Shown here: positions 1 to 64,000 of the stretch, in pieces
How the letters are laid out: the number at the start of each line of letters is the position of its first letter
How positions within the stretch are numbered: the first letter of the stretch is position 1
Assembly (NCBI RefSeq): GCF_044324875.1
Contig: NZ_CP172185.1
Reading direction: 5' to 3' (one strand)
Length of the DNA: 64,000 nucleotides
DNA from: Escherichia coli
GTDB taxonomy: Bacteria; Pseudomonadota; Gammaproteobacteria; Enterobacterales; Enterobacteriaceae
Notes under the pieces: generated by a model
What the model was told of the DNA's origin: nothing
What the model saw: only the letters and a program-made list of their open reading frames with translations
The model's database searches: none
Position numbers and translations under genes: made by a program

Positions 1-1346
1 CGTTTTTCGATACGTTCAGGCAGTTGTGCTGCAATTTGCGGCGTCGAATCGACTAGAATGATGCAGAATTCATCGCCACCGAGTCGGATGGCATAATCAC
101 TTTTACGAATCGACTGTTTAATCGCCTGAGCTAATAACGTAATCGCTAAATCCCCCTCCTGATGACCGAGGGTGTCATTTATTTGCTTTAACTTGTCCAT
201 GTCAATTGCAATAAACATCACCGAAGAACCGGATTGCACCAGTTTTTGCAACCGCTGCTCCAGTTCAGGGGTTAAAATTTTGCGATTATACAGTCCTGTC
301 ATCGCATCACTAATATTTTCTCGCGACACATTTTGGTATAAACGGAAGTGCATCCGCACCATATTCAGCAAAATTAACGCCGTCAAAATCCAGAACAGAA
401 CGCTTTTCCACGAAGACGTGATAAAGTAAAGAATATCAATGGATAACGAGACACGAATACCGCCCGGTAAGTCATGGACGTAACTGACATACTGGAACAG
501 ATTATCTTCGCTCTGGTTGATGATAATGTCGCGCCCCGAATCGGTATCGGTTAGCGTGACATTGAGAAAACGCCAGAGGAGAGGGCGGTCATGAGTGTAA
601 AAGATATTCCGCAGATTGTTTTTGTTAATATCCAGCAGCACAATCCCTTTTAGCTGCCCTGCGACATATACCGGCGTCAGCAAACTCATCACGTTCTGTT
701 TAGTACGCTGATCCTGGTAAATGCTCGATAAAACGGTACGCCCGGTAAATACCTTTTCAATATCTTTGCGATCGATGCCAATACTTCCTGACTGCAGGAA
801 AGACCAGTTATTCATCGCAAAGTATTCAACATTAACCGGCTCATAAAAATAGACATAGCGGTCATTGAGATCGAGATAATAGTGAAATTTCTCTTCGGCC
901 ATCCCAAGACCTGAACCGTAATCATCCTGGTGGCGGTTGCCTTCCACTGCCTGATCAAAAGCGGGTAATAGTGCTGCAGCTTCCACAATTGTGTCGCAGT
1001 CAGTGGATGCGGTTTGTAGTGTGCCGCGTAAGCCAGGGTATTTATGGGCAGTCAGGTTTAAGCCATGGGTATTATTGGCAGACTCAAAAGCCTCGCAGAT
1101 GGCGCGCCGCTGTTCTGGCGACACTTCCGACTGCTCAGCAGCGAGAGCGCGCATCACATGCGCGGCAATACTCTGATTCTGATACTTATCATAAAGAAAG
1201 GAGGAGTCTGCTCTCTGCACGATATAGCGCAGATAGGCACTCATTGCTCTGTCACTGGCGACAAGTTCAAAAATAAGGAAGGAAGATGTCAGCACAATGA
1301 CACTTGCGGCGATAAAATGCCGGAGCATTCTATGGTGCAATTTCAT
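1..1346 (-). CDS. dgcJ: Diguanylate cyclase DgcJ/YeaJ, partial (C-terminal end runs off the window start)
   Basis: Minus-strand frame starts at ATG 1344-1346 (MKLHHRMLRHF...) and stays open to position 1; GGDEF motif (RLGGDEF) is encoded near the window start; synteny next to yeaI. Not in the ORF track because it is open-ended. Confidence 0.85.
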   Translation of the reverse strand, partial: MKLHHRMLRHFIAASVIVLTSSFLIFELVASDRAMSAYLRYIVQRADSSFLYDKYQNQSIAAHVMRALAAEQSEVSPEQRRAICEAFESANNTHGLNLTAHKYPGLRGTLQTASTDCDTIVEAAALLPAFDQAVEGNRHQDDYGSGLGMAEEKFHYYLDLNDRYVYFYEPVNVEYFAMNNWSFLQSGSIGIDRKDIEKVFTGRTVLSSIYQDQRTKQNVMSLLTPVYVAGQLKGIVLLDINKNNLRNIFYTHDRPLLWRFLNVTLTDTDSGRDIIINQSEDNLFQYVSYVHDLPGGIRVSLSIDILYFITSSWKSVLFWILTALILLNMVRMHFRLYQNVSRENISDAMTGLYNRKILTPELEQRLQKLVQSGSSVMFIAIDMDKLKQINDTLGHQEGDLAITLLAQAIKQSIRKSDYAIRLGGDEFCIILVDSTPQIAAQLPERIEK

Positions 1347-1526
1347 GATAAATGGCACTCCTTCGGTTAGTGAAACGAGAAAACCAGATAAAGTTCGATT
1401 GCGGCCTGGCACAGGGGCGCTAATTATACTCATCTCTGCGCCGCTGGGGAGGGGAAATTTAGGGGTAATAGTAATAAATTGTATGCAAAAGCCACGCAAA
1501 AAGCATGGCTCTGAATATTTTTGCAC

Positions 1527-3002
1527 TTAAATATGATGAATAATCACTTTGTTGCCCCCCTCGCTTTTCGCTTCGCGTAAGGCTTTATCTGCTTCCGTCA
1601 TGACAAGCGAGATATTACGTGTGTCACCCGTTGAAAAAACCGTGCCAATACTGATGGTCATTTGCTCAGGAACATCATATCTGTTACTAAAGCCGGTCAG
1701 GAGTTCGACATTTTTACGCATACGTTCCGCAATGATTTTTGCCTGGGCACTATTCAGTTCGGTAAATAGCAAGCCAAACACCTCACCCTCCAGTCGCGCT
1801 AAAATATCATCGGGGCGGATGCTTTGCTGGATAATATCGACAATTGAAACCAGCACTTTATCACCCACACGATGTCCCCATTGGGCATTGATGCGTTTGA
1901 ACTGATTAATATCAACCAGCATGACACAGAAGTCCTTAACAACAGGTCGCGACAATAATGACTCTACGCTGTTGAAAAAGTAGCGCCGATTATAAATATT
2001 GGTCAGCACATCATGAACTGCCAGTTTGCTGGAGAGTTGCAGTTCCTGAAAAATGTTATAAATCAGAAAAGACACAACAAACAGTTTACTGGAGACTTCA
2101 ATCCCGCGACTGATATACCAGATGGTGTAATTATACTCATCCAGAGTTAGTAGAAGTAAGTTGCAGCATAGCGATGCCAGACATAATAATGCTATTAACG
2201 GCCATAGTTCGCTGGCTAATCGTGTACGCATGATAATAAAGAACAGTAAAAATGCCCACAGACAAACCAATATTTTTGTATAGTTGATTCCCCAGGTCGC
2301 AGTATGGTTGTCCGGACAGTAATCGACGACATACAAAGAATAGTCAGCGTTATAACTGCTCAGATTGTGTGCCAGAAGGGGAAAAACTAAAAAAGGAATC
2401 AGCGCCAGTAACAGAATGCCAGTTTTTTTCTTATTGTTGTCAAGGATGTTGTCTTTCCCATAACAAAAGAGCGCCAGCGAGGTTAAACAAATGAAACTGA
2501 GTTGGCGGAAAATATAGAAAATAGAAACATCATTCGACTTTGTCTGGATCAGTGTACTGCCGTTGATTGGTTTATGGATAATTACAATGGTTTCAACTAA
2601 ATAGATAAGGCCACTTAAAAATGCAAGGCTTAAAATGAGTGTTGGTAAAATTTGTTTGTTAGTGAAATACTTCATTAACATGAAAAGAAAAATGACGGCG
2701 TTAAGGAAAAACAAAGCCACAACAACCATCAGGTAATTCATCTGTGGGATGAGTTTTACATTCGTGTTTTCGTTATATAAGGTAGTAATGCAAAATAAAA
2801 TTAACGTCAGCAATAAGCTGAAAATAAAAAAGCCTTGAGCTTTTAATTTTTGTGTACCCATAGAAGCCATAAAAAGGAGAGCAATGTGAGTGCTGGATTT
2901 TATTGATGGCAGAGATATATAGTTTTGACCAGGATCAATTTTCGTTAACGATAAAAAATATTTAAAGAATAACCCCAGGGAAACACGTGTTGACCGAATC
3001 AT
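1527..3002 (-). CDS. cdgI: c-di-GMP-binding degenerate GGDEF protein CdgI/YeaI
   Basis: 491-aa ORF with N-terminal multi-pass membrane region and C-terminal GGDEF-like domain whose signature reads EGEVF; conserved position between yeaJ and yeaH. Confidence 0.9.
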   Translation of the reverse strand: MIRSTRVSLGLFFKYFLSLTKIDPGQNYISLPSIKSSTHIALLFMASMGTQKLKAQGFFIFSLLLTLILFCITTLYNENTNVKLIPQMNYLMVVVALFFLNAVIFLFMLMKYFTNKQILPTLILSLAFLSGLIYLVETIVIIHKPINGSTLIQTKSNDVSIFYIFRQLSFICLTSLALFCYGKDNILDNNKKKTGILLLALIPFLVFPLLAHNLSSYNADYSLYVVDYCPDNHTATWGINYTKILVCLWAFLLFFIIMRTRLASELWPLIALLCLASLCCNLLLLTLDEYNYTIWYISRGIEVSSKLFVVSFLIYNIFQELQLSSKLAVHDVLTNIYNRRYFFNSVESLLSRPVVKDFCVMLVDINQFKRINAQWGHRVGDKVLVSIVDIIQQSIRPDDILARLEGEVFGLLFTELNSAQAKIIAERMRKNVELLTGFSNRYDVPEQMTISIGTVFSTGDTRNISLVMTEADKALREAKSEGGNKVIIHHI

Positions 3003-3148
3003 TTTTCCGAATGATTGTTTTCTGGAACTAAATTGTGTAAAGGTTATGCTGTCATATTTAAAGCGATTGTAAGCTAATGTATGTAATAAATGAGATAATT
3101 TACAGTGAGCTAAAAATCAGCCAGGCGATAATGACCCGGCTGATAGTT

Positions 3149-4444
<1,296 letters not shown>

Positions 4445-4544
4445 CTACATTTGCCAACTGTATGCTACGCCTGTGTTGCCGCTTCTCTGGCCCACGGTTC
4501 GCTGTCGTTGTAGGCCCGGTAGCATGTGTACCGGGCCAGGGTTG

Positions 4545-6479
4545 TTAAGACGATTTACGTACGCGCAAATACCATTCGCACAGTAAACGCACCTGTTTAC
4601 GGGTGTAGCCTTTTTCCATCATACGGTCGACAAAATCGTCGTGTTTCTTCTGCTCGTCGGTTGACGTTTTGGCGTTAAACGAAATAACCGGCAACAGCTC
4701 CTCGGTATTGGAGAACATTTTCTTCTCAATAACCGTGCGCAGTTTTTCATAGCTGGTCCAGTTAGGATTGCGTCCGCTGTTATTCGCTCTGGCGCGCAGT
4801 ACGAAGTTAACAATCTCGTTGCGGAAATCTTTTGGATTACTGATCCCCGCCGGTTTCTCGATTTTCTCCAGCTCGGCGTTAAGAGACTCGCGGTCAAACA
4901 ACTGCCCGGTATCCGGATCGCGATACTCCTGATCCTGAATCCAGAAATCCGCGTAGGTAACATAACGGTCGAAAATGTTTTGCCCATATTCGGAATAGGA
5001 TTCAAGGTAGGCCGTCTGGATCTCTTTGCCGATAAACTCGGCATATTTCGGGATCAGATAACCTTTCAGGAACTCCAGATAGCGTTCTGCCTGCTCTTGC
5101 GGGAACTGCTCGCGCTCGATCTGCTGTTCCAGGACGTAGAACAGATGGACCGGGTTTGCCGCCACTTCTACATGATCGAAGTTGAACACGCGGGAGAGGA
5201 TCTTAAACGCAAAACGCGTCGACAGACCGTTCATCCCTTCATCGACACCGGCGTAGTCACGATATTCCTGATACGACTTGGCTTTGGGATCTGTGTCTTT
5301 CAGACTTTCGCCATCATAAACCCGCATCTTTGAATAAATGCTGGAGTTTTCTGGCTCTTTAAGGCGCGAAAGAATGGAAAAACGTGACAGCGTTTCCAGC
5401 GTGCCAGGGGCGCAGGGGGCGTGAGTCAATTCACTGTGATTAAGCAATTTCTCGTAGATTTTGATCTCTTCGGAAATGCGCAAGCAATACGGCACCTTCA
5501 CGATGTATACACGATCGAGGAAGGCTTCGTTGTTTTTGTTATTACGGAAAGTGACCCATTCGGATTCGTTCGAGTGGGCGAGAATAATCCCGTTGAACGG
5601 CAGGGCGGAGATACCTTCCGTCCCGTTGTAGTTACCTTCCTGAGTGGCGGTTAGCAAGGGATGCAGCACTTTAATCGGTGCTTTAAACATCTCAACGAAT
5701 TCCATGATCCCCTGATTGGCGCGGCACAGCGCACCGGAATAGCCGTAGGCGTCCGGGTCATTCTGCGCGTAGTGTTCGAGTTTACGAATATCGACTTTCC
5801 CAACCAGCGCGGAGATGTCCTGGTTGTTCTCATCACCGGGTTCCGTTTTGGCGATAGCAATTTGTTGCAGAATTGACGGCCAGACCTTCACTACCCGGAA
5901 CTTAGTGATATCGCCACCAAATTCATGCAGGCGTTTTGCCGCCCACGGCGACATGATGGTGCCGAGATAACGGCGAGGAATGCCATACTCTTTTTCCAGA
6001 ATCTGCGCATCTTCCTGCGGATTGAAAAGACAGAACGGATGATCGTTGACCGGGCTACGCTCACCGTTGGCGCTCAATACATAAATCGGTACGAGCTGCA
6101 TTAATGATTTCAGTCGCTCAGCAAGCGATGATTTACCCCCACCCACAGGCCCCAGCAGATACAGGATTTGTTTCTTCTCTTCCAGCCCCTGAGCCGCGTG
6201 TTTCAGATAAGAGACAATCTGTTCAATCGCGTCTTCCATGCCGTAAAACTCTTCAAATGCCGGATAACGTGCAATGACCCGGTTAGAAAAGAGTCGAGAA
6301 AGTCTGGGTTCCTGGGCTGTATCGACCATGACAGGCTCACCGATAGCCATCAATAGCCGCTCAGCCGCGTTGGCATAAGCACTGCGATCTTGCCGACAAG
6401 TGGTAAGAAACTCCTGCAGTGTGAACTCTTCGTCCTTGGCAGCTTCATATCGCTGGCGATAGTGATCGAATATATTCAT
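4545..6479 (-). CDS. yeaG: PrkA-family serine protein kinase YeaG
   Basis: 644-aa ORF with Walker-A-like GPVGGGKSS motif; recognised YeaG sequence. Confidence 0.92.
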   Translation of the reverse strand: MNIFDHYRQRYEAAKDEEFTLQEFLTTCRQDRSAYANAAERLLMAIGEPVMVDTAQEPRLSRLFSNRVIARYPAFEEFYGMEDAIEQIVSYLKHAAQGLEEKKQILYLLGPVGGGKSSLAERLKSLMQLVPIYVLSANGERSPVNDHPFCLFNPQEDAQILEKEYGIPRRYLGTIMSPWAAKRLHEFGGDITKFRVVKVWPSILQQIAIAKTEPGDENNQDISALVGKVDIRKLEHYAQNDPDAYGYSGALCRANQGIMEFVEMFKAPIKVLHPLLTATQEGNYNGTEGISALPFNGIILAHSNESEWVTFRNNKNNEAFLDRVYIVKVPYCLRISEEIKIYEKLLNHSELTHAPCAPGTLETLSRFSILSRLKEPENSSIYSKMRVYDGESLKDTDPKAKSYQEYRDYAGVDEGMNGLSTRFAFKILSRVFNFDHVEVAANPVHLFYVLEQQIEREQFPQEQAERYLEFLKGYLIPKYAEFIGKEIQTAYLESYSEYGQNIFDRYVTYADFWIQDQEYRDPDTGQLFDRESLNAELEKIEKPAGISNPKDFRNEIVNFVLRARANNSGRNPNWTSYEKLRTVIEKKMFSNTEELLPVISFNAKTSTDEQKKHDDFVDRMMEKGYTRKQVRLLCEWYLRVRKSS

Positions 6480-6914
6480 GGTATGCCGTCCTTTCGTTTT
6501 TTAGCACAGGTTAAGAGCCGTTCATATGAATAGTAGAGGCTCCCGGAAGAGGTAAACTGAACGACGTCTCTTGCTAAAACACAGCAACTCTCATGCCATT
6601 TTATCGACGATGAGAACAACGTGCCCGGTGATACACCTTCAAAATTAAGCGTAGATGGCAAATGGAAAACTTGCCTGCACGGCTTTCTTAATTTCAATGG
6701 CATATCAACAACTCATCCATAAATTTTGCATAATTAATGTAAAGACCAGGGTCGCCAGTAACGCTAAATTCATTTGGCTGTAAGCGCGGTGTCATCCGCG
6801 TCAGGAAAATTAAACAGTTACTTTAAAAAATGAAAACGTAAAAAGGTTGGGTTTCGATGTATTGACGGGTAAACTTTGTCGCCCGCTAAACATTTGTTTA
6901 AGGAATGATTAATT

Positions 6915-7661
6915 GTGACCAAACTCAAACTTCTGGCACTTGGAGTGCTTATCGCAACGTCTGCAGGCGTAGCGCACGCTGAAGGTAAATTTTCCCTGGG
7001 CGCAGGCGTAGGTGTCGTTGAACACCCATATAAAGATTACGATACCGATGTTTACCCAGTACCGGTAATCAACTATGAAGGCGATAACTTCTGGTTCCGT
7101 GGCTTAGGTGGTGGTTACTACCTGTGGAATGACGCAACGGACAAACTTTCAATTACCGCTTACTGGTCGCCGCTTTACTTCAAAGCTAAAGACAGTGGCG
7201 ATCACCAAATGCGTCACCTGGATGACCGTAAGAGCACCATGATGGCTGGTCTGTCTTATGCTCACTTTACCCAGTACGGTTACCTGCGTACCACCCTGGC
7301 TGGCGATACCCTGGATAACAGCAACGGCATTGTCTGGGATATGGCCTGGTTGTATCGTTACACCAACGGCGGCCTGACCGTGACTCCGGGTATTGGTGTG
7401 CAGTGGAACAGCGAAAACCAGAACGAATACTATTATGGCGTATCGCGCAAAGAGTCCGCTCGCAGCGGTCTGCGTGGCTATAACCCGAACGACAGCTGGA
7501 GCCCTTACCTGGAGCTGAGCGCCAGCTACAACTTCCTCGGCGACTGGAGTGTTTACGGTACCGCGCGCTACACCCGTCTGTCTGATGAAGTTACTGACAG
7601 CCCGATGGTGGATAAATCCTGGACTGGCCTGATTTCTACCGGGATCACCTACAAATTCTGA
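6915..7661 (+). CDS. mipA: MltA-interacting outer membrane protein MipA
   Basis: 248-aa ORF with signal peptide (MTKLKLLALGVLIATSAGVAHA), beta-barrel-like composition and C-terminal Phe; GTG start. Confidence 0.92.
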   Translation: MTKLKLLALGVLIATSAGVAHAEGKFSLGAGVGVVEHPYKDYDTDVYPVPVINYEGDNFWFRGLGGGYYLWNDATDKLSITAYWSPLYFKAKDSGDHQMRHLDDRKSTMMAGLSYAHFTQYGYLRTTLAGDTLDNSNGIVWDMAWLYRYTNGGLTVTPGIGVQWNSENQNEYYYGVSRKESARSGLRGYNPNDSWSPYLELSASYNFLGDWSVYGTARYTRLSDEVTDSPMVDKSWTGLISTGITYKF

Positions 7662-7692
7662 TAATGCATCTTTCCAGGGCATTTTGTGCATA

Positions 7693-7718
7693 AAAACAGG
7701 GCGTCACGCCCTGTTTTG
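7693..7718 (+). terminator. Rho-independent terminator downstream of mipA
   Basis: GC stem acagggcg/cgccctgt with 3-nt loop followed by TTTTG, about 30 bp after the mipA stop. Confidence 0.5.
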
Positions 7719-7750
7719 CATTACGGTGGTGCAATACCTGGGAGGAAACA

Positions 7751-8039
7751 ATGCAACAAAAAATGATTCAATTTAGTGGCGATGTCTCACTGCCAGCCAT
7801 AGGGCAGGGAACATGGTATATGGGCGAAGATGCCAGTCAGCGCAAAACAGAAGTAGCTGCACTACGCGCGGGCATTGAACTCGGTTTAACCCTCATTGAT
7901 ACCGCCGAAATGTATGCCGATGGTGGTGCCGAAAAGGTGGTTGGGGAAGCATTAACCGGTCTGCGAGAGAAGGTCTTTCTCGTCTCTAAAGTCTATCCGT
8001 GGAATGCTGGCGGGCAAAAAGCGATAAATGCATGCGAAG
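7751..8039 (+). pseudogene. yeaE: yeaE (aldo-keto reductase) 5' fragment, interrupted by IS insertion
   Basis: N-terminal 96 codons of YeaE (MQQKMIQFSGDVSLPAIGQGTWYMG...AINACE), then the frame runs into IS sequence and stops at 8056. Confidence 0.85.
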
Positions 8040-8241
8040 TGCAAAATGGCATCTGAATCGATCGCAGTTTGGCATTCGAATCGATCATGATTTGGCATCC
8101 ATCTCCGATCACAGTTTGGCATCACAATCGATCACGATTTGGCATGCTTCCGATCATTGATTGGCATCCTGCCAGTCACTCCGGGAATTAACTCTTTTCA
8201 CCACAGTCTCCATTGCCGTGTTTAAACCAGTGGAGACGTCA

Positions 8242-9807
8242 ATGTCCAGAAAGAGAAAATCCAGGAGCACTATGGAAACCTGTTTTAAGATCCTTCAGCT
8301 CAAGTTCGACAAGAAGCTGACTAACCGTTGTATCGGACTGACGTTACACATCAGCGCCTCAACCGTTTTTGAGGTTCTTGCCCGCTTCAAAGCCTCTTCT
8401 CTGTCATGGCCATTACCTGCTGATATATCCCATGACACGCTGGAGAAACTCATTTTTCCGCCCAAAGACACCTTTGCATCAGAGCTTGTAATGCCTGACA
8501 TGTTGTACTTCGATACGGAAATGAGAAAACCAGGTGTGACGCGGCAACTGTTGTGGATGGAATACAAGGCACAGGCGGGTAACAAAGCGATGGGATACTC
8601 GCACTTCTGCCGTTGCTACCGGGAGTGGAAAAAAACGCGACGTCTCTCCATGCGCCAGGAGCATCGTGCCGGCGAAAAGCTTTTTATCGACTTCTGTGGT
8701 CCTACGGTTCCTGTTATTAATCCGGACACCGGTGAGATACGCCGCGTGGCAATCTTCGTGGCCGTAATGGGGGCGTCCAACTATACCTACGTTGAAGCGT
8801 GCGAAGGTCAGGACATGATGTCATGGTTAAATGCCCACAGCCGTTGCCTGACCTTCCTGGGCGGCGTACCGAAGCTGCTCATCCCCGATAACCTCAGAAG
8901 CGCAGTGAAAAAGGCCGATCGATATGAGCCTGTCATCAACGACAGTTATCAGGCACTGGCTGAGCACTATGGCACGGTTATCATCCCGGCCCGACCACGC
9001 AAACCTAAAGATAAACCAAAAGCAGAAAACGGCGTCCTCATCGTTGAACGATGGCTTCTTGCCCGCATCCGTAATGAAACCTTCCACACGCTCAGGGCGC
9101 TGAATGCGCGCCTTAGGGAGTTACTGACAGACATGAATAACCGGCCAATGAAGGGGTACGGCAATCAAACCCGTGCAGAACGCTTCCGCATACTGGATGC
9201 GCCAGCACTCTCTCCGCTGCCTCTGGCACCTTATGAATACACGGAATACAAAGCTGTGAAGGTTGGCCCTGACTACCACGTTGAATATGCCCGTCACTGG
9301 TACTCCGTTCCACACGAACTGGTCGGTCAGCGTCTGTCACTGAAGGCGGGGCAGTCGGTGGTACAGCTCTGGCACAAGGGGCAGTGTGTGGCGCAACATC
9401 CGCGCAGCACACATGAATATAAACACACAACCAATCCGCTTCACATGCCAGAGCGCCACCGGCAGCACGGGACATGGACACCGGAACGCCTGATCGAGCA
9501 GGGAAAACGTACGGGCCCGTCCACAGGCCGGGTGGTTGAATCCATGCTGAAGGCAAAACCCCATCCGGAACTGGCTTATCGTGCAGTTCTGGGGCTGCTG
9601 GCACTTCAGAAAAAATACGGCCCGGAACGGCTGGAAAAGGCCTGTTACGTTGCCCTGCACTATAACGCCCCTGACAGACGCTTTATCGACAATCTGCTGC
9701 GTCACCATCGGGAGAACCTGGAGCTTCCATTATCCCGCCAGGGCGAACAACATCCGGCATATGCTTCAGAGCATGAAAACCTGCGTGGTCCGGGCTACTA
9801 CCACTGA
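8242..9807 (+). CDS. istA: IS21-family transposase IstA
   Basis: About 520-aa ORF with N-terminal HTH and DDE-type catalytic core typical of IstA; RBS GGAG upstream of ATG 8242; followed by istB. Confidence 0.85.
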   Translation: MSRKRKSRSTMETCFKILQLKFDKKLTNRCIGLTLHISASTVFEVLARFKASSLSWPLPADISHDTLEKLIFPPKDTFASELVMPDMLYFDTEMRKPGVTRQLLWMEYKAQAGNKAMGYSHFCRCYREWKKTRRLSMRQEHRAGEKLFIDFCGPTVPVINPDTGEIRRVAIFVAVMGASNYTYVEACEGQDMMSWLNAHSRCLTFLGGVPKLLIPDNLRSAVKKADRYEPVINDSYQALAEHYGTVIIPARPRKPKDKPKAENGVLIVERWLLARIRNETFHTLRALNARLRELLTDMNNRPMKGYGNQTRAERFRILDAPALSPLPLAPYEYTEYKAVKVGPDYHVEYARHWYSVPHELVGQRLSLKAGQSVVQLWHKGQCVAQHPRSTHEYKHTTNPLHMPERHRQHGTWTPERLIEQGKRTGPSTGRVVESMLKAKPHPELAYRAVLGLLALQKKYGPERLEKACYVALHYNAPDRRFIDNLLRHHRENLELPLSRQGEQHPAYASEHENLRGPGYYH

Positions 9808-9824
9808 CAGAAGGAACAACAGTA

Positions 9825-10579
9825 TGAGTGATAACCTGTTAAACAAACTGACCCAACTGAAACTCCCGGCGATGGCCGGGAGCCTGATACGGCAGCGGGA
9901 AACGCCTCAGACCTACGACGAACTGTCGTTCGAGGAAAGGCTGACGCTGCTGGTTGATGACGAGCTTCTGAGCAGGGAAAACAGCCGTGTGGCACGGTTG
10001 AGAAAAAATGCCGGCCTGAAATACCAGGCAACACCGGAAGGGCTGCGCTATCCGGCCTCAAGAGGTCTGCGGGCTGAACAGATGAGAGAACTGCTGAACG
10101 GCCACTACATAACCCACAGGAAAAACCTGCTGATAACCGGTCCGACAGGATGTGGCAAGAGCTGGATAGCCAATGCGCTGGGCGAACAGGCATGTCGACA
10201 GAAACACAGCGTCCGGTACTGTAGAACCGGGCGATTACTGGAACAACTGGCTCAGGGACGTGTTGATGGCAGCTGGCTGAAATATCTGAAACAGTTGCAA
10301 AAAATACAGGTTCTAATCCTGGACGATCTGGGGCTGGAACAGTTAAGTAACGCCCAGTGTAATGACCTTCTGGAGCTCATAGAGGATCGTTACGGACAAA
10401 GCAGCACGATAGTGGTAAGCCAGTTCCCGGTAGATAAATGGCATGGTCTGATGGAGAACCCAACAACAGCAGATGCCATCCTGGACAGACTGGTACATAA
10501 CTCACACCGAGTGGTCCTTCAGGGAGAGTCACTGAGGAAAAATCCCCCGGTAGTGGAAAGCAGCGAAAAAACGCGTTAA
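9825..10579 (+). CDS. istB: IS21-family ATP-binding helper IstB
   Basis: 251 aa from MSDNLLNKLTQLKLPAMAG...; Walker A GPTGCGKSW and Walker B ILDDLG; starts 15 bp after the istA stop. Confidence 0.88.
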
Positions 10580-10678
10580 AAAGCGGTAGAAAAAGTTAAG
10601 TTCCCGGTTGATCGAATGGATGCGAATCGCTGATCGGACTTCGATGCCAATCCGTGATCGAATAGAGCGGAATACGCA

Positions 10679-11249
10679 CGAAGCCAGTTTACGCCGTCTC
10701 AATACTGATTATCTCGATCTCTACTTATTACACTGGTCTGGCAGTTTCGCTCTCGAAGAGACTGTCGCAGCGATGGAAAAATTGATCGCCCAGGGCAAAA
10801 TCCGCCGCTGGGGCGTTTCTAACCTTGATTATGCCGATATGCAGGAACTCTGGCAGCTGCCGGGGGGGAATCAGTGTGCCACTAATCAGGTGCTTTACCA
10901 TCTCGGTTCACGAGGGATTGAGTACGATCTACTTCCCTGGTGCCAGAAACAGCAGATGCCGGTGATGGCTTACAGTCCGTTAGCTCAGGCCGGGCGGTTG
11001 CGCAATGGGCTGCTAAAAAACGCAGTAGTCAACGAAATTGCACATGCTCACAATATCAGCGCGGCACAAGTATTGTTAGCGTGGGTAATCAGCCATCAGG
11101 GTGTGATGGCGATTCCAAAAGCGGCCACGATTGCCCATGTCCAACAAAATGCGGCTGTGCTTGAGGTTGAATTTTCGTCAGCGGAATTAGCTATGCTGGA
11201 TAAGGCATATCCGGCACCAAAAGGAAAAACTGCGCTGGATATGGTGTGA
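10679..11249 (+). pseudogene. yeaE: yeaE 3' fragment (aldo-keto reductase C-terminal part)
   Basis: Frame resumes exactly at the target duplication with ASLRRLNTDYLDLYLLHW... through the YeaE C-terminus. Confidence 0.85.
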
Positions 11250-11299
11250 TATTGATACGTGCCGGATGCATCGCACCCGGCACACAACATTAACGCAAA

Positions 11300-12184
11300 T
11301 TAACGTTTCGCAACGCGAATGGATTGCGCCAGATGTGCAGGTTTTTCTTTGGTCACTTTTTGCGTTTCTGAAGCGTAAGCCGTTTCTACACAAACAAAGG
11401 TTTTGTAGCCATCGTCCGGCATATCGCCCATGCTAACTGAAAGCGCCGGTCCTGGGTTCCAGCCAACGACGTTCAGATGATGCTGGTGGCCTACGGCGAT
11501 AATACGATTCAACGCTTCGTCATTAATCACGCTGCAATCTTGCGGATTCAGATACACGCGATCGGTACGGTCAGGGAAGGTCTGAATACCGTCGGTCAGT
11601 ACATCTTCTTTCGCGTCATTCACTTTATCAATGAAGCGATCGCCCAGTCCACTGACGCTTACCTTAGTGATATCACCCACGTTAAAGTAGGTATGCAGGG
11701 CAGAGGTGGTTTCAAATTCGCCGTGTGCTTCAAGATCGATTTCACAGGCTTTACCCACGCGGAAATGCGCTAATAGCGTAAAGTCGTGCGGCCAGAATTT
11801 TTTCGTCTCTTCGCTTTGTGTCAATTCAAAAGTCAGCGCTACGCCATCAGCATCTTCACGATGTGATTTCAGCGTCCACGGCAGGTTGCGGGCAAAACCG
11901 TGCGCAGGCAGACCTTGTTGTGCAGCCGGACCAAACCACGGCCAGCAAACCGGTACGCCACCGCGAATAGCGACGCCATTTTTGAACGGTGTGTTATTGC
12001 TCAACCACAGAACTTCTTCTTCACCTGCAGGTTTCCATGAGAGAAGGTGTGCGCCCTGTAATGCAAAAGAGGCTTTTACCTGGGGATGATCGACCACAAT
12101 GAGGTCCAGTTCATCCAGTTTACGACGGGAGAGGACAGGGGAGATTTGTTCGATGACCGGAAGGGCAAAAATTTTCTTAATCAT
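11300..12184 (-). CDS. yeaD: Glucose-6-phosphate 1-epimerase YeaD
   Basis: Recognised YeaD sequence (MIKKIFALPVIEQISPVLSRRKLDELDLIVVDHPQ...); the track ORF extends 7 codons upstream to 12205. Confidence 0.9.
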   Translation of the reverse strand: MIKKIFALPVIEQISPVLSRRKLDELDLIVVDHPQVKASFALQGAHLLSWKPAGEEEVLWLSNNTPFKNGVAIRGGVPVCWPWFGPAAQQGLPAHGFARNLPWTLKSHREDADGVALTFELTQSEETKKFWPHDFTLLAHFRVGKACEIDLEAHGEFETTSALHTYFNVGDITKVSVSGLGDRFIDKVNDAKEDVLTDGIQTFPDRTDRVYLNPQDCSVINDEALNRIIAVGHQHHLNVVGWNPGPALSVSMGDMPDDGYKTFVCVETAYASETQKVTKEKPAHLAQSIRVAKR

Positions 12185-12212
12185 GACGCAGTCCTTTAAC
12201 TTCATTTTATCA

Positions 12213-12249
12213 GGTAAAAAAAAGAGCGACCGAAGTCGCTCTTTTTAGA
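12213..12249 (-). terminator. Rho-independent terminator after gapA (possibly bidirectional, also after yeaD)
   Basis: Hairpin agagcgac-cgaa-gtcgctct flanked by an A-run on one side and a T-run on the other, between convergent-like gapA and yeaD ends. Confidence 0.55.
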
Positions 12250-12267
12250 TCACAGTGTCATCTCAAC

Positions 12268-13275
<1,008 letters not shown>

Positions 13276-13306
13276 CTATTTGTTAGTGAATAAAAGGTTG
13301 CCTGTA

Positions 13307-13334
13307 AAATTACAAAAACCTTACGCAGCGTCAA
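13307..13334 (-). promoter_or_regulatory. Candidate sigma70 promoter for gapA
   Basis: On the minus strand TTGACG (-35), 16-bp spacer, TAATTT (-10), about 45-70 bp upstream of the gapA start. Confidence 0.35.
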
Positions 13335-13604
13335 GCGGAATCGTGTCAATCATTGCGACAAATCAATCCTGTGCCTAAGCATTACGCGACTGACTCGCCT
13401 CACTCTTCCTTTGGGCTTGAGACCACATGGGGTCGGCGTCCCGAATTTTAAAGGGCAATTACGATAAAAATGTGACTTTCATCACGATTTAGGTGCAGCC
13501 ATTTCGTCGAGATCAAGTTTAGGACAAAATTTTGCCAGTTGGTGTTAATGTTTTGTTAGAATCAGTCACGTAATGTGAGCACGATTAAAGTGAGATGTGA
13601 GCAA

Positions 13605-14018
13605 ATGGCTAATAAACCTTCGGCAGAAGAACTGAAAAAAAATTTGTCCGAGATGCAGTTCTACGTGACGCAGAATCATGGGACAGAGCCGCCATTTACG
13701 GGTCGTTTACTGCATAACAAGCGTGACGGCGTATATCACTGTTTGATCTGCGATGCCCCGCTGTTTCATTCCCAAACCAAGTATGATTCCGGCTGTGGCT
13801 GGCCCAGTTTCTACGAACCGGTGAGTGAAGAATCCATTCGTTATATCAAAGACTTGTCACATGGAATGCAGCGCATAGAAATTCGTTGCGGTAACTGTGA
13901 TGCCCATCTGGGGCATGTCTTCCCCGACGGGCCGCAGCCAACGGGTGAACGTTATTGTGTTAACTCTGCCTCTTTACGCTTTGCCGATGGCGAAAACGGC
14001 GAAGAAATCAACGGTTGA
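13605..14018 (+). CDS. msrB: Peptide methionine-(R)-S-oxide reductase MsrB
   Basis: 137 aa from [12 protein letters not shown]...; two CxxC zinc motifs and catalytic Cys region (RYCVNSASL); track ORF extends 10 codons upstream. Confidence 0.93.
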
Positions 14019-14059
14019 AAAAACGATTCAGCAACTTATTCCACAGGAGCGGAAAAATT

Positions 14060-14332
14060 ATGAATCTTGATGACATTATCAACAGCATGACGCCTGAGGT
14101 ATACCAGCGTTTGTCGACCGCCGTTGAATTGGGGAAATGGCCTGATGGCGTTGCGTTGACCGAGGAACAAAAAGAGAACTGCCTGCAACTGGTGATGCTG
14201 TGGCAAGCCCGCAATAATACCGAAGCACAGCATATGACAATTGACACAAATGGTCAGATGGTCATGAAGAGCAAACAACAGTTAAAAGAAGACTTTGGTA
14301 TCTCAGCAAAGCCTATTGCCATGTTTAAGTAA
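14060..14332 (+). CDS. yeaC: YeaC (DUF1315 family small protein)
   Basis: 90 aa from MNLDDIINSMTPEVYQRLSTAVELGKWPDG...; immediately downstream of msrB. Confidence 0.85.
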   Translation: MNLDDIINSMTPEVYQRLSTAVELGKWPDGVALTEEQKENCLQLVMLWQARNNTEAQHMTIDTNGQMVMKSKQQLKEDFGISAKPIAMFK

Positions 14333-14580
14333 GTGGTTTGTCCCCTTTTTGCCGCGGTTATAAAGGGGATAGCCAACAATAACCCACGACTCATCTCAAT
14401 TATCTCGTCACGACCAGGCTAAGTCCCAGCCCGGTCTCTTGCAGTCGCGTTCACGCCTGAATGACTTCTCCTGAACTTAAGTCTCAGACCTATTTGGCCG
14501 GTAATCCCTCTCAAATTTGCTCATTTTGCGTTCCGCCTTCCATCAACCTGTAACAGATCCAGCCATTTTCTGCGTAATTG

Positions 14581-14606
14581 TGATCTGAGTTGTAAAACGC
14601 AGATCA
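14581..14606. promoter_or_regulatory. Perfect 7-bp inverted repeat (GATCTGA...CAGATCA) upstream of ydjL; candidate operator
   Basis: tGATCTGagttgtaaaacgCAGATCa, about 95 bp upstream of the ydjL start; no coding assignment. Confidence 0.25.
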
Positions 14607-14700
14607 TTATCTGTGTTCTACAGATTTAATGTTGACCTCAAAAATCATGTGGGTAAGTATGATGACCATCTAAGCAAAACAAAACACAGAGGATGACGCA

Positions 14701-15777
14701 ATGAAAGCACTGGCTCGGTTTGGCAAAGCCTTTGGCGGCTACAAGATGATCGATGTCCCACAACCCATTTGTGGCCCGGAAGATGTAGTGATTGAAATTA
14801 AAGCCGCGGCAATCTGCGGCGCAGACATGAAGCACTACAATGTCGATAGCGGTTCTGATGAGTTTAACTCTATCCGCGGCCATGAGTTCGCAGGTTGTAT
14901 TGCGCAGGTTGGTGAAAAAGTCAAAGACTGGAAAGTGGGGCAACGCGTCGTGTCGGATAACAGCGGTCACGTCTGCGGCGTTTGTCCGGCCTGTGAACAA
15001 GGTGATTTTCTGTGTTGTACAGAAAAAGTAAACCTTGGTCTGGATAACAATACCTGGGGCGGTGGTTTTTCCAAATATTGTCTTGTTCCTGGTGAAATTC
15101 TCAAAATTCATCGTCATGCGTTGTGGGAAATCCCTGATGGTGTTGATTATGAGGACGCAGCCGTACTTGACCCTATCTGTAATGCCTACAAATCCATCGC
15201 GCAGCAATCGAAATTCCTTCCTGGTCAGGATGTGGTCGTCATCGGCACTGGCCCACTCGGGCTGTTCTCCGTACAAATGGCGCGGATTATGGGGGCGGTA
15301 AATATCGTCGTCGTTGGTCTGCAAGAAGATGTGGCGGTCAGCTTTCCGGTTGCAAAAGAACTGGGTGCGACGACTGTAGTAAATGGTTCTACCGAAGATG
15401 TGGTGGCGCGCTGCCAGCAAATTTGTGGCAAAGACAATCTGGGACTGGTGATTGAATGCTCCGGTGCCAATATCGCACTGAAACAAGCCATCGAAATGCT
15501 CCGTCCGAACGGGGAAGTGGTACGCGTTGGAATGGGCTTCAAACCTCTTGATTTCTCGATTAATGACATTACCGCCTGGAACAAAAGCATCATTGGGCAT
15601 ATGGCCTATGACTCCACCTCATGGCGTAACGCTCTCCGGCTATTAGCCAGCGGCGCTATCAACGTCAAACCGATGATCACGCATCGTATCGGCCTGTCGC
15701 AATGGCGCGAAGGGTTTGATGCGATGGTCGATAAAACCGCAATCAAAGTGATCATGACTTACGACTTTGATGAATAA
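14701..15777 (+). CDS. ydjL: Zn-dependent alcohol/polyol dehydrogenase YdjL
   Basis: 358-aa ORF with MDR-superfamily zinc ligands (CGADMKH, GHEFAG) and Rossmann motif VIGTGPLG. Confidence 0.88.
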   Translation: MKALARFGKAFGGYKMIDVPQPICGPEDVVIEIKAAAICGADMKHYNVDSGSDEFNSIRGHEFAGCIAQVGEKVKDWKVGQRVVSDNSGHVCGVCPACEQGDFLCCTEKVNLGLDNNTWGGGFSKYCLVPGEILKIHRHALWEIPDGVDYEDAAVLDPICNAYKSIAQQSKFLPGQDVVVIGTGPLGLFSVQMARIMGAVNIVVVGLQEDVAVSFPVAKELGATTVVNGSTEDVVARCQQICGKDNLGLVIECSGANIALKQAIEMLRPNGEVVRVGMGFKPLDFSINDITAWNKSIIGHMAYDSTSWRNALRLLASGAINVKPMITHRIGLSQWREGFDAMVDKTAIKVIMTYDFDE

Positions 15778-15803
15778 CTACTCTCCTGAAGGAACGTTAT
15801 CGC

Positions 15804-17183
15804 ATGGAACAGATAACAAAACCGCATTGTGGTGCACGGCTGGATCGCTTACCGGATTGCCGCTGGCATTCGTCAATGTTTGCCATCGTCGCGTTTGGCT
15901 TGCTTGTCTGCTGGAGTAATGCCGTTGGTGGCTTGATCCTCGCGCAGCTGAAAGAGTTGGGCTGGACAGATAATTCCACCACTGCCACATTCTCAGCAAT
16001 CACGACCGCCGGAATGTTTCTCGGTGCGCTGGTTGGCGGCATCATCGGTGACAAAACCGGTCGCAGAAATGCGTTCATCCTCTATGAGGCCATTCATATT
16101 GCCTCGATGGTGGTCGGTGCTTTTTCACCGAATATGGATTTCCTTATTGCCTGCCGTTTTGTGATGGGCGTTGGGCTGGGAGCTTTACTGGTGACGCTGT
16201 TTGCTGGTTTCACCGAATATATGCCCGGTAGAAATCGCGGAACGTGGTCCAGTCGGGTTTCTTTTATTGGCAACTGGTCATATCCGCTCTGTTCATTGAT
16301 TGCGATGGGACTCACGCCGCTGATTAGTGCAGAGTGGAACTGGCGGGTACAACTGCTTATCCCTGCAATATTGTCGCTTATCGCTACGGCGCTGGCCTGG
16401 CGCTACTTTCCTGAATCCCCGCGCTGGCTGGAATCGCGCGGACGGTATCAGGAAGCCGAGAAAGTCATGCGGAGTATAGAAGAAGGCGTCATACGCCAGA
16501 CGGGAAAACCTTTGCCGCCCGTGGTTATTGCTGATGACGGTAAAGCGCCACAAGCGGTGCCGTATTCAGCCTTACTGACAGGAGTATTACTGAAACGCGT
16601 GATATTAGGTTCTTGTGTGCTGATTGCCATGAACGTTGTGCAGTACACACTAATTAACTGGTTGCCAACAATATTCATGACCCAGGGGATTAATTTAAAA
16701 GACTCGATTGTTTTAAATACCATGAGTATGTTTGGTGCGCCATTTGGTATTTTTATTGCCATGCTGGTGATGGATAAAATTCCGCGTAAAACAATGGGTG
16801 TGGGGCTATTAATCCTGATTGCGGTGCTCGGATATATCTATTCACTGCAAACCAGTATGTTGCTCATAACGCTGATTGGTTTCTTCCTGATTACTTTCGT
16901 CTATATGTACGTTTGCTATGCCTCGGCAGTGTATGTCCCTGAGATCTGGCCGACAGAGGCCAAATTACGTGGCTCCGGTCTGGCGAATGCGGTAGGGCGA
17001 ATCAGTGGTATTGCCGCACCTTATGCCGTTGCAGTGCTGCTCAGTAGTTATGGCGTAACGGGAGTCTTTATTCTTCTGGGGGCTGTTTCAATTATTGTCG
17101 CAATTGCTATCGCCACCATTGGAATTGAAACTAAAGGTGTCTCCGTTGAAAGTTTAAGTATTGATGCAGTAGTCAATAAATAA
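15804..17183 (+). CDS. ydjK: MFS transporter YdjK
   Basis: 459-aa ORF, 12-TM MFS topology, GDKTGRR-type loop motif. Confidence 0.88.
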   Translation: MEQITKPHCGARLDRLPDCRWHSSMFAIVAFGLLVCWSNAVGGLILAQLKELGWTDNSTTATFSAITTAGMFLGALVGGIIGDKTGRRNAFILYEAIHIASMVVGAFSPNMDFLIACRFVMGVGLGALLVTLFAGFTEYMPGRNRGTWSSRVSFIGNWSYPLCSLIAMGLTPLISAEWNWRVQLLIPAILSLIATALAWRYFPESPRWLESRGRYQEAEKVMRSIEEGVIRQTGKPLPPVVIADDGKAPQAVPYSALLTGVLLKRVILGSCVLIAMNVVQYTLINWLPTIFMTQGINLKDSIVLNTMSMFGAPFGIFIAMLVMDKIPRKTMGVGLLILIAVLGYIYSLQTSMLLITLIGFFLITFVYMYVCYASAVYVPEIWPTEAKLRGSGLANAVGRISGIAAPYAVAVLLSSYGVTGVFILLGAVSIIVAIAIATIGIETKGVSVESLSIDAVVNK

Positions 17184-17199
17184 TACTGGTGGATTCAAA

Positions 17200-18243
17200 A
17201 TGAAAAATTCAAAAGCAATATTGCAGGTGCCGGGCATAATGAAAATTATTTCAGCAGAAATACCTGTGCCTAAAGAAGATGAAGTTTTGATTAAAGTGGA
17301 ATATGTCGGTATTTGTGGTTCAGATGTACATGGTTTTGAATCAGGCCCGTTTATTCCGCCTAAAGACCCAAATCAAGAAATTGGCCTGGGACATGAATGC
17401 GCCGGGACGGTTGTGGCTGTGGGAAGCCGTGTGCGCAAATTTAAAGCGGGGGATCGGGTAAATATCGAACCTGGCGTTCCTTGCGGTCACTGTCGTTACT
17501 GTCTGGAAGGCAAATATAACATCTGCCCGGACGTTGATTTTATGGCGACACAACCTAACTACCGCGGCGCATTAACGCACTATCTGTGTCATCCGGAGAG
17601 CTTTACTTACAAACTGCCCGACAATATGGACACGATGGAAGGGGCGCTGGTGGAGCCTGCCGCAGTCGGGATGCATGCCGCGATGCTGGCAGATGTTAAA
17701 CCGGGTAAGAAGATAATTATTCTGGGAGCGGGTTGTATTGGTTTGATGACGTTGCAAGCGTGCAAATGCCTGGGAGCTACGGATATTGCCGTCGTTGATG
17801 TACTGGAAAAACGTCTGACAATGGCGGAACAGCTCGGCGCGACAGTGGTTATTAACGGCGCAAAAGAAGACACTATTGCACGCTGTCAGCAATTTACCGA
17901 AGAAATGGGCGCAGATATTGTTTTCGAAACAGCGGGTTCTGCGGTCACCGTTAAACAGGCACCTTATCTGGTAATGCGCGGCGGTAAAATTATGATTGTT
18001 GGTACTGTACCGGGCGATTCGGCAATCAATTTCCTCAAAATCAATCGCGAAGTCACTATTCAGACAGTATTCCGCTATGCCAATCGTTATCCGGTCACGA
18101 TTGAAGCTATTTCCTCAGGGCGATTCGATGTGAAATCGATGGTGACACATATTTACGATTATCAGGATGTACAACAGGCATTTGAAGAGTCGGTTAACAA
18201 CAAACGCGACATTATTAAAGGCGTTATTAAAATTAGCGATTAA
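17200..18243 (+). CDS. ydjJ: Zn-dependent dehydrogenase YdjJ
   Basis: 347-aa ORF with MDR zinc motifs (CGSDVHGF, GHECAG) and Rossmann ILGAGCIG. Confidence 0.88.
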   Translation: MKNSKAILQVPGIMKIISAEIPVPKEDEVLIKVEYVGICGSDVHGFESGPFIPPKDPNQEIGLGHECAGTVVAVGSRVRKFKAGDRVNIEPGVPCGHCRYCLEGKYNICPDVDFMATQPNYRGALTHYLCHPESFTYKLPDNMDTMEGALVEPAAVGMHAAMLADVKPGKKIIILGAGCIGLMTLQACKCLGATDIAVVDVLEKRLTMAEQLGATVVINGAKEDTIARCQQFTEEMGADIVFETAGSAVTVKQAPYLVMRGGKIMIVGTVPGDSAINFLKINREVTIQTVFRYANRYPVTIEAISSGRFDVKSMVTHIYDYQDVQQAFEESVNNKRDIIKGVIKISD

Positions 18244-18263
18244 TTAATACGGGAGAACAGAAT

Positions 18264-19100
18264 ATGCTCGCAGATATCAGATATTGGGAAAACGATGCTA
18301 CAAATAAACATTATGCAATTGCCCATTTTAACGTATGGAATGCAGAAATGTTGATGGGCGTTATCGACGCAGCCGAAGAAGCGAAATCACCGGTTATTAT
18401 TTCTTTTGGTACAGGTTTTGTCGGGAACACCTCATTTGAAGATTTCTCTCACATGATGGTATCAATGGCAAAAAAAGCAACGGTGCCGGTAATAACTCAT
18501 TGGGATCATGGTCGGAGTATGGAAATTATTCATAACGCCTGGACTCATGGTATGAATTCATTAATGCGTGATGCTTCCGCATTTGATTTCGAAGAAAATA
18601 TTCGTTTAACCAAAGAGGCTGTTGATTTCTTCCATCCGCTGGGTATTCCGGTAGAGGCAGAATTAGGGCATGTCGGCAATGAAACCGTTTATGAAGAAGC
18701 GCTGGCGGGCTATCACTATACCGATCCTGACCAGGCGGCTGAATTTGTTGAACGTACGGGCTGTGACTCATTGGCTGTCGCCATCGGCAACCAGCATGGG
18801 GTTTATACGTCAGAGCCACAATTGAACTTTGAGGTCGTCAAACGCGTACGCGATGCTGTTTCTGTTCCGCTGGTTTTGCACGGCGCATCGGGGATCAGTG
18901 ATACCGACATTAAAACTGCAATTTCGTTGGGTATCGCGAAAATCAACATTCATACGGAGCTCTGTCAGGCCGCAATGGTAGCAGTGAAAGAAAACCAGGA
19001 TCAGCCTTTCCTGCATTTAGAACGTGAAGTACGTAAAGCTGTAAAAGAACGGGCATTGGAAAAAATTAAACTGTTCGGTTCTGATGGCAAAGCGGAATAA
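18264..19100 (+). CDS. ydjI: Class II (metal-dependent) ketose-bisphosphate aldolase YdjI
   Basis: 278-aa ORF with class II aldolase signatures (LVLHGASG, HTELC region). Confidence 0.88.
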   Translation: MLADIRYWENDATNKHYAIAHFNVWNAEMLMGVIDAAEEAKSPVIISFGTGFVGNTSFEDFSHMMVSMAKKATVPVITHWDHGRSMEIIHNAWTHGMNSLMRDASAFDFEENIRLTKEAVDFFHPLGIPVEAELGHVGNETVYEEALAGYHYTDPDQAAEFVERTGCDSLAVAIGNQHGVYTSEPQLNFEVVKRVRDAVSVPLVLHGASGISDTDIKTAISLGIAKINIHTELCQAAMVAVKENQDQPFLHLEREVRKAVKERALEKIKLFGSDGKAE

Positions 19101-19104
19101 TGAT

Positions 19105-20052
19105 ATGGATAATCTCGACGTTATTTGTATAGGTGCCGCTATTGTTGATATTCCATTGCAACCGGTCAGTAAAAATATCTTTGATGTGGATTCTTATCCT
19201 CTTGAAAGAATCGCAATGACCACCGGGGGTGATGCAATAAATGAAGCAACAATTATTTCTCGTCTGGGCCATCGCACAGCATTAATGAGTCGTGTTGGTA
19301 AAGATGCCGCAGGACAATTTATTCTCGACCATTGCCGCAAAGAGAATATTGATATTCAAAGCCTGAAGCAGGACGTCAGCATAGATACCTCTATTAACGT
19401 TGGACTGGTGACGGAGGATGGCGAGCGGACGTTTGTCACAAACCGTAACGGCAGTCTGTGGAAATTGAATATTGACGATGTTGATTTTGCGCGGTTTTCT
19501 CAGGCGAAATTATTATCACTGGCCAGTATTTTCAACAGTCCTCTATTGGATGGTAAAGCGCTAACAGAAATTTTTACGCAAGCTAAAGCCCGGCAGATGA
19601 TTATCTGTGCCGATATGATCAAACCACGGTTGAATGAAACGCTGGATGATATTTGCGAAGCATTGAGTTTTGTCGATTATCTATTTCCTAATTTTGCCGA
19701 GGCAAAATTACTCACCGGGAAAGAGACACTGGATGAAATTGCTGACTGCTTTCTTGCGTGCGGCGTAAAAACGGTGGTGATTAAAACGGGTAAAGACGGC
19801 TGCTTTATCAAGCGTGGTGACATGACGATGAAGGTGCCGGCGGTCGCAGGAATAACCGCCATCGACACCATTGGCGCGGGCGATAACTTTGCTTCAGGTT
19901 TTATTGCGGCACTGTTAGAAGGCAAAAATCTGCGTGAATGCGCACGCTTTGCCAATGCAACGGCGGCTATCTCGGTTCTAAGCGTCGGTGCCACCACCGG
20001 CGTAAAAAACAGAAAGCTGGTCGAACAATTGCTGGAAGAATACGAAGGATAA
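19105..20052 (+). CDS. ydjH: PfkB-family sugar kinase YdjH
   Basis: 315 aa from MDNLDVICIGAAIVD...; C-terminal PfkB motif DTIGAGDNF; track ORF extends 7 codons upstream. Confidence 0.85.
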   Translation: MDNLDVICIGAAIVDIPLQPVSKNIFDVDSYPLERIAMTTGGDAINEATIISRLGHRTALMSRVGKDAAGQFILDHCRKENIDIQSLKQDVSIDTSINVGLVTEDGERTFVTNRNGSLWKLNIDDVDFARFSQAKLLSLASIFNSPLLDGKALTEIFTQAKARQMIICADMIKPRLNETLDDICEALSFVDYLFPNFAEAKLLTGKETLDEIADCFLACGVKTVVIKTGKDGCFIKRGDMTMKVPAVAGITAIDTIGAGDNFASGFIAALLEGKNLRECARFANATAAISVLSVGATTGVKNRKLVEQLLEEYEG

Positions 20053-20061
20053 TGAAGGCAA

Positions 20062-21042
20062 ATGAAAAAGATACCTTTAGGCACAACGGATATTACGCTT
20101 TCGCGAATGGGGTTGGGGACATGGGCCATTGGCGGCGGTCCTGCATGGAATGGCGATCTCGATCAGCAAATATGTATTGATACGATTCTTGAAGCCCATC
20201 GTTGTGGCATTAATCTGATTGATACTGCGCCAGGATATAACTTTGGCAATAGTGAAGTTATCGTCGGTCAGGCGTTAAAAAAACTGCCCCGTGAACAGGT
20301 TGTAGTAGAAACCAAATGCGGCATTGTCTGGGAACGAAAAGGAAGTTTATTCAACAAAGTTGGCGATCGGCAGTTGTATAAAAACCTTTCCCCGGAATCT
20401 ATCCGCGAAGAGGTAGAAGCCAGCTTGCAACGTCTGGGTATTGATTACATCGATATCTACATGACGCACTGGCAGTCGGTGCCGCCATTTTTTACGCCGA
20501 TCGCTGAAACTGTCGCAGTGCTCAATGAGTTAAAGGCCGAAGGGAAAATTCGCGCTATAGGCGCTGCTAACGTCGATGCTGACCATATCCGCGAGTATCT
20601 GCAATATGGTGAACTGGATATTATTCAGGCGAAATACAGTATCCTCGACCGGGCAATGGAAAGCGAACTGCTGCCGCTATGTCGTGATAATGGCATTGTG
20701 GTACAGGTTTATTCCCCGTTAGAGCAGGGATTGTTGACCGGTACCATCACTCGTGATTACGTCCCGGGCGGCGCTCGGGCAAATAAAGTCTGGTTCCAGC
20801 GTGAAAACATGCTGAAAGTGATTGATATGCTTGAACAGTGGCAGCCACTCTGTGCTCGTTATCAGTGCACAATTCCCACTCTGGCACTGGCGTGGATATT
20901 AAAACAGAGTGATTTAATCTCCATTCTTAGTGGGGCTACTGCACCGGAACAGGTACGCGAAAATGTCGCGGCATTGAATATCAACTTATCGGATGCAGAC
21001 GCAACATTGATGAGGGAAATGGCAGAGGCCCTGGAGCGTTAA
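20062..21042 (+). CDS. ydjG: Aldo-keto reductase YdjG
   Basis: 326-aa ORF with AKR fold signatures (GTWAIGG, IDTAPGY). Confidence 0.88.
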   Translation: MKKIPLGTTDITLSRMGLGTWAIGGGPAWNGDLDQQICIDTILEAHRCGINLIDTAPGYNFGNSEVIVGQALKKLPREQVVVETKCGIVWERKGSLFNKVGDRQLYKNLSPESIREEVEASLQRLGIDYIDIYMTHWQSVPPFFTPIAETVAVLNELKAEGKIRAIGAANVDADHIREYLQYGELDIIQAKYSILDRAMESELLPLCRDNGIVVQVYSPLEQGLLTGTITRDYVPGGARANKVWFQRENMLKVIDMLEQWQPLCARYQCTIPTLALAWILKQSDLISILSGATAPEQVRENVAALNINLSDADATLMREMAEALER

Positions 21043-21178
21043 ATACTCAACACGATTCACCTCTGTTTCTGTGAAAACTGTGATGAAAATCTGTGATTCA
21101 AACAGGTTATTTTGAAAGTAAACATCAATTATGCGATAATCGCGCTAATGTGATGTAAAAAGATACAGGGGTGTAATC

Positions 21179-21937
21179 GTGGCGGCAAAAGACAGGATTC
21201 AGGCAATTAAGCAAATGGTTGCCAACGATAAAAAGGTGACAGTCTCAAATTTGAGTGGGATTTTTCAGGTAACCGAAGAAACCATTCGCCGCGATCTTGA
21301 GAAGCTGGAAGATGAAGGCTTTTTGACCAGAACCTATGGTGGTGCTGTTTTAAATACAGCGATGTTGACGGAGAATATCCATTTTTATAAGCGCGCTTCA
21401 TCGTTTTATGAAGAGAAGCAGCTTATTGCACGCAAGGCACTACCCTTTATCGACAATAAAACCACCATGGCAGCCGATTCCAGTAGTACCGTAATGGAAT
21501 TGCTCAAATTGTTACAGGACCGTAGTGACCTGACGTTGCTAACCAACTCGGCGGAAGCGATTCATGTTCTGGCTCAGTCAGAAATTAAAGTCGTTTCAAC
21601 GGGTGGGGAACTAAACAAAAATACACTTTCCCTGCAAGGAAGAATTACTAAAGAGATCATCAGCCGCTACCATGTCGATATCATGGTAATGAGTTGTAAA
21701 GGTCTAGATATTAACAGTGGCGCGCTGGACTCTAACGAAGCGGAAGCTGAAATCAAAAAGACAATGATCCGTCAGGCGACAGAGGTTGCGTTATTGGTTG
21801 ATCACTCTAAGTTTGATCGCAAAGCTTTTGTCCAGTTAGCTGACTTTAGTCATATTAATTACATAATAACTGATAAATCACCGGGTGCAGAGTGGATAGC
21901 ATTTTGCAAAGACAATAATATCCAGCTGGTGTGGTAA
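21179..21937 (+). CDS. ydjF: DeoR-family transcriptional regulator YdjF
   Basis: 252-aa ORF with GTG start; N-terminal DeoR HTH (VTVSNLSGIFQVTEETIRRDLEKLE) and C-terminal sugar-phosphate-binding domain. Confidence 0.88.
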   Translation: MAAKDRIQAIKQMVANDKKVTVSNLSGIFQVTEETIRRDLEKLEDEGFLTRTYGGAVLNTAMLTENIHFYKRASSFYEEKQLIARKALPFIDNKTTMAADSSSTVMELLKLLQDRSDLTLLTNSAEAIHVLAQSEIKVVSTGGELNKNTLSLQGRITKEIISRYHVDIMVMSCKGLDINSGALDSNEAEAEIKKTMIRQATEVALLVDHSKFDRKAFVQLADFSHINYIITDKSPGAEWIAFCKDNNIQLVW

Positions 21938-22054
21938 TTTAAGCACACGTTGTCAATATTATTTGTTCCTGCGCCTGGAAAATAAAATGATGGTAAAGAT
22001 GCGGCAAGTGAATTTGCCGCAATTGCTACCTTTTTAGCAAATCCGAGGCACCTA

Positions 22055-34850: not shown

Positions 34851-35471
34851 GTGCTAGACCGCCATCTTCATCCCCGGATTAAACCGTTGTTGCATCAGTG
34901 CGTGCGGGTTCTTGATAAACCGGGCATTACGCCAGATGGTTTAACATTAGTGGGATTTGCCATCGGCGTGCTGGCACTGCCGTTTCTGGCGCTGGGCTGG
35001 TATCTGACGGCGCTAGTCGTCATTTTGTTGAATCGTCTGCTTGATGGTCTGGATGGCGCACTGGCGCGGCGCAGAGGGCTTACCGACGCGGGCGGCTTTC
35101 TCGATATTTCTCTCGATTTTCTCTTTTACGCGCTGGTGCCGTTTGGTTTTATTCTTGCTGCACCGGAGCAAAATGCGCTGGCAGGCGGCTGGCTGCTGTT
35201 TGCGTTTATCGGTACGGGCAGCAGTTTTCTCGCCTTTGCTGCGCTGGCGACGAAACATCAGATTGATAATCCCGGTTATGCGCATAAATCGTTTTATTAT
35301 CTTGGCGGGTTAACCGAAGGCAGCGAGACGATTTTGCTGTTTGTTCTGAGTTGCCTCTTTCCGGCCTGTTTTCCGTGGTTTGCGTGGGTATTTGGTGCGC
35401 TGTGTTGGATGACGACCTTTACGCGGGTGTGGAGTGGGTATCTGACGCTGAAGTCGCTCCAGCGTCAGTAA
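34851..35471 (+). CDS. ynjF: CDP-alcohol phosphatidyltransferase-family membrane protein YnjF
   Basis: Membrane ORF with DG(x)2AR motif (DGLDGALARRRG); RBS AAGGAG 7 nt before GTG 34851 (the track lists an alternative GTG at 34845). Confidence 0.85.
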   Translation: MLDRHLHPRIKPLLHQCVRVLDKPGITPDGLTLVGFAIGVLALPFLALGWYLTALVVILLNRLLDGLDGALARRRGLTDAGGFLDISLDFLFYALVPFGFILAAPEQNALAGGWLLFAFIGTGSSFLAFAALATKHQIDNPGYAHKSFYYLGGLTEGSETILLFVLSCLFPACFPWFAWVFGALCWMTTFTRVWSGYLTLKSLQRQ

Positions 35472-35479
35472 TTGCAATG

Positions 35480-36787
35480 TTATTTGCTGCTGTCCGGGCC
35501 GCGTTCACCGGTTGCTACCGGATTTTTTGGATCGCTGCTCCATTCGTACCAGCCGCCGTCGTAAACGGAGACGTTATTCCAGCCCATTGCTCGTGCGTAC
35601 ATAAAGGTTTCGGACGCGCGCCAGCCGGTGCCGCAGTAGAATGAAACTTGCTGATCTGGTCTGATATTCCATGCTTTCCACATAGCCGTAATATCATCGG
35701 CGCTGCGCATGGTGCCATCCGGGTTATGGAAATCTTCCATATGCGTCGAGTCGCTACCTGCGTGTCCCCAACGTGCTCCGGCTATTTCACCTTTTGGTTT
35801 AATATAGCTGTAACCGCTGGTCGTACCGATAAATTCTGGCCACGAACGAATGCTCACCAGCGATGCATCCTGGCGATGCAGCAGTCCACGCGCCTGTTCC
35901 ATATCAAGCATCAGTTGCGGTTGTGCCGGGATCTTCACGCCGAAATCCGGTTCCGCTTTCACTTTCGGTGGCGTTCCGCGCTCAACGGGCAGTCCCGCGT
36001 CGGACCAGGTTTGCCAGCCGCCGTCCAGCAGGCGGACATCTTTCACGCCAGCGTAGAGCATAATTTGTGCCACACGCGCTGCAGCGTATATGTCACGCCC
36101 GTACAGAATGACCGTGGTGTCATGGCGAATGCCGTGTTTTGCCAGCATCGCTTTTAGTTGTTCATCAGAAACTTTGTTCCACAGCGGTTCGCTTTCTACT
36201 TCGTTGGTATCGATGTAGTCAGCGCCGGGAATATGGCTGATAAGGTAAAGCTTAGGAGCGCCCCAGGCCGCTTCAATGACTTTCCAGTCACCGGCAGGTT
36301 TCGCCGTAACCTCTTTACCTTGTTGCAGGTCGTGCAGCCATTGCGGATAAACCAGCTGCTCAAAGTGCGGCAGTTTTTGTAGACGGGAAGGTTCGCTTAG
36401 TGCGTCGCTCAAAATGGAGATATGCGTAAAACCTGCTTTTTGCAGTCGCGTTTTGACGGCATCGACATCTTTGTCATTACCGTACAGCGCCACCGGAGCA
36501 TCGGCTTTCAGGTTATGTTGCTTGATCCACTCGTTGAGCTGTTCGGTGCTCATTTTGTCGAGCCAGCTAGCAGAGAGGTTTAAGGCGGCAGGTTCATGAC
36601 CGGAAGGGCCATTTAAGGTTTGTGGCCAGCCGTTATAAAACGCGCTGGGGCGAGTATCAATCGCTTTGCCATTTTGTTGTTGAAGCTGGTCAAGTGTAAG
36701 AGGCTTCGCCAGTTCAGCGGCCCACGAAGAAGCGCAAGCCAGCCCTAAAGCCATTGCCAGCGCGGTCATTTGAGAAACACGTTTCAT
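35480..36787 (-). CDS. ynjE: Periplasmic thiosulfate sulfurtransferase (rhodanese) YnjE
   Basis: 435 aa from MKRVSQMTALAMALGLACASSWA (signal peptide); triple-rhodanese architecture with active-site CGTGWR. Confidence 0.88.
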   Translation of the reverse strand: MKRVSQMTALAMALGLACASSWAAELAKPLTLDQLQQQNGKAIDTRPSAFYNGWPQTLNGPSGHEPAALNLSASWLDKMSTEQLNEWIKQHNLKADAPVALYGNDKDVDAVKTRLQKAGFTHISILSDALSEPSRLQKLPHFEQLVYPQWLHDLQQGKEVTAKPAGDWKVIEAAWGAPKLYLISHIPGADYIDTNEVESEPLWNKVSDEQLKAMLAKHGIRHDTTVILYGRDIYAAARVAQIMLYAGVKDVRLLDGGWQTWSDAGLPVERGTPPKVKAEPDFGVKIPAQPQLMLDMEQARGLLHRQDASLVSIRSWPEFIGTTSGYSYIKPKGEIAGARWGHAGSDSTHMEDFHNPDGTMRSADDITAMWKAWNIRPDQQVSFYCGTGWRASETFMYARAMGWNNVSVYDGGWYEWSSDPKNPVATGERGPDSSK

Positions 36788-36853
36788 CGAAAATCCCGAC
36801 ATTGTAGTTTTGAGTGCGCCATTCTGAACTGACGCATTGAGAAAAACTTTGCG

Positions 36854-37507
36854 TTATCGCAGTTTGTTGTAATTTTCTGACCACTGCGCCATATCCAGAA
36901 CAGAACTATCAGCAGGAACATCCTGGAGATCGTGCGTTACCTGAACGACGGGGATCGCCAGGGCGCGAACTTCGCTAAATACCCACTGGCGAAAATTCTC
37001 GCGCAGAGCTACATCAAGACGGCTGAATGGCTCATCCAGTAGCAACGCTTTTGGCTGAGCGAGAAGAGCGCGAAGCAGAGCAACGCGCGCTCGCTGACCA
37101 CCGGACAGAGTAGCAGGATCATGATGGAACATACCGCCAAGCCCCGCACGCTCCAGCGCATCATTTACCGCATCGCGCCTTGCAATACCTTTGAGTGCCG
37201 CTGGCAGAGCCAGCAGTAAATTTTGCCCGACGCTGAACTGGTCAAATAACAGTGCATCCTGGAAAAGAATGCCAATCTGACGCTCTGCGGTGGGTAGCAT
37301 GTCAATCCGTTGCTCATTGAGCCATAGCTCACCTGTACAAGAAAACTGTCCGGCCAGCGCACCAATCATCCATGAAAACAGAGTGGATTTTCCACAGCCA
37401 GACGGCCCCATTAACGTGACAATGTCACATTTATCCACCGTAAAGTTAACGTTTGTCAGCAAGCGGCTTTCTGGTAAACGTAGCGAAACATTTTTCACGC
37501 AGAGCAT
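36854..37507 (-). CDS. ynjD: ABC transporter ATP-binding protein YnjD
   Basis: 217 aa from MLCVKNVSLRLP...; Walker A GPSGCGKST, signature LSGGQRARV; start ATG overlaps the ynjC stop by 1 nt. Confidence 0.88.
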   Translation of the reverse strand: MLCVKNVSLRLPESRLLTNVNFTVDKCDIVTLMGPSGCGKSTLFSWMIGALAGQFSCTGELWLNEQRIDMLPTAERQIGILFQDALLFDQFSVGQNLLLALPAALKGIARRDAVNDALERAGLGGMFHHDPATLSGGQRARVALLRALLAQPKALLLDEPFSRLDVALRENFRQWVFSEVRALAIPVVQVTHDLQDVPADSSVLDMAQWSENYNKLR

Positions 37508-39042
37508 TAGCGGAGTCCTTGTCTGACATAACCTACCCATTTTGCGACTAACGCGGTCAGGGCAAAAATAATAAGCGGTAATAGCAGTTGCCATAAAGCC
37601 TGGGCGGCGAGAATACCGTTGCTGCCGCCGCTGCTTAATGCCACCGCTTCAGTGGTGAGCGTCGGAAAACGCCCCGCGCCCAGCCACAGCGTCGGCATAT
37701 ACTGTGCAATACTGACTGAAAATCCCACCGCGAAGACAATCAGCGCAGGGCGTAGCATGAGTGGGCATTTCACGTAAAAGAAGATTTTGGCCCGCGACCA
37801 GCCCAGTGTTTGCGCAATCAAAATTAACCGTGAATCAATGCGCTGCCAGGCGGGTTGCAGGATAAACAGCATCCACGGCATTACCCACAGCAAATGCCCC
37901 CAGACCACCGCCGTCCAGCTCCCATCCAGGTTCAGCCAGAGCGCCAGCGTGTACTGGCCCGCCACCAGTGGCAGAGCGGGTAATAAAATGGGCAACCATA
38001 GCCAGAAGTGCCGACGTGACGATCCCCATTCCAGCCACGCCAGTATCAGGATTAAAGCGATAAACGTCGCGGTAAGTCCCATCGTCAGGCTATTGATGAG
38101 CGCTTCACTATTGATCGTCGACTGATCCGCGAGGATCGCCAACAGAACCACACACAGCACACCGGTCAAGGGTAAAAAACTCGCCAGCGTAATGCCTGGC
38201 AATAAAGGCGTGGCAGGCTTACGAACGCCATCTACGCGGGGAATAGTACGCCGCCAGCTACGCCATAGCAGATAGCCCAGCAAAACGTAGGCGGCGAGTA
38301 ACAGCATCAGCAGCAGGCTGGCGAGTGCGCCTTTCGTTTGTTGATCGGCGTCGCCCTGAGTTAACCACTGCCAGCTAATTACTGCCAGCGTCGGGGGATT
38401 ACCTGGCCCAAGGATAATCGCCACATCCACGACCGACAGCGACCAGGCGACAATCGCCAGCATCGCCATTGCCAGTGCAGGTGCGACGGAGGGCAACAAC
38501 AGCCAGTTCAGGCATTGCCAGCGGCTGTAGCCCAGCGAATCCAGTACAATAACTTGCTGCAACAGCCGTTTTTCGCTCAATACTGCCGCTAAGATCCACA
38601 GCAGAAATGCGCTTTCTTTCACTGCAAGGGTGAGGCTCAGACCGATGCCAAATCGGTCCATTGGCGGAGTGAAATACGGGAAATAGTCATAAAGCAGCCC
38701 TCCGTCAGCAAAGAGCAGAAGGGCGCTGGTGGCAAAAGCCACATGGGGAATGGCGAGCAGCCACGGCAGACGGGCGCACATACGCTGCCATTTCGGCCCA
38801 GGCCACAGCGCCACAATCACCAGCAGGGCAATCAACAACGCCCCGACCGCCGCGATGGTTGTCGACACCAGCGTTGCCAGTAATGCCTGCGGTAACTGTG
38901 GATCGGCAAATAACGTCTGCCAGTGTGTCAACGACAAAGCAGGCGATATCAGCGTGAGAGCTGCCGGGATCAGCGGTGCATAAATCACCGCCACCATCGC
39001 CCACAGCAAAAAGATTAATGCGTACCGTAACGGTGTAGCCAT
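37507..39042 (-). CDS. ynjC: ABC transporter permease YnjC
   Basis: About 511-aa polytopic membrane ORF with duplicated permease halves; operon with ynjB and ynjD. Confidence 0.85.
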   Translation of the reverse strand: MATPLRYALIFLLWAMVAVIYAPLIPAALTLISPALSLTHWQTLFADPQLPQALLATLVSTTIAAVGALLIALLVIVALWPGPKWQRMCARLPWLLAIPHVAFATSALLLFADGGLLYDYFPYFTPPMDRFGIGLSLTLAVKESAFLLWILAAVLSEKRLLQQVIVLDSLGYSRWQCLNWLLLPSVAPALAMAMLAIVAWSLSVVDVAIILGPGNPPTLAVISWQWLTQGDADQQTKGALASLLLMLLLAAYVLLGYLLWRSWRRTIPRVDGVRKPATPLLPGITLASFLPLTGVLCVVLLAILADQSTINSEALINSLTMGLTATFIALILILAWLEWGSSRRHFWLWLPILLPALPLVAGQYTLALWLNLDGSWTAVVWGHLLWVMPWMLFILQPAWQRIDSRLILIAQTLGWSRAKIFFYVKCPLMLRPALIVFAVGFSVSIAQYMPTLWLGAGRFPTLTTEAVALSSGGSNGILAAQALWQLLLPLIIFALTALVAKWVGYVRQGLR

Positions 39043-40181
39043 TCTTGTTCCAGCGCATTTACCCAACCTGCGTGCGGTTCAGCCAGTACCGGCGGCAGAT
39101 CCTGCGGCATTCTTGATTGCAATATTTCGCGCTGCCCGTCAGGCAGTTTTTGCGGATCGAGAACCGAAGGATCGCCCCAGACAGCAGGGTCTGCTTTACG
39201 CAGTTGTGCATCGGGTGAGAGCAGGAAATTGGCAACTACCTTCGCCGCAGCACTGGCATTCGCGTTGGCGGGAATGGTGACGAAATGCACGTTGCCAATC
39301 ATTCCCTCGCTAAAGCCAAAGCTGTAACTGCTGGCGGGTAAATCGCCGCTGGCGATTTTTTGCTGCGCATGCGCGGGATTAAAGGTCAGCGACAGGCGCA
39401 ATGTGCCGGCTTTCAGCAGAGCATCCATCCGCGCGGGCGAAGGCGGGAAATCCTTTCCTTCGCGCCACAAATACGGATGCAGCGCATCAAGATATTGCCA
39501 CAAGGGAGCAGTGACACGGGCGAAAGTCGCATCGTCCGGCGCTTCTTTTAATGCGGCGGGATCTGGCGTTAGCATAATCAGCAACTGTTCAAGAAACGCC
39601 GTGCCGGTAAAGTCCGGTGGGCGCGGATAGGTAACCGTACCGGGATTGGCTTTAGCAAACTCCAGTAAGGCTTGCGGCGTTTGTGGTGGCTGCGGCGTAA
39701 CATCGCGGCGGGCGATAAACGTCAGTTGCGCGCCCCCCCAGGGCGATTCCGCACCTTGCGTTGGCACTGAAAAATCTTCCCGCACCGGCAGTTGTGTATC
39801 GACATAACGCCAGTTTGGCAGAGTCTCAGCCCAGCCCGTTTGTAATAAATTGGCCTCTTTTAAGGTGCGGAAGTTTTCGCCGTTCACCCAGAGCAGATCC
39901 ACCGAGCCACCTGTTTTGCGTCCGGCAGCAGCTTCGGTCTGAATGCGCTTCACCGCGTCTGCGGCATCCGCGAGACGAACAATCTTCAGGTTTATAGCGT
40001 AATGGGTTTTCATCTCGCCGCTAACCCAGTCGAGATAGCGGTTAATTGCGGTATCGCCGCCCCAGGCGTTAAACCAGACGGTTTGTCCTTTGGCCTCATT
40101 TTTTATTTCCTGCCAGTCACTGGCATGTGTTGCCAAAGAAAACAGCGATAACAATCCCAGCAACCACCCACAATGGCGCAT
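39015..40181 (-). CDS. ynjB: ABC transporter periplasmic substrate-binding protein YnjB
   Basis: 388-aa ORF with signal peptide MRHCGWLLGLLSLFSLATHA; last recognisable core gene before the island. Confidence 0.88.
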   Translation of the reverse strand: MRHCGWLLGLLSLFSLATHASDWQEIKNEAKGQTVWFNAWGGDTAINRYLDWVSGEMKTHYAINLKIVRLADAADAVKRIQTEAAAGRKTGGSVDLLWVNGENFRTLKEANLLQTGWAETLPNWRYVDTQLPVREDFSVPTQGAESPWGGAQLTFIARRDVTPQPPQTPQALLEFAKANPGTVTYPRPPDFTGTAFLEQLLIMLTPDPAALKEAPDDATFARVTAPLWQYLDALHPYLWREGKDFPPSPARMDALLKAGTLRLSLTFNPAHAQQKIASGDLPASSYSFGFSEGMIGNVHFVTIPANANASAAAKVVANFLLSPDAQLRKADPAVWGDPSVLDPQKLPDGQREILQSRMPQDLPPVLAEPHAGWVNALEQEWLHRYGTH

Positions 40182-40411
40182 CTTCTCTCCTTAGGAATAA
40201 AACTAGATGTATAATCTATTGTTTTTTCATTTGTTGTTTTGTTTGTGTTTTTTAGGGGCCACCAATAAGGCCCCTTGCGCAGTTCGAATTCTTCTGGTGC
40301 TATTTTTCCTCTTTTTTCTGTCTTCCTCCATTATTCTGTTTGACTCGATGTTCTGTATTACGAAATCGAATTAGAGGGCAGATACTTAGAAATTACCAGT
40401 TCAGCTTTCCA

Positions 40412-41197
40412 TTAGTTCCGGATGTTTAAACGTGATATGCGCGGAGCCCTTCTTAAAGTATCTGATACTGAACATCTCATCTTCATAGCACTCTTTACCC
40501 TGAACAGACTGGATGTGCCATCCTGATGAATGGTTATGTTTTTCCCGTTGCCGGGGATGGGGGTGCCGCTGAACAGATGTAGCATTCTTTCCAGGTCGGC
40601 GAGTCGGTCAGTCTGTTGTCCGGTGATAAGATGAAATCCCCACCGGTCCCATCTCACCAGATTGTTGATAATGATTTTACTTCCAAATTTACAGGGAGAG
40701 TTGGTTTTATAATTCCAGCTCAGTTCCCTGAAGACGTTAATCACTCCCCGCTTAAACACCTCATCCTTGTTCTGGTGCACTTGTTCAAATGTGCTCAGAA
40801 TGTTCGCTTCACTGATTTCCGGAAAATTATCATATTCCAGTGACCTGTACCATGTATCACGTGCCTGTGCATCCATTAAGGAAAGCATCCCGGAACGCTG
40901 CATCAGGTTACGCCAGATTTCGCGGTCAAGATTCCGGGTAATGGCTTTCATTGCGGTTTCCTGTTTCTCCTTCAGCCAGCAGCCACAGCGAAAATCCTGT
41001 TTCATGGCCCAGTCCGGGGCGGTTTTACCTCCAATACTTTCCGTCAGAATTGAGATTTTAGCCAGTTGCCGGATAAGTGTGTCGATTGGCAACAGTGTAC
41101 TCTTTCGTACAGCCAGAATGTGGCAGACTGAGGTGGAACAGATAACGTCCGTATGCCCGCTGACCACCTCCGGGCGGGAGAGTGTGGTATCTGACAT
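40412..41197 (-). CDS. Island protein, DUF4942-like (gene commonly found after cbtA/yeeW in CP4-type islands)
   Basis: 261-aa ORF at the distal end of the toxin-antitoxin cassette; family assignment is from memory of typical cassette order, not a search. Confidence 0.5.
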   Translation of the reverse strand: MSDTTLSRPEVVSGHTDVICSTSVCHILAVRKSTLLPIDTLIRQLAKISILTESIGGKTAPDWAMKQDFRCGCWLKEKQETAMKAITRNLDREIWRNLMQRSGMLSLMDAQARDTWYRSLEYDNFPEISEANILSTFEQVHQNKDEVFKRGVINVFRELSWNYKTNSPCKFGSKIIINNLVRWDRWGFHLITGQQTDRLADLERMLHLFSGTPIPGNGKNITIHQDGTSSLFRVKSAMKMRCSVSDTLRRAPRISRLNIRN

Positions 41198-41281
41198 AAT
41201 CGTTTTTCCTTTTTGCAGATAAATGAAAACGCCAGCTCTGTTCAGGCTGGCGTCAGGAGAATGAAGTCTGGTGAGTGAGAT

Positions 41282-41707
41282 TCACCGGTTCTGGTGCAGA
41301 AGTTGCAGTTGGTGCAGGGTACGGATATCCTCCCTGGCCTGTTCGATACAGGGCAACAATGCTGCCGAATCCGTTTTATCCTCATCGTTGTCGAAAATAA
41401 TTCCGGACCCGCAGTCGATATTGTCCTGCAGCCACGCAATGAGGATATCCAGCGCTGTTTCAGTGGTTAATGGCATCACGCTCTGTATCACTGTATTGTC
41501 TTCCGGCAACTGATGAGAGCTGGCAGAAGTCGCCGGTGTTTCGGTAGCGTCACGTTCATCCACCACGCGGAGTGAATAACCGTATTCAGCGACCTTGTTA
41601 ATCAGTTCAGTGAGCTCAACACCATCAATGTCAACGACAATTCGCCCTATATTCAGTGCCTGTACGTTAACGCTGTCTGCTTCCAATGTCAGGGCCAGTT
41701 TCATCAT
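41282..41707 (-). CDS. YeeW-like protein (DUF5983-type)
   Basis: 141-aa acidic ORF whose start overlaps the cbtA-like stop (ATGA), as in yeeV-yeeW. Confidence 0.55.
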
Positions 41708-42078
41708 TTCGCCTCCGGATACTTACCCAGGGTAATGTTATTTACCGTTCTGTAATTGTCGCGGGTCATCAGGCCGGTCGCCCTGCGAGCCCGGAGGATA
41801 TCGATGCTGTTTATTAACTGAGAGCGGGTACAGGCGCTGAATCCCGGCTGGTCGGTACGCACCAGCGCGTATTTTTCCACGAGAAAGTTCACCGCATCAC
41901 ACAGTGAAATGCCTGCCTCAATATGCAGCTCAATCACGCGTTCATCCGCGAACGGTGTGTCATTCAGCGTAAGGCTGTAATGCTGGTCCAGTAACCGGGT
42001 GAGCAGTGTCTGCCAGATGGTGACGGGAGACGGGCAACACGATGCCTCCCGTACATGCGTGTCGGGTAATGTTTTCAT
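41704..42078 (-). CDS. cbtA: CbtA/YeeV-family toxin (type IV toxin-antitoxin system, cytoskeleton-binding toxin)
   Basis: 124-aa [37 protein letters not shown]... matching the YeeV/YkfI/YpjF family. Confidence 0.85.
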
Positions 42079-42167
42079 AATGAAGATTTTCCTGATATGC
42101 AGAGATAAAAAATGGGACAGTGGCGTGGTGAAAACACCAGGCCGGAGCAGAAGATTATTCTGATGAT

Positions 42168-42536
42168 TTACTTTTTCGTTTCGGGCGTCGGATAAACAGC
42201 CAGATAAACGTAACCACAGGAGCCGAGGGTGTCGGCTTCACAGGTCAGCCCCTTCGCATACAGTGTCACGGTATGCTGATGGCGGGGATTCAGTTCACCG
42301 CTGGTGAGCATGAGCTCCAGTTGTTTCATCGGCAGCGGAAAGGCCTGGTCCGGATGGTACGCATCCGCATCTCTGAACCGGCCTCTGATACCGGCACGGT
42401 CGGCAAGGTAATGCAACCGGTTACCCTCCTGCACCAGACGTGCCCCGAAACAGGGCGTCACGGTGCAGGGCAGTCCCCACCAGAGGCGGTCGTGATTGTC
42501 GTCGTGATGCGTTGTCCCGGGGAGTGTGTCTGACAC
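42168..42536 (-). CDS. cbeA: CbeA/YeeU-family antitoxin
   Basis: 122 aa from GTG 42534-42536 ([48 protein letters not shown]...); RBS GAGG about 10 nt upstream; the track ORF is extended upstream in frame. Confidence 0.85.
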
Positions 42537-42585
42537 GATAAAATCCTCACAGAAAATCGTTGAATGATAGTTTAACTTTGACAGG

Positions 42586-43230
42586 TCAGCCGGTGCGCAG
42601 ACCGGCTTCGGTGAAGGTGTATTCGTTGATGAGAAGGGCCTCATCCACAGGGGCATCTGAGGTCAGCCTGTTGTGCTCGTTTTCCAGTTGACGGTACAGC
42701 CAGAAGGCCAGGTCGCGCAGGGCTTCGCTGACAGCGGCTTCCGCATCTGTTGTCATAGTCTGACCAGTCGGACTGTTCCGGGTAACAGTGATATCCATGC
42801 TGTACGGATGGCAGTAGCGTCCCCGGCGGTGGATTTCAGCCTGCAGTTGCCAGAAGTTACGCTTCTGCACCGCCTGCAGGGCATCCGCGATACGATGGAG
42901 TTCATGCTCCTGTGGGGCATACTTCCGGATTATCCGGGCTGTCGCCGGCTGCCAGTGCCAGCGTCCTTCAAAACAGGCTCCGTCCCCCTGGCTGCAGCAT
43001 CCGCTGAACCAGATGCACGGCTCTTCCATAAACCTGCCGTTGCTGAGCCGGAAAACGCGCTGGCGGAGGTCAATTCCGAAAATGTCACAGACCGCCCTGA
43101 AGTCCTCATACACGTTTTCATACCAGTTGCTGTCAGCATGATGCTGACGGTACCCGTCGCGGGCTTTTCCCCGTACCGGGCAGGAAAGTTCATCCAGCGT
43201 ATACACTGTGATGGTGATAATGCTGCTCAT
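42586..43230 (-). CDS. Cysteine-rich hypothetical protein (214 aa), unrecognised family, inserted between the DUF987 and antitoxin genes
   Basis: ATG 43228-43230 with RBS AAGGGG 7 nt upstream, 18 bp after the DUF987 stop; 10 Cys including a CIWFSGCCSQGDGAC cluster; no family recognised by me. Confidence 0.5.
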   Translation of the reverse strand: MSSIITITVYTLDELSCPVRGKARDGYRQHHADSNWYENVYEDFRAVCDIFGIDLRQRVFRLSNGRFMEEPCIWFSGCCSQGDGACFEGRWHWQPATARIIRKYAPQEHELHRIADALQAVQKRNFWQLQAEIHRRGRYCHPYSMDITVTRNSPTGQTMTTDAEAAVSEALRDLAFWLYRQLENEHNRLTSDAPVDEALLINEYTFTEAGLRTG

Positions 43231-43248
43231 CAGAATCCCCTTTCTGAT

Positions 43249-43470
43249 TCAGTTCAGGGTGACGCTCATCAGCCGGACATACGGGCCAAAACTGTCCTTA
43301 CGGCGTTCAGCAAACACGGCCAGCACACCGGGAATATCCTGTACTTCACGACCGGTATACGTCTCAGCACTGCCGTGCCAGCGGTACTTACCGGTGCAGA
43401 ACGGAAATAGACGGGATGCAGGATGCTGTTGGTGAATACGCATGGCTTCACCACGGGTGATAATTTTCAT
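43249..43470 (-). CDS. YeeT/YkfH/YpjJ-family protein (DUF987)
   Basis: 73-aa ORF MKIITRGEAMRIHQQHPASRLFPFCTGKYRWHGSAETYTGREVQDIPGVLAVFAERRKDSFGPYVRLMSVTLN, near-identical to remembered YeeT. Confidence 0.85.
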   Translation of the reverse strand: MKIITRGEAMRIHQQHPASRLFPFCTGKYRWHGSAETYTGREVQDIPGVLAVFAERRKDSFGPYVRLMSVTLN

Positions 43471-43532
43471 AATGGGATACCTCTGAAGACAGAAGATAAA
43501 AGTGAAAACAGGTGTGATGTGGTTGTGACGGG

Positions 43533-44009
43533 TTAAAGCAGACCATGTTCGGCAAAGGAGAAAACCTGGCTGCCACCGACTATCAGATGGTCCGGCACCC
43601 GGATATCCACCAGGCCCAGTGCCTGTACCAGACGTTCCGTGATAAGGCGGTCTGCCTTGCTGGGTGTGACTTCACCGGACGGGTGATTGTGCGCCAGCAC
43701 CACGGCAGCGGCATTGTGGTACAGGGCGCGTTTAATCACTTCCCGGGGATGGACTTCCGTGCGGTTGATGGTGCCGGTGAAGAGGGTTTCACCGGCAATC
43801 AGCTGATTCTGGTTGTTCAGATACAGCACCCGGAATTCTTCACGCTCCAGTCCCGCCATGTTCAGAATCAGCCATTCCCGTGCCGCATGCGTGGAGGTGA
43901 AGGCCACGCCGGGTTCATGAAGATGGCGGTCCAGGGCTTTCAGGGCCCGCTGAATGAGGCTGCGCTCTCTGGTTGTCATTTCTCCGGGCAGAAAGGAAAT
44001 CTGTTGCAT
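43533..44009 (-). CDS. RadC-like JAB/MPN-domain protein (YeeS/YkfG/YfjY family)
   Basis: 158-aa ORF with JAMM motif HNHPSGEVTPSKAD. Confidence 0.88.
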   Translation of the reverse strand: MQQISFLPGEMTTRERSLIQRALKALDRHLHEPGVAFTSTHAAREWLILNMAGLEREEFRVLYLNNQNQLIAGETLFTGTINRTEVHPREVIKRALYHNAAAVVLAHNHPSGEVTPSKADRLITERLVQALGLVDIRVPDHLIVGGSQVFSFAEHGLL

Positions 44010-44024
44010 TGTTCCGGCCCCCTT

Positions 44025-44504
44025 TCAGTCAATGATGCGCATAATGGCGCTGCATTCCGGATGCTGCAGGGCGTAATCCCGCAGACGGTAATAATGAACC
44101 GTCATGGCATAACACTCCGTACGGCAGGCGTGATGACTGTACGTCATCAGACAGGCAGCAATGCCGGCGGCTTCCGGGCTCATTTCAGCGCGGTTACCGT
44201 TCATGGCATTGAACAGTACCCATGTTTCGTCATCATCATCATCCGGTTCGGGGGCCATAAATGCCCCGCCGTTGTTCAGGGTGTACAGATTCCAGATACC
44301 ACCGCAGTAGTCTTCGCACAGACGGTCCATCCAGCCGAAGACACTGGGCTCCAGGGTCACCCACTGTGGAATGAGGCCAAAATGCTGCGGCCAGAAGCTG
44401 ATGCGCTGTTCATCAGGGACGAGGCTGGCAACCAACTGAGGCGGATTATTCTCTGGTGTTGTAGCTGAATAAATTGTGGGGGTATTCTGAGAAACGGTTT
44501 TCAT
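44025..44504 (-). CDS. Antirestriction protein (KlcA/ArdB-like, YfjX/YafX family)
   Basis: 159-aa ORF with acidic stretch EPDDDDDE and the conserved C-terminal region of island antirestriction proteins. Confidence 0.85.
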   Translation of the reverse strand: MKTVSQNTPTIYSATTPENNPPQLVASLVPDEQRISFWPQHFGLIPQWVTLEPSVFGWMDRLCEDYCGGIWNLYTLNNGGAFMAPEPDDDDDETWVLFNAMNGNRAEMSPEAAGIAACLMTYSHHACRTECYAMTVHYYRLRDYALQHPECSAIMRIID

Positions 44505-44585
44505 GAGATAACGCCTTAAATAACAAATAAATGTGTGTTTTTCAGGAACGAAAGCTGAATGATTCCCTCACTCAGGGAAACGGCA

Positions 44586-45404
44586 TCAGCGCATGCTCTC
44601 CAGCAGCGTTTCTGCCATCACCCACAATGCGCGGTTGAGTTTTATATCGGTATCAATGCTGTGAATGGCCCGGGTATGGATACGTTTTCCTTTTGCACTG
44701 CGACCGGAAATCCCGCCTTTCAGCATATTCTCCTGGATGGTCTGATAAGCACTCCACAGGTCCTTACCGTAATCCTCCCGGCGTCGTGGTGTCAGAATGT
44801 CGGCGGTGGTGACGGGCTGATGTTCGTCACCATAACGGTAAGTCAGTGCCGCCTGTGCCAGCGCCTGGCGTGCCGGTGGCGGCAGGACCAGCGACTGCAT
44901 GGCATCACGCTTCTCCTCTATCCGGTCAAACACGCCCACCACCTCGTAAGCCCCTTCAATGACTCTGTCCACCACATTTCCCCGGTGCGGAACACGCACT
45001 TCCCCCCGAGACTGACCGCAGACGCATCCGTTCTGGCAGACGAACCTGAAGTAACCCGGCAGCATCTGGTAGCTGGAGGTACCGTCATGAGAGTTGAGCA
45101 GAATAATTTCAGGGACATGTTGTCCGTTTATCTCCCCGTCACGGCGCAGACGCAGCATGTGTTTGGTATACCCCCGGCGACCCGGGTCACGTACGCGGGT
45201 CTGGCAGGCGAAGAATGGCTGAAAGCCTTCCCGCTGCAGGCTTTCCAGCACGGTGATGGTGGGGATGTATGTATAGTTCCGGCTCCGGGAGGTGTGTTTA
45301 TCTTCCCCGAAAATCCCGGGCACATGGTGCATCAGCTCTTCACGGGTCAGCGGACGGTCACGGCGTATCTGGTTCGCATAACCAAAACGACTGGCTAATC
45401 GCAT
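44586..45404 (-). CDS. DUF932-family protein (YfjQ-like)
   Basis: 272-aa ORF, ATG with RBS GGAG; conserved first gene of the antirestriction-radC-TA cassette. Confidence 0.8.
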   Translation of the reverse strand: MRLASRFGYANQIRRDRPLTREELMHHVPGIFGEDKHTSRSRNYTYIPTITVLESLQREGFQPFFACQTRVRDPGRRGYTKHMLRLRRDGEINGQHVPEIILLNSHDGTSSYQMLPGYFRFVCQNGCVCGQSRGEVRVPHRGNVVDRVIEGAYEVVGVFDRIEEKRDAMQSLVLPPPARQALAQAALTYRYGDEHQPVTTADILTPRRREDYGKDLWSAYQTIQENMLKGGISGRSAKGKRIHTRAIHSIDTDIKLNRALWVMAETLLESMR

Positions 45405-45447
45405 ACTTTGCTCCTTATCAGTGGTTAAGACTGAATGACGTAATCAA

Positions 45448-45481
45448 TGAAAAAGCCGCGTCTCACGGAGAAGACGCGGCC
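45448..45481 (-). terminator. Rho-independent terminator after the secreted-protein/small-ORF pair
   Basis: Hairpin gccgcgtct-cacggaga-agacgcggc followed on the minus strand by T5. Confidence 0.5.
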
Positions 45482-45504
45482 TGATGGATGAAATGAATGA
45501 GGGT

Positions 45505-45657
45505 TTACCGAAGCCCTTCAGCATTGTGGTGACGCAACCGGAAATGCGTTCCCTGATCATCTTCAATAAGCACATTGCGGTAAGCTGTTGTGACAGCCAT
45601 CGCCTGTTCGCGTGAGAAAGGGCCTTCGGGCAATAAAACAGGGTGACAGTCCGACAT
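45505..45657 (-). CDS. Small ORF (50 aa), tightly coupled downstream of the 225-aa secreted protein
   Basis: ATG 6 bp after the upstream stop; [41 protein letters not shown]...; below the ORF-track length cut-off; resembles small island proteins but family not verified. Confidence 0.3.
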
Positions 45658-45662
45658 ACCGG

Positions 45663-46340
45663 CTATTTTCCGATAAATTCAACGCTGGCGCCGGTGGCAT
45701 TACCGTCAGCACCAACCGTGACGGTCACTTTGTCGTACGCACGGTCTTCAGGATTGAACACTTCAAACTCAACCTTATTGCCTTTTACTTCGTAAGAGCC
45801 AAAATCAGCGGTTTCTGTTATTTCCTCGTCATATTCCCGGGCGTATGCCTGCCGGGCAGCCTGCAGGACGGAATCTTTATTAATAGTGGTCGTCTGTTTC
45901 GGGGAAAAACCGGCAAGTGATGTGACAAATTTCGGACAGACCTTCAGCATATCACCGCGGGTGAATTCCATTCGTACACCAAATGCCTGTAAAACGGACA
46001 CATCACGCTCTGCTATGGAGTGAACGGCTTTTTTGACCATTTCCGGCGCCTGTCCGACTTCCACCTCAACAGCCCTGAATCCTGTCTGCTGATTACACAT
46101 TTGTGATGTGGGGATCAGGTTACCGTTAATACTGATACGGTTGCCCAGGAGCGTCTGTACGCCATTCGGGCATCCCTGCATCAGGCCGGTAATACCAATC
46201 GTGCCATTTTTCAGCATTACCAGCGCCTGACCATCTTCCGTCATGGTCTGACACCAGCCGTTTTTGACAGCCCAGTTGCCGGCGGAGGCGGAGAATGATG
46301 CCACAGTGAACAGCAGGGGAAAAAGAATTCTGGTATTCAT
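45663..46340 (-). CDS. Secreted/periplasmic hypothetical protein (225 aa) with signal peptide
   Basis: N-terminus [23 protein letters not shown] (signal peptide with AxA-type cleavage site); RBS GAGG; occupies the cargo slot between the GTPase and DUF932 genes. Confidence 0.6.
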
Positions 46341-46458
46341 GACTGACCTCTGAAATTAAAGAGCGTGTTATTGATAATGACAGACGGTATACGGCAGTGG
46401 TTACCGTAATCCGTTGTCGTGTAAAGGTATACGGTTGCCACGGGGGACTCCGGAGCGT

Positions 46459-47343
46459 TCAGAACAGGTGATCCCACAGAGTGACCAGCAGGTGGATAAT
46501 GCGGTCCCGGGTTTTGCGCAGAAGCTGTAACATCCAGGCCGGAAAACTGAAACGGGCAACGGCGTCGTCAAAACTTTTCCCGATGGTTTCACCAAAAGTC
46601 TGTTGTGCGTGTTTCTGGACCCGTTCAGAGCGGTTTTCCCCCCGGATATGTGAATAAACCGCGCTGGTTGCCTGTGGCGGCAGTGCGTGGATCATCAGTG
46701 ACACCAGTGCCGGAATATTCCAGCCGACAGGCGCGGCAACGGGGAGTACCGGAAATGATGAAGGGAACAGGGTTGCCACCCGGGCTGTCACCGTCGCCAG
46801 CGAGAGTTCCTGGTGACGGGACGGGCATTTTTCTGTGTCGTTCCATTCTTCAGCAGGAAATACGCGATCGGCATGGCTGAGAACAAACAGAAAACGCGAG
46901 GGATCTGCACCTTCATTCAGTAAAAACTGATGCATGGCGATGTCGGCAGCATACGCACGTTCATCAGCCCGCAGGATCCAGATAATCAGATCCAGTTCGG
47001 GCAGTAACTGACTGTAAAGTGCCCGGTATTCCTGATCATGCTGTGGTGTTTCGCCAGTGCCGGGCAGATCGACCAGCGTCATTCTTCGTTCACCGGGCTG
47101 AAAGGTAAGACGATGAGCCTGACGGGTGCAGCCGTTCAGCGGATGCGTGGCGCAGACACGGGACTGAAAAATGGCATTGCACAGGCTGCTTTTTCCGGCA
47201 CCGGATTTACCCATAATGCCAATCACGGGCTCGTAATGAATAACACTGTGGAGATGTTCAAGGATTTTCTGGCGAATTTCTTCAGGAAGAAACGTCAGAT
47301 ATGATTTCACTTGTGCGGAGAGGGAAGAATGGCTGAATGACAT
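46459..47343 (-). CDS. YeeP/YfjP/YkfA-family GTPase
   Basis: 294-aa ORF with P-loop GIMGKSGAGKSS and G3 motif DLPGTG; typical lead gene of CP4-type island cassettes. Confidence 0.85.
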   Translation of the reverse strand: MSFSHSSLSAQVKSYLTFLPEEIRQKILEHLHSVIHYEPVIGIMGKSGAGKSSLCNAIFQSRVCATHPLNGCTRQAHRLTFQPGERRMTLVDLPGTGETPQHDQEYRALYSQLLPELDLIIWILRADERAYAADIAMHQFLLNEGADPSRFLFVLSHADRVFPAEEWNDTEKCPSRHQELSLATVTARVATLFPSSFPVLPVAAPVGWNIPALVSLMIHALPPQATSAVYSHIRGENRSERVQKHAQQTFGETIGKSFDDAVARFSFPAWMLQLLRKTRDRIIHLLVTLWDHLF

Positions 47344-47448
47344 ACCGGTATCCTGTTGATTTCACTGAACCGGATCACACTAATCCGGTTTATCATTCAG
47401 GTAATATGGGCGTGAAAAAATCTGGAGTGACAAAGTTCGGGAGGAGTG

Positions 47449-48399
47449 ATGGCATCACTGTCGATTAATACGCTACGCCGAATGAGCATTTGTAAAAGTC
47501 AGGCCTGGAAAGATACCCAGCGAATACTGAAGCGTAGTGGACTTGTGTACAGAGGGGAACGGTCAGAATCGTTTGATCCTGAGAAACATTTTAATCGTTA
47601 TACGGTGCGTTATCTGTACCTGCTTAACATAATTGCGCTTAAGATAAGGTCGGTTAGTAAATTTTCCTGTTGGATCGAGGTGGGACAATGCCATCGTATG
47701 ACTGGTAAACATTTATCTCTTAATGCCCCGCCTTTTATGCTGATTCCGCGTAGTATCCGGAGAAAAGTGGATGGATTCAGACAGTCAAAAGGTGAAGCAA
47801 CCCCAAAATCGGCTCAACCGTTCACGGGCAGTTTGTATGAGGTTTTGAGAAAGGAGAGCGATTCAGCTAAGCTGGACGCATGGATTGCTGAACTGCCTCT
47901 GAACTTGCAGGAGGAGGGAAAGGAAATCTCAGTCATGGGATTTAGTCCACGGGCTGTGGCCCGACCTGTTCTTCGGTCAGCATCCCCGACGTTTGAACTG
48001 TTTTATCAGGAGTATCAATCCCTAAGATTAAAATCTGTTTTTAAATTTGAACCAAGATTTGAACAACTTTTAACAAGACTGAGCTTTAGAAAACAATCAA
48101 TTCTCAGAAAACAACAATACAGGGTTAAATCGCAATTACTGGAGAGACTGGGGAATGTGTTGTTTTTCACGTCGCTTTATAACCAGGGATGTTTAGAGGA
48201 GTTTATAAATGCACTTGTGGAAAAGGAGGACATTTATCTGAAAATGTCCCCTGGGGAGGAAAAGGTGAAAGCACACCAGAAAATGGTTAACTACATTGAA
48301 GCGTTCTGCAACAAAATGACGGAAAAATACCTGATGCCCGCAGCAAGCAGACACTACAAAAAGAAGAAAATCGCCAGGAGCGAAAGTGGTGAAAGTTAA
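47449..48399 (+). CDS. Hypothetical protein (316 aa), low GC, unrecognised family
   Basis: Strong RBS GGGAGGAG 4 nt before ATG 47449; divergent from the GTPase gene; basic and coiled-coil-rich; no motif I can assign. Confidence 0.55.
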   Translation: MASLSINTLRRMSICKSQAWKDTQRILKRSGLVYRGERSESFDPEKHFNRYTVRYLYLLNIIALKIRSVSKFSCWIEVGQCHRMTGKHLSLNAPPFMLIPRSIRRKVDGFRQSKGEATPKSAQPFTGSLYEVLRKESDSAKLDAWIAELPLNLQEEGKEISVMGFSPRAVARPVLRSASPTFELFYQEYQSLRLKSVFKFEPRFEQLLTRLSFRKQSILRKQQYRVKSQLLERLGNVLFFTSLYNQGCLEEFINALVEKEDIYLKMSPGEEKVKAHQKMVNYIEAFCNKMTEKYLMPAASRHYKKKKIARSESGES

Positions 48400-49184
48400 T
48401 CCAGTCTACCGTACAGAATCAGTTGTTCCAGAATAGCCTGCTGTGTTGTTTTCCGCTCTCTGGTCAGTCTGTCCAGAGCGCTTTTTGCGGATGGCGATAT
48501 CTTTACGTTGATTTGTACCCGTTTATCTTTTTTTCCATCGATAAACTGTTTTCTGAATGCATTGTGCATCTTGTCGAAAAATCTTTCTTTTGCAGCGAAT
48601 CCTAGGTGAAATTCTTTTGGCGTCAGTAAACAGGGTGTGTCTGTGGGGAATAACATTTTTAGTAAAACTACAATGGCAATATATCTTTCGTTATCATTTA
48701 CAGGATTAAACCAGGAAAGATATGTGGGTGAGATACGTGCATCAATATATTCCCATGCCCATTTCAGTTGTTCGGTATTCTTTTTAAGCCATTTGGCTTC
48801 GTTTCTCTTTTCGAGTCCCAGCCAGTTTTGATGCATTATTGAGATAATCCGATCTGCTTCCCCATAAAGGATTAACGCATTAATCCATTTCCCTATAACA
48901 TTCAGTCGTGTTTCATGACTTGAAGGAATAATTGTCATGGGGTTATCCTTCATAACGATCACCCCCTTCAAGGCAGAGTTGAACTCAGATTCATTATTAA
49001 GTTTAAGTTTTTCGGGAACTGTATGAGACATAATTAACCAGAACCAGAATGCTGCAATTTCATTTTTTCTGATCCATTCAGGTATGTGATTATCTGCCAG
49101 ATTATTATCATTCAATAAATGCTCAGTTGTTTTATTTTTCCAGTCATATCTATTCACGTTATAACCGCCTTTATATTGTTTCAT
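48396..49184 (-). CDS. Hypothetical protein (about 262 aa), low GC, C-terminal ribbon-helix-helix-like segment
   Basis: ATG 49184 with RBS GAGG 8 nt upstream (the track ORF starts 29 codons earlier); stop overlaps the convergent gene stop by 4 nt; C-terminus KISPSAKSALDRLTRERKTTQQAILEQLI resembles RHH DNA-binding folds. Confidence 0.5.
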   Translation of the reverse strand: MKQYKGGYNVNRYDWKNKTTEHLLNDNNLADNHIPEWIRKNEIAAFWFWLIMSHTVPEKLKLNNESEFNSALKGVIVMKDNPMTIIPSSHETRLNVIGKWINALILYGEADRIISIMHQNWLGLEKRNEAKWLKKNTEQLKWAWEYIDARISPTYLSWFNPVNDNERYIAIVVLLKMLFPTDTPCLLTPKEFHLGFAAKERFFDKMHNAFRKQFIDGKKDKRVQINVKISPSAKSALDRLTRERKTTQQAILEQLILYGRLD

Positions 49185-49804
49185 CTGATTACGCCTCAAT
49201 CGTTTTCTTTTCTGGTGATTTTCACCATCACATGTCAGTTGTATATGCAAGGGGATCAATAAAAATATCACCCTGCAAGCACTTCAAAGCTGATTATGGG
49301 GATATTCTAGAACTATTCACAAAACTATTCCAGACATATCAAGAACTATTTCTTGACCTATTCATAATAAAATAAAACATGCTATCAACTACGGCTCATA
49401 TTCTCCTTGGGGGTGTCGTTGTACTGTTCGACTGTTCTTGTGGTCAGATTAACAATCTGAAGAGTAAAAGCGACAGTAATCTGTCTGTTATAGTGGCGAT
49501 AAAAACACTGAATGCGCATCCTGTATGTGAAATCCTGTCATGTAGAGCAGTAAGCAATGACAGACATGCATGTTATATGTGAAGGGGGCCGGGAGACGAC
49601 ATAATCAGTATGGCTGTCATTCTGGTTGTAAAACGCGATCACTTTCCGGGGGTAAAAGATGATATGGAGGTTGACAAACGGTTTGCTTCGGATTGTCTTT
49701 TCTGGGGCCTGAAATACGAGGGCAGAAAAATAATTCCAGAGTAAATCTGCTCTGTTTTTAGGACAGAAAACTCCATGCTGGCTGTAAAAGTGAAAAATTA
49801 ACAC

Positions 49805-50881
49805 CCAGTATGTATGGAAGTCTGAAGATGTTGAGAATGTCGGTATGATACTATATACACATATTTTACTAAGTATTTTTACTAAGCATTTCAGTAAGTG
49901 TTATACACGTATTTTCTACTAAGTGTTTTACCAGACATACACGTGTTTTCATAAACAGCCCTATAAGTGTTTTCATTAAGCATTGCTGTACACATTGCTT
50001 TGTCTGAAACACATCCAGTTTAGTAAATCTTTACGTTAGCTAAAATCAGTTTAAAGCTGCTGTAAAACCTTTCTGTTTAAGCAATCAATCTGCTATTCGA
50101 TTTTACTGATGTTGCGTTTAACCTTTTCTGAGATTTCGAGTTTCGACGTTAGCATGAGAAAAGTATCTTTACGCTAAATCAACCCGAACTTTCCTGAAGT
50201 AATCTGACGTTTTTTTCGATGTGCTTACGACGATTCTGTTAAACGACTTTCTGGATGTTTTGATAACAATCAGATTGAGGCATTAACGATTCCTGACGTT
50301 TTCTTTTCCGTGTAAGGTCATTCTTTTTGTCATGAGGTTTCTTCTTGCATTGCGAAAGTGTGATGAACGGTTTTGGTGTTTTTGATTCAGATAAGGTTTA
50401 CGTTATCGATGGTTAATCGTTTTTATGGTGCGTAGTGAAACGTAACTTTTTCAGGATGAGAAAATCGATTCTGATGTTGGTGATTTTTGTTCTTGTGGCG
50501 GGGTTTATCTGTAAACAGGTTTTAAACGTGTCATTCACATCCGTGATTGAGTTGTGTGATTAAGCTGTAGGTTTTGGGGTTGTTGTTGATTTGCATTACC
50601 AGGAAGCGTTCTGGTTGCGTTTCTGGTGTTTTGTTCGAATGTTCTGTGGATCCTTTTCCCTTCTGACTTTTCTCGTTGTCCATGTCGTTTTTAAATCCAT
50701 TCGCTGTTCTTGAGTGTTTTTACCCTGCGTGTAGAATTATCTTTTCGTTCCGGGATGGTTTGTTCCGTTTCAATCACTCTTAATCAGAGAGTTGTAGCAT
50801 TGCTCAATGCCGGATGCCGTAAAGTTTTACCGCGGTGATTAATGATGTGAAGTCAATCCAAATCAACGGAGATCTCTCATC
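49805..50881. other. ORF-free, T-rich (plus strand) 1.08-kb non-coding region with repeated short motifs, upstream of the first gpII-like gene
   Basis: No ORF of 60 aa or more in any frame; strong T over A and G over C skew on the plus strand; repeated TAAGTGTTTT-like and TTTTCG/GTTT units. Confidence 0.5.
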
Positions 50882-51613
50882 ATGAATCAACCAATACATA
50901 ATGCTTACTGGTTATCCCGTTTTGACAGCCTTCTCGACAGTGCCCTGGCGCAGCACCGTGCCGTCTCGTTAATCCGGGTGGATTTACGTTTCCCTGAGTA
51001 TATGCCTGTCACCATCATGGATCCCGATCCGGATTCAGCGGTGATTTCTCGTTTTTTTGCATCCCTGAAAGCCAAAATTCAGGCTTACCAGCGGAAAAAA
51101 AGATGTGCCAATCAGCGTGTGCATGCAACCAGCCTGCGTTATTTCTGGTGCCGGGAGTTCGGCAAGGAAAAAGGCAGGAAACATTATCACGTGATATTAC
51201 TGCTCAACAAAGATACCTGGTGCTCGCCAGGGGATTTCACCGTTCCTTCTTCGCTGGCGACACTGATCAAGCTGGCATGGTGTAGCGCTCTGCATCTTGA
51301 GCCCTGGCAGGGTAATGGACTGGTTCATTTTTCCAGGCGGACGCCTTTCCGTAAACCGGCATCATCTGATGCTCGCCCTTCTTCCGATGATACGCCTTTG
51401 TCGGGTGGATGTTCTGATACCAGGAAGGCTTCAGAAAAAAAGCCGGGTGAAGCCGCTGTTCTCTGGATCAAGCGTGGTGATGTGGAAGCGCTGCAGAAAG
51501 CCCGGAACAGAGCCAGTTATCTCGTGAAATATGAGACGAAGCAGCATGACGGTTCCGGGCAACGTAATTATGGTTGCAGTCGTGGGCCGGGGCGTCTGCT
51601 GGATGGCAGGTGA
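50882..51613 (+). CDS. Inovirus gpII-like (YagK/YfjJ-family) protein, putative HUH-type replication initiator
   Basis: 243-aa ORF with HYHVILLL (His-hydrophobic-His) motif; family typical of P4/CP4-like islands. Confidence 0.65.
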   Translation: MNQPIHNAYWLSRFDSLLDSALAQHRAVSLIRVDLRFPEYMPVTIMDPDPDSAVISRFFASLKAKIQAYQRKKRCANQRVHATSLRYFWCREFGKEKGRKHYHVILLLNKDTWCSPGDFTVPSSLATLIKLAWCSALHLEPWQGNGLVHFSRRTPFRKPASSDARPSSDDTPLSGGCSDTRKASEKKPGEAAVLWIKRGDVEALQKARNRASYLVKYETKQHDGSGQRNYGCSRGPGRLLDGR

Positions 51614-51939
51614 GCCCTGTAAAACGACATCCGGTGCCTGAGCTTATGCTACAGGACGTTGGCTGACGCCCTTAGCTCGTTTTCTGAAAAAGTCGTCCTG
51701 AAGTCATGCAACGGTATTTTTCTCTGCTTTCGCTCCTGGAAACACTCCGTCGGTAAAACCTTACTGTCCTGCTTAATGATGTGAACCGAAGTCAACGGAG
51801 ATCATTCATTCTGAACCTGCATCCGGTGTTCTGTCCCTTGTCGGTTACCTGATCTTCCCGTTCTGCCGCGGTTTTTCACTTATTCCATCAACCCCATACG
51901 CAAGCCATAACACGTCAGCGCATCCACGGGCAGGACGCG

Positions 51940-52542
51940 TTGTGGGCTGCGTATAACGGAACATATCTTATGAATGCTATCCCTTATTTCGACTATAGCA
52001 TGGCGCCCTTCTGGCCATCTTATCAGAACAAAATCATCGGCGTTCTCAACCGTGTGTTGCGCGAGCAGTCCTGCTCCCGAATACGGCGGATCCTGCTTCG
52101 TCTGCCGGGGGAACATGGCAACATCTTCAGCGACAGAAAAACCTGGTTCGGTATGGCCTTTATCGAAACCGTCAGTGCGCTGATGAATGCAACCCCCGGA
52201 CGCGACCTCTGCTGGCTCCTGACCCGTCATCCTGAAAAACCGGAATACCACGTGGTGCTGTGCGTCAGACAGGAATATTTCGACGGCCCTGAGCTGGACC
52301 GGTTGATTCTGGATGCCTGGAGCAACGTACTGGGCTTCGCGTCACCGGGTGAAGCAGCACCGTACCAGAAACAGATAACCCGGGATGTGGTGCTGGACAG
52401 TTGTTCACCGGACTGCGAAGAGAGACTCAAAGAGCTGATATGGGCGTTCAGTGATTTCGCCCGCGATCGTCGTGGTGTGCGCGATCCGGAAGCCCGTTAC
52501 CTCGCCGGTAATCCCTGGTATCCCGTAGCAGGCCAGCTCTGA
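51940..52542 (+). CDS. Inovirus gpII-like (YagK/YfjJ-family) paralog
   Basis: 200-aa ORF with EYHVVLCV motif and a similar upstream sequence motif to the 50882 gene. Confidence 0.6.
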   Translation: MWAAYNGTYLMNAIPYFDYSMAPFWPSYQNKIIGVLNRVLREQSCSRIRRILLRLPGEHGNIFSDRKTWFGMAFIETVSALMNATPGRDLCWLLTRHPEKPEYHVVLCVRQEYFDGPELDRLILDAWSNVLGFASPGEAAPYQKQITRDVVLDSCSPDCEERLKELIWAFSDFARDRRGVRDPEARYLAGNPWYPVAGQL

Positions 52543-52610
52543 AAGCTCAGCTCAGCAGATTCACCCGCATTTGCCCAACATTCATAAATCTCACAGAGGA
52601 CATTCTGACC

Positions 52611-52847
52611 ATGTTGACCTCAATGACAGGTCACGACAGCGTATTGCTGCGTGCCGACGATCCCCTGATCGACATGAACTACATCACCAGCTTCACTGGT
52701 ATGACCGACAAATGGTTTTACAAGCTGATCAGTGAAGGCCATTTCCCTAAACCCATCAAACTGGGGCGCAGCAGCCGCTGGTACAAAAGTGAAGTGGAGC
52801 AGTGGATGCAGCAACGAATCGAGGCATCACGAGGGGCAGCAGCATGA
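52611..52847 (+). CDS. alpA: AlpA-family prophage transcriptional regulator (P4-type)
   Basis: 78-aa ORF with MerR-like HTH (ITSFTGMTDKWFYKLISEGHFPKPIKLGRSSRWYKSEVEQWM). Confidence 0.8.
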   Translation: MLTSMTGHDSVLLRADDPLIDMNYITSFTGMTDKWFYKLISEGHFPKPIKLGRSSRWYKSEVEQWMQQRIEASRGAAA

Positions 52848-53596
52848 AACGTGTTGTAATGCCGGTACGCTGGCAATGTGCAAAATACCAGCGTTGGTAT
52901 TGTGGAAATCAGCCCTGTCCCTGGTGCTGGCGACCTGCTGCCCCCGTCTGTCATTCCTCGTTCTTCGCTGTAACAGGCATCGTACCGGTCTCGGCGTGCT
53001 TTCCTGCGTACCGACACCGGTTCAGCAACATTCAAGGGGATCAAATCGTGCAAATAACCGAAACCGTACTTTCAGAGCCGGTGGAAATCCGGCGTTTTAT
53101 TCAGCAGGCGGTGGATCACTGGCCGCGTCTGCTGGCCGTCCACTTCACACTCCATTCGGCAGAAGGAAACATCAACGGACAACAGATTCATGCATTCTGT
53201 ACTTCCTTTTACCGACAGGTGCACGAGCGTATTACTGAACGTAATCACACGGCCAGTCCAGCACCACCGGTGGTATTACGCTGGTTGCGGGAACAACATG
53301 GAGGAGCAACAATGCGATGCCTGTTGCTGCTCAGCCAGACGAGCATTTGCCATCCACGGGTCAGTGCCACGGTTGATGAAGAATGTTCGCAACGGGTGGA
53401 TTTATTGCAACAGACATGGCGGGTGATAAGTGCTGACGGACAATGCCGGGTGGAAAGGTGTTTTCAGGCTGCCCGGGGTGATACATCCGGCCAGTATATT
53501 GCGTTAAAAACAGTTGCATTGTCTCTGGGGTTACCGGTTGTGACCGGTATTACCCATCGCCCGGTACAGCGCTGTACATTGATTACAGCTCAGTGA
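52844..53596 (+). CDS. Hypothetical protein (250 aa), translationally coupled to alpA; possibly a third gpII-like paralog
   Basis: ATGA overlap with the alpA stop; contains AVHFTLHS in a context resembling the other two paralogs; Cys/Trp-rich N-terminus. Confidence 0.45.
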   Translation: MKRVVMPVRWQCAKYQRWYCGNQPCPWCWRPAAPVCHSSFFAVTGIVPVSACFPAYRHRFSNIQGDQIVQITETVLSEPVEIRRFIQQAVDHWPRLLAVHFTLHSAEGNINGQQIHAFCTSFYRQVHERITERNHTASPAPPVVLRWLREQHGGATMRCLLLLSQTSICHPRVSATVDEECSQRVDLLQQTWRVISADGQCRVERCFQAARGDTSGQYIALKTVALSLGLPVVTGITHRPVQRCTLITAQ

Positions 53597-53613
53597 ACAG
53601 CGCTGTTGTGCAG

Positions 53614-53916
53614 TCAACGAGGTTTTCTGTCTTTTCGTCGGTCATTCAGCATCATTAAACGGGTCTCTGCCTCTTTCTGTTCCTGTGGTGTCACTTCCCC
53701 GCACGGCTGACCGTTCAGGTTGTAACGGGCGCCACCTGCTATTAACGCACGGTAATAGCGCGGAGACTGCACATAAGACGCCACTGCTGCATGTAATGTA
53801 CCAGCGCCAAACGCCAGTTCTCGGATGGCGATATCCTGTATCAGGTCGTCAGGTATCCCCACTTTAAGTGGTTTTGTTTTTTTCCCGGTTGAATGACTCA
53901 GGCCAGAGTTCCACAA
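53614..53916 (-). CDS. Hypothetical small protein (100 aa); uncertain, possibly a remnant
   Basis: ORF convergent with the alpA module; an adjacent 64-aa ORF (53931-54125) lies on the same strand, so both may be fragments of one decayed gene. Confidence 0.25.
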   Translation of the reverse strand: MWNSGLSHSTGKKTKPLKVGIPDDLIQDIAIRELAFGAGTLHAAVASYVQSPRYYRALIAGGARYNLNGQPCGEVTPQEQKEAETRLMMLNDRRKDRKPR

Positions 53917-54510
53917 GACGAATAATGCGCTTACGGTTTTTGCTCTGGCGTTTTGTCATGTCGCCACGGTGTTTTATCAGCAGGTTTCTGTTTATCGTTC
54001 AACTGTGGTATCTGGTCACCGGCCTTCATTTTGTATGCTGTGTCCGTTTTATCCTGCAGCGGCGTTGCCGGTGATTTACTGAAAATACCCTGCGGTTTAC
54101 GGTTAATGGTCAGAGTTACCATCAATTTTGTTACCTCGCGCTGTCAATGGAAGTAGTACCTCATCCGATATCTGAAAATGTTTTCCGGTGGATGTTACAG
54201 CGAATTTCATGTAAGACATGTTGTTGTCGGTATTGTTCAGTACTGTGCGTTGTGAGCGTATTCGTTATCAGACAGAGGGGCAGGGAACAAACGTCAGAGG
54301 TTAAGGATATCCGGGAACAAATGGCGTAAACGGACATCTCAGTGCCTGAGAAACAGTACAGGTCAGGCCATCATGGCCTGCAAACAGAGCCCTGGCGACC
54401 CCGTGGCCGAAAACGAAACAATAACCCGCGCGCAGTGCGAGGAATCCGGATGTGAAGCAATCAGCAGGTAATATTAATGGCAGGACCAGCAGGTTCTTTA
54501 AACAAACGAA

Positions 54511-55273
54511 GGTGGTGACTCCAATTAGTAGAACATATATTTTTCGATAAAGGCACCGATGACTTTTTCATGAAGTTCTACAGAGCGCGAGAAACAGATA
54601 GTTCTGCGGGCCAGACGTTTGATTCGGGTTCTCAGAGGTAGATGTTGCGCTCAATGCGCTGAGTAAAAATCTTACCAGTCAGATGCTTCTCCTTCGGTAA
54701 CTCTCTGGTGTAACTACCCCATTCGTCAGTGGTCAACATACCGATGGTAAAAGGGCAAGCAGCGCCAGCAATTCACGACAGGTTTAATCAGTCCGTAGGC
54801 CAAAAGTGTAGGCCAGAACGCCACCAGTTTTCGTGTTGTACGTGTACCAGAGCCAGTGCTGTCGCGCTTTACTGCCGACAAAACTCCATTGCTCATCAAG
54901 TTCGCAGATGAGTGCCATATCAGCATGAGCGACCGGGTATGACGTTATTCTTCGTGGCGAGAGTTTTTTAAAGTCCGGATGACAGTATTAATGCCGATTT
55001 TCAGCGTACGGGCAGTATCGCGAACTCCGGCACCGTTGAAAGCCATTTCAGTGATTTGCTCTTTAACTCCCGGTTTACGGGCCTCGTAACGGTAAGTGAG
55101 CTGAAGCACTCGATGACAGTCACGGCAGCGAAATCGATCATGTCCTTTGGGTTCTTCCCGTGACGGTAAACCTGAACGGACTGGCAACAGGAGCAATGAA
55201 GGTTAACTGTGACCATGAAAGAACCTTAAAAGTGGCTATTATACTCCTAATTCAACTAATTGGAGTCATTACC
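54511..55273 (-). mobile_element. IS1-family insertion sequence (divergent isoform), apparently defective
   Basis: 763 bp; terminal repeats GGTGGTGACTCCAATTAGTAG (left) and AATTGGAGTCATTACC (right); InsA-like and InsB-like coding on the minus strand, each split across two frames. Confidence 0.8.
54945..55216 (-). pseudogene. insA: insA-like gene with internal frameshift
   Basis: Zn-finger N-terminus (MVTVNLHCSCCQSVQVYRHGKNPK) is in one frame and the HTH C-terminus (GHDRFRCRDCHRVLQLTY...AFNGAGVRDTARTLKIGINTVIRTLKNS) in another; downstream InsB-like sequence (...RTRIKRLARRTICFSRSVELHEKVIGAFIEKYMFY) is also split. Confidence 0.6.
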
Positions 55274-55281
55274 GTATTCAT

Positions 55282-55452
55282 AATGGATTAGGTTCAGCAG
55301 TTGCTGAAGTGCTTGTAGAAACTTGTCCTGTGCCCATGCGTCGGGTGGGGGTTAAAGAGCGGTATGGCCAGGTTGAAACTCAGGACTTTTTACAGAGAGA
55401 GTACGGGTTAACCGCGCAAGCTATTGTGGCGGCAGCCAGAGAGCTATTGTAA
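55282..55452 (+). pseudogene. Transketolase C-terminal-domain remnant, truncated by the IS1 insertion
   Basis: Frame encodes ...GLGSAVAEVLVETCPVPMRRVGVKERYGQVETQDFLQREYGLTAQAIVAAARELL-stop, a typical transketolase C-terminal tail, beginning immediately after the IS1 right end with no upstream gene body. Confidence 0.55.
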
Positions 55453-55653
55453 TTCATGGAGTTTGTTTACCATTCTGTTTTTCTTAAAAGTGAGTGTCTG
55501 TGCGGTCACTAAACTCGGTAATAAAGCAGTTCATTGCAGGATAAGAAGCGTTTGGTTGTGTCGTTTTACCGTAAGAACCGACCGCCGTATGTATCCATTA
55601 AGCCAGTATTGGTAACGTAGGTGCCCACCTTTTCAAACTGGTGGGCGCCTGTT

Positions 55654-55826
55654 ATGGAGCAAAAACATTATCCGCAGAACCCCGCAGATCATTTTCAAAT
55701 GAGTTAAACTTCAAATGGTTAAACTGGTTTTGCAACCAGGAGCCTCTGTTGCCCGTATTGCCCGGGAACACGATATCAATGATAACCTCCTGTTCAAATG
55801 GCTCAGACTCTGGCAGAACGTAAGGT
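55654..55826 (+). pseudogene. Transposase helper (HTH OrfA-type) remnant of an unidentified IS
   Basis: Short frames encoding MEQKHYPQNPADHFQMS-stop and ...LQPGASVARIAREHDINDNLLFKWLRLWQ, resembling IS OrfA HTH segments; interrupted by stops. Confidence 0.3.
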
Positions 55827-55904
55827 AAAGGGAGATGAAAAAGGCAATAGCAGAACTGAGTGACAGTGAAACCATTCTGGCGTACAGGGTTGGATGGTGA
55901 AACT

Positions 55905-55938
55905 GATAAAAAACCCTCTGAAAATTCTGTCAGAGGGT
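55905..55938 (-). terminator. Candidate rho-independent terminator (minus strand)
   Basis: Perfect 8-bp stem ccctctga/tcagaggg with 8-nt loop, followed on the minus strand by T6. Confidence 0.35.
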
Positions 55939-56649
55939 GTAGTCAAAAATGGTAGATATTTACGATGCAGTAATGCTTTCACTCCGGTAATTAATTTCCG
56001 TGATTAACTGCTTTCGATCAATAAAGGAATTGCAAAAGTGTGATCTTGTTCACGACATTGTGGATGATAATATGCCTGATGTCTGAATCCGGAAACAGTG
56101 ATCTGGCGGTTTCATGTGAAGTTGACGGATAAAAAATCCGCACGACCAGACAGACGTGCGGTTTACGAAATTCGTAACAAGAGGCTTTTCTACGGATCAC
56201 GTGGTGCGTGCCACGTGAAATTTTTGTAGCGCAAAATGTGTGATGTGTAAATACAAGGAAGGAAAAAAGTTAAATCGGTGGAAGTCCATGCCTGCCACAT
56301 GTATGTCTGCATTCCTCGTTTTGAACAGAATTCTCACCAGACATCGTGAATTTCTCATTCAATCATCAGAGATATTACCCAGGATTTTTATTGTTTTGTG
56401 ATAGCAGTACTTTAAATGTTCAGATGCTAAAATAAGCGCGCTTATTATAATTATAGTTATGATGTTTTATCTGTATGTATTTTAATGATTTTCGCGTCAT
56501 TGCTTTTCTGCTGCTTAAATTGAAGGCGCATATTATACACAATAATATTCCTGGCATTATTAAATTAATAAAAGAGGATTCTTATCACTGTATTTTTGCT
56601 CCGCACTACCGTTCTGGCTGGTGAAGTAATAATACAGGAGAATAACAGA

Positions 56650-58197
56650 ATGCTTAAAAGACGTGATGCTTTTTTAAAGAAAAGCGCGCTGGCAGTGAGT
56701 GTGGCCCTGCTGCTCTCGGCTCAGGCTCAGGCTCAGGATATTTTAATCGGACCGATTGAACCTGGCGAAGATAATAGCTTTCTTGTTGGAGAATCAGTAG
56801 CTGGCCGTTCGATTGATAAAGTAAGAAATGTATGGTTGATTGGTGATGATTCTTTTTTATTAGACTCAAACAGGACTGTGCTTTTGGGGAATAATTCTGA
56901 TGTTGTGAACTCTCCGGGAAGTGTGAGTCTGGGGCATGATGCACTTATTGCTGACTCTGAATGGGGGACTGTTGCAGGAAAAGAAGCGTCACTTATTTCT
57001 TCTCGTCAGAGCTCGGCAATTGGTGCGTTTTCATCTGTGCAGGATTCTACCAGTTCTGTAGCTCTGGGCCATGGCTCACAGGTGTCGGGAGAAAATAACG
57101 TGGTATCTGTTGGTGCCGGGCCTGAGGGATATGGAGAGAGTGTCAAAGGAGCACCGGAAACCCGCCGGATTATAAATGTGTCTGATGGTATCAATAACAC
57201 AGATGCAGCGACGGTAGGGCAACTGAATGAACGATTTGATGATGCACAGGTCTTTTTGTTGCAGACGAATGAAAGAATTGACGAGACAGATAAACGTCTT
57301 TCAACAGTTCATGCTGAACTCAGCAGGGATATTATTGCAGGCACATCGGCAGCGGTGACGTATACAGATGTAACAGCGCTTGCACTTCAGGATGAGATAA
57401 AGGATGGGACGAACAAAGTACGTGATGAGTTGAAATCACAGGGAGACAGTCTGCGTGGTGAGATAGGCGGTGTATACAGAGATGCCCGTGCTCATACTGA
57501 CAGTCAGGTCACAGCAGTACGTGATGAACTGAAGGCAGAGGGAGACAGTCTGCGCGGTGAGATAGGCGGTGTATACAGAGATGCCCGTGCTCATACTGAC
57601 AGTCAGGTTACAGCAGTACGTGATGAACTCAGCAGGGATATTATTGCAGGCACATCGGCAGCGGTGGCGTATACGGATGCATCTTCTCTTGCTCTTCAGG
57701 ATGAAATAAAAGAAAAAGCGGATGAAACAGTTCAGGTTTCCCGGGCTTATACAGATAAAAGTGTACGGGATGCCCGTAAAGAAGCGAAAAGCCAGGCAGA
57801 ACATCTCAGCGATGTGCTTGTGAAGAACAGGGCGCAGACGGATGCAGCAATAGCCTCAAATACAGCAGCGATAAGGAATAACAGTCATCGTCTGGATTTG
57901 ACGGAAGCCTGGCAGAAGATGGCGACAGAGAGAATGAATAATATGCAGGAGCAGATTAAAGAGAACCGGAAGGAGTTAAGGGAGAGTGCAGCCCAGAGCG
58001 CGGCACTGGCAGGTCTTTTCCAGCCATACAGTGTTGGAAAATTTAACGCGACAGCAGCCGTTGGTGGTTACCGTGATGAGCAGGCCATTGCGGTGGGCGT
58101 GGGCTACCGTTTCACAGAGAATGTGGCAGGAAAAGTTGCAGTTGCTGCAGGTGGGTCATCCGCATCGTGGAATGCTGGTGTGAATTTTGAGTTCTGA
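56650..58197 (+). CDS. YadA-type trimeric autotransporter adhesin (515 aa; Eib/Saa-like size class)
   Basis: Signal peptide [29 protein letters not shown], repetitive coiled-coil stalk, and C-terminal YadA-like anchor ending ...[19 protein letters not shown] 9 nt upstream; AT-rich 5' region. Confidence 0.8.
57313..57730 (+). repeat. In-frame tandem and nested repeats inside the adhesin stalk
   Basis: A 105-bp unit (...[33 protein letters not shown]) occurs twice in tandem (about 57424-57528 and 57529-57633), flanked by two copies of a second roughly 100-bp unit ([16 protein letters not shown]...ALQDEIK) at 57313 and 57625. Confidence 0.7.
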
Positions 58198-58258
58198 CAG
58201 GTCAGGATTTAGATATCTGTCCCGGGGGGAGTCCCCCGGGATATAATGAGGTACAGAG

Positions 58259-58714
58259 ATGCTGGATATAATCCTGGCGACGAGAGATATTTATTTTGAA
58301 AAAGCCCTGCGAGAGATATTTGGAACCGTAAGCAGTCGAATCAGATATATAGAAGATGCCATATCAGACAGAAGAAGGGTGCAGTCAGGCAGGTCATTCA
58401 GATATTATTTTGTATTCTGTGATGATGAGTATACAGATATTGTTCGTATTCTTTTTACCGGAGAGGCCTGCTGTATTCTGAATAAGTCGATGCTGAATCT
58501 GAGAGCGGCCGGAGGTGTGTTGACGCTGGAAGAGCGCAGAGCGGTACTGAACCGGTATTACAGAGGTTTAAGTATTGCGGAGATTACAGAAGAGACGGGG
58601 CAGAATGACAAGACGGTATACGGTCATCTTCGTCGTGCACTGCAGCGGTCTGGATTCCGGAAGGGGCGTTTTATAAAGGGGAGAGAAGCGGCGGGGGATT
58701 CAGGTGTTGAATAA
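58259..58714 (+). CDS. Putative transcriptional regulator with C-terminal sigma-70 region 4 / LuxR-type HTH
   Basis: 151-aa ORF; C-terminal LTLEERRAVLNRYYRGLSIAEITEETGQNDKTVYGHLRRALQ resembles sigma region 4/GerE-type HTH; 60 bp downstream of the adhesin gene. Confidence 0.45.
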   Translation: MLDIILATRDIYFEKALREIFGTVSSRIRYIEDAISDRRRVQSGRSFRYYFVFCDDEYTDIVRILFTGEACCILNKSMLNLRAAGGVLTLEERRAVLNRYYRGLSIAEITEETGQNDKTVYGHLRRALQRSGFRKGRFIKGREAAGDSGVE

Positions 58715-58788
58715 TGTATCTTATATTGTGATATTGAACCGCCCCGGGAATCCTGGAGACTAAACTCCCTGAGAAAGAGGTAAACAGA

Positions 58789-59115
58789 ATGACTAAAAAT
58801 ACTCGTTTTTCCCCCGAAGTCCGTCAGAGGGCGATTCGTATGGTTCTGGAAAGTCAGGGCGAATATGACTCACAGTGGGCGGCAATTTGTTCCATTGCCC
58901 CAAAGATTGGCTGTACACCGGAGACTCTGCGTGTCTGGGTACGCCAGCATGAGCGGGATACCGGAGGCGGTGATGGCGGGCTCACCACCGCTGAACGTCA
59001 GCGTCTGAAAGAGCTGGAACGTGAAAATCGTGAACTGCGCCGCAGTAACGATATCCTTCGCCAGGCTTCCGCTTATTTTGCGAAGGCGGAGTTCGACCGC
59101 CTCTGGAAAAAGTGA
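58789..59115 (+). CDS. IS629 transposase OrfA
   Basis: 108-aa [63 protein letters not shown]... matching IS629 OrfA. Confidence 0.9.
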
Positions 59116-60002
59116 TGCCACTGCTGGATAAGCTGCGTAAGCTGTACGGGGTCGGACCGGTATGCAGTGAACTACATATTGCCCCGTCAACGTATTACCA
59201 CTGTCAGCAACAGCGACATCATCCTGATAAACGCAGTGCCCGTGCGCAGCGCGATGACTGGCTGAAGAAAGAGATACTGCGCGTATACGATGGGAATCAT
59301 CAGGTATACGGTGTGCGTAAAGTCTGGCGTCAGTTGTTACGGGAAGGAATCAGGGTAGCCAGATGTACAGTGGCGCGCCTCATGGCGGTTATGGGACTTG
59401 CCGGTGTTCTCCGGGGTAAAAAGGTCCGCACTACCGTCAGCCGGAAAGCCGTTGCCGCAGGCGACCGCGTAAACCGTCAGTTTGTGGCAGAACGTCCTGA
59501 CCAGTTGTGGGTGGCTGATTTTACTTACGTCAGCACATGGCAGGGGGTCGTCTATGTGGCGTTCATCATTGATGTGTTTGCCGGATACATCGTGGGGTGG
59601 CGGGTCTCATCGTCTATGGAAACGACATTCGTGCTGGATGCTCTGGAGCAGGCGTTATGGGCCCGTCGACCGTCCGGCACAGTCCATCACAGTGATAAAG
59701 GTTCTCAGTATGTATCGCTGGCCTACACACAGCGGCTTAAGGAAGCCGGATTACTGGCATCAACAGGAAGTACTGGTGACTCGTATGACAACGCGATGGC
59801 GGAGAGCATCAATGGCCTTTACAAAGCGGAGGTAATACACCGTAAGAGCTGGAAAAACCGGACAGAAGTGGAGCTGGCCACACTCACGTGGGTGGACTGG
59901 TATAACAATCGACGATTGCTGGAAAGGCTGGGCCATATCCCACCGGCAGAAGCAGAAAAAGCTTATTATGCTTCCATCGGAAACGATGATCTGGCAGCCT
60001 GA
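59112..60002 (+). CDS. IS629 transposase OrfB (DDE integrase core)
   Basis: 296-aa ORF overlapping orfA by 4 nt; motifs [16 protein letters not shown] and [15 protein letters not shown]. Confidence 0.9.
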
Positions 60003-60410
60003 GTTCACAGATAAAACACTCTCCAGGAAACCCGGGGCGGTTCATATCGGTGCTGCTGCTGTTATTTTTTGTTGTATTTGTGACGAATGGTTAAGAATAA
60101 AACATGAGTTGGTGATTATCAGGACAGGTTGCTTGTATATGAAGATAACAAAGGCGGCATTTATTTTTGCGCTGTCAGTGTGGAGTGTTGCTGTGATATG
60201 TCTTTTATTATTTGTACTGGTTGTTCTGGGATAGCTATAGTGGAATTATTATTTTTTTAAGACTATGGTTTATATTTTTATTCGGCAATATTTCTGTAAA
60301 CAATTAAATATCAGAAAGGCGTGTTGTATGCGTGAACACGCCTGAGTATGTATACAGAGATTGTTAATTTGGAGAGAATAATTACAGTTGTTATTTATTT
60401 GACGTCCTGA

Positions 60411-60695
60411 TTAGTGAAAAAACCAGTCATCAGCAGTTTCCCAGACTTCCTGCAGCGTTTCCTGTATGAACTTCTGAGCGTTTTCTTTATCTACGGCTCT
60501 TAAAATGGTCAGTCCGTCATTACTGGCGGATTTTACTATAACCTCCACATCGTCATATCGTTTTCTGGTACGGCGAGACATTTCCTGTTGTAGAGCAGGT
60601 ACAGAGCCTTTTGGCATTTTGCTGAATTTTTCTTTAGCGATACAGATCTCAATACGAATAAAAGTCCCTCTGCACTGTGTTATTTTTATCTGCAT
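60411..60695 (-). CDS. DinI-family protein (DNA-damage-inducible protein I-like)
   Basis: C-terminus [18 protein letters not shown] matches the DinI signature [25 protein letters not shown] resembles the DinI N-terminus MRIEVTIAK; true start within the 94-aa track ORF is uncertain. Confidence 0.6.
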
Positions 60696-61541
60696 GAATA
60701 AACAGTGTCAATAGATAAGATTGGTTGTAAGGAATCAATGGAGCATGTATGGGACATTTTTAACCGACTAAATTCACAGAAGTTCGTAGGCATCGAAAAC
60801 GAATCATCTGTCCAACCCTTTAAAAACGGCTCTCTTGGACGATTTTCGTCGTTTTTTAAAATGCAACAAGTACGTTGTTCATATGATTTCATTCCATCTC
60901 ATGGGACTGGCGCTACCTTTGTTTGATCTCCCTTGGTATGAGAATTTTTCTGAAATTTTTGGACATTTAGTAGGGTTCTGGTCCATTGAAATTGTTCGCA
61001 GATATTTACGAAACAGAATTACTCATGAGCCAGACCTTGAGATCCATTTAGGCTCAAACAGATAATGTATTGAATTATAAAAATGGCGCAAATACAGTGC
61101 CATTTTTATGGGGTAAATGTTACTTATTTCCTTCTGATACAGGAGAAAAAAGGTCTGATGCAGGTAGCCAATGAGCCTGTAACTCCACTTCGATACTGTA
61201 GAACTGGAGATTTCTACGGAGGAAGACACGTTGTTGCTGGAAGTGAGGAGAAATCTCGGGTGATGTTGAATCATGTTAATACATCAGTAGCACTGGATAT
61301 CGGGAGAACGGTACTACCAGAGGGACAGCATACGCCCGCTACAGTTTGGCGGGCGTAAGGGCATTAAGATTTTTAGAGAGAGCGTTCAGAATTCTGTGTC
61401 ACGTTAAAAATTCTACAGTGTCATCACAGTATTCAGTCGCCCTTCAAAATAAATGGCTAACTGCGACAATGTCAAATTCCAGCTCTGGATCGGCATTGTC
61501 CATTTTTTCTGTACGTTCATCAGCCCCAGATAAAGCAGCTT

Positions 61542-61981
61542 CTACAGACTATTTTCATTCGGGAAAGCACCTTTGGTTTTGGTCAGTTTCCTGAACTGGC
61601 GATGGACTGATTCAATCGCATTTGTGGTGTAAATGACCTTGCGGATATTTGCCGGATAGCGGAAGTATGCTGACAGGTTTTCCCACTTGCGACGCCACGA
61701 CTGAAGCACCACCGGATATTGCTGGCCCCATTTCGCCTCCAGCTCATCCAGCGCCGTTTCTGCGGCTTCTTTCGACACCGCGCGATATACCGGCTTCAGG
61801 TCGGCCATGAACGCTTTGTGGTGTTTTGCCCTCCAGATTCAGCGCCAGCACCGTGTAAACGACCTTGCTCTGGTAGCGGCCATCCTCCCTGATTTTATAG
61901 TGAATGGCATCCAGCCATACGAAGGGGTAAACCTTCTCCAGCGGGCGCTGTTGCCACTGTTTTAACTCAGGAATGACCTTA
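61542..61981 (-). pseudogene. IS256-family (mutator-type) transposase remnant, internally deleted and truncated by the IS66-family insertion
   Basis: Minus-strand frames encode ...IPELKQWQQRPLEKVYPFVWLDAIHYKIREDGRYQSKVVYTVLALNLEGK and, in another frame, MADLKPVYRAVSKEAAETALDELEAKWGQQYPVVLQSWRRKWENLSAYFRYPANIRKVIYTTNAIESVHRQFRKLTKTKGAFPNENSL; the segment between them is too short. Confidence 0.7.
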
Positions 61982-62018
61982 GTAAGCGTACAGCGAGGGC
62001 CGTATTGACGGGGATGTG

Positions 62019-63557
62019 TTATTCAGCTGGCAGTGCTATGCGCCACGGAAGCAGTTCGCTGACCCGGTTGACCGGCCAGTCTGCTATGACGCCAAGCACA
62101 TGGCGAAGGTAGCTTTCTGGATCCACGTCATTCAGTTTGCACGTCCCTATCAGGCTGTACAGTAGCGCTCCCCGCTCACCACCATGGCCAGAGCCGAAGA
62201 ACAGGAAGTTTTTACGACCCAGACTTACCGCCCGCAGGGCATTTTCAGCGATGTTGTTGTCGATTTCCACCCAGCCATCGTTCGCATAGTACGTCAGTGC
62301 CGGCCACTGGTTAAGTGCGTACGCGAACGCCTTCGCCAACTCTGAGTGTCGCGACAGGGTCTTCATCTTTTCACGCAACCAGCTTTCCAGGGATTTCAAC
62401 AGCGGTTTCGTTTTTCGCTGACGTTCAGCAAGCCGCTGCTCTGCCGGCATTCCCCTTATATCCGCCTCTATGGCGTACAACTGACCGATCTGCTCCAGGG
62501 CTTCTTCCGTCAGTGCTGACGGGATGCGGACGTGCACATCGTGGATCTTTCGGCGGGCATGAGCCCAGCAGGCAGCTTCCGTTATCCCACCATTGCGATA
62601 CAGCTCGTTGAACCCGGCGTACGCATCCGCTTGCAGCACACCGCTGAAGCAAGCAAGATGAGTCTGCGGATGGATGCCTTTTCTGTCCGGGCTGTAAGCG
62701 AACCACACTGCAGGTGCCAACGCTGACCCGGCATTGCGGTCATCACGAACATACGCCCACAACCGCCCGGTCTTCGTCTTCTTATTACCCGGCATCAGTA
62801 CCTGGACCGGGGTATCATCGGCATGGAGTTTGCCGTCAGTCATGACATAGCCATGAAGCGCCTCTTCCAGCGGAGACAGCAGCCGGCAGCATGCATCCAC
62901 CCAGCCCGACAGCAGTGAACGGCTCAGCTCCACACCTTGCCGGCCGTATATTTCTGACTGGCGATACAGCGGGGTGTGCTCTGCATACTTCGAGGTCAGC
63001 ACGCGGGCCAGCAGCCCCGGTCCGGCGATACCCCGCTCGATGGGCCGCGAAGGTGCAGGTGCCTGCACGATGGCATCGCACTGAGTACAGGCATGTTTTT
63101 CCCGTACCGTCCGGATAACCCGGAAGGCGCTACGCATCAACTCCAGCTGTTCGGCGGTATCCTCGCCCAGATAGCTCAGTGAACCGCCGCAGTTCGGGCA
63201 GCACGGCGCCGCAGGCAACAGTCGCTTTTCGTCACGGGGTAGTGATTCAGGGAACGGCTTACGGATGCGGGTCTGACGCAACGGACGCTGTACTGCCGGG
63301 TCATACACCCTACCAGTCAGCGTATCGCTCTCTTTCTGAAGCCGGTTCAGATCGGCTTCCATTTGTGCGATACGGCGGGAGACTTTTTCGGAACGACTGC
63401 CGAAGTTCATCCGGCGGAGTTTATCCAGCTGCGCCTGCAGATGGTCTATTTCGCGCTCCCGGTTGCTCAGCTTTTCCTGCAGGGCGTGGATCAGCGCTTC
63501 CTGTTCGGCCAGGCGCTGTTTCAGCAGGAAGATGTCGTCAGAAGAGATGTCGTTCAT
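62019..63557 (-). CDS. IS66-family transposase (large ORF)
   Basis: 512-aa ORF with N-terminal coiled coil ([20 protein letters not shown]), zinc-finger CCPNCGG...CTQCD and DDE core typical of IS66 transposases. Confidence 0.85.
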
Positions 63558-63606
63558 AAGCCCGTATTTTACCGGGCTTATTCTGTGACAACCAGGATAA
63601 AGAGAT

Positions 63607-63954
63607 TTACAGCATGGTCAGGGAGGTCAGCAGCCGCTTAGGCTGTCGCCAGTCGATACCTTCCAGCAGCATCGCCAGCTGCGCCTGTGTAAGGAACACT
63701 TTGCCATCACGGGCTGACGGCCAGGCGAAGCGCCCACGCTCCAGCCGTTTGGTCAGGAGGCACAGTCCGTCACCGGTGGACCACAGCAGTTTAACCTGAC
63801 TGCCGCTGCGGCCCCGGAAAATGAAAACATGGCCGGACATGGGATCGTCTTTCAGCGCCGTCTGTACTTTCGCAGCCAGGCCGTTGAAGCCATTTCTCAT
63901 ATCGGTGATACCGGCAACCAGCCAAATTTTGGTCCCGGAAGGTAAAGGGATCAT
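63607..63954 (-). CDS. IS66-family accessory protein TnpB (orf2)
   Basis: 115-aa [34 protein letters not shown]...[36 protein letters not shown] matching IS66 Orf2. Confidence 0.88.
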
Positions 63955-64000
63955 CGCTTCAGTTCCTGTATCAGCAGAGTCAGGAGCTTTTCGCTGACAT
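63951..64000 (-). CDS. IS66-family orf1 (TnpA helper), C-terminal end only; rest lies beyond the window
   Basis: Minus-strand frame ending ...[12 protein letters not shown] with TGA overlapping the tnpB ATG (ATGA), the standard IS66 orf1/orf2 coupling. Confidence 0.5.
   Translation of the reverse strand, partial: VSEKLLTLLIQELKR

Follow-up and report, generated by a model that had tools for sequence, protein, structure and literature searches.

We consider it likely that the high IS count of the 64-kb stretch of DNA analysed here (the window) is mainly a property of a genomic island at ynjA, joined to an ordinary core. About 40 kb of core chromosome, running from dgcJ to ynjB, is followed by the first 24 kb of this island. 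Four intact IS elements are present (an ISSso4-like IS21 element, IS1397, an IS629-group element and ISEc8, the last cut by the window end), together with a dead IS1-family element of full length, a remnant of IS256 and a fragment of IS66 TnpA. Five families are represented (IS21, IS3 with two elements, IS1, IS256 and IS66), and of the seven IS-derived elements the island holds five and the core two. The first-pass annotation had reported six IS-derived elements from at least five families plus an orphan transposase-helper fragment; all were recovered, with refined coordinates (Table 1), and the family assignments were correct. Its further reading, that such a density fits Shigella or an IS-expanded lineage better than K-12, is not borne out: the count is ordinary and shows no Shigella-like genome, because five elements sit in an acquired island and the CP4-6 stretch of K-12 is equally dense.

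Table 1. Coordinates of IS-derived elements and associated features in the window
Feature	Position	Strand	Remarks
yeaE 5′ part, codons 1-96	7751..8039	+	Methylglyoxal reductase gene, cut by IS21-family element
IS21-family element, ISSso4-like, intact, 2639 bp	8040..10678	+	istA 8272-9807, istB 9824-10579, both open
yeaE 3′ part, codons 93-284 including duplicated CGAAG	10679..11249	+	K-12 collinearity back at 10679
IS1397 (IS3 family), intact, 1432 bp	31082..32513	-	Both frames open; TTT 3-bp target duplication
Accessory island, integrase-distal end	40198..64000		Inserted at ynjA 3′ end; K-12 collinearity stops at 40197
IS1-family element, full-length but degenerate, 763 bp	54511..55273	-	Both terminal inverted repeats; ORFs broken
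Transketolase C-subunit gene, 3′ stump, 58 codons	55276..55452	+	Island-borne; probably left by IS1-associated deletion
IS66-family TnpA accessory gene, orphan fragment	55706..55816	+	Pfam HTH_Tnp_1 E=7e-10
IS629-group element (IS3 family), intact, 1310 bp	58735..60044	+	orfA 58789-59115, orfB 59112-60002; intergenic
ALIL frameshift-stimulating pseudoknot in IS629-group element	59070..59186	+	Rfam RF01497, 116 bits (gathering score 50)
IS256-family remnant, 3′ part	61378..61981	-	Interrupted by ISEc8; ~600 bp left
ISEc8 (IS66 family)	61982..64000	-	tnpC 62019-63557, tnpB 63607-63954 intact; runs past window end

The core, positions 1-40197, is collinear with K-12, the sole departures being two IS elements and the missing ynjI. 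Thirty of the 31 complete core genes align over their full length to K-12 proteins without a frameshift, yeaE alone being split, and the core metabolic operons are intact throughout the window. Self-comparison revealed no IS type repeated inside the window, all seven IS-derived elements being different, and the four intact ones share 99.4-100% identity with copies that are common in ordinary E. coli. Regions bearing stop codons were searched for families on six-frame translations with X at stops (55200-56655 in three forward frames only). By exact-protein look-ups, the CdgI and TopB alleles of this core are widespread.

The one damaged core gene, yeaE, had been described as inactivated, and it is indeed split after codon 96 by the IS21-family element. 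Residues 1-96 of K-12 YeaE map to 7751-8038 with 99% identity and residues 93-284 to 10671-11246 (both tblastn), and collinearity with K-12 stops at 8039. The inserted element has the structure of its family, with consecutive istA and istB genes, terminal repeats and a short target duplication (4-8 bp is the reference for IS21). It begins with TGC and ends with GCA, carries repeated sub-terminal GGCATC/GATCG motifs, and is flanked on both sides by the 5-bp duplication CGAAG, which is present once in K-12. The transposase scores 284 bits (NCBIfam transpos_IS21, cut-off 160) and IstB 257 bits (IS21_help_AAA, cut-off 200); the name ISSso4-like is a label taken from PGAP comparators. Other E. coli chromosomes and plasmids have copies 100% identical to it, and the type is found at full length in 225 of 5426 complete genomes, with a median of one place per genome having any match.

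Disruption of yeaE is rare, the gene being contiguous in 5421 of 5425 genomes, and the exact yeaE::IS21 junction occurs in none of the 5426 complete genomes. The knock-out is thus unusual, yet a single event. Exact-protein matches to the yeaE::IS fusion ORF are confined to assemblies of short reads, namely SRR31072984 and two other samples, and the short-read contig of the same clone ends 27 bp into the IS21 element, a break consistent with two or more copies in the genome of that clone. The yeaE 3′ fragment, queried with two guessed starts, has no exact-protein match on record. In the unrelated strain MS 200-1 the same 2639-bp IS lies in yeaE in the same orientation, 176 bp upstream, with the target duplication GCTGCAC as against CGAAG in the window; since the sites are 176 bp apart and the duplications differ, the two insertions are independent. 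This coincidence, in a gene otherwise so seldom interrupted, raises the question of whether yeaE is a preferred target of the ISSso4-like element, or its loss selected, rather than being hit at random. We think this very improbable. There are more than 20 copies in MS 200-1 (21-23 places match the IS21 type) and several hundred full-length copies across the collection, so that an estimate from copy counts puts the chance of one such coincidence in a gene of 855 bp at roughly 5-10%, and the two target sequences have no obvious similarity. yeaE is a non-essential aldo-keto reductase gene, and we know of no phenotype that would favour its loss.

The second core insertion disrupts no gene. The element at 31082-32513 had been labelled IS150-like; the element is IS1397. 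Reference features of IS1397 are two ORFs expressed via a -1 frameshift, inverted repeats of ~25 bp (TGAAC...), a 3-4 bp duplication and a REP site. The window copy has overlapping ORFs (orfA in frame 0, orfB in frame -1) with the -1 frameshift, the duplication and insertion into a REP, and nine substitutions separate it from the IS1397 annotated in NRZ14408 (99.4% identity). The insertion point, in the spacer between topB and gdhA, is the loop of a REP palindromic unit, whose sequence GGCCGGATAAGGCGTTTGCGCTGTATCCGGC is restored when the flanks are joined. NRZ14408 carries a separate IS1397 insertion, in the opposite orientation, at the same REP of this spacer.

The island has CP4-type modules (by Pfam: DUF4942, CbtA/YeeU, RadC, antirestriction, DUF932, GTPase and YagK/YfjJ) and, in addition to its five IS-derived elements, a YadA-like adhesin. 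It is homologous to an island of ~98 kb in NRZ14408, and it is an integrase-type pathogenicity island of the ExPEC/APEC kind, relatives of which carry aerobactin, sit and iha. Disruption of ynjA by the island was considered and rejected, the NRZ14408 island ending at an integrase that adjoins an intact ynjA. Positions 40191-40197, 7 bp belonging to ynjA, seem to form part of a short and imperfect attachment repeat; short-word comparison gave nothing convincing by way of a longer one, and no tRNA genes were detected in the window. IS elements are abundant in other versions of this island also, with roughly 40 IS-related annotated features in the ~98 kb of NRZ14408 and 5-6 IS elements in 24-26 kb in GPEC996 and FDAARGOS_1287. 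The YadA-like island protein has no exact-protein match on record, and one island protein has an exact match on short metagenome-like contigs only.

Three of the island pieces are old. The IS1-family element is a dead, divergent member of its family, whose reference features are a length of ~768 bp, terminal repeats starting GGTRATG and the genes insA and insB. Its inverted repeats, GGTGGTGACTCCAATTAGT and GGTAATGACTCCAATTAGT, and InsA domains (E=1e-30) are recognisable, and no target duplication is present at its flanks. It stands in place of a 5.3-kb accessory operon that is found in FDAARGOS_1287 (L017 16166-21449) and encodes a LacI regulator, PTS IIA/IIB/IIC and two transketolase subunits, the transketolase gene being intact there. 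The IS1-family element probably deleted this PTS/transketolase operon, leaving the stump beside it. The stump gives a weak Pfam Transketolase_C match (E=0.007, profile positions 75-124 of 124), and comparator annotation calls it a 'transketolase family protein, missing N-terminus'. The IS66-TnpA fragment has 59% amino-acid identity to residues 19-55 of ISEc22 TnpA, and in three other strains the annotation gives it as a partial transposase. The same IS1 pseudogene is annotated in NRZ14408 and GPEC996, and all three pieces occupy the same position in these and other strains. Since unrelated strains have them in common, they are inherited fossils and not pseudogenisation of this genome. The truncated transketolase noted in the first-pass annotation is therefore real, but does not stand as an example of gene decay here.

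The IS629-group element is intact, with an orfA of 108 aa, an orfB of 296 aa, the target duplication TAT and inverted repeats starting TGAACCGCCCCGGG. It scores 309 bits against the NCBIfam IS3 transposase, and the RF01497 pseudoknot is matched over its full length. The length of 1310 bp, the ORF sizes, the pseudoknot and the 3-bp duplication are those of IS629, although PGAP comparators name such copies just 'IS3 family'. OrfA differs at two residues from what we take to be the IS629 OrfA sequence. The insertion site is empty in NRZ14408, 99.9% identical copies exist elsewhere, and the type is present at full length in 3042 of 5426 genomes (median 4 places). At 61378-61981 a complete IS256 element, with a single Mutator-type transposase gene and inverted repeats, is absent and only a remnant is found, which shares 88-90% identity with the IS256 pseudogene beside ireA in other strains and matches profile positions 267-377 of Pfam Transposase_mut (E=7e-36). 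ISEc8 follows, its end sequence GTAAGCGT lying at 61982; most of tnpA and the other terminus are beyond the window end. Reference features of IS66/ISEc8 are the tnpA-tnpB-tnpC set and terminal repeats starting GTAAGCG. The IS66 transposase (tnpC) scores 457 bits and TnpB 120 bits (NCBIfam), and identity to the ISEc8 annotated in GPEC996 is 99.9%.

The density amounts to 7.8 full-length or 10.9 IS-derived elements per 100 kb. E. coli has a median of 32 IS per chromosome, with a usual range of about 22-57 (Hawkey et al., 2020; PMC7373316). Given that median, at least five full-length IS in 64 kb have a Poisson probability of 8e-5, a value that shows local clustering only, because IS are not uniformly spread along genomes. 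In the 40 kb of core, two intact IS have a probability of about 0.03 (uniform model, 32 IS per genome), which is biased because the window was chosen for its IS content. Taken at face value, the latter figure would suit an E. coli lineage with a raised and recently active IS load, of which the window would be representative and yeaE one of many knock-outs. Such a lineage should contain the ISSso4-like IS21 element, IS1397, IS629 and/or ISEc8 in tens of copies. That 64 kb hold four intact IS, all different and all near consensus, suggests recent transposition or acquisition and counts against the island as the explanation, as do the rarity of yeaE disruption and the contig break at the IS21 boundary; for the raised load there are also the privacy of the yeaE insertion to the lineage, the 99.4-100% identity of the intact IS to circulating copies and the fact that bursts do occur elsewhere, as with the IS21 type in MS 200-1 and in BH100, where at least 40 pieces match IS1397. 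We nevertheless regard a raised load as unlikely: no IS type is present twice, one gene is disrupted among 31, of the two core insertions one is harmless, having gone site-specifically into a REP, and the closest backbone matches (99.4%) give one place each with the part-1 query, fitting no IS21 copy. A still more specific version, in which the source lineage is in the early phase of a burst of IS21, IS1397, IS629 and ISEc8, a genome-wide process with yeaE possibly a recurrent target, is in our estimation distinctly unlikely. Were it true, an E. coli lineage outside Shigella would offer a natural case of IS expansion in its first stages, which would be of modest use.

We return to the island as the main source of the IS count. 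Islands come with IS already aboard, and since selection acts on little of their content they tolerate more insertions, with the consequence that IS accumulate as nested, truncated and decayed copies. In the present island, the dead IS1 element, the transketolase stump and the TnpA fragment were inherited as old fossils, and circulating elements would have been added recently, IS629 in an intergenic site and ISEc8 inside the old IS256 remnant. The core would have received two recent insertions, IS1397 into its preferred REP target without damage and the ISSso4-like element knocking out yeaE. The DNA shows directly how the elements are built, which target sites were duplicated, where empty sites lie, which fossils are shared and how the window compares with NRZ14408 and K-12. 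The insertions in the island and in yeaE were presumably effectively neutral, and the source genome as a whole would have an unremarkable IS load. IS clutter in genomic islands is known biology, and the significance of this case is slight beyond correct annotation. The IS density of a window containing an island should not be extrapolated to the whole genome, nor should the transketolase stump and similar gene fragments within islands be taken for housekeeping-gene decay.

Shigella-type genomes have 229-348 IS per chromosome, of which IS1, IS2, IS4, IS600 and IS911 make up 85-99%, and S. dysenteriae averages 9.26 per 100 kb (Sd1; Hawkey et al., 2020; PMC7373316). The window matches this average and, like the genomes of the Shigella/EIEC expansion, has a similar order of IS density and an IS-split core gene. 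An origin in Shigella or enteroinvasive E. coli, with genome-wide IS expansion and gene decay, would also be compatible with the lack of a near-identical genome in an E. coli-only collection, which excludes Shigella. The expansion, however, produced many copies of few IS types across core genes and wide gene decay, and neither this multiplication nor widespread core-gene inactivation is seen in the window, where each element is of a type of its own. IS2, IS4, IS600 and IS911 are absent from it, no active IS1 is present, and the sole IS1-family element is one found in non-Shigella strains; a Shigella-like 64-kb stretch would lack all five expanded types with a chance of 0.8-7%. Given also the intact core operons and an island whose relatives are of the ExPEC/APEC type, we hold such an origin to be extremely unlikely.

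A known parallel is provided by the CP4-6 region of K-12 MG1655 (256-306 kb), which has five full-length IS (IS1I, IS30A, IS5A, IS1B and IS1C) and three fragments (IS911A, IS30B and ISX) in 50 kb, one IS being nested in another. There too a core gene is split, crl by IS1I, and the island gene afuB is cut by IS1B. CP4-6 modules match those of the window island (YkfI/YafW toxin-antitoxin, RadC-like, antirestriction-type, DUF932, GTPase and YagK). The IS types differ, being IS1, IS5, IS30 and IS911 at CP4-6 and IS21, IS1397, IS629, ISEc8 and IS256 in the window, as do the integration sites, tRNA-thrW for CP4-6 and the ynjA 3′ end, without a tRNA, for the window island. The island of NRZ14408, an ExPEC strain, is another, with the same ynjB junction and 98-100% identity over 40198-58734. 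The IS1 fossil, transketolase stump, TnpA fragment, YadA-like adhesin and a sigma-like regulator are common to both; NRZ14408 has an added IS3-family insertion at the equivalent of 49029 and is without the IS629-group insertion. The two part after about 60246, where NRZ14408 has IS256/ISL3 pseudogenes and then aerobactin genes, whereas the window has a DinI-like gene, the IS256 remnant and ISEc8. Finally, target specificity of IS1397 for REP palindromic units is documented (Clement, 1999; Wilde, 2001, 2003; as cited in PMC1525189). The insertion described here is a further natural example of this known targeting, resembling the documented cases in its position in the central loop of the palindromic unit and its 3-bp duplication, with no notable difference.

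A megablast search of 5426 complete E. coli genomes identifies the window as E. coli chromosome. Segments 1-8039, 10679-31003 and 32539-40197 are collinear with K-12 MG1655 in reverse orientation and form the dgcJ-to-ynjB region, in which the K-12 annotation places no IS. Accessory DNA begins at 40198 and is 98-100% identical to an island found in strain NRZ14408 and in about 25 other genomes. The NRZ14408 island follows ynjB, is ~98 kb long, carries aerobactin, sit and iha, and has an integrase at the end adjoining ynjA. The collinearity up to 40197 and the island homology thus indicate that the window consists of 40.2 kb of core and the 23.8-kb integrase-distal end of a pathogenicity island. 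On the window, the island begins 7 bp into ynjA, at the gene's 3′ end (40180-40260); no tRNA lies nearby, and no tRNA gene was found in the window. At the far island end in NRZ14408 (L031, 16930-18853) the integrase lies beside an intact ynjA. A candidate for the attachment core is the short imperfect repeat TCCTTA[A/G]GAA. K-12 has ynjI between gdhA and topB; the gene is missing from the window (31004-31081 and 32514-32538) and also from NRZ14408 and 23AR0806, and is thus lineage-variable.

Mobile elements, gene remnants and island genes of the window
Feature	Position	Length (bp)	Strand	State
IS21-family element (ISSso4-like)	8040-10678	2639		istA and istB intact (NCBIfam, 284 and 257 bits)
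IS1397	31082-32513	1432		Nine substitutions relative to annotated intact copy; both frames open
ProQ/FinO-family gene	53613-54121		-	Two frameshifts
IS1-family element	54511-55273	763		Both inverted repeats present; reading frames broken
Transketolase fragment	55276-55452			3′-terminal 58 codons of a gene of the transketolase family
Orphan helper (TnpA) fragment	55706-55816			IS66-family TnpA relative; 59% identity to ISEc22 TnpA
YadA-like adhesin gene	56650-58197			Internal ~100-bp tandem repeats, 57299-57713
Sigma-70 region-4-like regulator gene	58259-58714			
IS629-group element	58735-60044	1310		Both ORFs intact; complete ALIL frameshift pseudoknot; TAT duplication
DinI-like gene	60411-60695		-	Pfam E=1e-15
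IS256 remnant	61378-61981			Transposase_mut E=7e-36; cut by ISEc8
ISEc8	61982 to window end			tnpC and tnpB intact; 99.9% identical to annotated ISEc8

The elements listed in the first-pass annotation, from five families, are all real; the 40-kb core holds two of them and the island five. The inactivation of yeaE was also correctly called. The IS21-family element splits the gene after codon 96 and is flanked on both sides by a duplication of CGAAG, which is single in K-12. The K-12 annotation makes yeaE a methylglyoxal reductase; ydjG, a second gene annotated with this function, is intact in the window. In a megablast search of complete E. coli genomes (n=5426) the yeaE junction of the window was shared by none and is therefore private, and yeaE was uninterrupted in 5421/5425. 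The IS21 type itself has 100% identical copies elsewhere and is full-length in 225 of the 5426 genomes (places with any match per genome: median 1, maximum 23). An unrelated strain, MS 200-1, carries the same 2639-bp element in yeaE as an independent insertion (L001 8251-11751, window 7751-11249), 176 bp upstream. Its orientation there is the same, and its duplication is the 7-bp GCTGCAC rather than CGAAG; two such insertions could reflect a hot spot or coincidence. A short-read contig from SRR31072984 (L005, Logan contig 229), common to three samples, is 100% identical to window 4751-8066 (3316 bases), so the same clone has been sequenced already. It ends 27 bp into the IS21 element, a break that fits a genome with multiple copies of the element.

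The second core insertion, IS1397, had been described as IS150-like. It has inserted, with a TTT duplication, into the loop of a palindromic REP unit in the topB-gdhA spacer, REP units being its documented target (PMC1525189), and disrupts no gene; a copy of 99.4% identity exists elsewhere. In NRZ14408 (L002 6540-9370, window 31060-32535) the same unit also holds IS1397, in opposite orientation, offset by 1 bp, with a GTT duplication and with IS1414 nested inside, while the orientation of the window recurs in three genomes, 23AR0806, OZ547223 and HH45. The unit has been struck independently. Complete core genes other than yeaE are all full-length against K-12 proteins (30/30) with no frameshift, and the core is not decaying.

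The island elements differ in age. The IS629-group element, which by its protein may be IS629 proper (its comparators are labelled ‘IS3 family’ only), is a recent arrival since its site is empty in NRZ14408; 99.9% identical copies occur elsewhere, and the type is full-length in 3042 of the 5426 genomes (median 4 places). ISEc8 is nested within the IS256 remnant. The IS1-family element, transketolase stump and TnpA fragment, on the other hand, occupy the same position in NRZ14408, GPEC996 and others, and are fossils inherited with the island. FDAARGOS_1287 is without the IS1 element and has instead an intact 5.3-kb operon (L017 16166-21628 against window 54511-55452) encoding a LacI-type regulator, ascorbate-type PTS IIA/IIB/IIC and a split (two-subunit) transketolase. 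No target duplication flanks the IS1 element, which fits a presumed IS1-mediated adjacent deletion in an island ancestor. The transketolase truncation had been counted as decay of a metabolic gene. The 58-codon 3′ stump is real, but because the fossil is shared across strains and the operon persists in FDAARGOS_1287, we reject its origin in a metabolic gene of this genome and regard it as island cargo lost long ago.

The YadA-like gene encodes a trimeric-autotransporter adhesin whose exact protein has no record in a large protein collection, so that this repeat-number variant is apparently rare; the sigma-70 region-4-like gene comes after it. The ProQ/FinO pseudogene is not IS-related and is likewise annotated in NRZ14408, GPEC996 and FDAARGOS_1287. 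The stretch that separates the IS629-group element from the IS256 remnant, 60045-61377, is a patchwork containing the DinI-like gene, whose segment (60045-60681) matches DinI-like loci of other genomes at 99%, and a weak DUF1440 (YagU-like) fragment; this suggests recombination between mobile elements.

The first-pass annotation read this IS load as more typical of Shigella or an IS-expanded lineage than of K-12. The density, 7.8 per 100 kb, is indeed near the S. dysenteriae average of 9.26, and at least five full-length IS per 64 kb has P = 8e-5 under a uniform model set at 32 IS per chromosome, the median published for E. coli; IS are unevenly distributed, however, so the value speaks for local clustering only. 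Two intact IS in the 40 kb core is somewhat above expectation (P about 0.03, biased because the window was singled out for its IS content). The private yeaE junction, the rarity of interrupted yeaE and the contig break inside the IS21 element also speak for an expanded load. In Shigella, however, 85-99% of the load comes from numerous copies each of IS1, IS2, IS4, IS600 and IS911 (PMC7373316). The window has no active member of these five types, the chance of which in a Shigella-like 64-kb stretch is 0.8-7%, and self-comparison found no repeated IS within it, all seven elements being different. The four intact IS are common residents of ordinary E. coli, with near-identical copies of each elsewhere. 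The Shigella-like reading is thus contradicted by IS composition, the lack of repeats, the intact core genes and the CP4-6 region of K-12, and nothing testable in the window supports it. The window is best explained by ordinary IS build-up within a pathogenicity island together with two recent core insertions.

The elements and mechanisms are all already known, and such crowding is normal in islands. The homologous island of NRZ14408 has ~40 annotated IS-related features per 98 kb, and the versions in GPEC996 and FDAARGOS_1287 have 5-6 IS elements per 24-26 kb. The CP4-6 island of K-12 MG1655 has the same gene modules as the window island, and the 50 kb around CP4-6 hold five full-length IS and three fragments; there IS1I splits crl, IS1B cuts afuB and IS30A sits inside IS911A. 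Thus K-12, the very contrast originally drawn, does have a comparable stretch.

Follow-up and report, generated by a model that had tools for sequence, protein, structure and literature searches.

DgcT (YcdT) and DgcX of Escherichia coli, which combine a MASE4 domain with a GGDEF domain containing an RxxD I-site, are described as functional cyclases (PMC10459773). CdgI (YeaI, b1785) is built in the same way, with a MASE4 domain followed by a single GGDEF domain and an RxxD I-site, as expected for a member of the DgcT/DgcX/CdgI group; unlike DgcT and DgcX, however, it carries EGEVF in place of the A-site motif and shows further active-site losses. MASE4-GGDEF homologues at 40–46% identity to CdgI carry GGEEF, consistent with their being the DgcT and DgcX paralogues, an identity that we treat as putative.

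Sarenko et al. (2017) counted CdgI among the degenerate GGDEF proteins; its function was given as unknown, its A-site as degenerate and its I-site as intact. The purified His-tagged cytoplasmic domain was found to bind c-di-GMP by UV cross-linking, and the methods of that study also mention cross-linking with GTP (PMC5635695). In the same work, the GGDEF domain of CdgI contacted several other GGDEF domains strongly in two-hybrid assays, overexpression of CdgI was toxic, and the protein could not be detected under standard laboratory conditions, which was attributed to repression by CsrA (PMC5635695). Richter et al. (2014) describe CdgI likewise, as do Cimdins et al. (2023), in whose words it is "catalytically non-functional" (PMC10459773). 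By 2017, the literature had covered the degeneracy of the A-site, the preservation of the I-site and the binding of c-di-GMP; the feature analyzed here is already known and thus opens no new question.

We analyzed a window of 64,000 nucleotides from an E. coli genome (GCF_044324875.1, contig NZ_CP172185.1), which contains a complete minus-strand open reading frame of 491 codons (Table 1). The gene order is yeaG-yeaH-cdgI-dgcJ; yeaH and dgcJ flank cdgI, with yeaH and yeaG upstream and the downstream dgcJ cut by the left end of the window. The DNA of the locus matched 5424 of the 5426 complete E. coli genomes searched, and the gene is annotated there as cdgI. Compared with the K-12 locus (WP_000616433.1), the gene is 98.5% identical at the nucleotide level, and from residue 58 onwards the two proteins do not differ, so that they share the entire GGDEF domain with EGEVF and RPDD. 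The five amino-acid differences (Q3R, I7V, M9L, V46A and S57G) are all N-terminal, and three of them fall in an extension of doubtful coding status. Its slot between yeaH and dgcJ and its high identity to K-12 place the gene in the CdgI/YeaI orthologue group, so that the original prediction, which had named it CdgI/YeaI, was exact both in the identification and in the coordinates.

Table 1. Coordinates in the window of cdgI, its domains, its diagnostic residues and the adjoining upstream element
Feature	Position	Strand	Basis
cdgI (yeaI) CDS, RefSeq model	1527..3002	-	ORF list, E. coli genome matches, K-12 annotation
Conserved CDS core, 447 aa from M45 (M48 alternative start)	1527..2870	-	Orthologue gene lengths, upstream stops
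44-codon N-terminal extension, doubtful coding status	2871..3002	-	Stops in relatives, substitution pattern
Terminator-like hairpin and T-run after yeaH	3116..3144	-	Consensus scan, sequence
MASE4 integral-membrane sensor domain, aa 88-319	2046..2741	-	Pfam PF17158, E=1.6e-48
Degenerate GGDEF domain, aa 328-485	1548..2021	-	Pfam PF00990, E=9.1e-45; TIGR00254
N366 at second Asp of "DxD" (PleD D329), "DID" to "DIN"	1905..1907	-	Alignments
A373 at conserved Asp of "ND" pair (PleD D336), lost, "ND" to "NA"	1884..1886	-	Alignments
Primary I-site RPDD, R396-x-x-D399, intact	1806..1817	-	Alignment; RxxD invariant in Escherichia orthologues
EGEVF at the A-site (GG(D/E)EF in active cyclases), aa 405-409	1776..1790	-	Alignments
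R427, third primary I-site residue, kept	1722..1724	-	Alignment
G483 at PleD R446 position (beta/gamma phosphates of GTP), lost, "AKSEGGN" for "AK..GRN"	1554..1556	-	Alignments to active cyclases

The first 44 annotated codons of cdgI look non-coding or at least unconstrained. In-frame stops interrupt the corresponding stretch in E. ruysiae, E. marmotae, E. albertii, E. fergusonii, the Escherichia-like lineage L009 and Citrobacter, and the gene models of the orthologues in E. albertii, E. fergusonii, E. marmotae, E. ruysiae and Citrobacter span 445–448 aa. The stretch is open in E. whittamii-like sequences, but it is more diverged there. All 3 nucleotide differences between K-12 and the window in the extension are non-synonymous, whereas over the remaining codons of cdgI this holds for 2 of 22 (Fisher P=0.004), and a hydropathy scan found no hydrophobic segment in these 44 codons. 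The conserved start is predicted to be M45 or M48; residue numbers for CdgI in the literature follow the 491-aa model. Because a terminator-like hairpin follows yeaH, cdgI presumably has its own promoter in the spacer of ~110 nt, to which RstA and SrsR have been reported to bind. A -35/-10 match at 3041..3014 was rejected as a promoter candidate, the scan having found 6 such matches against 6.3 expected in shuffled sequence. A search for CsrA sites over 100 nt upstream and the first 150 nt of the gene found a single GGA, located at -5 relative to the annotated ATG.

Both domains of CdgI were recognized with high significance (Table 1). A hydropathy scan revealed about seven hydrophobic segments between residues 57 and 287, and the MASE4 domain had no sequence relative with a solved structure, even at E<=1. 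The PF00990 match covers the full profile (positions 1–161 of 161), and the TIGR00254 score of 123 bits lies well above the cut-off of 37.4, so the domain belongs to the GGDEF family; among the NCBIfam models, only the generic GGDEF domain model exceeded its cut-off, and no named cyclase equivalog did. The domain matched 41 distinct PDB sequences, almost all of them named as GGDEF-domain proteins or cyclases.

We then located the A-site within this domain by alignment. When CdgI is aligned by HMMER to active cyclases of solved structure, its "arlEGEVFgllf" pairs without gaps with "srfGGEEFvilf" (6zxm), "gryGGEEFgiil" (3ign) and "aryGGEEFsvil" (5euh). In a phmmer alignment with 120 homologues, 95 sequences have GGEEF or GGDEF in the EGEVF columns. 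EGEVF occurs once in CdgI (codons GAG GGT GAG GTG TTT) and differs from GG(D/E)EF by a Gly-to-Glu change at position 1 and a Glu-to-Val change at position 4. Table 1 of Spurbeck et al. (2012) likewise gives KNAHDR-EGEVF for YeaI against the canonical KNDHDR-GGDEF (PMC3484386). A full-text literature search for the string "EGEVF" returned no match. Scanning the entire CdgI protein for GG[DE]EF found no intact motif elsewhere, so that the replacement of the GGDEF motif by EGEVF, as originally claimed, withstood the realignment. Since EGEVF lies at the homologous position of a very significantly matched domain, chance plays no part in this assignment.

The CdgI positions discussed below are given putative PleD equivalents, in a numbering that fits the alignment range (487 against 450 in chain 2wb4_A). 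In PleD, the ligands are D327 and E370 for the two Mg ions, N335 and D344 for the guanine base (PMC7288161), and K442 and R446 for the beta and gamma phosphates of GTP (PMC7288161, PMC3509222). The metal-binding Asp and the guanine-binding Asn and Asp of active cyclases are present in CdgI as D364, N372 and D381. The acidic fourth residue of the motif (PleD E371) is V408, and of the Lys and Arg that contact the GTP phosphates, K479 is kept but the Arg is replaced by G483. In addition, the Asp of the "ND" pair is A373, "ALY" has become "ALR", and N366 occupies the second position of "DxD", a change that is limited to E. coli and its close relatives.

The loci of the closest homologues were compared in E. 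albertii, E. fergusonii, E. marmotae, E. ruysiae, L009 and two Citrobacter lineages. In all seven lineages the homologue occupies the slot between yeaH (DUF444) and dgcJ (GAPES1-GGDEF), and the homologues are therefore positional orthologues. The motif is GGEEF in both Citrobacter lineages, EGEVF in E. coli and E. fergusonii, DGEVF in E. ruysiae, EGEEF in E. marmotae, EGDVF in a divergent cluster labelled E. coli, EGNVF in E. albertii and EGKRF in L009. Position 1 is thus Glu or Asp in all Escherichia lineages, and positions 1, 3 and 4 vary between species. The position of R446 is Arg in Citrobacter and Gly in every Escherichia lineage, including the divergent cluster; that of D336 is Asp in Citrobacter, Ala in E. 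coli, E. ruysiae, E. marmotae and E. albertii, and Asn in E. fergusonii and L009. RxxD and the equivalent of R427 are unchanged in every Escherichia lineage compared, and the equivalents of D364, N372, D381 and K479 are invariant across all orthologues. The Citrobacter orthologues (C. enshiensis and Citrobacter spp.; P0020, P0024 and P0025) share the slot and the architecture at 57–61% identity. Unlike CdgI, they retain GGEEF, the "ND" Asp, "ALY" and the Arg equivalent to R446, and therefore have the appearance of an ancestral form with nothing lost.

Variation among the five closest sequences affects 3 of the 5 motif columns, compared with 25 of the 167 columns of the whole domain (hypergeometric P=0.024); when E. 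fergusonii or L009 was added, P rose to 0.37 and 0.55, the whole domain being too diverged in these cases. Pairwise dN/dS values between Escherichia species were 0.07–0.09 for the whole gene, the MASE4 half and the GGDEF half, except that those of the GGDEF half were higher in comparisons with E. fergusonii (0.11–0.15); the range across E. coli and four other Escherichia species was 0.03–0.09, and the intact Citrobacter pair gave 0.10–0.11. Values this low indicate that selection maintains cdgI and that the gene is not in decay. We read these data to mean that the cyclase chemistry was probably lost once, before the Escherichia species diverged, and that the former active-site loop would have been free to change since then, while the fold, the I-site and the membrane domain stayed under purifying selection. 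The comparative pattern is the signature predicted for an enzyme turned binding protein, not for a pseudogene.

The possibility that CdgI is still a working diguanylate cyclase, perhaps a weak or unorthodox one, despite its EGEVF motif has to be weighed against this pattern, because part of the literature treats it as such. Sanchez-Torres et al. (2011), as cited by others, is the source both for yeaI raising c-di-GMP in BW25113 (PMC6824119) and for a "verified diguanylate cyclase activity" of YeaI (PMC3484386), and YeaI figures as a cyclase in Kessler et al. (2021) and in Liu et al. (2019). The RefSeq/PGAP product name in K-12 and in most of the genomes listed is "sensor domain-containing diguanylate cyclase", although this name is assigned automatically by a domain-level rule. 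WspR, a foreign cyclase, corrected the biofilm defect that a CFT073 yeaI deletion mutant shows in no-salt LB, as would fit a missing cyclase, but it did not correct the defect in glycerol medium (PMC3484386). Retention of D364, N372, D381 and K479 is also compatible with activity; however, four conserved positions (Gly1 and Glu4 of the motif and the equivalents of R446 and D336) have been lost together, and WspR itself has been reported to be inactivated by Val at the fourth motif position (PMC3509222). Moreover, a motif that varies among Escherichia, even to EGNVF and EGKRF, amid purifying selection on the rest of the domain does not behave like an active site in use. We consider a working cyclase very unlikely. 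With Gly1, Glu4, the phosphate-binding Arg and the "ND" Asp lost and the I-site kept, CdgI most likely makes no c-di-GMP. The original prediction had called the protein catalytically inactive; the degenerate A-site and the further losses agree with this, but the wording was too strong, since the citations conflict and our literature search found no in vitro cyclase assay of CdgI. We infer its inactivity, though strongly, from the sequence.

The same evolutionary data bear on whether cdgI is a decaying, functionless remnant of a cyclase gene. Such decay would agree with the failure to detect the protein under standard laboratory conditions (PMC5635695), with the deletion of cdgI in S. flexneri 2457T, with the truncated "partial" products in many draft assemblies, and with genome H4, in which an IS200C-family transposase gene is annotated inside the matched cdgI region and the match is in two pieces. 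Nevertheless, 5410 of the 5426 complete E. coli genomes contain 80% or more of the region, and Povolotsky and Hengge, as cited, reported the product as a core c-di-GMP turnover protein found in 61 of 61 E. coli genomes. The low dN/dS of both domains, down to the level of the intact Citrobacter pair, an invariant I-site and c-di-GMP binding in vitro (PMC5635695) are likewise difficult to reconcile with decay, and we regard a functionless remnant as extremely improbable.

The I-site is arranged as in a c-di-GMP receptor. R396-P-D-D399 is followed by ILARL and then by EGEVF, which places RxxD exactly five residues upstream of the A-site, and the third primary I-site residue, R427, is what we take to be the equivalent of PleD R390, consistent with the 487 to 450 alignment range in 2wb4_A. 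The construct of Sarenko et al. begins at QELQLSS, corresponding to residue 319, and its sequence is identical in the window allele; because all differences between this allele and K-12 lie at residues 3, 7, 9, 46 and 57, the published binding applies to it directly. The c-di-GMP binding included in the original prediction is therefore borne out by published biochemistry (PMC5635695). Its term "effector" is an overstatement, because it implies a defined output, whereas Sarenko et al. described the function as unknown and reported two-hybrid contacts with other GGDEF domains (PMC5635695).

The best explanation of these data is that CdgI is very probably a MASE4-GGDEF protein without cyclase chemistry that binds c-di-GMP at its I-site and serves as a receptor or modulator. 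MASE4 would anchor CdgI in the inner membrane and may sense a signal, and the GGDEF domain, unable to condense GTP, would bind c-di-GMP at the I-site; we hold these two steps jointly with high confidence. A third step, proposed by Sarenko et al., is less certain: ligand binding may modulate the contacts of CdgI with the GGDEF domains of other proteins, which it plausibly engages in non-productive heteromers.

The residues that CdgI has kept in the A-site raise a further question. Because D364, N372, D381 and K479 are all retained, CdgI may still bind some nucleotide there. In the stronger form of this idea, the crippled A-site would bind GTP or another guanine nucleotide and CdgI would act as a nucleotide sensor, resembling the Caulobacter protein PdeA (CC3396), whose degenerate GGDEF domain binds GTP. 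In favour of a sensor, the four residues are invariant even though catalysis was apparently lost before the Escherichia species diverged; nucleotide binding would be compatible with binding at the I-site. On the other hand, the phosphate-binding Arg is lost in all Escherichia, and the retained residues may be conserved for the stability of the fold. From the sequence evidence at hand, we judge a nucleotide sensor to be highly unlikely.

The guanine- and metal-binding half of the A-site (D364, N372, D381 and K479) may also be used together with the I-site. CdgI would then sit in the membrane as a decoy subunit under the control of c-di-GMP, and possibly of GTP, and form dead heterodimers with active cyclases. 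We consider this unlikely. If it were true, CdgI would regulate particular cyclases in a dominant-negative manner, having evolved a single time, at the root of the genus Escherichia, out of a working enzyme that Citrobacter has kept.

Taken as a receptor or modulator that probably makes no c-di-GMP, CdgI has a practical bearing on annotation. The original prediction had cautioned against annotating the gene as an active diguanylate cyclase, and the RefSeq name and the papers that treat YeaI as a cyclase justify this caution. Counting CdgI among the c-di-GMP producers of a strain is probably wrong, as is explaining a cdgI phenotype by less c-di-GMP being made. The comparative result would also provide a clean natural example of the passage from enzyme to receptor, and it points to residues that are worth mutating.

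The working principle proposed here for CdgI is that of PopA of Caulobacter and PelD of Pseudomonas, in which an inactive GGDEF fold senses c-di-GMP through RxxD; their N-terminal domains differ from that of CdgI, and their outputs are CtrA proteolysis and Pel polysaccharide, respectively. SgmT of Myxococcus xanthus is not orthologous to CdgI: it is described as a cytoplasmic hybrid histidine kinase, without predicted signal peptide or transmembrane segments, whose partner is DigR, whereas CdgI is a MASE4 membrane protein. SgmT has also lost both K442 and R446, whereas CdgI has lost only the R446 equivalent and keeps K479. The two proteins nevertheless share a degenerate A-site with Val at the fourth position (GGGVF in SgmT) and an intact RxxD I-site, and SgmT binds c-di-GMP and is a c-di-GMP receptor (PMC3509222).

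We compared the annotated start of cdgI, which gives a 491-residue CdgI with a MASE4 domain and a degenerate GGDEF motif (EGEVF), with other versions of the gene. As listed in the table, the first 44 codons are the doubtful part of the protein. This stretch contained in-frame stops in six other lineages, and all three differences between K-12 and the window within it were non-synonymous. No hydrophobic segment was found when one was looked for in these 44 codons. The N-terminal stretch probably lies outside the conserved protein, and the conserved CdgI start is M45 or M48.

Features located in the window
Feature	Position	Strand	Remarks
First 44 codons of annotated cdgI	2871-3002	-	doubtful part of protein
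Terminator-like hairpin, 11 pairs and T-run	3116-3144	-	directly 3' of yeaH
2.6-kb insertion relative to AST240	~8040-10678		matches IS21-family element (istA/istB, ISSso4-like)
1.4-kb insertion relative to AST240	~31082-32513		matches IS3-like IS1397-family element
Genomic island	~40198-64000		matches island present in other E. coli
IS3-family transposase pair	58789-60002	+	orfA 58789-59115, orfB 59112-60002
ALIL frameshift pseudoknot	59070-59186		Rfam RF01497, 116 bits, at orfA/orfB overlap

Because the hairpin and its T-run immediately follow yeaH, transcription of cdgI probably starts at a separate promoter within the ~110-nt yeaH-cdgI spacer. In the 100 nt upstream of the annotated ATG and the first 150 nt of the gene, the only possible CsrA site was a single GGA at -5. 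Between 2500 and 3250, in the spacer and the 5' portion of cdgI, the G+C content was 33-37%, compared with ~50% for yeaH and yeaG. This low G+C content is consistent with a region encoding a membrane domain, in which Ile, Leu and Phe codons are abundant, and it could be relevant to silencing of cdgI.

Relative to strain AST240, the window carries two insertions. The IS21-family element lies within or adjoining yeaE, as in strain MS 200-1, and the IS1397-family element is placed between gdhA and topB. With a 1.8-kb query comprising the latter element and its gdhA/topB flanks, at least 80% of the query was found in about one-quarter of complete E. coli genomes. Colinearity with AST240 stopped near the ynjB/ynjA boundary, and the remainder of the window matched the genomic island. 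Among the island's products are a YadA-like adhesin, a GTPase-family protein and proteins with DUF932 and DUF4942 domains; coverage of this region did not exceed 78% in any complete genome. The ALIL pseudoknot was the sole Rfam match within the window, which contained no tRNA genes.

More than 1800 database entries from E. coli and Shigella (homologue clusters P0013, P0019 and P0023) are truncated "partial" CdgI products. Many of these stop near residues 280-285 although their contigs are long, a pattern suggesting that in some lineages assemblies repeatedly break within cdgI, probably at an IS insertion. The complete genome H4 matched cdgI in two separate pieces, and its annotation places an IS200C-family transposase gene inside the matching region. 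S. flexneri 2457T lacks cdgI.

We compared homologues at the same gene position in Citrobacter and Escherichia. The Citrobacter loci (L002 and L005) retained an intact GGEEF motif and the phosphate-binding Arg (the PleD R446 position), whereas in Escherichia (L003 and L006-L009) the motif was degenerate in every lineage, its form varying by species. The RxxD motif of the I-site, the probable c-di-GMP-binding site, was invariant across these Escherichia lineages. Because the motif is intact in Citrobacter and degenerate in all Escherichia lineages, the predicted loss of the cyclase site is placed, by sequence comparison, at the base of the genus Escherichia.

Follow-up and report, generated by a model that had tools for sequence, protein, structure and literature searches.

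The yeaE gene of this Escherichia coli chromosome is interrupted at codon 97 by an insertion sequence (IS) of the IS21 family, which almost certainly arrived there by simple transposition of an ISSso4-type element. The IS is 2,639 bp long, occupies positions 8040–10678 of the window (the whole 64,000-nucleotide stretch of DNA that was analysed) and has the termini TG (8040–8041) and CA (10677–10678). Reading across the boundary, marked here by a slash, the left junction is ...GCATGCGAAG / TGCAAAATGG and the right junction is ...GGAATACGCA / CGAAGCCAGT. The sequence-only reading had placed exact junctions with a duplicated CGAAG at 8035–10683, and both junctions, read directly, agree with this placement: 5 bp is the only duplication length that fits them, as lengths of 3, 4 and 6–11 bp produce mismatches. 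A 5-bp match at fixed positions has a chance probability of about 1/1,024, a consideration that is irrelevant here because the empty yeaE site is available for comparison. The boundaries of the IS are backed independently by copies elsewhere, which align over exactly bases 1–2639. The coordinates of all features are collected in Table 1.

Table 1. Features of the interrupted yeaE locus, in window coordinates.
Feature	Position	Strand	Basis
yeaE 5′ part, codons 1–96 plus 1 nt	7751..8039	+	rebuilt-ORF and empty-site comparison
Target duplication CGAAG, first copy	8035..8039	.	single CGAAG at the empty site
ISSso4-type IS21-family insertion sequence, 2,639 bp, 5′-TG / CA-3′	8040..10678	+	
Left terminal repeat array, six repeats; presumed IstA binding sites	8040..8174	+	
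istA, DDE transposase, 521 aa from ATG 8242	8242..9807	+	
istB, AAA+ helper ATPase, 251 aa	9824..10579	+	
Right-end repeats, given as reverse complement from the terminus inward	10606..10678	-	
Target duplication CGAAG, second copy	10679..10683	.	junction comparison
yeaE 3′ part, rest of codon 97 to the stop codon; carries catalytic His113	10684..11249	+	

Joining the two parts of yeaE (7751–8039 and 10684–11249) restores an unbroken 855-nt open reading frame (ORF) of 284 amino acids that matches aldo-keto reductase families. A 600-bp sequence rebuilt across the junction with a single CGAAG, which extends roughly 290 bp to either side of the insertion, displays 100% identity over its full length to E. 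coli CFIAFB20140388 and NY1601, and the matching locus in both is annotated as ‘methylglyoxal reductase YeaE’. At least 80% of this rebuilt sequence is covered in 5,423 of the 5,426 complete E. coli genomes. The two halves of yeaE are thus otherwise intact and in frame, as had been claimed, and the comparison with intact loci that had been suggested for this purpose finds a single CGAAG in the empty site.

In its interrupted form, yeaE runs into the IS and terminates at a stop codon at 8054–8056, which results in a 101-aa product that ends in ...ACEVQNGI and consists of 96 residues of YeaE followed by five foreign residues. The catalytic tetrad is split by the insertion: D50, Y55 and K80 precede it and H113 follows it. 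Judging from the sequence, this yeaE is a predicted null allele whose enzyme activity would be lost. No polar effect on downstream genes is expected because yeaE ends its run of co-directional genes and is convergent with yeaD. E. coli possesses several other aldo-keto reductases that reduce methylglyoxal (e.g. DkgA, DkgB and YghZ), and the window itself contains ydjG, whose annotated product is an NADH-dependent methylglyoxal reductase. A strong phenotype of yeaE loss is therefore unlikely. The splitting of a non-essential gene such as yeaE by a catalogued mobile element is an ordinary event of a kind that is already known, and it has little importance beyond annotation, where the locus is correctly described as a yeaE pseudogene split by an ISSso4-type element of the IS21 family.

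The IS carries the two genes of an IS21-type element. An IstA of this type was sought as a protein with N-terminal helix-turn-helix domains, an rve catalytic core and a Mu-like β-barrel. The IstA of the window scores 284.6 bits against NF033546 (‘IS21 family transposase’, cut-off 160), 72.1 bits against PF22483 (cut-off 27) and 32.1 bits against PF00665 (rve), the last being slightly below the cut-off of 32.6. Its DDE residues D150, D216 and E262 (numbered according to the 521-aa product) are conserved in comparison with the IstA of IS5376 (PDB 8B4H, 8Q4D), and beyond its β-barrel domain (residues 326–397) the protein extends for about 124 further amino acids to its C-terminus. A second in-frame ATG at 8272, which is the start annotated by NCBI, gives a product of 511 amino acids. 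The istB gene starts 16 nt past the istA stop codon on the same strand, and its product reaches 257.8 bits with the NF038214 model (cut-off 200) and 205.7 bits with PF01695. A promoter scan of positions 7650–11350 returned no candidate istA promoter and none that reads outward from the IS.

Both ends of the IS contain arrays of repeats, the motif of which occurs 7 times compared to 0.27 occurrences expected by chance. At the left end, L1 comprises the terminal 20 nt (TGCAAAATGGCATCTGAATC) and is followed by five further repeats of 22–24 nt with the form GATCRNNRWTTGGCAT that start at 8060, 8083, 8107, 8130 and 8152, so that the spacings are 20, 23, 24, 23 and 22 nt; five of the six left-end sites begin with GATC. 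The right end has three repeats: R1, the terminal 19 nt (TGCGTATTCCGCTCTATTC), R2 (GATCACGGATTGGCAT) and R3 (GATCAGCGATTCGCAT), after which a partial fourth repeat is found. Repeats spaced by 23 bp have been described for the IS21 family (PMC10122671), and repeats with a spacing of about 23 bp in both ends, terminal CA dinucleotides and 5-bp duplications are features of this family (PMC10122671, PMC11208146). Membership of the IS21 family, also part of the sequence-only reading, is borne out by (i) IstA and IstB scores above the curated NCBI cut-offs, (ii) the TG and CA ends, (iii) the repeats with a spacing of about 23 bp that build up the imperfect inverted repeats of the termini, and (iv) the target duplication, which is 5 bp long in many members.

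The same reading had taken an IstA of about 520 amino acids to mean that the element is not IS21 itself. This is correct: the element, whose IstA has 521 amino acids counted from the ATG at 8242, is ISSso4-type and belongs to a subgroup with a long IstA. IS21 of plasmid R68.45 has an IstA of 390 amino acids, a family-defining istA-istB operon and multiple terminal repeats, and it uses two in-frame istA starts to produce a transposase and a ‘cointegrase’. Compared to the window element, its IstA is about 130 amino acids shorter and the entire element measures about 2.1 kb. A long IstA is common in the IS21 family and has already been named in many elements, and is neither new nor unusual: a tblastn search with the 521-aa IstA found 1,749 plasmid records in which at least 80% of the query was covered, from Proteobacteria and beyond.

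IS5376 of Geobacillus stearothermophilus (PDB 8B4H, 8Q4D, 8Q3W, 5BQ5) is the structural model for the IS21 family. It shares with the window element a DDE transposase and an AAA+ helper, terminal CA dinucleotides, end repeats spaced by 23 bp and a 5-bp duplication. The relationship is distant (E-values of 7e-14 for IstA and 4e-24 for IstB), the solved IstA chain has 406 amino acids and no extended C-terminal region, and each end of IS5376 contains two repeats, where the window element has six at its left end and three at its right end. By analogy with this solved system, we propose the following sequence of events for the insertion into yeaE. IstA would recognise the repeated sites in both ends of the IS, pair the ends and expose their terminal 3′-CA-OH groups. 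IstB, an AAA+ ATPase, would assemble on the target DNA, bend it and activate IstA, which would then join both ends to target positions separated by a 5-bp stagger. Gap repair by the host would convert this stagger into the CGAAG duplication.

The name of the element calls for a closer comparison. Variants of one element are expected under the ISfinder criterion to display at least 95% nucleotide identity over the full length and about 98% protein identity. A copy annotated by NCBI as ISSso4 family and located on a virulence-type plasmid of Shigella sonnei (NZ_CP046285.1, 172260–174897) is 2,638 bp long, compared to 2,639 bp for the window element, and the two have the same first and last 25 nt, the same istA-istB layout with products of 511 and 251 amino acids, and 96.3% nucleotide identity. 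The 98 nucleotide differences between them are evenly spread and are accompanied by 12 substitutions in IstA and 7 in IstB (97.7% and 97.2% protein identity, respectively). The S. sonnei copy is flanked by a 7-bp duplication, whereas that of the yeaE copy is 5 bp. The IstB of the window is exactly WP_001282653.1, which NCBI labels ‘ISSso4 family’, and its IstA variant is labelled ‘IS21 family transposase’ without the ISSso4 family name. The copy on E. coli plasmid pCT (NC_014477.1, 41986–44624; 6-bp duplication AAGTAT) is 2,639 bp long, has 7 mismatches to the window element (99.7% identity) and an identical IstB, and is called ISSso4 in a paper that used ISfinder (PMC6361801). We thus apply the name ISSso4 in a qualified sense, following the rule-based NCBI naming of IstB, the 96.3% match with the copy from S. 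sonnei, and the pCT annotation in one paper; ISfinder may or may not class the window element and the S. sonnei copy as one element.

That the element is no variant of ISSso4 but some other IS21-family member, for example ISEc12 or a new one, is unlikely. Such a reading would draw on the label that the NCBI pipeline withholds from IstA, on protein identities to the S. sonnei copy that fall below the rule of about 98%, and on the fact that ISEc12 is likewise an IS21 element of E. coli with a long IstA that makes a 5-bp duplication; it has against it the full-length nucleotide identity, end sequences and size shared with the S. sonnei copy, and the published name of the near-identical pCT copy. 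ISEc12, which is inserted in the tssM gene of E. coli ST131 (PMC10711316), resembles the window element in its long IstA (about 513 amino acids) accompanied by IstB, in the GATC of its left-end repeats, in its host species and in its 5-bp duplication in EC958. It differs in its length of about 2.5 kb, its end-repeat sequence and its IstA, which is only 47–48% identical (47.9% for a CDS with the annotation ISEc12 family); identity with ISEc12 was rejected on this ground and on that of the published primers. The published ISEc12 forward primer is contained exactly in that annotated CDS but has 4 mismatches in 26 bases in the window IS, within which the reverse primer finds no site with up to six mismatches allowed. 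In 50 kb of EC958 near aspV, searched for the tssM that bears ISEc12, no T6SS genes are annotated.

Complete 2,639-bp copies that differ at 0–3 positions occur elsewhere on chromosomes and plasmids of E. coli, many of them from chickens, each near-identical copy with a target duplication of its own. Roughly 225 genomes carry full-length copies, and a single genome contains up to 23 copies. The differing chromosomal and plasmid contexts of these copies, together with the empty yeaE site in 5,423 genomes, attest to movement of the IS. In E. coli the IS is active at present, for the most part in poultry isolates and on plasmids, and its relevance to genome plasticity is already recognised. The exact left-end 28-mer has 0 matches in a set of one genome per species and 12 matches in viral contigs, all of which are truncated IS copies or copies cut by contig ends and thus yield no additional duplications.

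The junction of yeaE with the IS is found in none of the 5,426 complete E. coli genomes. An independent short-read contig (SRR31072984, 3 samples) matches positions 3751–8066 of the window with 0 mismatches over 4,316 nt, ends 27 nt into the IS and encodes the same 101-aa YeaE product. As the junction is present in no complete genome but in one independent contig, we infer that the insertion probably occurred recently and is limited to a single lineage, and its presence in few sequencing runs makes it a possible clone-specific marker. The relatively recent origin suggested by the sequence-only reading is thus probably correct. The converse, an old insertion that became fixed in a lineage where yeaE was already dispensable or decaying, is improbable: the occurrence of the same junction in 3 sequencing samples does mean that at least one clone transmits it, but the two copies of the duplication match perfectly, unrelated strains carry copies of the IS with 100% identity to this one, the 600 bp across the rebuilt junction match intact alleles without any further lesions, and the complete genomes lack the junction altogether. 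It is scarcely credible that the junction is an assembly artefact in which a copy of the IS was misplaced into yeaE. Although an element present in so many places per genome is a typical site of misassembly, an erroneous join would not leave the same 5 bp of target sequence on both sides together with an exactly restorable ORF, and the left junction is carried without mismatches by the independent short-read contig.

Two side observations concern the element as a whole and not the yeaE copy in particular. Eleven natural copies of the ISSso4-type IS have target duplications of 4, 5, 6 or 7 bp, and a length of 5 bp is thus not constant for this IS. In contrast, IS5376 makes a fixed 5-bp duplication, and the same spacing was used to build the strand-transfer substrate for cryo-EM. 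A tentative and rather doubtful idea is that the IstA and IstB of ISSso4-type elements join ends to the target with a variable stagger and that the GATC-rich left array of six sites could render the binding of IstA responsive to Dam methylation; neither idea appears in the literature searched. Dam-sensitive binding would, if true, tie transposition to the passage of the replication fork, as Dam methylation does for IS10 and IS50. With this idea in mind, the left-end regions of ten long-IstA relatives, with approximate element boundaries, were compared. GATC recurs in the end repeats of ISEc12 and of ISFK1 from Bradyrhizobium, a host in which Dam is not expected, and is missing from the repeats of three elements on enterobacterial plasmids, a host pattern that does not support the Dam idea.

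The interruption of yeaE at 8035-10683 is an ordinary event, in which a previously known element has inserted into the gene. In the window sequence, ...GCATGCGAAG/TGCAAAATGG marks the left junction and ...GGAATACGCA/CGAAGCCAGT the right, with the pentamer CGAAG flanking the insertion sequence (IS) on both sides; when duplications of 3 to 11 bp were tried at both junctions, none but 5 bp fitted. As is typical of DDE transposons, the sequence enclosed by the two pentamers has TG...CA ends. When 7751-8039 is joined to 10684-11249, an 855-nt open reading frame (284 aa) is restored. With only one CGAAG kept, the rebuilt junction (600 bp) has a 100% full-length match in the chromosomes of E. coli CFIAFB20140388 and NY1601, where the locus is annotated as yeaE, methylglyoxal reductase, and 5,423 of the 5,426 complete genomes searched from this species contain at least 80% of it. 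Because the rebuilt junction matches annotated intact yeaE, the empty site is documented directly and the insertion is confirmed. The sequence-only reading, which described exact junctions with a duplicated CGAAG and yeaE halves otherwise intact and in frame, and which called for comparison with intact yeaE elsewhere, was thus accurate.

Features of the insertion and other mobile DNA in the window
Feature	Position	Strand	Description
CGAAG, left copy	8035-8039		target duplication
IS	8040-10678		2,639 bp, TG...CA ends
Left end	8040-8174		terminal unit and repeats
istA	8242-9807	+	521 aa from first ATG; 511 aa from ATG 8272
istB	9824-10579	+	251 aa
Right end	10606-10678		terminal unit and repeats
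CGAAG, right copy	10679-10683		target duplication
IS1397 (IS3 family)	~31114-32471	-	between topB and gdhA
CP4-like genomic island	~40400-58700		adjoins ynjB
YadA-like adhesin	56596-58197		533 aa, in the island
IS3-family orfB	59112-60002	+	296 aa, right edge of window
IS66-family TnpC-like transposase	62019-63557	-	512 aa, right edge of window

Members of the IS21 family carry end repeats 23 bp apart and a terminal CA and generate 5-bp duplications (PMC10122671, PMC11208146). Every defining feature of the family that was tested is present in the window IS, and the earlier assignment to this family holds: IstA, the transposase, scores 284.6 bits against the NCBI IS21-family transposase model (cut-off 160), IstB, the helper ATPase, scores 257.8 bits against its own model (cut-off 200), and the composite ends, TG/CA termini and 5-bp duplication agree. 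A domain search found an rve-type core and a Mu-transposase-type beta-barrel in IstA, which can be aligned to the solved IstA of the Geobacillus stearothermophilus element IS5376 with the catalytic residues D150, D216 and E262 conserved; IstB likewise matches IS5376 IstB structures. The left end consists of a terminal 20-nt unit followed by five 22-24-nt repeats (GATCRNNRWTTGGCAT), which makes six units spaced by about 23 bp; at the right end, a terminal unit is followed by two to three similar repeats. The motif occurs seven times in the window (0.27 expected by chance). Typical family members are described with two IstA-type repeats per end, whereas the window IS has six on the left and three on the right.

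GATC opens five left and three right repeats, which places 8 of the 13 GATC (Dam) sites of the IS in its ends. A comparison of GATC-containing repeats with the presence of a Dam methylase in the host gave no clean link over ten relatives, and the literature searched held no report of Dam control of IstA binding; such control via the end-repeat GATC is speculative.

That IstA is not the 390-aa protein of IS21 was correctly noted before, but the long form is common: tblastn matched at least 80% of the 521-aa IstA, at 34-51% identity, in 1,749 plasmid records from hosts including Klebsiella, Pseudomonas, Burkholderia, rhizobia and Deinococcus, and with ISEc12, ISAs29, ISSpu5, ISBmu3 and ISFK1 among the named elements. 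The NCBI pipeline annotates the istA start at ATG 8272 in identical copies. A distance of 10 codons separates the two in-frame ATGs (8242 and 8272), which are preceded by Shine-Dalgarno-like GGAG and AGGAG, respectively, and are both kept in a Shigella sonnei copy. As possible alternative starts of istA, they resemble the dual start from which IS21 makes a transposase/cointegrase pair.

The element is probably of ISSso4 type, a name that rests on NCBI labels, identity to the S. sonnei copy and published naming. NCBI calls IstB of near-identical E. coli copies 'IS21-like element ISSso4 family helper ATPase' and puts the ISSso4 label on both proteins of the S. sonnei plasmid copy. The latter is 96.3% identical to the window IS in nucleotide sequence (2,638 versus 2,639 bp), with identical terminal 25-mers and with IstA and IstB 97.7% and 97.2% identical. 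The copy on plasmid pCT, which differs by 7 bases, was called ISSso4 in a paper that used ISfinder (PMC6361801). E. coli has one other well-known IS21 element with a long IstA, ISEc12. Its IstA is only 48% identical, which marks it as a different element; its published forward primer, an exact match inside an annotated ISEc12 gene, has 4 mismatches out of 26 in the window IS, and no site for the reverse primer was found in this IS even when up to six mismatches were tolerated.

By analogy with the IS5376 structures, IstA would bind the end repeats, pair the ends and expose the 3'-OH of the terminal CA, while IstB would oligomerise on target DNA, bend it and activate IstA. IstA would then attach the ends to the target at two points separated by 5 bp; gap repair would leave the CGAAG duplication.

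An assembly artefact could in principle have created the yeaE::IS junction, which was found in none of the complete E. coli genomes. It is no serious rival, because an independent short-read contig, SRR31072984 (three samples), spans the left junction, matching window 3751-8066 with no mismatches. This contig stops 27 nt into the IS; short-read contigs usually break at a repeat. For a genuine insertion, the perfect CGAAG duplication, the identity of the IS to copies elsewhere and the identity of the 600 bp across the rebuilt junction to intact yeaE alleles suggest a recent event confined to one lineage. Elsewhere in E. coli, many sites on chromosomes and plasmids, often of isolates from chickens, hold copies that are also exactly 2,639 bp long and differ at 0-3 positions; in 225 of 5,426 E. 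coli genomes a copy covers at least 80% of the element.

The IS interrupts yeaE at codon 97. The truncated product has 101 aa, the last five foreign (VQNGI), and the aldo-keto reductase tetrad is split, with D50, Y55 and K80 upstream of the IS and H113 downstream; as judged from sequence, loss of YeaE function is therefore very likely. As yeaE converges on yeaD, a polar effect is not expected.

The duplication length of this IS is not fixed. Among eleven natural copies it was 4 bp in one, 5 bp in three (window copy included), 6 bp in four and 7 bp in three, and one further copy had no duplication (both CGAAG copies of the window and the comparison loci L003-L007, L010 and L038-L042). IS5376 gave 5 bp in 10 of 10 insertions in vitro (PMC10122671). 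Most of the ~1,600 E. coli partial-match records are unannotated left-end repeat-array fragments of 100-200 bp, ~95% identical, which appear to be what is left of old copies that were truncated; examples are L012 3001-3102 (E. coli EDL933, adjoining terW) and L013 3001-3202. The EDL933 fragment, the one locus examined in this respect, adjoins an IS66-family element. A decayed relative in E. coli STEC309 (L009, 1066-3360) is ~91% identical over the IS core, with istA and istB frameshifted and the ends diverged or missing.

Other mobile DNA lies further along the window. IS1397 occupies the same place in several E. coli genomes. The CP4-like island, which besides the adhesin carries a cbtA/yeeU toxin-antitoxin pair and antirestriction, DUF932 and GTPase genes, is matched by only some E. 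coli genomes, and the best matches end at ~58.7 kb.

Follow-up and report, generated by a model that had tools for sequence, protein, structure and literature searches.

Our results indicate that the tandem repeats at positions 8040-8177 and 10610-10678 of the 64,000-nt stretch of DNA analysed here (hereafter the window) are, with high probability, the multiple terminal repeats of an IS21-family insertion sequence (IS). By analogy with a structurally solved relative, they would be docking sites for the element's own transposase IstA, and the extra units would hold additional IstA. Such terminal repeats are an ordinary, expected feature of a known IS21-family element. The preliminary description of this region had read the repeats as an IS21-family transposase-binding array, and the accompanying istA and istB genes, the TG...CA tips, the 5-bp duplication and the 23-bp period bear this out by analogy.

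Identity, Boundaries, and Distribution of the Insertion Sequence

Positions 8040-10678 (2639 bp, + strand) hold a complete insertion sequence with 5'-TG...CA-3' tips, delimited by comparison with full-length copies and an empty site. To judge by its sequence, it is an already known element of the IS21 family and belongs to the ISSso4 type. The tips (TGCAAAATGG... at 8040 and ...GGAATACGCA at 10678) carry imperfect terminal inverted repeats, with arms of 48-54 nt and 70-75% complementarity. The interrupted host gene is yeaE, coding for methylglyoxal reductase. Reading of 7800-8400 and 10400-10900 showed that the yeaE reading frame breaks at 8039/8040 and resumes at 10684. A 5' fragment (7751-8039, + strand) and a 3' fragment (10684-11249, + strand) were identified from the reading frame and genome matches, and for the 3' fragment also from the empty site. 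The IS insertion has inactivated yeaE. The target-site duplication is CGAAG, with its left copy in yeaE sequence at 8035-8039 and its right copy, found by flank comparison, at 10679-10683. The flanks joined with a single CGAAG correspond to an uninterrupted sequence in E. coli MS 200-1 (L001 position 5794), and this empty site fixes the IS boundaries and the 5-bp duplication. In addition, a predicted ORF at 10608-11249 starts with TTG within the right end of the IS and continues, in the yeaE frame, into the 3' fragment of the gene.

Copies matching the whole element (query 1-2639) were found on plasmids of E. coli, E. fergusonii, and Salmonella with 99.7-100% identity, the best at 100.0%. Of the 5,426 complete genomes of E. 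coli, 224 had near-full-length matches, with a coverage of 80% or more for a query comprising the IS and short flanks. A search of these 5,426 genomes for the exact yeaE/IS junction of the window gave no match, indicating that this insertion is not widespread, and the rest of the 64,000 nt held no further copy of the same IS. Solo shortened left ends of the IS are widespread, as some piece of its first 251 bp occurred in 1,700 of the 5,426 E. coli genomes. In MS 200-1, yeaE likewise carries the IS (L001 3001-5639), independently inserted, in the identical orientation, and with 6 nucleotide differences. It lies after nt 112 of the gene (nt 289 in the window) and is flanked by a 7-bp duplication, GCTGCAC. 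The two independent yeaE insertions may reflect coincidence or a locally preferred target.

Target-site duplications in the IS21 family measure 4-8 bp. The apparent length differed among copies of the IS and was 5 bp in the window, 6 bp in L002 and L007, and 7 bp in L001, L003, and L009; the relatives L005, L013, and L017 also had duplications of 7 bp. This spread looks real, though some of the extra matches could be due to chance. The 5-7 bp found for copies of the window IS differ from the fixed 5-bp duplications reported for insertions of IS5376 (PMC10122671).

The Rfam search of the IS yielded no RNA family. Elsewhere in the window, at 59070-59186, Rfam identified an ALIL pseudoknot (116 bits), an IS3-family frameshift signal. 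The IS3-family element bearing it is IS1203-like according to the annotation of matching genomes. Besides the IS described here, at least one other insertion sequence is therefore present in the window.

Anatomy of the Terminal Repeat Arrays

The left array consists of six head-to-tail units of 22-24 bp at 8040-8177 (138 bp). Phased from the tip, the unit is N5-TTGGCAT-N5-7-CGATC, and the units abut without spacers between them. The boxes TTGGCAT and CGATC are about 11-12 bp apart centre to centre, about one helical turn; they are conserved among the units, while the spacer sequences within the units vary. TTGGCAT occurs exactly on the + strand at 8069, 8092, 8116, 8139, and 8161, successive copies being 23, 24, 23, and 22 bp apart, and the terminal variant ATGGCAT is located at 8046, 23 bp ahead of the first TTGGCAT. 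It had been proposed that at least five copies, spaced 20-27 bp apart, extend to 8160. The number is right, with five exact copies plus the ATGGCAT variant, but the array reaches 8177 and its spacing is 22-24 bp. Likewise, the TTGGCAT motif on which that proposal was built is real, but the repeating unit is bipartite (TTGGCAT plus CGATC) rather than TTGGCAT alone. The suggested consensus (G/A)TTTGGCAT fits four left copies exactly, L1 (AAATGGCAT) and L6 (GATTGGCAT) being variants.

The units of the left array are all read on the + strand. The terminal unit L1 (8040-8063) is TGCAAA-ATGGCAT-CTGAAT-CGATC, followed by L2 (8064-8086, GCAGT-TTGGCAT-TCGAAT-CGATC), L3 (8087-8110, ATGAT-TTGGCAT-CCATCTC-CGATC), L4 (8111-8133, ACAGT-TTGGCAT-CACAAT-CGATC), and L5 (8134-8155, ACGAT-TTGGCAT-GCTTC-CGATC). 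In the innermost unit L6 (8156-8177, ATTGA-TTGGCAT-CCTGC-CAGTC), the second box is degenerate. The double unit L4-L5 is an 84% copy of the 47-bp double unit L2-L3, and Tandem Repeats Finder reported a period of 23 (4.3 copies) and a period of 47 (2.4 copies, 83% matches).

The right array, at 10610-10678, comprises three units that are inverted relative to the left array and read on the - strand. They are the terminal unit R1 (10656-10678, TGCGT-ATTCCGC-TCTATT-CGATC), R2 (10632-10655, ACGGA-TTGGCAT-CGAAGTC-CGATC), and R3 (10610-10631, AGCGA-TTCGCAT-CCATT-CGATC). The units of one end are direct repeats of each other and are inverted relative to those of the other end; the period is 23 bp. TTGGCAT occurs once on the - strand at this end (10644-10650), within ATGCCAATC at 10644-10652; a one-mismatch copy, ATGCGAA, lies at 10620-10626, and a degenerate terminal copy, GCGGAAT, at 10667-10673. 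The preliminary description was correct in noting an inverted copy here, but the two that it listed, ATGCCAATC and GATTGGCATC, are one site read on the two strands (10643-10652).

A further pair of 25-bp segments borders the arrays on their inner sides. One (ACTCCGGGAATTAACTCTTTTCACC, 8178-8202, + strand) lies just inside the left array and is kept in the Pectobacterium relative, and its inverted partner (AACCGGGAACTTAACTTTTTCTACC on the - strand, 10585-10609) lies shortly after the istB stop. The segment is not a repeat unit, nor is a terminator recognisable in it. Distant relatives have an inner inverted segment of their own at the equivalent place, for example GCAGCGACGCAGG in Pseudomonas elements.

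Chance does not account for the repeats. Outside the IS, TTGGCAT has a background frequency of 8e-5 per nt per strand, from which about 4e-8 clusters of at least five copies in 99 nt are expected in the whole window, and the largest TTGGCAT cluster in 300 shuffles had two members. The window has five exact matches to TTGGCAT-N4-7-CGATC, every one of them at an end of the IS, compared with a shuffle mean of 0.03. A search with the fixed spacer, TTGGCAT-N6-CGATC with 2 mismatches, showed no window-wide enrichment (8 found, 7.4 expected), because the spacer varies between 5 and 7; the exact search with a variable spacer is the decisive one.

Transposition Genes istA and istB

Between the arrays lie two consecutive genes in the IS21-family order istA-istB, both on the + strand. 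The first, istA (8242-9807), codes for a transposase of 521 aa counted from the ATG at 8242, with matches to NCBIfam transpos_IS21 (E=1e-84) and to Pfam rve and Mu-transpos_C_2. The second, istB (9824-10579), codes for an AAA+ helper ATPase of 251 aa, with matches to Pfam IstB_IS21 (E=1e-60) and NCBIfam IS21_help_AAA (E=9e-77). The matches to transpos_IS21, IS21_help_AAA, IstB_IS21, and Mu-transpos_C_2 were all above the curated cut-offs, and the rve match in IstA, at 32.1 bits, was just under its cut-off of 32.6. Two in-frame ATG codons, at 8242 and 8272, lie 10 codons apart at the start of istA. GGAG is present upstream of the first, and the RefSeq annotation starts at the second. IS21 produces a pair of proteins, a full-length transposase and an N-terminally shorter cointegrase, and the double start of istA recalls this pair.

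The window IstA matched the IstA of IS5376 with E=7e-14 in a single-sequence search and about 1e-24 with a profile of nine relatives (8b4h, 8q4d). This alignment begins at about residue 78-85 and covers the core and the barrel, not the N-terminal helix-turn-helix (HTH) region. In the AlphaFold model of IstA (pLDDT 79), N-terminal helical bundles (residues 11-51 and 87-134) are followed by an RNase-H-like core and a beta-barrel. A Foldseek search with the model gave 8b4h_A and 8q4d as the top matches (E=6e-20, 382-412 aligned columns, whole length), followed by TnsB and MuA. The N-terminal HTH region of IstA would thus match that of IS5376 IstA at the level of the predicted fold only. The model also has an extra C-terminal helical domain at about residues 404-487 (window positions ~9451-9702), which is common to the aligned long-IstA relatives.

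Relatives and Conservation of the Repeats

The preliminary description had held that absence of the repeats from the ends of the matching reference element would refute its reading. This check came out in favour of the reading, as the repeats were found in the ISSso4 copy of S. sonnei, in plasmid copies with 100% identity, and in a relative from Pectobacterium with 82% identity. The S. sonnei copy, on plasmid pFORC11.1 and annotated as ISSso4 family, is 96.3% identical over its full length (2638 vs 2639 bp), and it shares with the window IS its tips, units L1-L5 and R1-R3, inner inverted repeat, and gene order. The window IS is an isoform diverged by 3.7% from this copy, and the NCBI name for istB of the window type is 'IS21-like element ISSso4 family'. 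The two differ in the first box of L6, which is TTGGCAT in the window and a decayed TTGGAAT in S. sonnei.

In the relative from Pectobacterium carotovorum, the left array also numbers six units, and none of their boxes is degenerate, L6 having CGATC. Between it and the window IS, 3 of 72 box positions and 11 of 66 spacer positions differed (Fisher p=0.022); for L3-L6 only, the differences were 2/48 in boxes and 9/43 in spacers (p=0.022). These sequence differences give modest support, from one pairwise comparison, for the boxes being under constraint relative to the spacers.

More distant relatives, with IstA proteins of ~510-520 aa and 39-53% identity to the window IstA, also carry arrays. 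Five left and three right units were counted in the element of Klebsiella pKpnC6 (boxes TTTCGGyAT plus CGGCCA), five and four in an IS1491-like element of P. aeruginosa (boxes ATTCCACG plus CCGGCCA), five and three in a Neorhizobium element, and three and three in the element of Pseudomonas pSTY (boxes ATTCCACG plus TTGGACA). All four have the 23-bp period, and the left units outnumber the right ones in three of the four. Like the window IS, they have an inverted repeat on the inner side of the arrays. Their box sequences differ from those of the window IS, and their target duplications were 7 bp where checked. The unit counts cover these elements and leave out the ISEc12, IS408-like, ISAs29-like, and Legionella elements, the end assignments of the last three being unreliable; the IstA proteins of these four groups are 39-47% identical to the window IstA. 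The ends of ISEc12 appear to have an internal palindrome in place of a 23-bp array. Across the window IS and its relatives, the counts were 3-6 left and 3-4 right units, and six left units were the highest number among the elements compared. A period and bipartite form that are kept while the box sequences drift are consistent with binding sites that diverged along with IstA, and are to be expected of a transposase-binding array.

Proposed Role of the Terminal Repeats

The ends of IS21-family elements have two or more direct repeats at intervals of 23 bp, with two conserved boxes each (PMC10122671, PMC11208146). In IS5376, these are the direct repeats L1/L2 and R1/R2, to which the binding of IstA has been shown by cryo-EM and biochemistry; CS1 is contacted by HTH-2 and CS2 by HTH-1 of the same IstA subunit, integration requires two complete repeats per end, and in the IstA tetramer the catalytic subunits sit on R1 and the structural ones on R2 (PMC10122671, PMC11208146). 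By analogy, the two N-terminal HTH domains of one IstA subunit would read TTGGCAT and CGATC in the window IS. From the homology of IstA to IS5376 IstA, we strongly infer that an IstA tetramer would dock with its four subunits on L1-L2 and R1-R2, the outermost two units of each end. This tetramer would pair the ends, cut at the terminal CA, and, together with IstB, insert the IS, giving rise to the 5-bp duplication. L3-L6 and R3 would be additional IstA sites, surplus to the known tetrameric core. The extra left units make the ends unequal and probably hold extra IstA beside istA, where they might, speculatively, serve as a loading platform and/or bring about autorepression or block read-through transcription. 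Counting against the docking of IstA at these repeats, the first box of R1, ATTCCGC, is a poor match to TTGGCAT.

The number of left units varies in nature. Copies of 2592 bp with four left units were found at at least three different sites with their own target duplications (L002; L007/L008; L009/L010), indicating that at least two of the six left units are dispensable, and one of these copies has intact genes. The 2592-bp copies carry differing hybrid units, and this sequence pattern suggests repeated unequal exchange between units. In addition, a left-end remnant with five units lies beside terW in the tellurite-resistance island SpLE1 of E. coli O157:H7 Sakai (L019 1495-1604), and one with four units lies near papX (L020 1454-1640).

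Tandem junctions of IS21 form a promoter from the abutted right and left ends. At the tool's threshold, no sigma-70 promoter was predicted in 7950-10800. Our own scan of the left array and the region behind it found only an 8-of-12 match to sigma-70 elements, at 8231 in the istA start region, and no promoter with at least 9 of 12 matches was found across the modelled right-left junction with spacers of 0-7 bp. As no sigma-70 promoter was found, an autoregulatory role of the extra units is only a guess.

Alternative Explanations

We tentatively propose, as a somewhat doubtful possibility, that L3-L6 form a tunable array holding IstA, as an autorepressor, a roadblock, or a loading platform in cis, in which the number of units (4, 5, or 6) would set the transposition rate and Dam methylation of the GATC in the units might modulate binding. 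It is alternatively possible, though unlikely, that function is confined to the two outermost units of each end, and that L3-L6 and R3 do nothing, having arisen neutrally by slippage or by unequal recombination between 23-bp or 47-bp repeats. The 84% similarity of L4-L5 to L2-L3, as a 47-bp tandem duplication, points to such an expansion, as do the polymorphic unit number (the four-unit copies at at least three sites and the five-unit Sakai remnant) and the decay of L6, which has CAGTC as its second box in the window and TTGGAAT as its first box in S. sonnei. The solved IS5376 complexes also need just two repeats per end (PMC10122671). However, the boxes of L3-L6 have been conserved over the spacers across 18% divergence (the 2/48 vs 9/43 comparison above, p=0.022), and distant relatives with unrelated boxes independently keep five left and three to four right units, which is hard to account for without selection. 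The CGATC box contains GATC, the Dam site. Transposition of IS10, IS50, and IS903 is coupled to passage of the replication fork via Dam methylation, and binding of IstA to the window repeats might be Dam-sensitive in the same way, although we regard this as quite improbable. GATC is present in eight of the nine units (8060, 8083, 8107, 8130, 8152, 10610, 10632, and 10656) and only five times in the 2.4-kb IS interior, the window average being 3.1 per kb; moreover, the hosts seen for this clade (Escherichia, Shigella, Salmonella, and Pectobacterium) are all enterobacteria, which have Dam. Against this, the Klebsiella relative uses CGGCCA in a Dam-positive host, and TGATCA boxes are found in the IS408-like (Burkholderia) and Legionella relatives, whose hosts have, to our knowledge, no link to Dam control. 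We know of no report of Dam control in the IS21 family. Given CGGCCA in Klebsiella and TGATCA in Burkholderia and Legionella, the simpler explanation for GATC is that it belongs to the recognition box, not that it serves Dam control.

The array could also belong to the host, as a regulatory repeat, replication iterons, a cluster of sigma-54-type promoters, or a mini-CRISPR, or have clustered by chance; the probability of this is close to negligible. The regular period would suit such an array, and TTGGCAT resembles a -35 hexamer and also the -24 element of sigma-54 promoters (TGGCA). However, the array travels with the IS to many unrelated plasmid and chromosome sites, begins exactly at the IS tip beside the target duplication, and is mirrored at the other end. 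Its units abut without spacers, they have neither a -12 TTGC nor a sigma-70 promoter nor an Rfam match, and the chance expectation is as low as that given above (~4e-8). Host ownership is refuted, as the repeats are distributed together with the IS. The sigma-54 reading of TGGCAT was rejected in its own right, as the sequence has no -12 TTGC at the required distance. The preliminary description had cautioned that the repeats could be mistaken for a mini-array or a regulatory repeat, and such a host label would indeed be a mistake, since the array moves with the IS and starts at its tip. Annotators should not label the 138-bp array as a regulatory repeat, mini-array, or promoter cluster; it indicates where a mobile element has its left tip.

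Taken together, the residual interest of these repeats is small and lies in the extra units and their copy-number polymorphism. The solved IS21-family transpososomes have two repeats per end, whereas left ends with 3-6 repeats and right ends with 3-4 are maintained in the clade of the window IS. The natural variants with four, five, and six units provide a ready series for probing additional transposase sites.

Comparison With Known Systems

IS21 itself has the terminal repeats L1-L3 and R1-R2. IS5376 of Geobacillus stearothermophilus (PDB 8b4h, 8q4d) shares with the window IS the istA-istB gene order, the terminal CA, a 5-bp duplication, and direct repeats at 23-bp intervals, each with two conserved boxes roughly a helical turn from one another. 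However, IS5376 has two repeats per end, compared with six on the left and three on the right in the window IS, and its box sequences are unrelated to those found here. The window IstA is also about 120-150 aa longer than IS5376 IstA, and the solved IS5376 IstA chains (~370 residues) are without the C-terminal helical domain of the window IstA. Multiple transposase sites at each end, unequal between left and right, are likewise known from phage Mu (L1-L3, R1-R3) and Tn7 (TnsB sites), whose transposases are related to IstA, the IstA model matching the structures of TnsB and MuA. In contrast to the units of the window IS, which are arranged strictly head to tail at 22-24 bp, the Mu and Tn7 sites are irregularly spaced or overlapping and function together with extra factors.

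Follow-up and report, generated by a model that had tools for sequence, protein, structure and literature searches.

The stretch of DNA analyzed here (the window) comprises 64,000 nucleotides from an Escherichia coli strain other than K-12, with the best match (99.5%) to strain CFSAN061763. In this window, ydjL and the genes that follow it lie downstream of gapA, msrB, and yeaC (Table 1). Pfam HTH_DeoR and DeoRC domains were found in the ydjF product, confirming that a DeoR-family regulator is encoded within the ydjL cluster, as an earlier reading of the window made from sequence alone (the sequence-only reading) had stated. That reading also treated ydjL through ydjE as a single operon. The gene order was as described, but ydjF has a separate promoter (PMC6561318, PMC3946193), and the operon is therefore more likely to be ydjLKJIHG. 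The ydjL promoter is off in culture and switched on in the mouse gut, where ydjLKJIHG ranked in the top two for consistency of response in a promoter screen (PMC6561318). According to Li et al. (PMC8085971), the ydjLKJIHG promoter binds CRP in an electrophoretic mobility shift assay (EMSA) and is CRP activated in vivo by RNA-seq.

Pattern scanning of the plus strand detected neither a strong consensus promoter nor an intrinsic terminator; a consensus scan misses the ydjL promoter because its −10 element is weak. The predicted sigma-70 promoter is nonetheless supported by an alignment of 23 Enterobacterales sequences, in which TTGA of the −35 element was invariant and AAnTAT, 17 bp on, was conserved. 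From these elements, we infer a ydjL start site near 14667; since this start is a prediction, all promoter-relative positions given here are uncertain by ∼2 bp.

Two further features of the surrounding DNA were observed. The aldo/keto reductase gene yeaE is split by an IS21-family insertion (7751-11249); yeaE is intact in the closest E. coli relative. Just 3′ of the yeaC stop codon, a perfect 8-bp stem without a T tract (TCCCCTTT...AAAGGGGA, 14341-14369) may serve as a transcript-stabilizing or weak termination hairpin.

Table 1. Coordinates of genes, promoters, and sequence elements in the window
Feature	Position	Strand	Sequence	Remarks
yeaE, N-terminal part	7751-8056			
istA-like transposase	8161-9807			rve and Mu-transposase C domains
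istB-like ATPase	9581-10579			
yeaE, C-terminal part	10608-11249			
gapA	12268-13272	−		
msrB, then yeaC	yeaC ends at 14332	+		
"Additional half-site"	14554-14560	+	CAGATCC	CAGACC in K-12; CAGCCC or CAACCC in other E. coli
CRP-like site	14579-14594		TGTGATCTGAGTTGTA	Perfect left half TGTGA, poor right half; includes left arm of repeat
Inverted repeat, TGATCTG-N12-CAGATCA	14581-14606		TGATCTGAGTTGTAAAACGCAGATCA	About −86 to −61 relative to the predicted ydjL start site
Box B (weak copy)	14589-14603	+	GTTGTAAAACGCAGA	7.0 bits; 21 bp upstream of box C
Box C (strong copy)	14610-14624		TCTGTGTTCTACAGA	13.2 bits, rank 9; center at about −50, upstream of the ydjL −35 element
Predicted sigma-70 ydjL promoter	14632-14660	+		−35 TTGACC (14632-14637), 17-bp spacer, −10 AAGTAT (14655-14660)
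ydjL	14701-15777	+		Followed by ydjK, J, I, H, G, F, and E
Intragenic box	15009-15023		TCTGTGTTGTACAGA	ydjL codons 103-108 (DFLCCTE); 16.7 bits, rank 2
PydjF box	21090-21104		TCTGTGATTCAAACA	17.3 bits, rank 1 of the window; ydjG-ydjF spacer, upstream of −35 TTGAAA
ydjF promoter	21112-21140	+	TTGAAA-17-GATAAT	Read from the sequence
ydjF	21179-21937	+		DeoR/GlpR-family regulator

The inverted repeat in the yeaC-ydjL spacer

The sequence-only reading placed a perfect palindrome, written as GATCTGA-N12-CAGATCA, upstream of ydjL and proposed it as a candidate operator, possibly for YdjF. The repeat was placed at the correct coordinates, but the left string was misaligned by one base; GATCTGA lies 11 nt from CAGATCA and is not complementary to it. 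Checked against the sequence, TGATCTGAGTTGTAAAACGCAGATCA has perfect 7-bp arms, TGATCTG and CAGATCA, separated by a 12-nt spacer, and can be extended to arms of 11 nt (10/11 complementary) around a 4-nt center, GTAA. Perfect 7-bp repeats with spacers of 0 to 20 nt are frequent in the window (185 in 64 kb, or 2.9 per kb), and 32% of shuffled 368-bp intergenic regions held at least one. The exact repeat pattern, allowing up to two mismatches, was seen in 19 of 100 window shuffles. The 7-bp repeat as described is therefore within chance expectation. The extended form, present in only 1.8% of intergenic shuffles, is mildly unusual.

The repeat falls in the sole strongly conserved part of the yeaC-ydjL spacer. 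The spacer as a whole (14333-14700) had a megablast match in 4,333 of 5,426 complete E. coli genomes, mostly at 90 to 95% identity; the spacer, and possibly the cluster with it, is variable or missing in about one-fifth of strains. Only two differences from K-12 were observed between 14540 and 14660, with many in the spacer further upstream, and the 65-bp core at 14576-14640 was found in 4,063 E. coli genomes, compared with only 1,216 for an upstream 65-mer. Across the 23 Enterobacterales, conservation began abruptly at ∼14576 and extended to the ATG. Within this block, TGTGAtC (14579-14585) was invariant, as were both A's of CAGA (14600-14603), the C and G of which were present in ∼90% of sequences; ATCTGTGTTTTAnAGAT was a further conserved element, and the element called box C below was likewise invariant or close to it. 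The additional half-site CAGATCC that the sequence-only reading had noted at about 14552 is indeed present, at 14554-14560, but it is not conserved: it differs even between E. coli strains and sits upstream of the point at which conservation begins in the alignment. It is probably not functional.

Conservation of the palindrome across Enterobacteriaceae, which had been suggested as a check, was asymmetric, and outside this family the repeat was lost. The 6-bp core TGATCT/AGATCA was kept in most Escherichia, Citrobacter, Klebsiella, Raoultella, and Yokenella sequences, and selection on the symmetry of this core within that clade is possible. Only two to four of the seven pairs were left in Serratia, Enterobacillus, Symbiopectobacterium, and UBA3516; in the first three of these, the promoter, ydjF, and the element that we call box C (see below) were kept. 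The left arm was conserved only as part of TGTGATC, an element that begins 2 bp outside the repeat; no mirror-image CA follows the right arm. The inner TG of the left arm varied within E. coli (TCTG, TCTA, or TCCA), where the right arm was fixed; the outer TCA of the right arm drifted between genera (GATA, GATT, or GAAT). No compensating changes were detected at any pair among the 23 Enterobacterales, and covariation was no better than in shuffles.

These patterns bear on whether the repeat acts as RNA. It could form a hairpin in a long 5′ leader reaching back into yeaC, with attenuation or Rho-dependent control of ydjL. The ydjL "5′ UTR" primer of Adams et al. begins at 14225, within yeaC, which would place a start site 476 nt upstream of ydjL; the same authors detected Rho-dependent termination that affects ydjL. 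The region from 14570 to 14640 folds as two hairpins (−17.7 kcal/mol), with a modest z score of −2.64. However, changes in the arms were never compensated, no Rfam match was obtained, and no T tract follows the repeat or terminator was called there. The repeat also lies upstream of the conserved proximal promoter and so would be absent from mRNA started at that promoter. The Rho-associated 3′ end mapped in K-12 (1861188) is 144 nt inside the ydjL open reading frame, away from the repeat, implying that read-through transcripts from the yeaC start are stopped by Rho inside ydjL. With its modest folding score and lack of an Rfam match or covariation, an RNA element was rejected, and we regard this explanation as very improbable.

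The GATC sequences in the two arms raise the alternative of a Dam methylation switch of the pap/agn43 type, or a SeqA target. GATC occurs at 14582 and 14602 (20 bp apart) and a third time at 14556; the copy in the left arm hardly varies. Arguing against such a switch, several genera lack the right GATC (GATA, GATT, or GAAT), the third is absent from K-12, and neither a literature search nor one methylome study turned up a report of undermethylation at this locus. GATC is, moreover, already part of the CRP consensus, of which TGTGATCT is the half-site. We consider methylation control highly unlikely.

A 15-bp box associated with the ydj cluster

Fourteen non-enterobacterial ydjL upstream regions (Firmicutes and Actinobacteria) were searched for motifs by expectation maximization (EM). 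The motif obtained is a 15-bp palindrome, TCT[G/T]TG-AAA-CA[C/A]AGA, usually present in two or three copies 20 to 21 bp apart, just upstream of a −35-like TTGAC/A. The E. coli window was then scanned with a matrix derived only from these non-enterobacterial regions, yielding nine matches of at least 13.2 bits in 64 kb. Two of the nine fall in ∼300 bp of promoter DNA, where ∼0.04 would be expected. The box, TCTGTG-N3-CACAGA, was recovered at PydjL, at PydjF, and inside ydjL, both in E. coli and in other Gammaproteobacteria. Its geometry was also shared: boxes are spaced 20 to 22 bp apart in most of the Gammaproteobacteria checked (20 to 21 bp in Firmicutes), and at PydjL and PydjF alike, 7 bp separate the end of the box from the −35 element.

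At PydjL, the strong copy (box C) occupied the corresponding position in all gammaproteobacterial relatives checked, scoring 10.8 to 23.6 bits. The window carries a rare allele of this box, with C at 14618: of 4,063 E. coli genomes, only 16 were identical to it over 14576-14640. In K-12, as in most strains, this base is T, and the K-12 allele, TCTGTGTTTTACAGA, scores 21.0 bits, compared with 13.2 for C. The weak copy (box B) reaches a score attained by 0.07% of window positions. A copy 20 to 22 bp upstream of box C was present in nearly all gammaproteobacterial relatives checked, with none in Enterobacillus; scores ranged from −3.1 to 8.1 bits across Enterobacteriaceae genera (mostly 4.7 to 8.1) and were 14.2 in Serratia and 10.1 in Agarivorans. 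In the right arm of the inverted repeat, CAGATCA, CAGA is the box B right half, and the three bases after it are poorly conserved. The left arm lies outside any box, and its register scores 0.6 bits by the matrix.

Two other candidates in this region were set aside. A third box 20 to 21 bp upstream of box B (TCTGCGTAATTGTGA, 14569-14583) scored −2.6 bits and lacked conservation in other genera. Interpretations of TTGTAAAACGCAGA as a LacI-family, Cra, or PurR-like site were rejected on inspection by eye: its central CG is specific to E. coli, other genera having TGTGAAATGCAGA.

The box at PydjF has the same sequence, and the same 17.3-bit score, in Phytobacter; Citrobacter farmeri, Agarivorans, and Serratia have visibly related sequences that fall below the 13-bit cut. 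The TTGAAA-17-GATAAT promoter downstream of this box is listed as a constitutive RpoD promoter for ydjF (PMC3946193). As a separate observation, the start of the ydjG-ydjF spacer (CACCTCTGTTTC, ∼21058-21070) is complementary to the ydjF Shine-Dalgarno region (ACAGGGGTG, ∼21165-21175), and similar pairs occur in Citrobacter, Serratia, Agarivorans, and Phytobacter (five sequences compared). With the ydjF promoter situated between these arms, the predicted pairing might occlude the ydjF ribosome-binding site, but only in read-through operon mRNA.

The intragenic box was present in all gammaproteobacterial relatives checked, with variants within the degeneracy of the motif (TCTTTG, CACAGA, CAAAGA, and TGCAGA). 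It was absent in Firmicutes, though DFLCC is also encoded there, with other codons. Third-codon-position entropy at the six codons of this box was 0.194, the lowest of 350 ydjL windows (median, 1.04), which indicates selection on the DNA itself. The center of the intragenic box lies 399 bp from that of box C, or ∼38 helical turns, a phasing that was noticed post hoc.

The box accompanies a gene block with a broad distribution. YdjL orthologs with 76 to 98% amino acid identity were found in Enterobacterales, Lachnospiraceae, Anaerococcus, Enterococcus, Atopobiaceae, and Megamonas, and YdjF orthologs with 56 to 72% identity are annotated from Firmicutes. Seven other genomes were compared, comprising three Firmicutes/Negativicutes and four Gammaproteobacteria. 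In the former (Megamonas, an Anaerostipes-like contig, and Caproiciproducens), the YdjF ortholog (56 to 63% identity) closes the same gene block, and the same block structure was observed in Citrobacter, Serratia, Agarivorans, and Phytobacter. In all seven, ydjF lies at the end of the cluster, and no other regulator is retained with it. Several of the non-enterobacterial blocks carry an extra ribulose-phosphate-3-epimerase-like gene. The YdjL identities of the non-enterobacterial blocks (76 to 84% in Lachnospiraceae, Anaerococcus, Enterococcus, Atopobiaceae, and Megamonas) are far above the expectation for vertical descent, which points to horizontal movement of the ydj block between phyla.

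Elsewhere in the window, a 16.4-bit match at 47354-47368 is probably due to chance; it lies in a divergent intergenic region of an accessory island (46459-48399) encoding a GTPase family protein and a hypothetical protein. This island is fully present in only ∼737 of 5,426 E. coli genomes, with up to six copies per genome.

Given this box, the proposal that the palindrome itself is the YdjF operator, with one dimer on both arms, could be weighed directly. In favor of it, the arms contain ATCTGAG and ATCTGCG, each matching the box half-site ATCTGTG at six of seven positions, and the pentamer ATCTG reaches its highest density in the window here (5 copies in 80 bp); the 6-bp core kept in most Enterobacteriaceae and the rarity of the extended repeat among shuffles also count toward it. 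However, the half-sites of the palindrome are spaced 8 bp apart, compared with 3 bp in every strong box, and the matrix gives the left-arm register the score of 0.6 bits noted above. The left-arm TG varies across the relatives (TCTA, TCCA, TCTT, or TCGA) while the invariant TGTGATC extends outside the repeat, unmirrored; Serratia, Enterobacillus, and Symbiopectobacterium have ydjF and box C but no repeat; and compensating changes are lacking. A dimer spanning both arms therefore seems improbable to us. Judged by this pattern of conservation, the repeat is not a single palindromic operator, and the likelier YdjF operator is a separate candidate, the 15-bp box just downstream of it. What stands of the original proposal is the region: YdjF control of the ydjL promoter is plausible because the repeat region is conserved and contains a motif that accompanies ydjF in different phyla. 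What does not stand is the palindrome as the unit of recognition.

A CRP-like site at the left arm

The left arm of the repeat lies within a CRP-like site, which agrees with TGTGA-N6-TCACA at 7 of 10 positions, a match equaled by ∼0.4% of window positions. Its right half, TTGTA or TTGTG, retains one or two of the five positions of TCACA and is not conserved as a CRP half. In contrast to this right half, TGTGA at 14579 is perfect and is the only such copy in the conserved stretch 14576-14660. The site is centered at 14586.5, ∼−80.5 from the start predicted at 14667. TGTGAtC was also found in Agarivorans and Phytobacter, and no equivalent was detected in the Firmicutes arrays, a distribution that fits acquisition of a putative CRP site in Gammaproteobacteria. 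Because CRP binding to the ydjL promoter and its activation by CRP have been published, TGTGATC is probably a CRP half-site.

The left half of the 15-bp box itself also has TGTGA at its core, and TGTGATC could instead be an extra YdjF half-site, such that 14577-14625 would form one YdjF array and CRP would bind elsewhere or only weakly. TGTGAT is the left half of the top-scoring PydjF box, TCTGTGATTC; the register of TGTGATC relative to box B is a constant 12 bp in E. coli, Serratia, and Agarivorans; and the poor, unconserved right half of the putative CRP site is as this alternative would have it. However, the arrays of Firmicutes and Actinobacteria contain no element offset by 12 bp, only the 20- to 21-bp spacing, and TGTGATC is confined to Gammaproteobacteria that have CRP. 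The promoter fragment does bind CRP (PMC8085971), and the TGTGA in question is the sole perfect copy in 14576-14660. We judge an extra YdjF half-site to be an unlikely, though not negligible, explanation of TGTGATC.

A model for regulation of ydjL

Taking the conservation, motif, and CRP data together, we favor, with somewhat better than even confidence, a reading in which the repeat is the junction of two adjacent elements in a CRP-dependent, probably YdjF-repressed ydjL promoter that carries predicted YdjF boxes. TGATC of the left arm is part of the invariant TGTGATC, most likely the strong half of a class-I-type CRP site near −80.5, and CAGA of the right arm is the right half of box B. A YdjF oligomer would occupy boxes C and B and probably, via a DNA loop, the intragenic box as well. 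Bound in this way, YdjF would keep CRP, at ∼−80, from stimulating a promoter whose −10 element is weak, and a sugar phosphate from the pathway would release YdjF. Occupancy of the PydjF box would amount to autoregulation. The analysis shows the sequences, how well they are conserved, the association of the motif with the cluster, and the constraint on synonymous sites; the identity of the bound proteins, whether regulation is negative or positive, the loop, and the inducer are inferred, the mechanism being modeled on GlpR, DeoR, and GalR. Expression that is off in culture and on in the mouse gut is consistent with a repressed, inducible operon. A box centered at −50 is unusually placed for simple steric repression, and YdjF could instead act as an activator. 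Neither YdjF binding studies nor a YdjF operator were found in the literature searched, and the ydj genes are absent from the Reg-Seq preprint.

One close parallel is the control of glpD and glpTQ-glpACB in E. coli by GlpR, reportedly described by Larson and colleagues, including Yang and Larson in 1996. GlpR uses tandem operators in helical phase near a CRP-dependent promoter, with further operators inside a structural gene that act at a distance, and its effector is a phosphate ester of the pathway. The ydj system resembles it in having a DeoR-family regulator encoded with a sugar/polyol catabolic cluster, candidate tandem and intragenic operators, and a CRP-dependent promoter. It differs in the sequence of the box (TCTGTG-N3-CACAGA), in the position of the promoter-proximal box, which lies upstream of the −35 element rather than over the core promoter, and in that YdjF binding, sign, and inducer are predictions. 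In the deo operon, which is controlled by DeoR, CytR, and CRP, repression involves multiple distant operators and looping, and the DeoR operator is a 16-bp palindrome, TGTTAGAA.TTCTAACA. There, too, the promoter is CRP activated, and sites for the specific repressor (candidate sites at ydjL) adjoin or overlap the CRP site; unlike deo, ydjL gives no indication of a CytR-type partner, and its CRP site has one good half only. The GalR repressosome at OE and OI is formed by a LacI-family protein, with a loop of ∼113 bp that needs HU. One operator upstream (∼−60), one in the first gene, and a loop around a CRP-dependent promoter are the features predicted in common for ydjL, where the spacing is ∼400 bp and the regulator belongs to another family.

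Class I CRP promoters have TGTGA-N6-TCACA at −61.5, −72.5, −82.5, or −92.5. The ydjL promoter has a perfect TGTGA with the consensus flank (TGTGATCT), a weak −10, and published CRP binding and CRP-dependent expression (PMC8085971); in contrast to this class, its right half-site is poor, and the predicted center at −80.5 is 1 to 2 bp off −82.5. With its predicted protein-binding sites, the ydjL promoter is an ordinary composite promoter: the combination of CRP with a specific repressor is a standard sugar-operon design, and nothing about it is surprising in kind.

With regard to its history, an evenly balanced case can be made that the box is a YdjF operator, new to the literature searched, that moved with ydjF and the ydj genes among Gammaproteobacteria, Firmicutes, Negativicutes, and Actinobacteria, and that Enterobacterales gained both the CRP half-site and an intragenic operator that loops over ∼400 bp and constrains synonymous codons. 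Such cross-phylum conservation would mean that horizontal transfer had carried the regulator and its operator as a pair, and the intragenic box would be regulatory DNA constraining synonymous codon choice. The ydjLKJIHG genes are among the less well understood clusters of E. coli, and their specific regulation is not described in the literature searched. With three copies in E. coli, one of them within coding sequence, and the same geometry at two promoters, the candidate operator opens the YdjF regulon and its inducer to direct testing and would be useful for the design of ydjL-promoter biosensors. If true, the YdjF-box reading would give this gut-induced operon, the substrate of which is still uncertain, a regulatory model specific enough to test.

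Follow-up and report, generated by a model that had tools for sequence, protein, structure and literature searches.

In the 64-kb stretch of Escherichia coli DNA analyzed here (hereinafter the window), the core gene order runs through ynjB and stops at the start codon of this gene (40179-40181). As stated in the original prediction, ynjA, ydjZ, ydjY, ydjX and xthA are absent: the K-12 xthA-ydjXYZ-ynjA segment yields no blastn match in the window. An uninterrupted ynjA-ynjB arrangement was found in 5,397 of 5,426 complete E. coli genomes, and the homology of the window to these genomes ends at 40197. The same ynjB junction is present in 29 of the 5,426 genomes, and five draft assemblies match the window across it at 99.5-99.9% identity; the 32-mer spanning attR was not found among GTDB representative genomes. 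No tRNA or tmRNA gene was detected in the 64 kb, and there is no consensus promoter or terminator at the junction. The features of the locus are listed in Table 1.

Table 1. Features at the ynjB junction and in the adjoining island (positions within the window).
Feature	Coordinates	Strand	Remarks
ynjB	39015..40181	minus	last core gene; Shine-Dalgarno GGAG kept within att core
attR core	40187..40198	none	CTCCTTA + GGAAT
Integrase-distal att arm	40199..40411	none	near-identical only in ynjA/ynjB-type islands
DUF4942 protein, 261 aa	40412..41197	minus	intact here, frameshifted in SCU-115
DUF5983_N/DUF957 (YeeW-like) ORF, 141 aa	41282..41707	minus	
CbtA-family toxin	41704..42078	minus	
CbeA/YeeU-family antitoxin	42168..42536	minus	67% identity to YfjZ
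214-aa protein	42586..43230	minus	RefSeq "antitoxin of toxin-antitoxin stability system"; intact here
DUF987 protein (YeeT/YpjJ-like)	43249..43470	minus	
RadC/JAB protein (YeeS/YfjY-like)	43533..44009	minus	
Antirestriction protein (YfjX-like)	44025..44504	minus	PF03230
DUF932 protein (YfjQ-like)	44586..45404	minus	75% identity
DUF905 protein	45505-45657	minus	block 45505..46340
225-aa hypothetical protein	45663-46340	minus	block 45505..46340
YfjP/YeeP-type GTPase	46459..47343	minus	first cassette gene
Hypothetical ORF	47446-48399	plus	convergent with the next; segment 47446..50881
Hypothetical ORF	48396-49271	minus	segment 47446..50881
AT-rich stretch, 1.6 kb	after the convergent ORFs		no ORF of at least 100 aa; segment 47446..50881
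Inovirus-Gp2/YagK-YfjJ family protein	50882..51613	plus	replication-initiator-like
AlpA-family HTH protein, 78 aa	52611..52847	plus	Pfam Phage_AlpA, 2.6e-10
Decayed segment	53614..55817		ProQ/FinO pseudogene, IS1 pseudogene, transketolase fragment, transposase fragment
IS1 pseudogene	54525-55217		
Prophage-derived cargo block	55821..61981		
YadA-like trimeric autotransporter	56653-58197	plus	99-bp tandem repeat
Sigma-like HTH protein	58259-58714	plus	
IS3-family element, 1310 bp	58735..60044	plus	3-bp TAT target duplication, ALIL frameshift pseudoknot
DinI-like protein	60411-60695	minus	
IS256-family fragment	61542-61808	minus	
ISEc8 (IS66 family)	61982..64000	minus	tnpC 62019-63557, tnpB 63607-63954; runs off window end

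The predicted presence of an island with CP4-type genes is borne out by both protein and domain searches. In tblastn with the K-12 CP4-57 proteins, YfjP (36% identity), YfjQ (75%), YfjX (68%), YfjY (78%), YpjJ (64%) and YfjZ (67%) match the minus strand in the same order as in CP4-57, and the gpII-like YfjJ (30%) matches the plus strand. The Pfam domains identified in near-identical contigs are DUF932, Antirestrict, RadC, DUF987, CbeA_antitoxin, CbtA_toxin, DUF5983_N and DUF4942. A CP4-type cassette, from the GTPase through CbtA/CbeA to DUF4942, thus occupies the integrase-distal end of the island. The segment between the cassette and the gpII-like gene (47446..50881) showed no family, defense-system or Rfam match. 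Like the window, CP4-57 encodes an AlpA-family regulator together with the gpII-like protein; the AlpA-like protein of the window is a candidate excision regulator or directionality factor that would control or direct excision of the island.

The arrangement of these modules differs from that in CP4-57, which is located at ssrA and in which alpA adjoins intA and is co-oriented with it. In the ynj island, the orientation of the cassette relative to the integrase is the same as in CP4-57, whereas the alpA/gpII module is divergent from the cassette, about 80 kb away from the integrase and, as the original prediction noted, without an integrase gene beside alpA. The opposite orientation of the two modules was originally taken as a sign of rearrangement; this interpretation does not hold, given that the same divergent layout is present in the pheU-linked island of strain 135 and in strain 144. 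Thus, it is a conserved feature of the island family rather than a local rearrangement.

Two other kinds of elements were considered. A P4-like satellite phage is not supported because no DUF3987-type primase/helicase was detected (K-12 YfjI has no tblastn match in the window) and the proteins scanned gave no relevant NCBIfam or PHROG matches to satellite P4 genes, sid, psu, delta and cos not having been searched individually. An integrative conjugative element is not supported either: none of the window ORFs that were scanned or annotated encodes a type IV secretion, relaxase or coupling protein, and in the comparator genome SCU-115 the only conjugation-type traces are TIGR03756/TIGR03757 pseudogenes.

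The right side of the window is, as predicted, broken up by IS1, IS629-like, IS256-like and IS66-like sequences, of which the first is a pseudogene and the last is ISEc8. The IS3-family element at 58735-60044 is labeled in RefSeq only as "IS3 family" and is presumably IS629 or a close relative; relative to SCU-115, it is a simple insertion. The cargo block into which it is inserted is colinear, at 97-100% identity, with the cargo found at the end of a lambdoid prophage beside potB in other genomes.

No homolog of the island-family integrase was found in the window by tblastn, again in agreement with the prediction. The integrase was identified at the other end of the island in related genomes: an intact P4-type tyrosine integrase of 395 aa directly adjoins ynjA in 29 complete E. 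coli genomes (among which are all 23 of the junction-bearing records listed), and the exact protein adjoins ynjA in 10 of the 10 further assemblies inspected. This integrase combines the Arm-DNA-bind_3, Phage_int_M and Phage_integrase domains (PF13356, PF22022 and PF00589), and the tyrosine-recombinase motif residues TGLR, HGFRH, LAH and GTY are recognizable by eye. In the comparators, then, a cognate tyrosine integrase lies at one end of the island, next to the target. The islands span 74-99 kb, as computed from the listed coordinates for 16 of the 23 records that are present in both lists, so the window covers only the integrase-distal end. Their cargo includes aerobactin (iuc/iut), sitABCD, sodC and iha, along with many decayed IS elements. 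Judging from these genomes, the island would extend tens of kb further in the genome of the window and end at an integrase beside ynjA. The original prediction had weighed against a rearranged element the possibility that ynjA and an intact integrase/att structure follow immediately beyond the window; such a complete structure exists in the comparators, which in essence counts against the rearrangement, but in these genomes ynjA and the integrase are located about 50-75 kb past the window end rather than directly after it.

Comparison of the two ends with the empty site reveals the attachment sequences. The attB site reads ...CATCATCT-CTCCTTA-AGAACG, attR in the window CATCTTCT-CTCCTTA-GGAATAAAAC, and attL in the comparators GTAGTACC-CTCCTTA-AGAACG. 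The heptamer CTCCTTA (40187-40193) is identical in all three and is present at both island ends, and it is probably the 7-bp overlap; a 7-bp repeat is not significant on its own, and the island boundaries rest on the comparative evidence. On the coding strand, the core reads TAAGGAG and comprises the stop codon of ynjA and the Shine-Dalgarno motif of ynjB. The insertion point is the spacer of 9 bp that separates these two genes in K-12, not the 3' end of tRNA-Phe. The adjacent GGAAT (40194-40198) was contributed by the island; its homolog in the attR of pheV islands is the GGAAT of the tRNA-Phe 3' end. By recombining attP with this spacer across the CTCCTTA overlap, the integrase would generate the observed junctions. 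The 32-mer expected for attP in the excised circle was not found in JGI metagenome contigs.

The att arms and the integrase link this island to the tRNA-Phe family. The attR arm, which contains a conserved hairpin (GGGGCC..GGCCCC, 40256-40275), shares 72-76% identity across about 175 bp with the distal arms that pheV islands carry in about 1,100 genomes (the GI-pheV family; PMC11537424), with the homology beginning exactly after GGAAT. In GI-pheV islands, too, attR is bordered by a CP4-type cassette that ends with DUF4942, but neither the core sequence nor the chromosomal site is shared. For the attL arm, the identity to a pheU arm is about 85%, and this homology reaches the degenerate tRNA-Phe 3' end. 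The integrase is 89% identical to a pheU integrase, with about 85% identity at the DNA level including the promoter-proximal att arm, and only 36% identical to IntA of CP4-57. The comparators carry aerobactin cargo of the SHI-3 or "PAI iuc/iut" type, although at 74-99 kb they are much larger than SHI-3, given as 21 kb in the summary of Purdy and Payne (2001) in PMC7545054. Furthermore, the 18-kb cassette/gpII/alpA/YadA module is also found at the cadC/pheU island end in strain 135, there with the tRNA-Phe repeat.

In contrast, the core has changed. When the reconstructed attP core TAGTACCCTCCTTAGGAAT is compared with the tRNA-Phe 3' end TGGTGCCCGGACTCGGAAT, 12 of 19 positions agree (binomial p about 5e-4, the register being set by flanking homology); the outer positions are conserved, whereas all but one of the 6 central positions are altered. 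The central GGACTC, the overlap of pheU islands, which target the tRNA-Phe 3' end, is replaced by TCCTTA, which matches the ynjA-stop/ynjB-Shine-Dalgarno spacer targeted by the ynj island. The attP site retains only this degenerate relic of the tRNA end, with no tRNA-derived 19-bp repeat. In the integrase, about 20 of the 43 differences from the pheU protein fall within residues 247-300. We conclude, with a probability of about 0.8, that 40187-64000 is the attR end of a large integrase-mobilized island of the tRNA-Phe lineage (pheU/pheV, SHI-3-like) that has been retargeted to the ynjA/ynjB spacer. The ynjA/ynjB spacer is a new attachment site for a known kind of island: it is missing from the hotspots listed in PMC11537424 and from the E. 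coli island-hotspot catalogs searched.

The original prediction favored a rearranged or composite element, possibly immobilized because its integrase was lost through IS activity. A truncated copy of this kind, an immobile remnant at ynjB whose integrase end was deleted or moved, is improbable but is the strongest competing explanation. The window departs from all 29 comparators after 60246, where it resembles the prophage terminus near potB; its right end is pieced together from the IS629-like insertion, the DinI-like gene, the IS256 fragment and ISEc8, with an IS256-fragment/ISEc8 junction found in no complete E. coli genome; and the comparator islands are themselves heavily IS-decayed. Nevertheless, the comparators sharing attR retain the intact integrase beside ynjA, the IS629-like element inserted cleanly with a 3-bp duplication, the divergent layout is conserved in sister islands, and an IS at the window edge is uninformative on what follows.

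A somewhat less probable variant is that the YadA/sigma/DinI block of the island recombined with the near-identical block at the end of the potB-side lambdoid prophage, so that an inversion or translocation joined the ynjB-side half of the island to the potB region and placed potB or prophage-flank DNA beyond the window. Over 60044-61981, the window shows 100% identity with the prophage-terminus block of L029-L031, L036 and L037, whereas SCU-115, which represents the island type, shares only 60044-60246, with 2 mismatches; to the left of the IS629-like element, the identity over 57417-58734 is 100% with SCU-115 and 99.5% with L029. This signal, however, amounts to two SNPs, and the available sequence ends within ISEc8. 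The island may also have carried the longer block ancestrally, the SCU-115 type having been shortened by its IS256-family element.

The retargeted-island reading is further supported by the distribution of divergence. Between hosts, the island differs by about 0.1-0.2% and its flanks by 2-5%, suggesting repeated site-specific insertion. On the ynjB side, there are 45-56 mismatches per kb in ynjB-ynjC compared to 0-6 per kb in the island, and the last flank mismatch, at 40077, is about 120 bp short of the junction. On the ynjA side, the final 300 bp of ynjA vary at 17 sites among 10 genomes and the 1.5 kb that follow are invariant, a comparison from which non-synonymous variation is removed by design because the loci were chosen by identical integrase protein. 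Judged from these sequence comparisons, several E. coli lineages appear to have acquired the island independently and recently. A single illegitimate integration of a tRNA-Phe island followed by spread through homologous recombination, with no change of specificity, is therefore very unlikely. Tyrosine integrases are known to use secondary sites, and this one has diverged from the pheU integrase by only about 11%; but transfer by flanking homology should bring identical flanks, and the flanks diverge up to about 120 bp (ynjB side) and about 75 bp (ynjA side) from an island that is near-identical. The attP half-sites of the island, unlike tRNA-Phe and matching the ynj spacer across the overlap, and the clustered integrase substitutions likewise disfavor it. 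That the gene content is native to the lineage at this locus, for which the near-identical draft assemblies are the only support, is refuted by the adjacency of ynjA and ynjB in nearly all complete genomes, by the occurrence of the identical YnjB allele next to intact ynjA, and by the atypical GC content (37-40% in places), att repeats and mobile-element genes.

Whether the retargeted island constitutes a system that is still, or was very recently, mobile, with the 6-7-bp attP overlap rewritten, substitutions concentrated in integrase residues 247-300, precise insertion over the ynjA stop and ynjB ribosome-binding site, and possibly ynjBCD under island control, we consider an even bet; if so, a P4-family integrase system specific for tRNA-Phe would have been redirected in nature to a spacer within an operon. 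The insertion would split ynjBCD from the upstream ydjXYZ-ynjA genes, and because the interval from the DUF4942 gene to ynjB contains no consensus terminator, transcription of the cassette could continue into ynjBCD and drive its expression.

In E. coli K-12, the stop codon of ynjA and the start codon of ynjB are separated by 9 bp. A 381-bp probe spanning the window junction has a match in 5,407 complete E. coli genomes, and in every one except 29 it ends at window position 40197, from where the record goes on into ynjA. This agrees with the original prediction that core synteny stops after ynjB, as does the lack of any blastn match to K-12 xthA-ydjX-ydjY-ydjZ-ynjA in the 64-kb window. The island had also been described as not associated with a tRNA and with no integrase in view, and this holds for the 64 kb, where neither a tRNA or tmRNA gene nor a tblastn match to the integrase of islands located between ynjA and ynjB (ynj-type islands) was found.

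Complete RefSeq E. coli genomes do not include the window's own lineage (best full-length core identity 97.7%, or 98.8-98.9% without the IS1397 insertion), and the 32-mer of the ynjB-side junction, attR, was not found among GTDB representative genomes. The junction is common to five draft assemblies with 99.5-99.9% identity to the window (GCA_958308375.1, GCA_046249305.1, GCA_027920925.1, GCA_002467655.1 and GCA_900482385.1), and the YnjB protein allele of the window is also found next to an intact ynjA in metagenomic contigs. The IS1397 insertion site is shared with E. coli HH45 and 23AR0806, and contigs of draft assemblies of the window's lineage break within this element, at window position 32387.

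Features of the window and attachment sites in window orientation. Genes to the right of ynjB were assigned from the RefSeq record of strain SCU-115 (99.3% identical), Pfam marks on near-identical contigs and direct comparisons.
Feature	Position or source	Strand	Description
IS1397 (IS3-family)	31082-32513		core region, between topB and gdhA
ynjB	39015-40181	minus	
Cassette	40412-47343	minus	DUF4942, DUF5983/DUF957, CbtA toxin, CbeA antitoxin, 214-aa protein, DUF987, RadC, antirestriction protein, DUF932, DUF905, hypothetical, YfjP-type GTPase
Two convergent hypothetical ORFs and AT-rich gap	47446-50881		317 aa and 291 aa; gap of 1.6 kb, GC 37-40%
gpII/YfjJ-family protein	50882-51613	plus	followed by a hypothetical protein
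AlpA-family protein	52611-52847	plus	78 aa; Pfam PF05930, 2.6e-10; followed by another hypothetical protein
Decayed segment	right of gpII/alpA module		decayed ProQ/FinO and IS1 genes, two gene fragments
Right-hand block			YadA-like autotransporter, sigma-like HTH protein, IS3-family insertion, DinI-like gene, IS256-family fragment, ISEc8 past window edge
attB	K-12		GCGCATCATCT-CTCCTTA-AGAACGTTT
attR	window		GCGCATCTTCT-CTCCTTA-GGAATAAAACTAG
attL	SCU-115		GAAGGTAGTACC-CTCCTTA-AGAACGTTT

Alignment to other E. coli genomes located the missing core genes. The junction is also present in SCU-115, as the start of a 90-kb island, at the far end of which an intact 395-aa tyrosine integrase adjoins ynjA, followed by ydjZ, ydjY, ydjX and xthA. 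The ynjB/island junction is present in 29 complete genome records and the integrase/ynjA junction in 29, and all 23 of the ynjB-junction records listed are also among the latter; these records include resequenced copies of one strain and represent about 17 distinct strains. The island spans 74-99 kb, as computed from coordinates in 16 records. In a public assembly collection, 2,596 indexed blocks contain this exact integrase protein; it adjoins ynjA in 10 of 10 inspected places and is typical of its family (Pfam Arm-DNA-bind_3, Phage_int_M and Phage_integrase). The interior is the same in another comparator strain, NRZ14408, and includes a shiF-like MFS transporter, iucABCD-iutA, sitABCD, sodC and an IbrA/IbrB-like pair, along with many dead IS elements; the SCU-115 island additionally carries iha and pseudogenes of an integrative-conjugative element. 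By comparison with these islands, the window contains the integrase-distal quarter of an island that is conventional in structure but decayed. In strain 135, the integrase/ynjA end of the island lies at 3.26 Mb, and the best copy of the cassette-to-YadA module is found at cadC/pheU, at 0.75 Mb.

An alternative put forward in the original prediction is that the island was immobilised by IS-mediated deletion of its integrase. The comparators, which keep an intact integrase at ynjA, speak against this as a general account of the island. Nevertheless, an IS-driven rearrangement of this particular genome could have occurred in the stretch past ISEc8, the sole place left for the idea; this element starts at 61982, and the junction is in no complete E. 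coli genome. The ISEc8 of the window was also considered as the same copy as the IS66-family remnant of the SCU-115 island, and this was rejected given that there is no nucleotide match between them.

All the features described in the original prediction were confirmed. The gene layout bears out the prediction of a CP4-type island with a minus-strand cassette and a plus-strand alpA/gpII module, but not the interpretation of these opposite orientations as a sign of rearrangement and a departure from CP4-57. The integrase gene of the comparators, read in window orientation, is a minus-strand gene whose transcription runs away from ynjA. Cassette and integrase share this strand, just as intA and yfjP...yfjZ share a single strand in CP4-57, and the gpII/alpA module alone is divergent. 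The order of a leftward GTPase gene, a rightward hypothetical gene and then rightward gpII and alpA recurs at the cadC/pheU island end of strain 135 (module 97.6% identical) and in a related island of strain 144; the divergent layout is a family trait rather than a local inversion. The comparators therefore correct the reading of the ynjB locus: the integrase is missing from view largely, in all probability, because the window stops short of it, and the seemingly odd orientation is the normal layout of the family.

The convergent ORFs and the AT-rich stretch between cassette and gpII hardly differ between the window and SCU-115 and are kept in sister islands; they have no match in NCBIfam, PHROGs, PADLOC or Rfam. 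PADLOC searches with the hypothetical proteins identified no defence system, the GTPase giving only weak matches.

The heptamer common to all three attachment sites reads TAAGGAG on the ynj coding strand and comprises the ynjA stop codon and the ynjB Shine-Dalgarno sequence, so that both genes remain intact after insertion. The boundaries of the island and the core repeat are demonstrated. The reconstructed attP is GGTAGTACC-CTCCTTA-GGAATAAAAC. The closest other E. coli integrase is 89% identical at the protein level (85% at the DNA level including the upstream arm) and adjoins tRNA-Phe (pheU) in strain E15 and about 500 other genomes. When attL of the ynj-type element is aligned with that of the pheU element, homology continues up to and into the core; there, the tRNA end TGGTGCCC of the pheU element corresponds to TAGTACCC in the ynj-type element.

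The arms are homologous on both sides. The 227-bp attR arm of the window is near-identical in the 29 ynj-type genomes only, and at 72-76% identity over about 175 bp, some 1,100 genomes match. Both of the two matches inspected lie at the distal end of a pheV island, bordered on one side by a flanking gene (yghD, or kpsF with an IS110 fragment) and on the other by a short toxin-antitoxin pair, after which comes a cassette headed by DUF4942. This homology begins exactly after GGAAT (window, CCTTAGGAAT followed by AAAACTAG; pheV, GACTCGGAAT followed by GAAACTGG). The reconstructed attP cores, TAGTACCCTCCTTAGGAAT for the ynj type and TGGTGCCCGGACTCGGAAT for the tRNA-Phe type, agree in 12 of 19 positions when aligned in the register that the arms dictate (binomial p ~5e-4); the outer positions are kept, and five of the six central positions are altered to the ynj spacer sequence. 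About 20 of the 43 differences between the two integrases fall in residues 247-300 (positions 8022-9209 of the SCU-115 record, L003, against 3983-5167 of the pheU record, L005), whereas the remaining ~335 aligned residues are 5-8% different. This segment is a candidate specificity or mosaic region and might have a role in core preference.

The ynj-type island descends from the tRNA-Phe islands (pheU/SHI-3 type, GI-pheV) and most likely works like them, although it does not integrate at a tRNA gene, which is their defining feature. Cassette families are shared with CP4-57, from which the island differs in the position of alpA and in an integrase of only 36% identity; as far as tested, genes of P4 satellites and of conjugative elements are absent. 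No paper on an island at ynjA/ynjB was found in the freely accessible full-text literature, and the site is not listed in a review of 2020 on pathogenicity-island sites in E. coli (PMC7545054) or in a 2024 study of GI-pheV (PMC11537424). We would rate the island as a well-known kind of element with a new attachment site. The ynjA/ynjB spacer adds to the repertoire of E. coli islands a non-tRNA site that would escape island finders built around tRNA genes, and the cargo in the comparators includes virulence or fitness genes (aerobactin, Sit, Iha). The paired attachment sites, with homologous arms and a rewritten overlap, together with the 89%-identical integrases, offer a compact natural system for the study of integrase target change.

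A near-identical island is found across diverged hosts. Between the window and SCU-115, the core flank shows 19-56 mismatches per kb (45-56 in the ynjC-ynjB flank, with the last flank mismatch at 40077), compared to 0-6 in the island from 41 to 55 kb. At the other end, 10 genomes that encode the identical integrase protein show 17 variable sites, in several haplotypes, over the final 300 bp of ynjA and none over the adjoining 1.5 kb (arm and integrase), non-synonymous variation being excluded by this choice of genomes. Identity of the islands in diverged backgrounds, together with a divergence step no more than ~75-120 bp away from either junction, favours repeated site-specific integration and counts against transfer by flanking homology as well as against one old insertion. 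The core beside the attachment site, window 36000-40181 (ynjD-ynjC-ynjB), is unusually diverged from SCU-115, with 45-56 mismatches per kb compared to 19-44 further left.

For site-specific integration, we propose that the integrase binds arm sites in both arms and core sites flanking CTCCTTA, with strand exchange across the CTCCTTA overlap; the A/G difference between attL and attR places the exchange within or to the left of this heptamer. AlpA of CP4-57 activates the integrase or acts as a directionality factor, and by analogy, the AlpA-family protein, the gene for which is intact in the window, might perform either function. Given that none of the conjugation and packaging genes is intact, cell-to-cell transfer would require a helper. 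The 32-mer of the reconstructed attP, which would mark an excised circle or free attP, has no match in JGI metagenome contigs. Insertion would be expected to uncouple ynjBCD from the upstream ydjXYZ-ynjA; because the 230 bp that separate ynjB from the DUF4942 gene contain no consensus terminator or promoter, read-through from the cassette into ynjB, and hence ynjBCD, is possible.

The right side is, as predicted, broken up by IS elements (decayed IS1, an IS3-family element, an IS256-family fragment and ISEc8), and colinearity with all ynj-type comparators stops at 60246. The 1310-bp IS3-family element (58735-60044) is a clean insertion relative to SCU-115, with a TAT duplication and terminal repeats TGAACCGCCCCGGG..., and carries an ALIL frameshift pseudoknot, the sole Rfam match over 39-64 kb. 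The sequence around it (55821-58734 and 60044-61981), which encompasses the YadA-like, sigma-like HTH and DinI-like genes and the IS256 fragment, is colinear, at 97-100% identity, with the cargo at the end of a lambdoid prophage in several other assemblies (including L029-L031), where it is located between tail-fibre genes and an alpha/beta-hydrolase gene beside potB-potA-pepT-phoQP. The same block thus resides in both a prophage and an integrase island; the island captured prophage cargo, of which the window keeps more than the comparators.

Just upstream of the YadA-like gene, a patch of ~120 bp (56404-56526) has ~45 mismatches to SCU-115 within near-identical surroundings. An invertible promoter switch was rejected, as the reverse complement matches at only 45 of 141 positions; the patch resembles a promoter region that has undergone allelic replacement. 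The identification of the YadA-like protein as an Eib immunoglobulin-binding protein was dropped since a PDB sequence search returned no EibD chain, the matches being to the YadA anchor and generic trimeric-autotransporter stalks only. The exact protein has no record in the searched protein collection, and homologues elsewhere measure between 388 and 581 aa, so that the stalk is variable in length. In the window, the stalk contains a 99-bp tandem repeat (57417-57629; 2.2 copies, 93% identical).

Follow-up and report, generated by a model that had tools for sequence, protein, structure and literature searches.

In conjugative elements, the leading regions are reported to be rich in anti-defence, toxin-antitoxin (TA) and uncharacterised genes that lie on one strand (PMC11541004). 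Moreover, YfjX, CbeA, YagB and YfjZ, which belong to sister cassettes of E. coli K-12, were found to be translocated by the F type IV secretion system (PMC11288057). The TA pairs of K-12 work as two-gene systems in which the antitoxin needs no further partner to neutralise the toxin (PMC5371832), and in Erwinia the cloned cbeA-cbtA locus suppresses CbtA toxicity as well (PMC6521040).

The stretch of DNA analysed in this study (the window) covers 64,000 nucleotides of the E. coli contig NZ_CP172185.1 and carries a cassette of this type, in which a 214-aa ORF with an ATG start lies between the DUF987 gene and the antitoxin gene. This ORF, here called ORF214 (42586-43230, minus strand), was defined by the ORF list, a RefSeq match and PHROG 5162. 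The minus-strand run reads GTPase, 225-aa hypothetical protein, DUF905, DUF932, antirestriction, RadC/JAB, DUF987, ORF214, YeeU, CbtA, DUF5983, DUF4942 and ynjB, and the names were taken from the RefSeq annotation of a 99.8%-identical locus together with an NCBIfam match for the RadC gene. The tightly packed part begins with the DUF932 gene (44586-45404), which is followed on the same minus strand by the antirestriction gene of the ArdB/KlcA type (44025-44504; annotation, with PF03230 on homologous genes), the RadC-like JAB-domain gene (43533-44009; annotation, and TIGR00608 with 149.8 bits, above the cut-off) and the DUF987 (YeeT-like) gene (43249-43470). An 18-nt spacer, ATCAGAAAGGGGATTCTG (43231-43248), separates the DUF987 stop from ORF214 and holds the ribosome-binding site (RBS) AAAGGGG at about 43237-43243. 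On the other side, a 49-nt spacer read directly from the sequence (42537-42585) leads from the ORF214 stop to the GTG start, at 42536, of a type IV antitoxin gene of the CbeA/YeeU family (42168-42536; annotation, and homologues with PF06154). The CbtA-family toxin gene (41704-42078), the DUF5983 (YeeW-like) gene that overlaps its stop (41282-41707) and the DUF4942 gene (40412-41197), the final cassette gene ahead of ynjB, complete the minus-strand cassette; the last two are supported by both the ORF list and the annotation, and the DUF932, DUF987 and CbtA genes are annotated at the 99.8%-identical RefSeq locus. The ORF, its RBS, both gaps and the gene order from DUF932 to DUF5983 had all been described in the initial annotation, and each was found again here, the order in agreement with RefSeq. 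A 245-aa plus-strand ORF (42673-43410), which it had also listed, is present and overlaps both ORF214 and the DUF987 gene.

A simple scan placed the nearest upstream terminator-like hairpin at 45482-45453 on the minus strand, ahead of the DUF932 gene, and no promoter-like or terminator-like minus-strand site was found between the DUF987, ORF214 and YeeU genes. Since the spacing is tight and no such site separates the genes, co-transcription of ORF214 with its neighbours, as suggested in the initial annotation, is plausible and fits the arrangement.

The initial annotation regarded ORF214 as interposed in a canonical cassette, where the DUF987 gene is normally followed directly by the antitoxin gene. 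As a description of the present state, the second part holds: all three K-12 cassettes are without ORF214, and among 5426 complete E. coli genomes DUF987 matches were found at 14093 places in 4917 genomes, against 2950 places in 2045 genomes for ORF214 by megablast, so that most E. coli copies have the direct junction. The view of this state as the original one does not hold, however, and the idea of an insertion fails with it, because cassettes without the gene carry its remnants. When any piece of ORF214 was counted by sensitive blastn, matches were obtained at 7170 places in 3705 genomes, and thousands of these places match only nt 533-645 of the gene, where no feature is annotated; 1942 of the 5426 genomes have a copy that spans at least 80% of ORF214. 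In strain 214-4, the last 113 nt of ORF214 stand directly after the DUF987 stop and are followed by the conserved 49-nt spacer and the YeeU GTG, which makes this junction a clean 550-bp deletion. In the CP4-44 island of K-12, the 73-nt yeeT-cbeA spacer still contains the RBS and 19 nt from the start of ORF214 (26/29 identical) and then jumps to the last ~25 nt ahead of cbeA. At the same CP4-44 locus, strain 22AR0010 carries ORF214 intact, in the order yeeT-ORF214-cbeA-cbtA-yeeW beside tmaR and yeeA, and the copy of E. coli B is a frameshifted pseudogene. One further allele (locus L098) has a spacer of 15 nt between ORF214 and the CbeA gene.

Read from these scars, ORF214 is an ancestral member of the cassette that was lost repeatedly by deletion, and by the same evidence the junction at which DUF987 directly meets the antitoxin gene is derived, not ancestral. 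The insertion reading is reversed, and ORF214 is a catalogued, common gene. The "canonical" order known from K-12 is then a deletion derivative, which corrects the textbook picture, and more than one third of the complete E. coli genomes keep the fuller form that bears ORF214.

At the DNA level, ORF214 is 99.8% identical to the gene for WP_045146861.1 in RefSeq. Its product matches PHROG 5162 from end to end (E=7.5e-31, residues 3-212), for which the function is listed as unknown. Homologues at E<=1e-3 number 2285 in a 90%-clustered collection, many of them 214 aa long, and form 2739 clusters at 50% identity at the same threshold. NCBI names many of them "antitoxin of toxin-antitoxin stability system" or "antitoxin of the YeeV-YeeU toxin-antitoxin system" (e.g., WP_045146861.1 and WP_000086752.1), and intact copies appear as "hypothetical protein" in the current PGAP annotation. 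Pfam, NCBIfam and PADLOC gave no match to ORF214, and the initial annotation was right in assigning it to no family. Pfam also gave no match to any of the 119 aligned family members, and precomputed Pfam tables, in which families with very recent accession numbers are represented, are blank for it. Searches of the PDB by sequence and by profile returned chance matches only (E>0.5), and a literature search by family name and accession found no study or experiment on any member of the family. It had been asked earlier whether the ORF might be a common, annotated cassette member with known function; it is common and annotated, and the known function is the part that was not borne out. One depositor label, "RNA polymerase binding protein" for the homologue in Acinetobacter phage CP14, was rejected as a guide, as neighbouring genes of the phage bear labels that are hard to credit, such as "sliding clamp" for 62 aa and "DNA polymerase" for 65 aa.

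Outside E. coli the surroundings of the gene vary. In Klebsiella and in Salmonella diarizonae (locus L059) the order is DUF987-CbeA-ORF214-CbtA-DUF4942 with gaps of 13 nt and 33 nt, that is, the CbeA/CbtA "pair" is physically split by ORF214. In contigs representing one genome per species, 542 matches were confirmed, and 79 of the best 80 belong to Alphaproteobacteria. None of these 79 loci has YeeU or CbtA nearby, and among the best 80 species loci overall one has. The alphaproteobacterial ICEs and plasmids share a block of ArdC, DUF2958, a ParB_N protein of ~709 aa, small genes, a 138-aa gene and ORF214, with a strawberry-notch-type helicase of ~1450 aa, DUF7146/Toprim_3 and YAcAr on the 3' side. 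The Phaeobacter plasmid pP97_c reads ParB...SSB...DUF932-RadC-RadC-DUF6878-x-x-138aa-ORF214-MbcA/RES-methylase/helicase-toprim, and the order DUF932-RadC-...-ORF214-(TA) is the same in pP97_c and in the E. coli cassette. An insertion hotspot separates ORF214 from the helicase gene; it accommodates the TA pairs MbcA/RES and PIN and a PF03230-like antirestriction gene, and, by reading of the sequences, a DUF1778/GNAT-like pair, a Fic protein and a DUF4326-like gene. Unrelated TA pairs beside ORF214 in this hotspot are probably the source of the "antitoxin" name, given by guilt by association. That name is unsupported and misleading.

The more distant members adjoin an integrase with an N6-methylase, a DNA methylase, or arrays with DUF2958, DUF7007 and SNase. 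ORF214 was found in 108 plasmid records, of which 41 are predicted to be conjugative, and in 45 phage records, where its neighbours are always small hypothetical genes arrayed on one strand. Among the phage carriers are virulent giant phages of Caulobacter and Brevundimonas, Lana-like phages of Pseudomonas, Saclayvirus of Acinetobacter and a few phages of Escherichia, and in CcrPW and its relatives among the giant Caulobacter phages the gene is inside the terminal repeat.

The conserved signature of the family, obtained from alignment A1 of 119 sequences, is polar and glycine-rich: FSGFxSQGDGA(C/S)FEG. Residues E14, L15, G52, Q81, D83, H141, W177, Y179, F206 and G210 are near-invariant, and more than 80% of the members also share Y139 and R172. 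The window allele has the full motif and the near-invariant residues except F78, which is Cys. The AF2 model of ORF214 is an alpha/beta structure with a pLDDT of 96.2. The family is acidic, with a median pI of 4.78 and a median net charge of -15. These patterns in the alignment suggest that the conserved polar cluster is a ligand-binding or catalytic site rather than the surface of a simple decoy. As a counterpoint to an anti-defence role, a polar motif that is conserved across thousands of clusters has more the character of an enzyme or ligand-binder than of a fast-evolving decoy inhibitor.

We propose, with about even confidence, that ORF214 is an establishment or anti-defence factor of mobile elements. 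Its neighbours on the same strand in ICEs, plasmids and islands include PF03230, ArdC, SSB, ParB, RadC/JAB, DUF932 and orphan methylases, and the same-strand clustering that belongs to the establishment/anti-defence class was found in several unrelated element types. ORF214 would be a stand-alone, soluble and usually acidic alpha/beta protein, and it may belong to an ancient "establishment" gene set of mobile DNA that ICEs, plasmids and virulent phages have in common. In the E. coli island it is probably expressed from one long minus-strand transcript with DUF932, the ArdB-type gene, RadC/JAB, DUF987, CbeA and CbtA. The protein would most likely act soon after entry of the element, in anti-defence or host takeover, by binding or chemically altering a conserved host component. 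The putative working surface would comprise the invariant FSGFxSQGDGA(C/S)FEG loop together with E14, Y139, H141, R172, W177 and Y179. Once an island is immobilised, ORF214 would be dispensable, and this would explain its repeated deletion in cryptic islands such as those of K-12. It should also be noted that genomic context is guilt by association, and that DNA-metabolism genes share these neighbourhoods.

The same neighbourhoods allow another explanation, namely that ORF214 is a DNA-metabolism accessory which, with the 138-aa partner, the helicase, the toprim protein, ParB and SSB, processes or replicates element DNA after transfer. The 138-aa gene is translationally coupled to ORF214, its stop overlapping the ORF214 ATG by 8 nt in 62/65 alphaproteobacterial loci. 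The helicase gene of ~1450 aa (AAA_34/Helicase_C_4) and the DUF7146/Toprim_3 gene follow closely on the 3' side in ~39/49 loci, ParB_N and SSB genes lie upstream, and an enzymatic role would agree with the conserved polar residues. However, Enterobacterales cassettes and phage arrays keep ORF214 without the helicase, the toprim gene and the 138-aa partner. Nucleic-acid binding is not favoured for such an acidic protein, and the fold showed no similarity to nucleases, helicase cofactors or DNA-binding proteins. A comparison of the ORF214 family with the 138-aa partner by hhalign detected no relation. We consider this explanation unlikely, and prefer the establishment or anti-defence reading.

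The position of ORF214 had led to the suggestion that it is an accessory factor of the type IV TA pair, that is, a third CbtA/CbeA component modulating the activity or stability of the toxin or the antitoxin. In Enterobacterales the gene is always packed against the pair, either upstream of cbeA as in E. coli, with gaps of 18 and 49 nt, or between cbeA and cbtA as in Klebsiella and Salmonella. Natural ORF214::CbeA fusions of 343 aa occur in several E. coli genomes, and at some alphaproteobacterial loci the unrelated TA pairs noted above (MbcA/RES, PIN, the DUF1778/GNAT-like pair by reading, and Fic) stand directly 3' of ORF214. On the other hand, the majority of the family has no CbtA/CbeA neighbour, as seen at the best-matching alphaproteobacterial loci and for the more distant members and those in phages, and virulent phages carry it. 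Most E. coli cassettes are without ORF214, and the K-12 pairs that lack it work as two-gene systems (PMC5371832). No similarity of ORF214 to CbeA was detected by profile (hhalign probability 0.3%), by Pfam even at E<=10, or as a YeeU-like fold. The fusions arose from a single TGA-to-TTA change in the allele with the 15-nt spacer, in which both genes happen to be in frame, and comparable accidental fusions join CbeA to DUF987, CbtA or DUF5983. A Rosetta-stone argument from the 343-aa proteins was set aside as weak on account of this one-base stop loss and of how common similar accidental fusions are. AF2 modelling of an ORF214-linker-CbeA chimera gave a pTM of 0.66, with the CbeA part poorly modelled (pLDDT 44-72) and no confident interdomain packing, and is uninformative as to an interface. 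Taken together, a dedicated role at the TA pair appears distinctly improbable for the family.

A cysteine-based metal-binding protein had been proposed from the motif CIWFSGCCSQGDGAC and a count of 10 Cys. The count is 7 (positions 17, 48, 72, 78, 79, 86 and 140), and four of these, C72, C78, C79 and C86, do fall within 15 residues in the window allele, but the motif is partly specific to this allele. Among the 119 aligned sequences, Cys occupies the seven positions in 1%, 35%, 28%, 1%, 17%, 58% and 19% of members, respectively; in 90% of the family residue 78 is a Phe, the residue at position 17 is Asp or Glu, and even the best-conserved C86 is replaced by Ser in 35%. The number of Cys per member ranges from 0 to 10 with a median of 3.5, the family alignment holds no conserved Cys/His ligand set for a metal domain, and the predicted model (pLDDT 96) is an ordinary alpha/beta domain with no metal. 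The metal-binding reading is contradicted by this conservation pattern and is practically excluded.

The substitution pattern shows ORF214 to be a genuine gene that evolves under purifying selection. In comparison with its orthologues in Klebsiella and Salmonella, dN/dS in the minus-strand frame is 0.12-0.23; the differences between the window and Klebsiella are distributed 70/50/111 over the three codon positions of this frame, and substitutions against the orthologues fall mostly on the first codon position of the plus-strand frame. That the true coding strand might be the plus strand, with ORF214 as its shadow, deserves practically no credence: the 245-aa frame is open in the window, but its dN/dS against the same orthologues is ~0.9-1.3, it is broken by 1-2 stops in each of the other four alleles examined (the minus-strand frame has none), it also overlaps the conserved DUF987 gene, and homologues of the minus-strand product number in the thousands, with a conserved length, so that the plus-strand ORF was rejected as a gene, from its dN/dS and stops, and taken as an antisense shadow.

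The copy in the window has its own features. Compared with other E. coli alleles it shows a dN/dS of 0.43-0.48, and it may therefore be decaying. It carries 27 private substitutions, 14 of them within the first 76 nt, and departs from the family at three positions conserved in at least 80% of members (A19V, F78C and D108E). Alleles at least 99% identical to it occur in only 46 genomes, and those in the 90-95% band in 1954 genomes. It is also less acidic than the family, with a pI of 5.9 and a net charge of -5. A less acidic allele that is off the family consensus and may be decaying stands as a counterpoint to the anti-defence reading.

A fuller picture can be offered only tentatively. ORF214 might represent a structurally new anti-defence or host-takeover family, possibly an enzyme acting through E14, Q81, D83 and H141; its loss might then be part of the domestication of CP4-type islands, and a three-part module of the Klebsiella type is possible. 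We regard this combined view as possible but less likely than not. What can be said of the family itself is that it is very large and confined to mobile elements, with a confidently predicted fold that has no solved relative and with no Pfam model. A large, unassigned mobile-element family with a misleading name is a reasonable candidate for anti-defence screens.

In comparison with known systems, the RefSeq/UniProt family "antitoxin of toxin-antitoxin stability system" and PHROG 5162 are ORF214's own family, and no difference separates them. Tripartite toxin-antitoxin-chaperone or accessory modules exist and serve here as an analogy only. As in these modules, the Klebsiella and Salmonella loci have a third gene within the TA operon, between antitoxin and toxin; in contrast to them, ORF214 also lives outside TA loci and is absent from most CbtA/CbeA loci, and it has no similarity to SecB-like chaperones. 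The CbeA/YeeU/YafW/YfjZ antitoxins (PF06154) adjoin ORF214 in Enterobacterales, are probably co-transcribed with it and are occasionally fused to it by stop-codon mutation, whereas ORF214 differs from them in Pfam assignment, fold and profile.

The anti-restriction proteins ArdA (PF07275), ArdB/KlcA (PF03230), ArdC (PF08401) and Ocr gave no sequence or fold match to ORF214. ORF214 nevertheless shares their genomic address, in one-strand arrays of ICEs, plasmids and phages, and like them it is small, soluble and acidic. It differs from them in the conservation of its polar motif, which is stronger than is usual for decoy inhibitors.

The 138-aa gene that accompanies ORF214 (the 214-aa gene between the DUF987 and CbeA genes) across the best species-level loci L004-L083, nearly all alphaproteobacterial, encodes the motif DYFTHFSC...WGFxYANxCSKPR, as at locus L094 (9592-10008). 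In 62 of the 65 alphaproteobacterial loci, this gene and the start of ORF214 share 8 nt. Its protein had no match in Pfam, hhalign detected no similarity to CbeA or to ORF214, and the E. coli cassette yielded no counterpart of the gene. In the alphaproteobacterial elements, the stretch between ORF214 and the downstream helicase is an insertion hotspot, and its contents were located at L109 14704-15803, L094 10666-11317, L042 2390-3316, L072 6658-8202, L031 4662-5144 and L032 about 7235. The gap holds unrelated toxin-antitoxin pairs (MbcA/RES and PIN) and a PF03230-like antirestriction gene, together with what we take, on reading the sequence, to be a DUF1778/GNAT-like pair, a Fic protein and a DUF4326-like gene.

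In Salmonella diarizonae (L059, about 5290-6000), two tandem CbeA-like genes, one of them very divergent, lie upstream of ORF214, and CbtA follows. Many singleton fusions of neighbouring cassette genes occur in public protein sets, of the types DUF987::CbeA, CbtA::CbeA, DUF5983::CbeA, antirestriction::ORF214 and RadC::ORF214 (for example, the public proteins P0271, P0277, P0283, P0310, P0331 and P0334; P0033, P0051 and P0043). Point mutation, recombination among paralogous cassettes or faulty assembly probably explains these fusions. The ORF214 homologue of Acinetobacter phage vB_AbaM_CP14 (L106 2992-3591) was deposited as an 'RNA polymerase binding protein', a label that we set aside because the annotations of this record look unreliable, its neighbours of only 46-73 aa being labelled sliding clamp, clamp loader and DNA polymerase.

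The transcription unit holding ORF214 may start with DUF932, because a strong terminator-like hairpin on the minus strand (12 pairs and a T-run; window 45453-45482) separates the DUF905 gene from the DUF932 gene. Upstream of the cassette in a 99.8%-identical genome (L108; window 47000-64000), the island includes genes for an inovirus Gp2-family protein, an HTH regulator and a YadA-like adhesin, the aerobactin iuc/iutA operon, a frameshifted ProQ/FinO-family gene and IS remnants. The element carrying the cassette in this genome is of the pathogenicity-island type, and its end adjoins ynjB.

Only 46 complete genomes carry an ORF214 copy that is at least 99% identical to the window allele. Of this allele's 27 private substitutions, 14 fall within the first 76 nt of the gene (nt 9-76; window 43155-43222), changing ELSSTAQEKARDW to ELSCPVRGKARDG; this cluster might reflect either a tract acquired by recombination or local decay.

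In K-12 MG1655, the ORF214 deletion scar in CP4-44 forms a 16-codon ORF (MSRIIATTGPFLADFL and a stop codon; L003 2552-2602) between yeeT and cbeA, which RefSeq leaves unannotated. The original ORF214 RBS precedes it and its stop lies about 11 nt upstream of the cbeA GTG; it could serve as a leader or coupling ORF for cbeA.

In K-12 CP4-57, yfjX and yfjY (L105 2420-3369) are currently named lfgA and lfgB in RefSeq. LfgB, which is RadC-like, is reported to be a protease with the antitoxin MqsA as its substrate (PMC10846083), and the RadC/JAB gene of the cassette (window 43533-44009) encodes a protein of the same kind as K-12 LfgB.
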